From a virus (taxonomy: Duplodnaviria > Heunggongvirae > Uroviricota > Caudoviricetes), in the IMG/VR virus record IMGVR_UViG_2974636330_000001, positions 1 through 21,022 of that record: a stretch of DNA of 21,022 nucleotides; one strand, 5' to 3'. The translations under genes were made by a program, and so were the position numbers. Under the pieces are notes generated by a model that saw nothing but the letters and a program-made list of their open reading frames with translations, did not search any database and was not told the DNA's origin. Numbering within the stretch: the first letter of the stretch is position 1; each line of letters starts with the position of its first letter. This document shows, piece after piece, positions 1 to 21,022 of the stretch.

Positions 1-26
1 CCGGAGCCGAAAGGTTCCGGTTTTTT
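1..26 (+). terminator. Rho-independent terminator upstream of portal
   Basis: CCGGAGCC-GAAA-GGTTCCGG stem (8 bp, one G.U) with a GNRA loop, followed by TTTTTT (21-26). Confidence 0.8.
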
Positions 27-77
27 GTTGGGTGAGATATACTGGCTCGAACAGGTTTGCATTGAAGGATTCGTCAA

Positions 78-1892
78 ATGGGCGTCAAGATCGGGGCAAC
101 GAAGACGGCACCGGACCCGAGCAAGGGACCGGGCGGAAAAGTCTATTTCATGCAGAAGACCATCAAGGGAGACACGTTCCTTGTACTGGCAGATTCTGCG
201 GTGGACTTGGAGGACGAGTTCAAGGGCCTGTACTTCACCACGGAGGATTCGTCAAAGACTCTGATCCAGCCGCCGTACCCGCCGAAGGTTCTGATGCGTC
301 TGGTGAGCCAGAACAACATTCTCGGCCAGTGCGTTGAAGCGATGGAAGTCAACGTCGATGGCACCGGGTATGAGTTCATTGCCAAGGAAGAAGGCAAGGC
401 TCCCAACGTGAATGAAGTAAAGATTCTGAAGTCGTTTTTCAGCGAACCGTACCCGGGCGTGTCGTTCTTGGACATGCGCCGCCAGCTGCGCCGAGACATG
501 GAGTCGGCAGGGTTCGGCTTCCTCGAAGTCATCCGCTCCATTGATGAAAACATCGTGGCCCTTCGTAACCAGAACGCCCACATGGTGCGGCTTGTGCGTC
601 TGGATGAGCCGGTGCAGGTGAAGAAGAAGATCGAACGTAATGGGCAGGAGGTTGAGCTGACCCTGTTCGAGCGCGAGCGTCGGTTCTGTATCCGAATCAA
701 TAACCAGAATGTCTACTACCGGGAGTTCGGCACGACTCGCCATCTGAACAAGAAGACGGGCGAGTGGGAGTCCGGCTCCAACAAGGTGGAACCGGCTGAT
801 CGCGCCACTGAGTTGATGTTCTTCGGTATCCACAAAGACGTGGAGACGGCCTACTGTGTCCCCCGGTGGATCAACCAGATGCCGAGCGTGATCGGTAGCC
901 GTAAGGCTGAAGAACAGAATCTGGAGTTCTTCGACGCGGGCGGCATCCCCCCGGCGATCATCTTCATTCAGGGTGGTACGTTGGCCAAGGACATGGCCGA
1001 CCAGCTGAAGATGTACCTGTCGGGCCAGAGCAAGTCGAACAACCGTGCGGTGGTGGTCGAGGCCCAGTCGTCCTCCGGCTCACTGGAGAGCGCGGGCAAC
1101 GTGCAGGTGAAGGTGGAACGGTTCGGCGCGGACCGAGCCAACGACTCCATGTTCTCGAAGTACGACGTGGCAGCTGAAGAGCATGTCCGGACGGGCTTCC
1201 GCCTGCCGCCGCTGTTCCTCGGCAAGGCCACCGACTACAACTTTGCCACGGCGAAGACGGCCTACATGGTGGCCGAGGCTCAGGTGTTTGAGCCGGAGCG
1301 CAAGAAGTTCGATGAAAAGTTGAACCGTACCCTGCTTCCGGCGCTGGGAGTCAAGGAAACGGTCATCAAGTCGAATCCGATCACCCTGAAGGACGTGGAG
1401 CAGCAGTTCAAGGCCATGGAGATGGTGGCCGACAAGGTGAAGGGCGAGGGTCTGGTGAACGAGGTCAACAAGATCGCTGGCCTGACGCTGGAATACGACG
1501 CCGAAGCCGAACAGCGTGCCATCGATAATGAGCAGGCGTTGGCCGAAGCCCGTATGAACCCGGTGGGTGTGACGAATCCTGCCTCCAACACCTCTGCGGA
1601 TCAGTCACAAGGCGCGGGAAACGACGTGGTGGATTTGGAGAAGGAGCGCCAGCGTCGTCAGGCCGCCAAGGGGGCGCAAGCCATCCTGAAGTTGGCCCGT
1701 GAGTACGCCATCGCCACCGGCCAACTGGTGACGAAGAGTGAGCTGACGCAGGTCCAGAAGGATGAGGTGGTGTCCAAGGCTGAAGCTCTGGAAGGTGAAG
1801 AGCAGGATTTGTTCCTGACGTGCCTGTCCGCCCTGATGGCCAACAACGCCGACGCTGAAGTTGGCTCCCTGTTCTGCACCCACGACCACTGA
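78..1892 (+). CDS. Phage portal protein (PBSX/XkdE-like), 604 aa
   Basis: First gene of the head cluster, AAGGA RBS at 65-69. Portal-like segments ILGQCVEAMEVNVDGTGY, YCVPRW, FFDAGGIPPAIIFIQGG, FRLPPLFLG and DYNFATAK. Confidence 0.9.
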   Translation: MGVKIGATKTAPDPSKGPGGKVYFMQKTIKGDTFLVLADSAVDLEDEFKGLYFTTEDSSKTLIQPPYPPKVLMRLVSQNNILGQCVEAMEVNVDGTGYEFIAKEEGKAPNVNEVKILKSFFSEPYPGVSFLDMRRQLRRDMESAGFGFLEVIRSIDENIVALRNQNAHMVRLVRLDEPVQVKKKIERNGQEVELTLFERERRFCIRINNQNVYYREFGTTRHLNKKTGEWESGSNKVEPADRATELMFFGIHKDVETAYCVPRWINQMPSVIGSRKAEEQNLEFFDAGGIPPAIIFIQGGTLAKDMADQLKMYLSGQSKSNNRAVVVEAQSSSGSLESAGNVQVKVERFGADRANDSMFSKYDVAAEEHVRTGFRLPPLFLGKATDYNFATAKTAYMVAEAQVFEPERKKFDEKLNRTLLPALGVKETVIKSNPITLKDVEQQFKAMEMVADKVKGEGLVNEVNKIAGLTLEYDAEAEQRAIDNEQALAEARMNPVGVTNPASNTSADQSQGAGNDVVDLEKERQRRQAAKGAQAILKLAREYAIATGQLVTKSELTQVQKDEVVSKAEALEGEEQDLFLTCLSALMANNADAEVGSLFCTHDH

Positions 1893-3232
1893 TGAAACTC
1901 GAATCTTACGTCGCCGTCGAAGAAAGCCTGTCGAACAAGCTCCAGAAGACGTGGCGGTCTGAAGCGGTCAAGTTGTACGCGAAGATGCTCCGGAAGGTGG
2001 AGCAGGAAGACTTCGACGGCGCTCGTAAGTTGGTGGAGCAGATCGACCTCACGGATGTGGGGACGAAGAACAAGGCCGCGATTCGGAGTCATCTCCGGGC
2101 GGCCATGATCTACGGGGCACGGAACGCCTCTGGCCTGAACTCGTCCATCACAGAAGCGGGCCAGTACAAGGAACTGATGGACCGGGTGGAGGCCGTGATG
2201 TTGGCCTCTCTGGAGTGGAACGCCACCGCTTACACGGTGAAGGCCGCGCTGCAATCAATTGCACGGGCAGAGAAGGCTCACGCGGAGGCGGAGCAGGTAG
2301 TAAAGAAGGCGGCAACCAAGAAGCGGTTCGTGCAGGAGTTCGTGTCGTTCCAGAAGGACGGCGACGACATGATCCAGTTGGTGTCGAGTCTGCACACCAA
2401 CCGACTGGCTACGTACGGGTTCACCGCAGAGGCAGAAGTCCTCGGCATCGAGACCTACAAGCTGGTGGCGGTGCTGGACGGTCGCACGTCTGAGTTCTGC
2501 CGGATGATCAACGGGCACACGTTCCAAGTGTCGGATGCCCGGGACACGATCCTTCAGGTGTTGAATCTGGAGAACCCTGACGACGCCAAGTTCATCCAGC
2601 CGTGGCCGAACCAGAGCAAGGCCAACATGGCTGAGTTCTCGAAGATGACCACGGCAGAGCTGACGGCTCTGAACTTGCATATCCCGCCGTTCCACCCGGG
2701 ATGCCGTACGGTGTGCGTGCCAGTGAGCAAGGCCCTGATCGCAGGCCCGTCCCGCATTCTGGCCAACCCGGACACCGTACCGGTGAAGGTCAACGACACG
2801 GTGTATGCCGTATCGACCCTGACCCAGCAGCGTGCCATGAACCAACTGGACAAGTTGGCCAATGGGAAGACCGTGCTGAACACCGATGTGGCGTTCTCGA
2901 AGGTGACGGACACGCAAGGTGCCGTGACCGCGATGACGAATGTGCCAGCCTCGGCTATCAAGGAGAAGGAAGTCGCGTTCGGCAACCTTGTCCCGACCCA
3001 AGACGAAGTGAGTGTCGATGGGGTGGCGGACTACATCGCCAAGATCGGCAAGAGCCAAGAAGAGCTGCCGCTCGTGGTGGTTCTGGACGGAAAGTATTAC
3101 GTGCAGGATGGGCACCACCGTCTGGTGGCCATGTACCTCCAGAAGAAGCGTAAGGTGGCTGTCCGTCTGGCCGTACTGGAGTCAGTCGATACTGATGACG
3201 CCCTGAATCTGGTCTTCAACTGGGTCGAATAG
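1892..3232 (+). CDS. MuF / SPP1 gp7-like minor head protein with C-terminal ParB/Srx-like domain, 446 aa
   Basis: Directly follows portal (TGATG overlap). MuF hallmarks AVLDGRTSEFCRMINGHTF and PPFHPGCRT. C-terminal LVPTQ...PLVVVLDGKYYVQDGHHRL matches the ParB/sulfiredoxin N-terminal domain motif. Confidence 0.85.
   Translation: MKLESYVAVEESLSNKLQKTWRSEAVKLYAKMLRKVEQEDFDGARKLVEQIDLTDVGTKNKAAIRSHLRAAMIYGARNASGLNSSITEAGQYKELMDRVEAVMLASLEWNATAYTVKAALQSIARAEKAHAEAEQVVKKAATKKRFVQEFVSFQKDGDDMIQLVSSLHTNRLATYGFTAEAEVLGIETYKLVAVLDGRTSEFCRMINGHTFQVSDARDTILQVLNLENPDDAKFIQPWPNQSKANMAEFSKMTTAELTALNLHIPPFHPGCRTVCVPVSKALIAGPSRILANPDTVPVKVNDTVYAVSTLTQQRAMNQLDKLANGKTVLNTDVAFSKVTDTQGAVTAMTNVPASAIKEKEVAFGNLVPTQDEVSVDGVADYIAKIGKSQEELPLVVVLDGKYYVQDGHHRLVAMYLQKKRKVAVRLAVLESVDTDDALNLVFNWVE
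2250..2263. repeat. TGCAATCAATTGCA pseudo-palindrome, copy 1 (inside MuF gene, encodes LQSIA)
   Basis: Exact copy read from the sequence. Confidence 0.95.
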
Positions 3233-3261
3233 TTGTTCGGCACAGGCCGGTACGGTATAGT
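3233..3261 (+). promoter_or_regulatory. Sigma70-like promoter for the protease gene
   Basis: TTGTTC (3233-3238), 17 bp, TATAGT (3256-3261), in the MuF-protease intergenic gap. Confidence 0.65.
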
Positions 3262-3263
3262 CT

Positions 3264-3277
3264 TGCAATCAATTGCA
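3264..3277. repeat. TGCAATCAATTGCA copy 2 (intergenic, over the predicted start site and next to the RBS)
   Basis: Exact copy starting 3 nt after the -10 box; AGGA RBS at 3277-3280. Confidence 0.95.
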
Positions 3278-3287
3278 GGACAACGGC

Positions 3288-3890
3288 ATGAGTGACCTGA
3301 TCATCAAGAAGGCGGACAAGACCTACAAGCAGATGGTCTGGGCCGAGGTCTATGCGCCGAACCGCCCTGACGTGGACGGCGAGTTCATGACCGCCGACGA
3401 TATCGAGAAGATGGCCTACGCCTTCCTGCGCTCAGGCCGTCTGGACCAGATCGACGTGAACCACGACAACGAAGTTGTGTCGGCCCATGTCATTGAGTCT
3501 TTCATCGCCCGGAAGGGAGACCCTGATTTCATTGAAGGGGCGTGGGTGGTGGGTATCCACATCAGCGACCCGGACACGTGGCAGATGGTTCTGGACGGTG
3601 AACTGAACGGCTTCTCGATGGAGGCGATGGTCACCAAGGAAGAGAAGGAGATGCTGGTGGACATTCCCCCGGTGGTGAAGGGGATGACCAGCACTGAAGA
3701 AGACCACCGGCATGAGTTTTTCGTGTCGTTTGACGAGAACGGGGAGTTCCTCGGCGGCACGACGGACGTGGTGCAAGGCCACAGCCACAAGATCATCGCT
3801 GGCACGGTGACGGAAGTGACCAACGATCATCGCCACCGCTTCAGTTCGGTGGACAATATCGAGATTATTGGAGAAGTTGTCGATGAGTGA
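3288..3890 (+). CDS. XkdF-like prohead (maturation) protease with C-terminal HxH repeats, 200 aa
   Basis: VWAEVYAPNRPDVDGEFMTADDIEKMAYAF, IDVNHD, VIESFIAR, GAWVVG and GELNGFSMEA match the XkdF-like putative serine protease family. ATG 3288 is preferred over TTG 3273 because of the RBS at 3277-3280. Confidence 0.85.
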   Translation: MSDLIIKKADKTYKQMVWAEVYAPNRPDVDGEFMTADDIEKMAYAFLRSGRLDQIDVNHDNEVVSAHVIESFIARKGDPDFIEGAWVVGIHISDPDTWQMVLDGELNGFSMEAMVTKEEKEMLVDIPPVVKGMTSTEEDHRHEFFVSFDENGEFLGGTTDVVQGHSHKIIAGTVTEVTNDHRHRFSSVDNIEIIGEVVDE

Positions 3891-4053
3891 TGACGCGAAA
3901 GTTCAGAAGGCCAATCCCTACCGAGGGGCAGGAGGCAAGTTCTGTTCACAGCGTCAGGCAATCACGACGACCCTGACGATCCCGAAACAGCCAGCAAACC
4001 GCAAGAAACCGCAGAAGAAGCAAGCTGGACCCGCAGGTGGCATGAAGTTCTGA
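3883..4053 (+). CDS. Small basic hypothetical protein, 56 aa
   Basis: GGAG at 3870-3873, ATG 3883 overlapping the protease end. Fills the gap on the coding strand; sequence MSDDAKVQKANPYRGAGGKFCS... Confidence 0.55.
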   Translation: MSDDAKVQKANPYRGAGGKFCSQRQAITTTLTIPKQPANRKKPQKKQAGPAGGMKF

Positions 4054-4076
4054 TCGACAGTAAACCTGCCAAAAGT

Positions 4077-4104
4077 TTGTTAGGTGGAAGGTCTGCTGTA
4101 CACT
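4077..4104 (+). promoter_or_regulatory. Putative promoter for scaffold/capsid genes
   Basis: TTGTTA (4077-4082), 16 bp, TACACT (4099-4104). Shares TTGTTAGGTG with the promoter at 9000; AGGAG RBS at 4113-4117. Confidence 0.5.
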
Positions 4105-4124
4105 TGATTGGTAGGAGATAGACC

Positions 4125-5351
4125 GTGCAGACAAAGCTTTCCATGAAGCAGATGGGCGATGCAGACGTTCAGTTCGTCTCTCTCGTCGGTCGTGCAGCAA
4201 ACCGCATCCCGTTTCGAATCACTAAGAGCGACAAGGAGAACAAGATGGGCCTCGATCTGAGCGGCATTGCCCGCGCGCTGAAGGGCAACAAGGTGGCGAA
4301 GGCTGACAAGCCGGAGCTGGTGGCCGTGGTGGTCGAGAAGTCCGACCTCCTGCCGCAGATCACCGAAGCGGTGACTGCTGCTGGCCTGAACGTGGACAAC
4401 GTGGTTGAAGACGCGGAGTCCAACACCGTTGCCTTCGTGCAGAAGGAATCGGAGGAAGGCGAAGAGCTGACCACCATCAAGATGGACGACACCGTGTCCG
4501 TCGTGGTGAAGGGCTTCTCGGCTTACTGCGACAACCTGAAGGACTTCAACGAAATCGTGCAGGCGCAGGGCTTCTACGCTGGCATGAACGTGGCGACCGA
4601 AGCGCTGCGTGACTCGGTGTACAAGGGCCTGTATTCCTCGGACAACCCGCAGGAAGCCGTCGCCAAGGCCGAGACCGTCCTGAGCCAGTTCACCTCGTAC
4701 ATGAAGACGCTGGTAGGCAACCTGCCGGACAACGCCTTCTATGTGTCGAAGGGTGTGGCCGTGGTCGTGGAAAAGGCCGCCAAGGACAAGAAGGACAAGG
4801 AAGAGGCCGACGCCGCCGCTGCCGCCAAGGCGAAGGATGAGCAGAAGGCCAAGGACGATGCCAAGACCGCTTCCAAGAAGGAAGAGGGCAACGGCAATGG
4901 CGACGAAGAGGAAATCAATCTGGATGAAGTTCCGGACGACGTTTCCAAGAAGGACTGGACCGCCAAGTCGGAAGACGAACGCCGCCAGTACCACGCCGCC
5001 AAGAAGTCCGAAGTCGCTCCGGTCCAGAAGTCCGAAACCCCGGCTCCGACCGTGGATGTGGGCGATATCGTGCAGAAGACCGCCGCTGCCGTGCTGGCTG
5101 CGCTGGAGCCGAAGTTCGTGGCCATCGAGAAGGCGCAGAAGGCCACCGAAGAAATGGTTGATTCGGTAGTCCAGAAGTCGGAGACTGTTGCTCAACGGCT
5201 CGGCACCACGGTGGTGAACACCACCTCGGCAGCTGATACCCCGAGTGGCAACGTCCAGAAGTCGGACAAGAGCGACACCGATCCGCGACAGGGCTGCTTC
5301 GATACCGCCCTGATCCGCAAGGGTCAGCGTCGTAGCATCAACGGCAACTGA
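4125..5351 (+). CDS. Probable capsid scaffolding protein, 408 aa (possible second in-frame start at 4245)
   Basis: Lies between protease and major capsid. K/E/A-rich, helical and low-complexity, with a charged linker; GTG start with AGGAG RBS. The function call is positional. Confidence 0.65.
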   Translation: MQTKLSMKQMGDADVQFVSLVGRAANRIPFRITKSDKENKMGLDLSGIARALKGNKVAKADKPELVAVVVEKSDLLPQITEAVTAAGLNVDNVVEDAESNTVAFVQKESEEGEELTTIKMDDTVSVVVKGFSAYCDNLKDFNEIVQAQGFYAGMNVATEALRDSVYKGLYSSDNPQEAVAKAETVLSQFTSYMKTLVGNLPDNAFYVSKGVAVVVEKAAKDKKDKEEADAAAAAKAKDEQKAKDDAKTASKKEEGNGNGDEEEINLDEVPDDVSKKDWTAKSEDERRQYHAAKKSEVAPVQKSETPAPTVDVGDIVQKTAAAVLAALEPKFVAIEKAQKATEEMVDSVVQKSETVAQRLGTTVVNTTSAADTPSGNVQKSDKSDTDPRQGCFDTALIRKGQRRSINGN

Positions 5352-5386
5352 TCGGCCAATACACAAGTCCCCAAGGAGAACGAAAA

Positions 5387-6319
5387 GTGCGTAACCAAGA
5401 CCTCATCAAGAAGGCGGACCTCGCTCTGGCCGATCTGGCGAACGGCGGCCTGCTGCTCCCGGAGCAGAACGACCGCTTCATCCGCACCCTGATCGATCAG
5501 CCGACGATCCTGTCGCAGGTCCGTACCGTGGCCATGAACAGCCCGGAACGCAAGATCAACAAGATCGGCTTCGGCTCGCGCATCCTGCGCCCGGCAGTCA
5601 GCGCCACCCCGCTGACCCCGAGCCAGCGTGCGGCCCCCGATCTGGGCCAGATCACCCTGACCACCAAGGAAGTGATCGCGGAAGTCCGCATCCCGTACGA
5701 CGTGATGGAAGACAACATCGAGCGTGGCAACGTCGGTGTCGATCCGCAGTCGGGCGCGGGTGGTCTGCACCAGACCATCGTGGACCTGATGGCCGAGCGC
5801 GCTGCGCTGGACCTCGAAGAGCTGGCGATCAAGGGCGACACCGCGTCGGCGGATACCTATCTGGCCCTCCAGAATGGTTACCTGAAGCTGTCCTCGGCGA
5901 ACGTCGTTGCTGCCGGTGGCGGCTTCAACAAGGACACCGTGAAGGCCGGTATCCGCGCAATGCCGGACAAGTACCTGCGCAACCGTGCGGCGATGAAGCA
6001 CTTCATCAGCATCGACAACGAGACCGAGCTGCGTGACCAGTACGCCGCCCGCTCGACCGCACTGGGCGACGCGAACCTGACCGGCAACAACCCGCTGTTC
6101 ATGTTCGGCTCGCGCGTCGAAGGCGCTCCGATGATGCCGTCCGATTCGGGCCTGTTCACCCACCCGGACAACCTGATCTTCGGCATCCAGCGCAACGTGA
6201 TGATGGAGTACGACAAGGACATTACGTCCCGCGTCTTCATCATCGTGCTGACCGCTCGTGTGGCCTTCGCCATCGAAGAGCCGAACGCAGTCGTGAAGTA
6301 CACCGGCATCGTCGGTTAA
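5387..6319 (+). CDS. Major capsid protein (HK97 fold, XkdG-like), 310 aa
   Basis: GGLLLPEQNDRFIRTLIDQPTILSQVR N-arm, AERAALDLEELAIKGD, and C-terminal LFTHPDNLIFGIQRNV...RVAFAIEEPNAVVK. Strong codon bias, AAGGAG RBS, followed by a terminator. Confidence 0.93.
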   Translation: MRNQDLIKKADLALADLANGGLLLPEQNDRFIRTLIDQPTILSQVRTVAMNSPERKINKIGFGSRILRPAVSATPLTPSQRAAPDLGQITLTTKEVIAEVRIPYDVMEDNIERGNVGVDPQSGAGGLHQTIVDLMAERAALDLEELAIKGDTASADTYLALQNGYLKLSSANVVAAGGGFNKDTVKAGIRAMPDKYLRNRAAMKHFISIDNETELRDQYAARSTALGDANLTGNNPLFMFGSRVEGAPMMPSDSGLFTHPDNLIFGIQRNVMMEYDKDITSRVFIIVLTARVAFAIEEPNAVVKYTGIVG

Positions 6320-6342
6320 TCGGCGACACCGGCTAGGGGGAG

Positions 6343-6375
6343 AAGGGGCATTCGAAAGGGTGCCCCTTTTTCTTT
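6343..6375 (+). terminator. Rho-independent terminator after major capsid gene
   Basis: AAGGGGCATTC-GAAA-GGGTGCCCCTT stem (two G.U) followed by the T-tract TTTTTCTTT. Confidence 0.85.
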
Positions 6376-6388
6376 GCAATCAATTGCA
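6375..6388. repeat. TGCAATCAATTGCA copy 3 (intergenic, between terminator T-tract and RBS)
   Basis: Exact copy; AAGGAG follows at 6391-6396. Confidence 0.95.
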
Positions 6389-6402
6389 GCAAGGAGAAGA
6401 TG

Positions 6403-6669
6403 ATGCAACTGTTCAACCAGACGGCTGCCGCGAATGTGCAGTTCAGCGGTGGCACGCAGACCACGTTGGCTGCTGGTGGGCTGGGCGCGGCGGAGAAGGT
6501 GGAAATCCTGATCCATGATGGCCAGGCTTACGTCCCCCTGATCGACTTCGAGAGTGGCGAGCCGGTGACCCTGACGCAGGCCAAGCCCCACCGGGTGATC
6601 TACGGGGTCGGGCTGTATCGCGCCAAGAAGGAAGCGACTGCCGCAGCAGTATCCTGCGTCTATTACTGA
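6403..6669 (+). CDS. Hypothetical protein, 88 aa (89 aa if ATG 6400 is used); possible virion accessory protein
   Basis: AAGGAG RBS 6 nt before ATG 6403; phage-like codon usage; no recognised motif. Confidence 0.7.
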   Translation: MQLFNQTAAANVQFSGGTQTTLAAGGLGAAEKVEILIHDGQAYVPLIDFESGEPVTLTQAKPHRVIYGVGLYRAKKEATAAAVSCVYY

Positions 6670-6740
6670 GCAGGTTTGTGCCTTGCAATAGAACGCAAGG
6701 TGGTTGAAAATGAAGTCTCTAACCGTCAAGGAGTGCTGTC

Positions 6741-7493
6741 ATGGGTGTCAAGAAGAACGAGCAGGACGAAGCCGTGAAGGCTGCGGACCAGAAGCCCACC
6801 GAAACCAAGGTGACCGAGAAGCCGGAAGTGAAGCAGGACGATGGCAAGAGTGCCGTCACCCTGACCTCGACCGAAGCCAAGCCGGAGCAGACTGCCGAGC
6901 AGGAGCAGCAGCCGGTGAAGGACAAGGTGGCCGACGCGGACGCCAAGGAACTGAAGGAGCAGGCCGATACCGCCAAGGATGCGGAGCCGACCGGTGAGCC
7001 GAAGGTGACCAAGCCGGAAGACGTGGTTGCGTCCGATGCCGCTCCGTCCGTGGCAGCAATCGAAGCAGCGGTGGCCGGTACTGCCGCCAATGTAGATCCG
7101 TACCCGGAAGAACGTGACGACGTGGCCCAGCTGGAACTGCTGGCGTACAATCGGCTGGTGCTGGCCAACCGCCTGTTCGAGCGCGGCGTGGTCTACGACG
7201 TGACCGAAGAAGATGCCGACCAGCTGCTGCGGGTCCGCACCGACGACGGTCGTCCGGTGTTCGGTCGCTACGTGCTGGAAGAGAAGGCCACGAACGACGC
7301 CATCGTCCGCCGCGCCCCGCTGCCGCGCACCACCTCGGTGGCGATGCCGGTCCGCATGGTGTCGGATACCGCGACCAACTCGAAGGCCATCGAAATCGGC
7401 ACCGAGGAAGAGCTGATCGCGGCTGGACTGATCGCCAAGGATGCCGCTGATGTGGTGGCCGACCTCAGCAAGGGCGAGTCCGTCGAGCTGTAA
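6741..7493 (+). CDS. Hypothetical protein, 250 aa; acidic low-complexity N-half and compact C-terminal domain
   Basis: AAGGAG RBS upstream and strong codon bias; N-half rich in E/K/A/P/T. Confidence 0.8.
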   Translation: MGVKKNEQDEAVKAADQKPTETKVTEKPEVKQDDGKSAVTLTSTEAKPEQTAEQEQQPVKDKVADADAKELKEQADTAKDAEPTGEPKVTKPEDVVASDAAPSVAAIEAAVAGTAANVDPYPEERDDVAQLELLAYNRLVLANRLFERGVVYDVTEEDADQLLRVRTDDGRPVFGRYVLEEKATNDAIVRRAPLPRTTSVAMPVRMVSDTATNSKAIEIGTEEELIAAGLIAKDAADVVADLSKGESVEL

Positions 7494-7515
7494 CTGAAGA
7501 AAAGGAAGGTGCGCT

Positions 7516-8127
7516 GTGGTGAGGATTGTTACTGAAGCTGATGTACGGGCACGCATGGCGCTGTCGAATGACCTGCTGGGCGTGACGGCCACGATTGAGT
7601 CGGCCCTTACCGCAGCGCACCTCCGAATTGAAACCGAGTACGGTAGCCGACTGGCTTACGGGGTGGGCGATGACACGTTCTACCTCGACTCGGTGATCCA
7701 CAACGGGGTACGCCCGGGCGGCATGTTCCGTCTGGAGCTGAAGCACGGCTTCGTACGTGATGCTCCGGTGGTAGTGGAGACGGCGTTCTCCCAGAACAGC
7801 CTGTGGGCGAACCCCGCAGAGCCAATTGCGAACACCTCGGTGACGGTGGATGCCGAGCGTGGCATTGTCTACGTGCCGGAGAGCTACCAGAATCGCTACG
7901 TCCGAATCCAGTACGAGTACGGGTTCAAGGACGACGAAGGTGATCTGGCCCCGGACTGGCTGAAGGAAGCGATCCTCGCCTACGTGCCGGTGGTGTTCAA
8001 CTTCTCGAACCCGGGCAACAACGATCCCAAGCAGGAAAAGATGAATCGTCAGAGCGGTGACCACGCACTGGCAATTCTGGCCCCGTACACCCGAAACATC
8101 GGGTTCTGCCTGCGCCCGGTGTACTGA
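7516..8127 (+). CDS. Probable head-tail adaptor / head completion protein, 203 aa
   Basis: Position after capsid. N-terminal IVTEADVRARMAL...IESALTAAHLRIETE and C-terminal YEYGF...APDWLKEAILAY...ALAILAPY resemble gp6/gp15-type adaptors. Confidence 0.7.
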   Translation: MVRIVTEADVRARMALSNDLLGVTATIESALTAAHLRIETEYGSRLAYGVGDDTFYLDSVIHNGVRPGGMFRLELKHGFVRDAPVVVETAFSQNSLWANPAEPIANTSVTVDAERGIVYVPESYQNRYVRIQYEYGFKDDEGDLAPDWLKEAILAYVPVVFNFSNPGNNDPKQEKMNRQSGDHALAILAPYTRNIGFCLRPVY

Positions 8128-8549
8128 TGCTTCGGATCACCATTGACGACAAGCAGATTGACGAAGCGCTGGAGCTGATTTCCGGCGCTGTCGATCCTGT
8201 GAAGTTGGTGGATGAAGCGGCAGCCATTCTGTTGTCCCGTATCCGTAGGCGCTATCTGGACCAGACGGCACCAGACGGCACGAAGTGGGTTCCCTCGTAC
8301 GCAGCCCAGTTGCGAGCCAAGAGTGGGCGCGGGGGTGGAACCCTGTACGACACGGGACGACTGTTCAACTCGATCCAGTTGTATGCCGATACGGACACGT
8401 CACGTCTGATCGGCACCGATGTTCCATACGGCAAGATTCACAACGACGGCATCGGAGTCATTCGCCGCCAGTTCCTCGGCGCGAACGAAGAAGACATGGG
8501 CCTGATGGTGAAGCTGGTCGTCAACCGAATCAAGAAGGCACTGGGATGA
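8127..8549 (+). CDS. Phage virion morphogenesis protein (Mu gpG / P2 gpS-like), 140 aa
   Basis: APDGTKWVP, LYDTGRLFNSI, IGTDVPYGKIHNDG and IRRQFLG match this family's pattern. Confidence 0.85.
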   Translation: MLRITIDDKQIDEALELISGAVDPVKLVDEAAAILLSRIRRRYLDQTAPDGTKWVPSYAAQLRAKSGRGGGTLYDTGRLFNSIQLYADTDTSRLIGTDVPYGKIHNDGIGVIRRQFLGANEEDMGLMVKLVVNRIKKALG

Positions 8550-8995
8550 GTCAGAACGTAAACGAGATTCTGGATGACGTGAAAGTGAAGTTGCAATCAA
8601 TTGCAACGTTCAACAATCAGGTTGTACACATATTGACCGAAGAGGACTTCTTCAAGAAGATTCAGGGCGCGAAGCCCCCTGCGGTCGGAGTCCTGTACGA
8701 AGGTATCCGTGCCAAGCCGGAAGCGAACAAGGACTCCCACAAGGTCGGCCTGTCCAATGAGCTGGGCATGGCACTGGTGCTGGCGATGCAGTCCACGTCC
8801 CCGGTGGGTGGCGATCTGCGCGGCACGGCTATCGAGTACCTCGACAAGATGCGGGACGTACTGAAGGACACGCGATCCCTGTCGGGACACTTCTGGAGGT
8901 TCGAACTGGAAGCCCCGGTGGCAGAGAAGGGTGGTTACTCCCTGTGGATTCAGCGGTGGTCCACGACGGTACAGATGACGAAGAAGACACCGTAA
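8546..8995 (+). CDS. Probable tail terminator / tail completion protein, 149 aa
   Basis: ATGA overlap with the previous gene (the track's 8285 start overlaps that gene). Size, position before the tube gene, and PAVGVLYEG / WIQRWST beta-strand pattern. Confidence 0.6.
   Translation: MSQNVNEILDDVKVKLQSIATFNNQVVHILTEEDFFKKIQGAKPPAVGVLYEGIRAKPEANKDSHKVGLSNELGMALVLAMQSTSPVGGDLRGTAIEYLDKMRDVLKDTRSLSGHFWRFELEAPVAEKGGYSLWIQRWSTTVQMTKKTP
8592..8605. repeat. TGCAATCAATTGCA copy 4 (in CDS, encodes LQSIA; arms extend to GTTGCAAT-CA-ATTGCAAC, 8590-8607)
   Basis: Exact copy. Confidence 0.95.
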
Positions 8996-8999
8996 GTTG

Positions 9000-9028
9000 T
9001 TGTTAGGTGCCGGAGTGCGGCATAGAAT
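9000..9028 (+). promoter_or_regulatory. Sigma70-like promoter for the tail tube operon
   Basis: TTGTTA (9000-9005), 17 bp, TAGAAT (9023-9028), in the 8996-9067 gap; AAAGGAG RBS downstream. Confidence 0.7.
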
Positions 9029-9067
9029 AGGTTGACTGCAACATCACACCACTGAAAGGAGAGCAAC

Positions 9068-9361
9068 ATGGCCTTGAAAGACCTGAAGTACGTTGGCTAC
9101 GGCGGAACTGGCCTGACCGACAAGCTTCCCGACGCCGTTCGTCAGCTGCAAACGTTCAAGCAGGCCATCGTTGATGGCGCGGCTGCCAACACCAATATCG
9201 CCGTCGCCGGGATCACCACCAAGGCACACATCCTGTCGGTGGCGGACCTGACGACCCCCGCCATGGTGACCGCTGCGGCGACCCTCCCGTCGAACGGGAA
9301 CATCCGCATCGCTGGCGACACCACGGGCAAGAAGTTGCTCGTCACCTATCTGGCGGGCTAA
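9068..9361 (+). CDS. Hypothetical protein, 97 aa; candidate virion decoration protein
   Basis: Strong RBS and codon bias; A/T/G-rich beta-type sequence; first gene after a promoter. Confidence 0.75.
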   Translation: MALKDLKYVGYGGTGLTDKLPDAVRQLQTFKQAIVDGAAANTNIAVAGITTKAHILSVADLTTPAMVTAAATLPSNGNIRIAGDTTGKKLLVTYLAG

Positions 9362-9371
9362 GGAGAAGAAC

Positions 9372-9746
9372 GTGGCTGACAAAGAGAAGACCGTCGAAGT
9401 CACCCTGTCGAAGAAGCACCAGCACGAAGGTGTGGAGCGTCAGAAGGGTGAAGTCATCGAAGTGAAGGTGAGCGATCTGCCGCTGCTGGAAGATTTCAAG
9501 GTGGTGGAAGAAGGTTCGGTGCAGCCGACCGGCACCCACCAGAAGAAGCTGGACGACGAAGCCAAGAAGAAGGCCGACGAGTTCCAGACGCGCATCGACA
9601 ACATCAACAAGAGCGTCCCGGACAAGGTGGATGACGTGAAGCCGGAAACGGTGGAAGTCAAGTCTCCGACCCCGGCGGCCCCGGCCACCGAAGTTACCAA
9701 GACCCCGGTTTCGGGCGCTGGTAACGTGAACAAGGAGACCAAGTAA
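9372..9746 (+). CDS. Hypothetical protein, 124 aa
   Basis: AAGGAG RBS, GTG start, and stop overlapping the tube ATG (TAATG). Short N-terminal domain plus P/T-rich tail. Confidence 0.75.
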   Translation: MADKEKTVEVTLSKKHQHEGVERQKGEVIEVKVSDLPLLEDFKVVEEGSVQPTGTHQKKLDDEAKKKADEFQTRIDNINKSVPDKVDDVKPETVEVKSPTPAAPATEVTKTPVSGAGNVNKETK

Positions 9747-10501
9747 TGTACTTCTCTGGACAAGGCAAGGTGTACATCGCCGAGCGTGATTCGGTGACTG
9801 GCCGCCCCGGCGCGTTCCGCTTCGTCGGCAACGTCCCGGAACTGCGCATCAGCATGTCGGTGGACAACCTCGAACACAAGGAGTCCATGTCGGGTTCCCG
9901 CCTGACCGACCTGCGTATCACCCGTGAGAAGACCTGCGAACTGGCCTTCACGCTGGAAGACTTCAGCGTCGAGAACCTGTCGCTGGGCATGTACGGCGCA
10001 ACGACCGAGCTGTCCGGTGCCACGGTCACCGCCGAGCCGCTGCCCGCAGGTCTGAAGGCTGGCGACTACGTGCGTCTCGACAATCCGAACGTGTCGAGCC
10101 TCGTGGTGAAGGACGGCAGCGCCACCCCGGTGACGCTGGTGGAAGGCACGGACTACCGGGTCGAGTCGGCTGCGTTCGGCACGATCCAGATTCTGACCGC
10201 GCTGACCGGCAAGACCCAGCCGCTGACTGCCGCCTACACCTCGACCACCGGTGGCAAGAGCGTCAACATGTTCTCGGCTCCGTCGAAGGAGCGTTGGATT
10301 CGCTTCGAGGGCCTGAACACCGCCGACGAGAACAAGCCGGTGCTGGTCGAGCTGTACCGTACCACCCTCGACCCGATGAGCGAGCTGTCGCTGATCTCGG
10401 ATGATCTGCTGAAGCTGGAGCTGTCCGGCGCGGTGCTGTATGATCAGACCAAGATCGCAAACGCGGCACTCGGCCAGTTCGGACGGGTCGTGATGTTGTG
10501 A
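9746..10501 (+). CDS. Major tail (tube) protein, 251 aa
   Basis: MYFSGQGKVY...FRFVGNVPELRIS...EHKESMSG...FTLEDFSVENLSLGMYG is typical of siphovirus tube proteins of YuA/chi-like phages. It precedes the chaperone and tape measure genes. Confidence 0.88.
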   Translation: MYFSGQGKVYIAERDSVTGRPGAFRFVGNVPELRISMSVDNLEHKESMSGSRLTDLRITREKTCELAFTLEDFSVENLSLGMYGATTELSGATVTAEPLPAGLKAGDYVRLDNPNVSSLVVKDGSATPVTLVEGTDYRVESAAFGTIQILTALTGKTQPLTAAYTSTTGGKSVNMFSAPSKERWIRFEGLNTADENKPVLVELYRTTLDPMSELSLISDDLLKLELSGAVLYDQTKIANAALGQFGRVVML

Positions 10502-10517
10502 TCCTTCGGGATTAGAC

Positions 10518-11012
10518 ATGGCGGAAAAGATTGAGGCTGCCGAGAGCAAGGAAGCTCCGGCAGTAACCCCCAAGGAGCAGCCGGACCCGTTCAAGGAGCT
10601 TGAAGTCTTTGGACCCGAACCGGAAGTAATGAGTACGTCCATCGGCGAGATTGAAGTTCGTCCGATGAAGATGGGCCAGATTCGCAAGATGACCAACCTC
10701 GGCAAGGAACTGATGCCGCTGGTCATGCAGGTGGTCCAGCAGTTGAAAGCAACAGGCGAAATCAGCGTCACCGCGCTAGGAGAGATTACCGGTGACAGCT
10801 TCTTCCAAATTATCGGCATCGCCATCAACAGAAAGCCTGAAGAGCTGGACGAGATGGAACCCGATGAGTTTGTGAGGGTGGTGGCGAAAGTCCTTGTCGT
10901 GAACATGGATTTTTTTGCCCAGAAGCTCCCGCAGATTCTGGCCGCATCCGCAGAAAGCGTGCGACGCGAAGCACAGCGGACCGGAGTTGGGCGTATGCTG
11001 TCCAAAAGCTGA
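10518..11012 (+). CDS. Tail assembly chaperone (lambda gpG-equivalent), 164 aa
   Basis: Between tube and tape measure; IEVRPMKMGQI and VLVVNMDFF, with a slippery T7 run at DFF. Confidence 0.85.
   Translation: MAEKIEAAESKEAPAVTPKEQPDPFKELEVFGPEPEVMSTSIGEIEVRPMKMGQIRKMTNLGKELMPLVMQVVQQLKATGEISVTALGEITGDSFFQIIGIAINRKPEELDEMEPDEFVRVVAKVLVVNMDFFAQKLPQILAASAESVRREAQRTGVGRMLSKS
10910..10916 (+). other. -1 programmed ribosomal frameshift site T TTT TTT
   Basis: GAT TTT TTT GCC in frame 0 fits X XXY YYZ; the -1 frame is open from 10868 to TGA 11195-11197. Confidence 0.75.
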
Positions 11013-11197
11013 TCCGGCACGGCCATCGTCTCGAAGACATTTCCGAGTACACGTTCGCGCAGTTCAACCTCTTCTTGAAGGCTGTAGTTCAAGTTGAAAT
11101 GGATGAACAGCGCGCCACGTTGAACCTGCTGCGCGGGAGCCAGATAGGTAAAGCCTCGGACTACAAGAAGTTCCTGAAAGACCACTTCGGCGACTGA
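10916..11197 (+). CDS. Frameshift extension of tail chaperone (gpT-equivalent); fusion about 226 aa
   Basis: The -1 frame reads CPEAPADSG...SWAYAVQKLIRHGHRLEDISEYTFAQFNLFLKAVVQVE...KKFLKDHFGD* and ends 5 nt before the tape measure ATG. It is not in the ORF track because it has no upstream start. Confidence 0.75.
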   Translation, partial: CPEAPADSGRIRRKRATRSTADRSWAYAVQKLIRHGHRLEDISEYTFAQFNLFLKAVVQVEMDEQRATLNLLRGSQIGKASDYKKFLKDHFGD

Positions 11198-11202
11198 GAA
11201 AG

Positions 11203-14200
11203 ATGGCGACCAACACCCCAGAAGTAAGTATCCGCGTAATGGTTGAAAACGGCCAAGTCAAGGTCGGTGTCAATCAGGTAAAGACGGAAATCAAGTCCCT
11301 CGGTCCGGCTGTGCAGCAGGCAAGTGCGCAGGCAGCCGGGAACTTGGAGCCGATCAACGCGAAGCTCAGTCAGATTCAGGACAACCTGCAAATGGTTGGC
11401 CAGTTTGCTGGTGCGTATCTGGGGTTCTCCGCCATCAAGAACGGTCTGTCTGGGCTGGTGCAGGCGCAGATGGCCTTGCAGCAGATTCAGAACGGCCTTC
11501 AGGCAGCATCGGGGTCGGCAGCGGGAGGCGCGCAGGAGTTCGCCTTCCTGTCTGACATGGCCGAGCGCGTCGGTGTCCGGTTGGTGGACGCCGGTAATGC
11601 GTACGCTGCGTACTACTCGGCCGCGAAGGCGGCCAACCTGACCACGGCAGAGACCCGAGACCTGTTCCAGTCCACGGCTGAGGCAGGCGCGGTGTTCAAC
11701 CTGTCCGCACAGCAGGTAGACGCGGCGCTGCTGGCGCTCCAGCAGATGATGGCGCAGGGCACGATCCGTACGCAGGAGCTGAACTACCAGTTGGGTACGG
11801 CCCTGCCCGGTTCGTTCGCCAAGTTCAAGCAGCTGGTGGAGAGCCGGAAGCTGGTTCCGGACTTCAACAAGGCGCTGTCGGAAGGCGCGTTCGACGTGAA
11901 GACCTTCGCCCCGGTGCTGTCGGAGGCGATCCAGAGCCTGTATTCGCAGGAAGATTTGAACCGAGCGGCAGACGATTTGACCTCGCAGTTCGCCAAGATG
12001 GAGAACGCATGGGTCAAGTTCAAGGCGTCGTTCGTTGAAGGCGAGTTCCAGAACACTCTGTCGAATGTCATCGGTGGGCTGGCTGGCCTGACCAATGCGC
12101 TGGCGTCCGCCAACAAGGGGATCGGCGGCGAAGCAGTGATGATCGGCACGGCAGTGGCCGCGTTCTCCCTGTTCGCCAAGGGCACGAATGTCGTCACCGA
12201 CAACCTCGTGAAGATGGGTCAGTCGTTCGTGGACGCCACCGGCATCACGAAGGCAGCGGCTGCGGCTCAGGTGATCTCCACTGAGGCGGCACTGACCGAA
12301 GCCAAGGCCCAGCAGCAGTCGGCGGCTTCAGCGGCTTCAGCGGCTGCGGTGAAGGTTGCCCAGACGGAGGCGAATGCTGCCCTGACGGCATCGGCGCTGG
12401 CGAATGCGGAAGCGACTCTGGCCAGTACCCGTGCGAACGTGGCTGCCGGTGAATCCACGGCTGCCCTGACGGCGGCTGAGAATCTGGCTGCGGCGGCAGC
12501 GGCCCGACATGCTGAGGCCCTTCAGGCTGCGACGGTGGCCAAGGCCAACGCGACCATTGCGAACCGCACGCTGGCCACGTCGAACACGACTGTCGCTACT
12601 GCCACCTCCGCTGCGGGTCTGGCAGCAGCCCGTACGGCGGGCCAGATGAGCGTGATGACCATCGCGGCGGGGGCCTTGCGCACCGGTCTGGGTGGAGTGT
12701 TGTCGCTGCTGGGAGGTTGGCCGGGTGTTGTGCTGGCTGCCGGTGCGGCGCTGATCTACTTCGCCACCCGTGCGAGCGAAGCGAAGAAGGCGACGGACGA
12801 GTTCATTACCAGTCTGGATACGTCCTTCCAGAAGATGACGGAGTTCGCAGGCCGCCGTAAGGAACTGTCGAACCTCGAAGTCCTGCTGCGTAAGCAGGAA
12901 CAGGAAGGCAACACGGCAGAGGCCGAGAAGACTCGCGCCACCATCCGCCGCCTGAGCGGTGACCTTGCTGATCAGCGTCGTGATCTGGAGACCCAACAGG
13001 TCCGTGATCGTGCGGCTGCGACCGACCGCGAGCGCAAGCTGAAGGAAGCACAGGACGCCCTGAACAAGCAGGCATCTGTCAACGCTGGCCCGGGGGGTCT
13101 GGGTAGCGGCAGTGAGGCAAACGACGCCCGGCTGTTGAACGCCTACCAGCGTGCGCAGGAGCGAGTGACTGAAGCCCAGCGTGCCCTTGATGCGGCCAAT
13201 CAGGCTGTCAACCTGAGCCAGAAGAACCTCGACGCTTCCCGTGAAGCGGCGGCGCGTGGTGATGCTGCCCGCGCTCTGGATCAGGCCAAGGCTCAGGTGA
13301 AGTCGGCCACTGAAGCCTCGGACGAAGCGAAGCGCAAGGCTGATCAGGCCATTGAAGAGCTGCGCAACCCGGAGGCGAAGGTCACCAACGCCATCAAGAA
13401 CGCAGAAACGGAGTTCAAAAAGAAGAACCCGAATCTGGATGTTTCGACTGGTGAAGGCGCGGAACTGCTGAAGCAGTACACGGACGCGGCTGCCCAGCAG
13501 GTTCGTGTGGAACAGGCTCAGGCGGCTGCCAAGAAGGAAGTGGCCGGGGCCGAGCGGGAGAAGAACAGCGAAGCGAAGGAAGCCGAGCGTCTGGCCCGTA
13601 TGCAGCAGAAGGCGGAGAACCAGACCGCCGATGCGATCCGCAACCTCGACCAGATCACCACCGACGCCACGAATGGTCTCCGCGAGCAGAACCAAGCCCG
13701 CGACCAGATGGAGGCATCGCTGCGGCAGATCGAGGACCAGATTTACCAGACGACCCGCCAGATCAACGAGTCGAAGCTGTCGGATGCGGAGAAGGCTACT
13801 TCCCTGCAATCAATTGCAGAGAAGGCTGACCTCGCCCGGGCCGCCGTCCAGAAGCTGGGCGCTGCGGAGGAACAGCGTGCCCGTGATGAACTGCGGAAGG
13901 CTGCCCGCGAAGACAACAACGCCGATTCCTTCCAGTTGGCTCAGGACGCCTTGCTGAGGAAGGGTGACGACAAGTCGCTGGATCAGGCCAACCGGAATGA
14001 AATTGACAACTACTACCAGAACAAGCTGACTGGCCTTCAGGAGAACTTCAAGGGCCGACTGGAGACCTCGGAGTACACGACTTCGTTCCAAGAACTTCAG
14101 GCGAACTGGGAAACGGCGCTGGCCAACATGTCCACGGTGGCCCAGCAGCGCGGTGATGAAATCCAGCAGAACCTGTCGGGGGCATGGTCGAACGCCCTGA

Positions 14201-14958
14201 TGGGGATGCTGTCTGGCACCATGACTTGGCAGCAGGGCTTGCAGTCGATCTTCACCTCGATCTACCAGTCGTTCCTTCAGACGATGGTGGTGCAGCCGTT
14301 GGCTGATATGGCGGCACGTTGGCTGCGGGAGACGATCCTGCAACAGACGTTCCTGACCATGCAGACCACGCAGCAGGCGACTGCCAGTGCCCAGAACATG
14401 GCCATCAAGCAGACGGAATCGACTGCGGCAGTGTCGGCCAACGCGGCAACGGCGGCGTCTGGTGCGGCGGCTTCGCAGGCATCGATCCCGTATGCAGGCC
14501 CGGCGTTGGCTATCGCAGCCATGATCGCCATCTTCGCTGCGGTGATGGCCATCCAGAAGAAGAAAGACGGTGGTTCGATTAGAGGCCCGGGAACGGGTAC
14601 GTCTGACTCGGTGCCGATTCTGGCATCGAATGGCGAGTACATGATCAAGGCTTCCTCGGTGCAAAAGTACGGAGTCGGCTTCTTGGACTCGGTGAACGAG
14701 GGGTCTCTGGATGTTGGTAAGTCTCCGATGGGCCGCGTTCATACGCCCAAGTACACGTATGCAGATGGTGGTCTGGTTACGCCTATGCCCGGATCGAACA
14801 GCCCGAAGGAAGGCGACCGTGCGGCTGCGGGTGTACGGGTGGTCAACGTGCTTGACCCCCGACTGTTCGAGGACTACATCAACAGTGCAGAGGGTGAGAA
14901 GTCCATCCTGAATGTCATTGAAAAGAATCCGCGTCGCGTCAAACAATCCATTGGGTGA
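11203..14958 (+). CDS. Tail tape measure protein, 1251 aa
   Basis: N-terminal tape-measure domain (ALQQMMAQGTIRTQELNYQLGTALPG), long Ala-rich and coiled-coil regions, and C-terminal GGSIRGPGTGTSDSVPILASNGEYMIKASSV motif. Confidence 0.96.
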   Translation: MATNTPEVSIRVMVENGQVKVGVNQVKTEIKSLGPAVQQASAQAAGNLEPINAKLSQIQDNLQMVGQFAGAYLGFSAIKNGLSGLVQAQMALQQIQNGLQAASGSAAGGAQEFAFLSDMAERVGVRLVDAGNAYAAYYSAAKAANLTTAETRDLFQSTAEAGAVFNLSAQQVDAALLALQQMMAQGTIRTQELNYQLGTALPGSFAKFKQLVESRKLVPDFNKALSEGAFDVKTFAPVLSEAIQSLYSQEDLNRAADDLTSQFAKMENAWVKFKASFVEGEFQNTLSNVIGGLAGLTNALASANKGIGGEAVMIGTAVAAFSLFAKGTNVVTDNLVKMGQSFVDATGITKAAAAAQVISTEAALTEAKAQQQSAASAASAAAVKVAQTEANAALTASALANAEATLASTRANVAAGESTAALTAAENLAAAAAARHAEALQAATVAKANATIANRTLATSNTTVATATSAAGLAAARTAGQMSVMTIAAGALRTGLGGVLSLLGGWPGVVLAAGAALIYFATRASEAKKATDEFITSLDTSFQKMTEFAGRRKELSNLEVLLRKQEQEGNTAEAEKTRATIRRLSGDLADQRRDLETQQVRDRAAATDRERKLKEAQDALNKQASVNAGPGGLGSGSEANDARLLNAYQRAQERVTEAQRALDAANQAVNLSQKNLDASREAAARGDAARALDQAKAQVKSATEASDEAKRKADQAIEELRNPEAKVTNAIKNAETEFKKKNPNLDVSTGEGAELLKQYTDAAAQQVRVEQAQAAAKKEVAGAEREKNSEAKEAERLARMQQKAENQTADAIRNLDQITTDATNGLREQNQARDQMEASLRQIEDQIYQTTRQINESKLSDAEKATSLQSIAEKADLARAAVQKLGAAEEQRARDELRKAAREDNNADSFQLAQDALLRKGDDKSLDQANRNEIDNYYQNKLTGLQENFKGRLETSEYTTSFQELQANWETALANMSTVAQQRGDEIQQNLSGAWSNALMGMLSGTMTWQQGLQSIFTSIYQSFLQTMVVQPLADMAARWLRETILQQTFLTMQTTQQATASAQNMAIKQTESTAAVSANAATAASGAAASQASIPYAGPALAIAAMIAIFAAVMAIQKKKDGGSIRGPGTGTSDSVPILASNGEYMIKASSVQKYGVGFLDSVNEGSLDVGKSPMGRVHTPKYTYADGGLVTPMPGSNSPKEGDRAAAGVRVVNVLDPRLFEDYINSAEGEKSILNVIEKNPRRVKQSIG
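13805..13818. repeat. TGCAATCAATTGCA copy 5 (in tape measure gene, encodes LQSIA)
   Basis: Exact copy. Confidence 0.95.
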
Positions 14959-14964
14959 AGAAGA

Positions 14965-16548
14965 ATGAGCGTTATCAAGGGAACGGCCAACGGGCACTAC
15001 GATTTCCTGAACCAGTTGCAGGCGATCCTGTGTGATGCTGGCCATGCGTGGAACAAGTCGTACACCGGAACCGGTAATGGCCGTATCACCGGCATGAATG
15101 AAGAGTCTGGTGGATACGTTGGTGGGCCTGACTCCATCGCGGAGACCTTCACGATTACTGCCACCAGCCCCACCCAGTTTTCGGTGGAAGGTTCGGTGTC
15201 GGGTGTGATTGGGACCACGGCGGTGAATGTGGCGTTCAACCACGCGAAGCTGAAGTTCCGCATTGTGCCGGGAACCACGGCCTTCGTTGCCGGTGACAAG
15301 TTCATCCTGAACACCACCCCGAAGTGGCAGTTGGTGCGGCGCATCGGCACCCGGGGATCGGCTTACCGTCCTTCGGACATGGTGAACTCGCAGAACCTGT
15401 GGTCTACGGATCAGGAGTATGCGAGCAAGCCCGCCGCCCAGCTTCCGGCCCATGCTGGCATCCAGTTGATCAAAGAAGAGGTGGTGGGGCAGTTCGTGAT
15501 CCGGGCCTACAACGGCAGCGGAAACTTCACTCCGAAGTCGTTCGACCTTCAGTATTCGGATGATGGTGTGAACTACACGACGGCCCAGAGCTGGGCGGAC
15601 GTGGTGATCGCCTCGAACGAAGCCAAGGCTTTCGACGTGACGGAGGCGGTGACCCCGCACTTGTACTGGCGGCTGCGGTTCAAGACCACGGCGGTGGACA
15701 ATGTTGAAGTGCGCGTGGCGGCTCTGGAGTTCCGGCGCAGCGCAGGTGACACCTTCACCATCTCCGGAGGGGCGGAAGTCCTGTTCAAGGCCCCGGGTCT
15801 GGGTGGGTTGGAGTCGATCTTGGTGGGCTGCGAGCTGTACGAAAGTGTGTCCAGTGCGGTGTACAACCTGAACTGGTATGCGCCCCGCAACTTCGATGAC
15901 AAGAAGCGGCTGCGGAACATGCTGCCGTCTTCGGGTTTTGTCGGCACTCCGATGACGAACCAGTCGTTCAACTTCTGGGTGTTCGTGAATGGCCAGCGGG
16001 TGATCATCGTGTGCCGTATCGGTTCGGTGTACATCGGAGGCTACTTCGGCTTCGGCAACCCGTATGAAATCCAGACCAACCATCAGTACCCGATGATTCT
16101 GGGCGGCTGTACGGACGAAGAGGCGACGCGGTTCGATACGACCAATGCGGAGAATCGCATCTACTGCAACCCGGGACGGTGGACGCTGAGGGCGTTCTAC
16201 CCGGCATCGGGGTGGGTGCGACATGCGAACCTGCGGGAAGTCGGCAACAACGTCGCAGCTGGTTCGGGTGTGGAGGACGGAAAGGTATTCCCGGCAGCGA
16301 TGGTGGGCAGCGGGGATGTGCGCTACCTGTACCGTGACAACGTAGACGGAAGCCTGCCGATGTTCCCCAGTGTGATCGGTGGAGCCAACCCCCGGCACAT
16401 GTGGGGCGAGTTCGACGGGGTGTACTGGACCACTGGATTCAACAACCTCCCGGAGGCGATAATTACCCGTGAGGGCTTCGACCACATGGTGTTCCAAGAC
16501 ATGTTCCGCACCACCTACCAAGACTACTACGCAGTGAGGATGGACTGA
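14965..16548 (+). CDS. Tail-tip virion structural protein with inserted discoidin (F5/8 type C)-like module, 527 aa
   Basis: First gene after tape measure; MSVIKGTANGHYDFLNQL N-terminus resembles YuA/chi-like virion proteins. Internal TPKSFDLQYSDDGVNYTT...HLYWRLRF...VAALEF fits a discoidin/CBM32 pattern. Confidence 0.7.
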   Translation: MSVIKGTANGHYDFLNQLQAILCDAGHAWNKSYTGTGNGRITGMNEESGGYVGGPDSIAETFTITATSPTQFSVEGSVSGVIGTTAVNVAFNHAKLKFRIVPGTTAFVAGDKFILNTTPKWQLVRRIGTRGSAYRPSDMVNSQNLWSTDQEYASKPAAQLPAHAGIQLIKEEVVGQFVIRAYNGSGNFTPKSFDLQYSDDGVNYTTAQSWADVVIASNEAKAFDVTEAVTPHLYWRLRFKTTAVDNVEVRVAALEFRRSAGDTFTISGGAEVLFKAPGLGGLESILVGCELYESVSSAVYNLNWYAPRNFDDKKRLRNMLPSSGFVGTPMTNQSFNFWVFVNGQRVIIVCRIGSVYIGGYFGFGNPYEIQTNHQYPMILGGCTDEEATRFDTTNAENRIYCNPGRWTLRAFYPASGWVRHANLREVGNNVAAGSGVEDGKVFPAAMVGSGDVRYLYRDNVDGSLPMFPSVIGGANPRHMWGEFDGVYWTTGFNNLPEAIITREGFDHMVFQDMFRTTYQDYYAVRMD

Positions 16549-17525
16549 TGTACCTCAAAGGCTCTGCAATTGATTGCACGGACCTGTTGGCCCAGCTGCG
16601 CACTTTCTTGGAGGGTGCGGGCTGGACCACGGACTACTACGCCCCACGTAGTCAGTTGCCGGACAGCGGCGTGCAGTATTCGTTCCACAAGGGCGACCTC
16701 AACGTCACGATGCTGTCGAATGTCACGGAGGTGGAGAACCCCATCACCTCTTCTGACAAGCGCGGGCGGGTGTATGTGCAGATACACGACCCGTTCGTTG
16801 CCTCACAGACTCCGGAAGTCCAGCCGAACAGCACCGGCAACCAGATGACCAACGGCCTGACCGACCCCATCAAGAACTTCTGGTTCTTCGAAGGAGAAGA
16901 GGGTGGGTCGCAGTATGCGTACGTGGTGTGCGAAATTACGACGGGCGTGTTCAAGCATTTCCACGTCGGCAAGTTGAAGAAGCGTGGCCAGACCTACGAG
17001 AATGGCAACTTCGTCACGTGCAGCAACTGGTACTACAACTCGACCAACATCACGGATCAGCCTGATGTAGGTTGGCATTCGGTTCCTTTTGACGACGTGA
17101 ACAACAGCAGCAACAACTACAACGGTATGGTCGTTCGCTGTGATCTGGGTGGCGTCAGTCCCCGTTGGTGGCGGTCGAATTATTACTACTCCAACAGCGG
17201 CGTGAATCTGCTGCGGGTGGGCTACCGAGGTGGCAATGACTACGGCACGATCCACGCCCTGAAGGATTGGGGGCTGTCCACTGAGACCGGGCGTACGCCG
17301 CTGTCCCCGCTCCACACGGCAATCAATCGCGGTGAGGGGTACTACAGCTATATCGGAGAACCCCCGGGCGTCCGGTACATCGATATCACGAACTACGAAG
17401 GCGCTCAGGAGCTGGCAGTGGGTTCGGATACGTGGCTGGTGTTCCCGGTACACCGGAAGATTTTCACCTCTCAGTCGCCCTACACGGCGGCGTATGGGCT
17501 GGCATACAAGAAGGTTATCGACTGA
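16548..17525 (+). CDS. Tail-tip virion structural protein, 325 aa
   Basis: TGATG coupling; MYLKGSA...DLLAQLRTFLEGAGW N-terminus and C-terminal DTWLVFP...YGLAYKK, like the paired post-TMP proteins of YuA/chi-like phages. Confidence 0.7.
   Translation: MYLKGSAIDCTDLLAQLRTFLEGAGWTTDYYAPRSQLPDSGVQYSFHKGDLNVTMLSNVTEVENPITSSDKRGRVYVQIHDPFVASQTPEVQPNSTGNQMTNGLTDPIKNFWFFEGEEGGSQYAYVVCEITTGVFKHFHVGKLKKRGQTYENGNFVTCSNWYYNSTNITDQPDVGWHSVPFDDVNNSSNNYNGMVVRCDLGGVSPRWWRSNYYYSNSGVNLLRVGYRGGNDYGTIHALKDWGLSTETGRTPLSPLHTAINRGEGYYSYIGEPPGVRYIDITNYEGAQELAVGSDTWLVFPVHRKIFTSQSPYTAAYGLAYKKVID
16565..16578. repeat. Pseudo-palindrome copy 6, opposite orientation (TGCAATTGATTGCA), encodes SAIDC
   Basis: Exact reverse complement of the consensus. 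Confidence 0.95.
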
Positions 17526-19201
17526 TGGCTCTGTGCCTGATCGACAATGCGACTCTGATCGGGGTGACCAGTTTCCCCCGATTCGTGCAGGACGGAAATT
17601 ATCGCTGGGGTCCAGACATGGACTCGGGCCGGTCTGCGCCGAAGTACGCCATCCCCTACGATCAGGTGGTGAACCGTAAGCGAGGAATCTATGCCGGATC
17701 GTACGCGGACGATTTCTATGATCAGCTGCACATCAGTGTGCAGTCGTTGGATGTGGGGACGGTGGTTTCCACGGTGACGAAGGGCTTCTCGATCTGGAAC
17801 TCGTCTACTGGGCGGAGCCGGAAGCTGGTGGCCGTGACTTCGGATAACGATGCGGGCCTGCAACTGTCCGGTGAGCTGAACTTCCCGGTGATGTTCCATC
17901 CGTTGCAGAGCCGAGACTATGTGATCACCGCGTCCCCGACCGGGCCGTCGAACATCAATGCGATGTTCTATTTCCGGTTCGATGACAACACGGTTCTGGC
18001 CCTGAATGTTGTTGGTCGTCGTGCAGTGGCATGGACTGCCCGGCCCAACTGGGCGGAGTCGGTGACCGTACGCATGGAGTGGCTGACCGACGTACTCCAG
18101 TCGCGGTTCTCGTTCGAACAGCGCCGGAAGTTGCGGTATGGACCGCGAAAGAACTATGAGTTCTCGGTTCTGATGGACAACATTGAGCGCCGTCGAGTGG
18201 AGTCCAACGTGAGTGGTTGGGGTGTGCGTCCGTACGTGGCCCCGATGTGGGAGTTCGGCCAGCCTATCCAAGCGGTGCCCTCTGGTTCGACCTTCATTCC
18301 CTGCCAGACGGAAGGTCGTCCGATGTACCCGGGATCGATGGTGATGCTCCTGCGGGACAGCAAGACGTTCGAGATTCTGGAGATCGCCACGCTCGTAGAC
18401 AACGGGATTGTCTGCACGTCTCAGGTGACGAACAACTGGCCGAATGGGGCCAAGTTGTACCCGGCCACGACCATGATCATGGAAGAGGGTATGCGGGCGG
18501 CTCGGGTAGGTCAGCAGGGTATGTACGCGACCATCCGGATGCGGAGTACGGTTTCGACCGACCTGTACAACGTCCCGACTTGGGCACCGAAGATGTACTT
18601 GGGCCGTCCGGTGATGGAAGTCCCACCTGAAGAATCGGAAGAGCCGACCATGCTGTTCGAGCGCGTGTACGACATGCTGCCGAGCGAGACGGGCATCGAC
18701 TTGATCGAGGACGTGGCAAACCTGACGATCATGACCCAGAGCCATCGGTGGGCACTCGGAACCCAGAAGGAGTTCATGGAGTTCTACAGCCTGATGTACT
18801 ACCTGTCGGGCAAGTTGAAGACGATTTGGCTCCCGTCGTTCCGCTCCGACTTCACGGTGGTGGCGGATATTGTCTCGAACCAGTCGTATATCGACGTGGA
18901 CATGACGGGCTATGTCGAGATGACCAACGAGGCGGAAGGTCGGAAGAACATCCGTATCCAGTTCCGCGATGGGACGGTCCTGTATCGAGCCATCGACAGT
19001 GCGGTGGTGTTGGATGACGAGACCGAACGGCTGTTCTTCTTGGACTCGATCCCGAAAGCGTATACTGTCAATGATGTGCAGATGGTCAGTTTCATGATGC
19101 TGGCCCGGCAGAACTCGGACGCTATCGAAATGACGTGGAGCCACGAAAGCCTGATGGAAGCAGAAACCACGTTCAAGATGGTGCGGGAGGCGTCGGCATG
19201 A
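17525..19201 (+). CDS. Tail assembly / tail-tip protein, 558 aa
   Basis: ATG overlaps the previous TGA. PNWAESV...EWLTDVLQS...EQRRKLRYGPR and YYLSGKLKTIWLPS segments are typical of this tail module. Confidence 0.75.
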   Translation: MALCLIDNATLIGVTSFPRFVQDGNYRWGPDMDSGRSAPKYAIPYDQVVNRKRGIYAGSYADDFYDQLHISVQSLDVGTVVSTVTKGFSIWNSSTGRSRKLVAVTSDNDAGLQLSGELNFPVMFHPLQSRDYVITASPTGPSNINAMFYFRFDDNTVLALNVVGRRAVAWTARPNWAESVTVRMEWLTDVLQSRFSFEQRRKLRYGPRKNYEFSVLMDNIERRRVESNVSGWGVRPYVAPMWEFGQPIQAVPSGSTFIPCQTEGRPMYPGSMVMLLRDSKTFEILEIATLVDNGIVCTSQVTNNWPNGAKLYPATTMIMEEGMRAARVGQQGMYATIRMRSTVSTDLYNVPTWAPKMYLGRPVMEVPPEESEEPTMLFERVYDMLPSETGIDLIEDVANLTIMTQSHRWALGTQKEFMEFYSLMYYLSGKLKTIWLPSFRSDFTVVADIVSNQSYIDVDMTGYVEMTNEAEGRKNIRIQFRDGTVLYRAIDSAVVLDDETERLFFLDSIPKAYTVNDVQMVSFMMLARQNSDAIEMTWSHESLMEAETTFKMVREASA

Positions 19202-20016
19202 GTTTCCACGACCGCGAAGTATCCACCAGCGATGGCGCACCGGTAGAGCTGTACGACTTCTACCGGGGAACCCTGCATTGGCGATACACGAATGCCGACC
19301 GCGATATCGTATATGACGGACTGTTGTTCCGGGCCATTCCGATCAGCCGTGGGGAGATTGAACAGTCCTCGGAAGTGAAGAAGTTGGGCCTGACCGTCAA
19401 GGCCCCGATGACCATCGAAGTGTACGAGCAGTTCCGGGTGGCTCCGCCCGGTTCTGCAATTGGTTGCATCGTCTACACGTATCAGGCTGGCGGGGCAGTG
19501 GGCGACGTGATCCCGGAGTGGACTGGCCGGGTGATCACCTGTGTCCGAAAGGGCATCCAAGTCGAGCTGGTGTGCGAGCCGATGTACATCAGCCTGATGG
19601 CGATGGGCATTCGTCGGCGCTGGCAGAAGTCCTGCCCCCACCTGTTGTACGGTCCCGGGTGCAAGGCCAACAAGACCCAGTACGTGATCCCCGCAGTGGT
19701 GCAAGACGTGCAGGGCCTGTGGGTGACCGTGCCTGCTGCCATTGCCAAACCGGACTACTATTTCGAAGGTGGGTACATCGAATGGACCGACTTCTTTGGC
19801 CTGCCTGATTACCGGGGCATCGAAGAACACGTAGGCGACAAGATTCGTCTGAGTTATGGCTTCGACGGCATCGTCAGCGGAACGGCAGTGAGCATGTACC
19901 CCGGGTGTTCCCACACGATGCAGATGTGCAAGGACCGTTTCAACAACCTGTTGAACTACGGCGGAACTCCGTACATTCCCCAGAAGAACCCCTACAAAGG
20001 CAACCCGGTGTACTGA
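19198..20016 (+). CDS. Conserved tail-tip hub protein (DUF2163 / BR0599-like), 272 aa
   Basis: ATGA overlap; PVELYDF, WRYTNAD, CPHLLYGPGC and Cys-rich C-terminus YPGCSHTMQMCKDRFNNLLNYGGTPYIP. Confidence 0.85.
   Translation: MSFHDREVSTSDGAPVELYDFYRGTLHWRYTNADRDIVYDGLLFRAIPISRGEIEQSSEVKKLGLTVKAPMTIEVYEQFRVAPPGSAIGCIVYTYQAGGAVGDVIPEWTGRVITCVRKGIQVELVCEPMYISLMAMGIRRRWQKSCPHLLYGPGCKANKTQYVIPAVVQDVQGLWVTVPAAIAKPDYYFEGGYIEWTDFFGLPDYRGIEEHVGDKIRLSYGFDGIVSGTAVSMYPGCSHTMQMCKDRFNNLLNYGGTPYIPQKNPYKGNPVY
19455..19468. repeat. Pseudo-palindrome copy 7, opposite orientation, one mismatch (TGCAATTGGTTGCA), encodes SAIGC
   Basis: 13/14 match to the reverse-complement consensus. Confidence 0.8.
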
Positions 20017-20303
20017 TGGAAACTCTCGCTCACTGGCTGTTTGGACCAGAAATCAACGGCGGCCATATCGTGCTGGCGTGGGTGCAGGTGGTGGTCATGA
20101 TTGTGGTGGCCATCATCGCTGCGTTCGCCATGCAGCCGAAGGTGCAGCAGCCGAAGGCCGCCACGATTGATGACTTCGATATGCCGACTGCGCAAGACGG
20201 TAAAGAAGCCCCGGTGATGTTCGGTGACAACTGGACAGAAGACCCGAATGTGCTGTGGTATGGCGACCTTTCGACCCGACCGGTGAAGGCAAAATCCAAA
20301 TGA
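20016..20303 (+). CDS. Small tail assembly protein, 95 aa
   Basis: TGATG coupling; hydrophobic stretch followed by DFDMPTAQDGKEAPVMFG...PNVLWYGDL, conserved in this tail module. Confidence 0.75.
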   Translation: METLAHWLFGPEINGGHIVLAWVQVVVMIVVAIIAAFAMQPKVQQPKAATIDDFDMPTAQDGKEAPVMFGDNWTEDPNVLWYGDLSTRPVKAKSK

Positions 20304-20509
20304 CGAAACTACATGTTCGGCACGGGTTGGCTGTGGGATACTGTGTGTCTGGGCTGCGCGGCTGGTTCAAGATGCGCAATCTGGACTTCCGAGACTTCGC
20401 CAGAAACGGAATCGACTACGAAGAGAAGCTGGAGCATCTGAACGACGCTCTGGTCCTGCCGATGGTGGAAGAGGCAAAGAAGGAACAGGAGCAGCAGAGT
20501 GGGCAGTAA
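20300..20509 (+). CDS. Small tail assembly protein/chaperone, 69 aa
   Basis: ATGA overlap; GYCVSGLRGWF...DFRDFARNGI pattern usually found just before the central tail-tip gene. Confidence 0.7.
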   Translation: MTKLHVRHGLAVGYCVSGLRGWFKMRNLDFRDFARNGIDYEEKLEHLNDALVLPMVEEAKKEQEQQSGQ

Positions 20510-21022
20510 GAAGACCACTATCGGGTACAAGTATTACATGGGCGTCCATTTCGGCCTCTGTCAGGGTCCGGTGGACGCCGTGGTTGGTATCAAGGTGGGC
20601 GACCGGTTGGCATGGGCCGGTAACGCGACGACCTCGCAGACGTTCAACATCAACCAACCGAATCTGTTCGGCGGGGAGAAGAAGGAAGGTGGCGTAGAAG
20701 GCCCCTTCACTCTGATGATGGGCGATGCAGATCAGGGCGCGAACTCCTACCTCGCATCCAAGCAGGGTCCGATGCAGCCCGGCTACCGGGGCCTTTGCAC
20801 TGCGGTGTATCGCGGGCTGGTATCGGCCATGAATCCGTACCCGAAGGCATGGGCTTTCCGGGTGCGTCGAGTCATGTCCGGGTGGTATGGTCTGGTGTGG
20901 GAGCCGACTCTGGCCAAGATCACACTTGACGGTGGCTCGATCCACGCAATGAACCCGGCCCACATCGTCTACGAGACGGTGACGAATCCGAACTGGGGCA
21001 TGGGCTACCCGGCAGAATCCCT
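20499..21022 (+). CDS. Central tail-tip / host-specificity protein, N-terminal part (runs off the window)
   Basis: GTG 20499, open to the window end: MGSKKTTIGYKYYMGVHFGLCQGPVD...NLFGGEKKEGGVEG...YRGL...AMNPYPKAW...MNPAHIVYE. Confidence 0.85.
   Translation, partial: MGSKKTTIGYKYYMGVHFGLCQGPVDAVVGIKVGDRLAWAGNATTSQTFNINQPNLFGGEKKEGGVEGPFTLMMGDADQGANSYLASKQGPMQPGYRGLCTAVYRGLVSAMNPYPKAWAFRVRRVMSGWYGLVWEPTLAKITLDGGSIHAMNPAHIVYETVTNPNWGMGYPAES

Follow-up and report, generated by a model that had tools for sequence, protein, structure and literature searches.

Evenly spaced 14-bp near-palindromes across the genomes of phage DLP5 and its relatives, and a candidate phage-encoded binding protein

Stenotrophomonas phage DLP5 and a group of related 80–120 kb phages carry a short near-palindromic DNA word about every 3 kb along their genomes. 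The sites are maintained by selection, evenly spaced and conserved between relatives, and they belong to a site family, new here, whose inner bases are specific to each lineage. We judge, with a confidence just above even, that these 14-mers are double-stranded DNA docking sites for a phage-encoded, two-fold symmetric protein, most likely the hypothetical protein of PHROG 17202. The searchable literature holds no description of the 14-bp motif, in agreement with the original prediction, which did not recognize it as a described phage site.

The window analysed (21,022 nt) covers the opening 21 kb of a phage genome of 96,542 bp that matches DLP5. It contains six exact copies of TGCAATCAATTGCA and one copy with a single mismatch, and 13 strand-wise matches at up to two mismatches, compared with 0.09 ± 0.32 in 100 dinucleotide shuffles. 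Recounting confirmed the seven coordinates, strands and single mismatch of the original prediction, together with the spacings, the G that follows five of the seven copies and, on mapping to genes, the division into two intergenic copies and five within ORFs; only its A+T content for the 14-mer, given as 10/14, needed correction (9/14). An exact copy at 2250–2263 (+ strand) lies in the MuF-like minor head protein gene (1892–3232) in codon phase 1, where it reads L-Q-S-I-A, and is conserved in phages Summit and DLP3. The intergenic exact copy at 3264–3277 (+), likewise conserved in both, is located 2 nt past a promoter-like element (TTGTTC-17-TATAGT), and its last base opens the AGGA ribosome-binding site that serves the protease gene (ATG at 3288). 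The other intergenic exact copy (6375–6388, +), also conserved, is placed between the capsid-gene terminator and the ribosome-binding site of the next gene, with the terminator hairpin and T-run (about 6345–6374) on its 5′ side and AAGGAG and the ATG at 6400 on its 3′ side. Two further exact copies on the + strand are in codon phase 1: one at 8592–8605, again reading L-Q-S-I-A, in a small tail-region gene homologous to Summit gene 011, with one mismatch in DLP3; and one at 13805–13818, in the tape measure gene (11203–14958), 2.6 kb from its start. The exact copy at 16565–16578 (− strand) has its core reversed, with TG on the + strand, and lies 17 nt into a tail gene (16548–17525). The one-mismatch copy at 19455–19468 (TGCAACCAATTGCA on the − strand) is in the baseplate gene ending at 20016, and Summit and DLP3 retain the identical mismatch.

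The array is not tied to the structural region between 2250 and 19468, as had been proposed, but spans the entire genome and the whole group of related phages. DLP5 holds 26 exact, nine one-mismatch and only one two-mismatch copies, and thus 35 exact or one-mismatch sites in 96.5 kb, a multi-copy near-palindrome in the 13–16-bp range of ParB-type systems; for the exact copies the expectation is close to 0. When codons were shuffled synonymously within genes (200 runs), a mean of 8.1 exact copies remained genome-wide and 2.0 in the window; these means equal the counts of untouched intergenic copies, so the 18 coding copies (four in the window) were essentially lost, and the enrichment stands against the codon-preserving null that the original prediction had called for. 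The coefficient of variation of the gaps is 0.46, versus about 0.95–0.96 for random placement, with none of 20,000 simulations as even and a largest gap of 5.96 kb; spacing is even at P ≤ 0.012 in 19 of the 25 genomes analysed. Copies occur in all three codon phases, in both orientations and in unrelated genes, which places the signal in the DNA and not in the peptide. Most DLP5 sites are intragenic and away from promoters, and the array fits the descriptive Cluster O-type class (at least 30 copies of a short dyad, genic and intergenic, mostly off promoters). Core orientation favours the gene strand, by 68:22 among intergenic sites (P = 1e-6) and by 83:50 among coding sites (P = 0.005), leaving about one third of sites in the minority orientation. 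This bias counts against the docking-site reading, since a purely symmetric binder does not account for it.

Comparison with relatives, also suggested in the original prediction, showed the sites kept place for place in Summit and DLP3. Between DLP5 and DLP3, the 14 site bases are 97.7% identical, compared with 85% for the 60-nt flanks, and eight of the nine one-mismatch sites are retained in DLP3 (seven with the identical mismatch and one as a perfect site); one orthologous site survives with its core flipped between CA and TG. Arrays are present in 28 phage genomes of 39–63% GC, from Vibrio, Rhodobacter, Rhizobium, Agrobacterium, Pseudomonas and Aeromonas hosts or from metagenomes. The family consensus is (T)GCA-NN-YR-NN-TGC(A), in which the outer GCA/TGC arms are nearly fixed group-wide and the inner bases are constant within lineages and different between them. 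The inner versions found between TGCA arms, with about 20–50 copies each, are ATCAAT, ATTAAT, ATCGAT, AACGTT, AACGCT, ACATAT and GACATC. The site centre is a pyrimidine–purine step, which is deformable; the palindromic cores TA or CG are tolerated as variants and, in three phages (V-YDF132 of Vibrio, RcTiptonus of Rhodobacter and JP1 of Agrobacterium), make up the consensus. Base preferences in the outer flanks are symmetric around the site.

The candidate binder is a hypothetical protein encoded at DLP5 47,752–48,564 (PHROG 17202; Summit gene 066). Its gene is present in 24 of the 25 genomes analysed, the sole exception being a 66%-complete contig, and thus in every complete genome, a presence that is confounded with membership in the related phage group. 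In its AF2 model, residues 40–165 have a pLDDT of about 86–93, and the top VIA-align matches are Spo0J–parS (4umk; Z 9.9, 3.0 Å over 111 residues), ParB (6t1f; Z 9.3), Noc–NBS (6y93; Z 8.3) and KorB–operator (1r71; Z 6.6). Most of the top 21 VIA-align rows are ParB-family DNA-binding domains, although for an all-helical domain with Z below 13 such matches may reflect a common helical arrangement, and all Foldseek E-values were above 0.1. The core of the protein (residues about 46–169) models as a ParB/Noc/KorB-type DNA-binding domain lacking the CTPase domain. Residues R102, K103, Y106 and G128-W129-T130 are invariant in 12 aligned orthologs and kept in 20 of 24, and are putative recognition residues. 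The four orthologs that depart in the helix have altered inner bases: those of SM1, JP1 and RcTiptonus (CG cores) and TM16 (ACATAT). The orthologs of genome G003 (RKATYL, ATCAAT) and SM1 (RKATQL, AACGCT) are otherwise highly alike in the alignment. Genome G029, however, keeps an RKAMYL helix despite GACATC inner bases, so there is no simple recognition code. In a prospective test, three more phages, found solely through the candidate protein, carry GCAAC-NN-GTTGC arrays: Rhizobium phages L338C and RHph_I4 and Aeromonas phage HJ05 (GCA-N6-TGC matches versus controls, 87 versus 27, 79 versus 30 and 38 versus 8, respectively). No array was found in two terminase relatives without the candidate protein, Maribacter phage Colly_1 (5 versus 4 in the control) and Thermus phage phiLo (8 versus 7). 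The sites themselves, the selection on them, their even spacing and conservation, and their occurrence together with the candidate gene are observed directly; that the candidate binds them, and what such binding would do, we infer.

DLP5 also encodes, at 69,945–70,799 and immediately upstream of the terminase gene, a full-length ParB/Noc-like protein that carries PF02195 (E 1e-9), placing a ParB-family protein on the same replicon as the sites. This protein could load at the sites, as at parS, OB or NBS, in the form of a nucleotide-dependent clamp that then spreads along the genome, an explanation that we consider unlikely. Its residues 20–167 align with Noc, Spo0J and ParB (E 1e-9), phmmer gives hits to Noc and Spo0J, its AF2 model has a pLDDT of 79 and resembles Noc (7nfu), ParB and KorB (8qa9) over 190–230 columns, the GxxR and N/R box residues are retained and the gene is directly upstream of TerL in most relatives. 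ParB-family sites are 13–16-bp palindromes, and those of Noc and KorB are dispersed. However, in iterative jackhmmer profile searches three complete genomes (G017, G020 and G029) had no ParB_N protein, and a ParB domain is likewise missing from the genes that precede TerL, yet these genomes carry 31, 27 and 28 evenly spaced sites, respectively. In addition, the equivalent of the recognition helix varies freely among orthologs from phages with the identical 14-mer, and the invariant residues gather in the nucleotide-binding domain. Co-occurrence across relatives thus fails for the sites and the full-length ParB protein and holds for the sites and the PHROG 17202 DNA-binding domain, making the PHROG 17202 protein the better candidate. 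The analogy to parS and ParB in the original prediction accordingly survives in part: the DLP5 ParB/Noc-like protein is missing from relatives with strong arrays, whereas a universal protein is modelled with a ParB-type DNA-binding domain. No gene for a ParA-type partner was annotated or found.

In another explanation the sites would be targets of an enzyme rather than of a binder: site-specific nicks, as in T5 and phage tf, places where Holliday junctions are resolved, hot spots of recombination or priming sites used by a T4-like recombination/replication module. Even spacing suits a process of limited range, the phage has genes for a T5-like polymerase, ligase, RecA-like protein, RuvC- and RusA-like resolvases, exonuclease and primase, the (A/T)TT-G in the site arms fits the RuvC cleavage consensus, and the orientation bias hints that the asymmetric core is read. 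Perfect palindromes in several lineages would nevertheless imply double-strand cuts or no strand choice, about one third of sites lie in the minority orientation, and the RuvC-like tetranucleotide is missing from the G029 version; for nick sites of the T5, tf and phiKMV type, the two orientations and the palindromic variants argue against strand specificity. We regard this explanation as improbable. More improbable still are operators or ‘stoperators’ through which a repressor would silence a plasmid prophage, an analogy of the original prediction that proved a poor fit. DLP5 and DLP3 are reported in the literature to form lysogens, DLP5 as a phagemid, the copy at 3264 overlaps the start point of its promoter-like element, and intergenic sites are over-represented and orientation-biased. 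Against this, immunity specificities diverge quickly, whereas the identical 14-mer is shared by very distant phages (25–60% protein identity, 39–62% GC) and the array family extends to phages of other host genera, so the sequence is not specific to an immunity group. The bulk of the DLP5 sites lie within genes, far from promoters, their uniform spacing is not linked to operon starts, and in place of an asymmetric site oriented with transcription there is only a bias, with perfect palindromes that lack polarity in several lineages.

Comparably improbable is a conserved host protein of Proteobacteria that binds the sites and is exploited by the phages. The Agrobacterium (TGCAAACGTTTGCA) and Pseudomonas (TGCAAGCGCTTGCA) versions resemble LacI-family operators, but the 14-mer is single-copy in bacterial genomes, with two exceptions among the matches listed, one at a prophage-like end of a Comamonas scaffold and the other in an island of Paraburkholderia, and the ATCAAT version is common to phage genomes of 39–62% GC, which points to different hosts. 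The Paraburkholderia chromosomal island has 10 intergenic copies and no detectable homolog of the PHROG 17202 candidate or ParB, which counts against the docking-site reading with this candidate. An element acting as an RNA or single-stranded DNA hairpin with a 5–6-bp stem is the least probable of these explanations. All genes are on the + strand, every copy is transcribed, and flanks extend the stem at 3264 and 13805 (−11.8 and −12.0 kcal/mol; z −3.9 and −3.0). The other two folded sites, however, are ordinary (z −1.8 and −1.5), a 5-bp A/U-rich stem is marginal and the two core orientations would give different loops. A search of 257 sites in nine genomes revealed no hairpin-type flank covariation, complementarity being no higher than with swapped flanks (111 versus 120 at position 1; 72 versus 91 at position 2). 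Repressor operators, nick sites and RNA hairpins thus fit less well than a dimeric, two-fold symmetric protein on dispersed double-stranded sites; this part of the original prediction is still the best reading, given the dyads, the core flip, the palindromic sister versions, the lack of hairpin covariation and the even genome-wide array.

Among known systems, Corndog and the other Cluster O mycobacteriophages carry a 17-bp dyad repeat, TGTTCGG-N3-CCGAACA (PMC4351075). As in DLP5, more than 30 copies of a short dyad with invariant arms and a variable centre are distributed over genic and intergenic positions, a dimeric binder is predicted and ParB-like domain proteins occur (PMC4351075). The two differ in sequence, hosts (Gram-negative for the DLP5 group) and phage lineage, and the Cluster O repeats are packed more closely toward one end of the genome whereas DLP5 spacing is even throughout; unlike Cluster O, the DLP5 array family reaches across many genera, with inner bases that change from lineage to lineage, and comes with a proposed candidate binder. 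In KorB–OB of the IncP plasmid RK2 (PDB 1r71, 8qa8 and 8qa9), Noc–NBS and ParB–parS, dispersed short palindromes are bound by dimers with a ParB-type helix-turn-helix, and both DLP5 candidate proteins model onto these structures. KorB acts at a distance from its OB sites (PMC11790492). In contrast to these proteins, the universal DLP5 candidate lacks the N-terminal CTPase domain and by itself would not be expected to behave as a sliding clamp; the sites are also mostly intragenic, and a ParA partner was neither annotated nor found. At about one site every 3 kb across 96 kb, the DLP5 sites are denser, and also more even, than is known for OB or parS. The Cluster A stoperators (L5, Bxb1), which are subcluster-specific, similarly comprise many 13–14-bp copies across a phage genome, some of them in or between genes, and the two share some orientation bias relative to transcription. 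According to the summary in PMC4351075, stoperators are asymmetric, keep a strict orientation and are recognised by the immunity repressor. The DLP5-group sites, by contrast, form dyads, which in some lineages are perfect palindromes, and are common to several genera. The linear plasmid-prophage N15 has partition-protein binding palindromes scattered among phage genes, with four sites and a SopA/SopB pair, in comparison with about 35 sites in DLP5 and an array kept in relatives without a ParB_N gene.

We propose that a phage-encoded, two-fold symmetric DNA-binding protein would dock at the 14-mers on double-stranded DNA, and that selection keeps sites about every 2–4 kb genome-wide, so that no stretch is beyond about 3 kb from a site. 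The PHROG 17202 protein would be the most likely binder; the full ParB/Noc-like protein may cooperate where present and would be dispensable for the array. As the role of binding we prefer a marking or organising of phage DNA across the whole genome while it is replicated, recombined or packaged, and not the repression of immunity. Evenly spaced genome-wide binding words are a hallmark of chromosome-scale processes, as with parS, NBS, matS, Chi and KOPS; to our knowledge, few such arrays have been reported for phages, and none with an assigned function. The array is found in cultivable phages, namely DLP5, DLP3 and Summit on S. maltophilia, V-YDF132 and PG28 on Vibrio, RcTiptonus, SM1 (P. aeruginosa) and JP1 (Agrobacterium), and with their laboratory hosts and natural variants of both site and candidate, what a phage gains from marking each 3 kb is directly testable. 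The 14-mer also provides a sharp signature for spotting the DLP5-related group in metagenomes. A broader and more tentative proposal, which we hold to be possible but doubtful, is that a protein with a CTPase-less ParB-type domain reads lineage-tuned palindromes, set every 2–4 kb within the genes of the phage itself, as a form of genome marking throughout a family-level group of 80–120 kb siphophages, with bacterial islands carrying the same word. If so, the phage chromosome would gain a self-identity or a scaffold for recombination-dependent replication, packaging or protection, and islands such as that of Paraburkholderia elongata would use the word to detect the phage protein as it comes in or to turn it to their own ends.

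The window, bases 1–21,022 of its virus record, shares 90% identity with Stenotrophomonas phage Summit and 81% with phage DLP3, two members of the genus Delepquintavirus. It carries genes for the portal, a protease, a MuF-like head protein, the capsid, the tape measure, the tail and the baseplate; in Summit, the + strand holds all annotated genes. The 96,542-bp record matches Stenotrophomonas phage DLP5. Papers on DLP5 (including PMC5834331) report that its DNA is heavily modified, with 4 of 36 restriction enzymes cutting, that it persists as a phagemid and that it encodes two 'ParB-domain' proteins. Across the whole DLP5 genome, the 14-mer TGCAATCAATTGCA, a near-palindrome with a CA/TG core between its arms, is present in 26 exact copies, nine copies with one mismatch and one with two, a sharp drop that indicates selection on the exact word. 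All seven window copies lie where the original prediction placed them, and its sole slip was in the A+T content of the 14-mer, which is 9/14 and not 10/14. In the codon-preserving comparison proposed there, synonymous shuffling within genes left a mean of 8.1 exact copies, which equals the number of intergenic copies that shuffling does not touch, so that the 18 coding copies vanish. These coding copies are found in each of the three reading phases and in either orientation, in unrelated proteins, where they translate as LQSIA, xAINC/xAIDC, CNQLQ or LQLIA; the signal is therefore carried by nucleic acid rather than by peptide. The gaps between sites are strikingly regular (coefficient of variation (CV) 0.46 against 0.96 for random placement; largest gap 5.96 kb), and none of 20,000 simulations matched this evenness. 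Papers on DLP5, DLP3, Summit and related Rhodobacter phages do not mention the repeat, and neither the 14-mer nor its variants were found in the phage literature searched, in keeping with the original view that the site is undescribed.

Positional conservation, likewise proposed as a check, extends to both close relatives: Summit carries 26 exact and eight one-mismatch copies and DLP3 carries 24 and ten, at orthologous places. A comparison of DLP5 with DLP3 gives 97.7% identity within the sites and 85% in their 60-nt flanks. Of the nine one-mismatch sites of DLP5, DLP3 keeps eight: in seven the mismatch is unchanged, and the eighth is an exact match to the 14-mer. The site at 39,626 shows a core flip from CA to TG between DLP5 and DLP3, and single sites have TA or CG, both palindromic, as core variants; the centre therefore needs a pyrimidine–purine step and not CA specifically.

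IMG/VR contains about 450 relatives, and many of its contigs of 94–99 kb have the exact 14-mer in multiple copies. Five of these, with GC contents of 39–62% and 9–50 exact copies each, share roughly 15–45 genes with DLP5 at 25–70% protein identity and almost no nucleotide similarity. Isolated phages found as terminase relatives carry lineage versions of the site: TGCAATTAATTGCA in Vibrio V-YDF132 (25 copies), TGCAATTAA[C/G]TGCA in Vibrio PG28 and KarBoss, TGCAATCGATTGCA in Rhodobacter RcTiptonus (19 copies, or 48 at one mismatch or fewer), TGCAAACGTTTGCA in Agrobacterium JP1 (23 copies), TGCAAACGCTTGCA in Pseudomonas SM1 (21 copies) and TGCAACATATTGCA in Rhizobium TM16 (nine copies); metagenomic relatives have TGCAGACATCTGCA (28 copies) or GGCAATCAATTGCC. 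One half-site is relaxed in R21Y, SIO-2 and G025, one of the 25 genomes analysed; about 25 sites at two mismatches or fewer persist, and the relaxed arrays of R21Y and G025 are still evenly spaced. What these versions share is the pattern (T)GCA-NN-YR-NN-TGC(A). Of the 25 tabulated genomes, 19 show significantly even spacing, and the outer flank preferences are symmetric and lineage-specific (C..G, T..A or G..C). Relatives have other repeats as well: AAAATATATTTTCA occurs 16 times in one of two contigs (IMG/VR 3300033516_000084 or 3300045131_002463), and the 39%-GC contig of this pair has 11 GGCCCGAAAGGGCC hairpins.

Because all copies are transcribed, we considered whether the element might act as an RNA hairpin. 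Two window copies do fold well, solely through chance pairing of their flanks; in a set of 257 sites drawn from nine genomes, the flanks were no more complementary than flanks swapped between sites. Given this lack of excess, and because array sites use both core orientations as well as perfect palindromes, we conclude that the element is best read as a double-stranded dyad. In CA-core genomes, the core follows the gene strand in the majority of intergenic copies (68:22, P = 1e-6) and of coding copies (83:50, P = 0.005), a bias that base composition does not explain. Several relatives have an excess of intergenic copies (30–55% of sites). Such copies often adjoin a ribosome-binding site or precede a TTGACA −35 box by a few bases; in the window, the copy at 3264 is located at the start point of TTGTTC-17-TATAGT and that at 6375 between a terminator and a ribosome-binding site. 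Such closeness may be unavoidable, because the spacers are short.

Every DLP5 protein was profiled across the 25 genomes. The universal set comprised head, terminase and replication/recombination proteins together with a 270-aa hypothetical protein (PHROG 17202; DLP5 47,752–48,564). Its central block is F..FV....GF..RKA.YL..IY...IPW..V..LGWTKLKDLA, residues R102, K103, Y106 and G128-W129-T130 are invariant among 12 aligned orthologs, and its AF2 model is confident over residues 40–165. Pfam, PDB sequence searches and Foldseek E-values returned nothing significant; Foldseek probability was raised only for the DNA-binding domains of ParB and Noc, with poor E-values. The sole significant match came from structural re-alignment: with VIA-align, residues 46–169 superposed on the DNA-binding domains of Spo0J–parS (Z 9.9), ParB (Z 9.3), Noc–NBS (Z 8.3) and KorB–operator (Z 6.6). 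These alignments provide moderate evidence, the domain being helical and Z below 13, that the core of the protein is a ParB-type DNA-binding domain. In a comparison of 24 orthologs, every genome whose site has ATCAAT or ATTAAT as its six inner bases retains the RKAxYL helix, which is altered in TM16 and the three CG-core lineages. The phage genome G003 (RKATYL, ATCAAT) and SM1 (RKATQL, AACGCT) differ in this way within an otherwise very similar alignment; the complete genome G029 does not fit any simple code relating helix to inner bases. A tblastn search with the protein matched only Vibrio, Rhizobium, Rhodobacter, Stenotrophomonas and Aeromonas phages, and three of the phages found, whose arrays had not previously been examined, served as a prospective test. 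All three carry GCAAC-NN-GTTGC arrays, with 87 (Rhizobium L338C), 79 (Rhizobium RHph_I4) and 38 (Aeromonas HJ05) matches to GCA-N6-TGC against 27, 30 and 8 in the reversed control, and no array was found in Maribacter Colly_1 or Thermus phiLo, terminase relatives without the protein. This outcome fits the PHROG 17202 protein as the putative binder, an association that is confounded with membership of the phage group.

Other DLP5 proteins were weighed as binders. The ParB/Noc-like protein (69,945–70,799), whose gene immediately precedes that of the large terminase in most relatives, has a ParB_N domain, matches Noc and Spo0J through its helix-turn-helix region and yields a model matching Noc, ParB and KorB. 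Gene presence or absence was decided by jackhmmer on each genome, because a quick search had missed ParB in RcZahn and KarBoss (likewise alignment A1). By this iterative search, seven genomes have no ParB_N protein, including three complete ones with strong, evenly spaced arrays (G017, G020 and G029); moreover, the presumed recognition helix varies freely among orthologs using the identical 14-mer. Both observations weaken this candidate, and we rejected it as a universal or necessary binder. The ParBc_2/Srx-like C-terminal domain of the MuF-like minor head protein (window 1892–3232) was rejected as a universal binder because only DLP5, Summit and DLP3 have it; the MuF core of relatives bears other C-terminal extensions, reaching a total of up to ~1,500 aa and resembling polyvalent virion proteins. 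A very basic MerR/excisionase-type helix-turn-helix protein (43,342–43,743), encoded between SF2 helicase and RecA-like genes, is near-universal in the group. It went undetected in RcTiptonus, which has a strong array, and in RcZahn, and its helix follows phylogeny, not site version; we regard it as a second-rank candidate. PHROG 17226 (40,948–41,721) resembles a gp32-type single-strand binding protein and was set aside as a specific binder.

In bacteria (one genome per species), the 14-mer was a singleton in nearly all of 120 stretches among the matches listed, which argues against a general host signal. The two exceptions among the matches listed are a Comamonas testosteroni scaffold end that also has a DLP5-like head gene, and a ~17-kb island of Paraburkholderia elongata 5N (NZ_WOEZ01000245.1, ~47.3–64.7 kb; duplicated on a second contig) with ten exact, mostly intergenic copies. 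The island encodes a transposase, an ADP-ribosylglycohydrolase, a DUF4145 protein, a 1441-aa NOV_C protein, Sel1-repeat proteins and a resolvase fragment. Neither a clear helix-turn-helix gene nor homologs of ParB, PHROG 17202 or DLP5 proteins were detected in it. The island could be phage-sensing or satellite-like. The resolvase fragment, which adjoins one island copy, raised the idea that the 14-mers are serine-recombinase crossover sites; this reading was rejected, since DLP5 has no such annotated recombinase and 35 recombination sites would scramble its genome.

Further features of the phage genome were observed. Window 1–30, at the record start and upstream of the portal gene, contains a strong hairpin resembling a terminator, CCGGAGCCGAAAGGTTCCGG, with TTTTTT after it. 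DLP5 also has another repeated word, CAATGGAGTG, in 15 copies, against 16 in Summit and 14 in DLP3. In a public run containing a Summit-like phage, a 1.15-kb contig joins the genome end (last ~840 bases) to its start (window 1–377) and has a depth of 621, ~4.8-fold that of the remainder (130), with a break near window 311–377; it may represent a terminal repeat or packaging-start region, and one 14-mer copy (96,520) lies inside it. None of the sequencing runs listed contained more than 0.23 of the sampled words, no RNA run was among them, the two raw-read runs contained zero phage reads and a TerL search of bacterial genome contigs found no bacterial relatives.

Taken together, a dimeric phage protein most likely docks at the dispersed 14-mers, the likeliest candidate being the one with only a ParB-type DNA-binding domain. 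The original prediction had proposed a dimeric binder that either silences the region or organizes, partitions or packages the DNA; the dispersed docking sites are retained, in line with their even spacing, and silencing as immunity repression is disfavoured, because the site is common to several genera. Because the spacing is even, the protein would serve a function that has to reach all of the DNA, which may be to organize or mark it as it undergoes recombination-dependent replication, packaging or protection.
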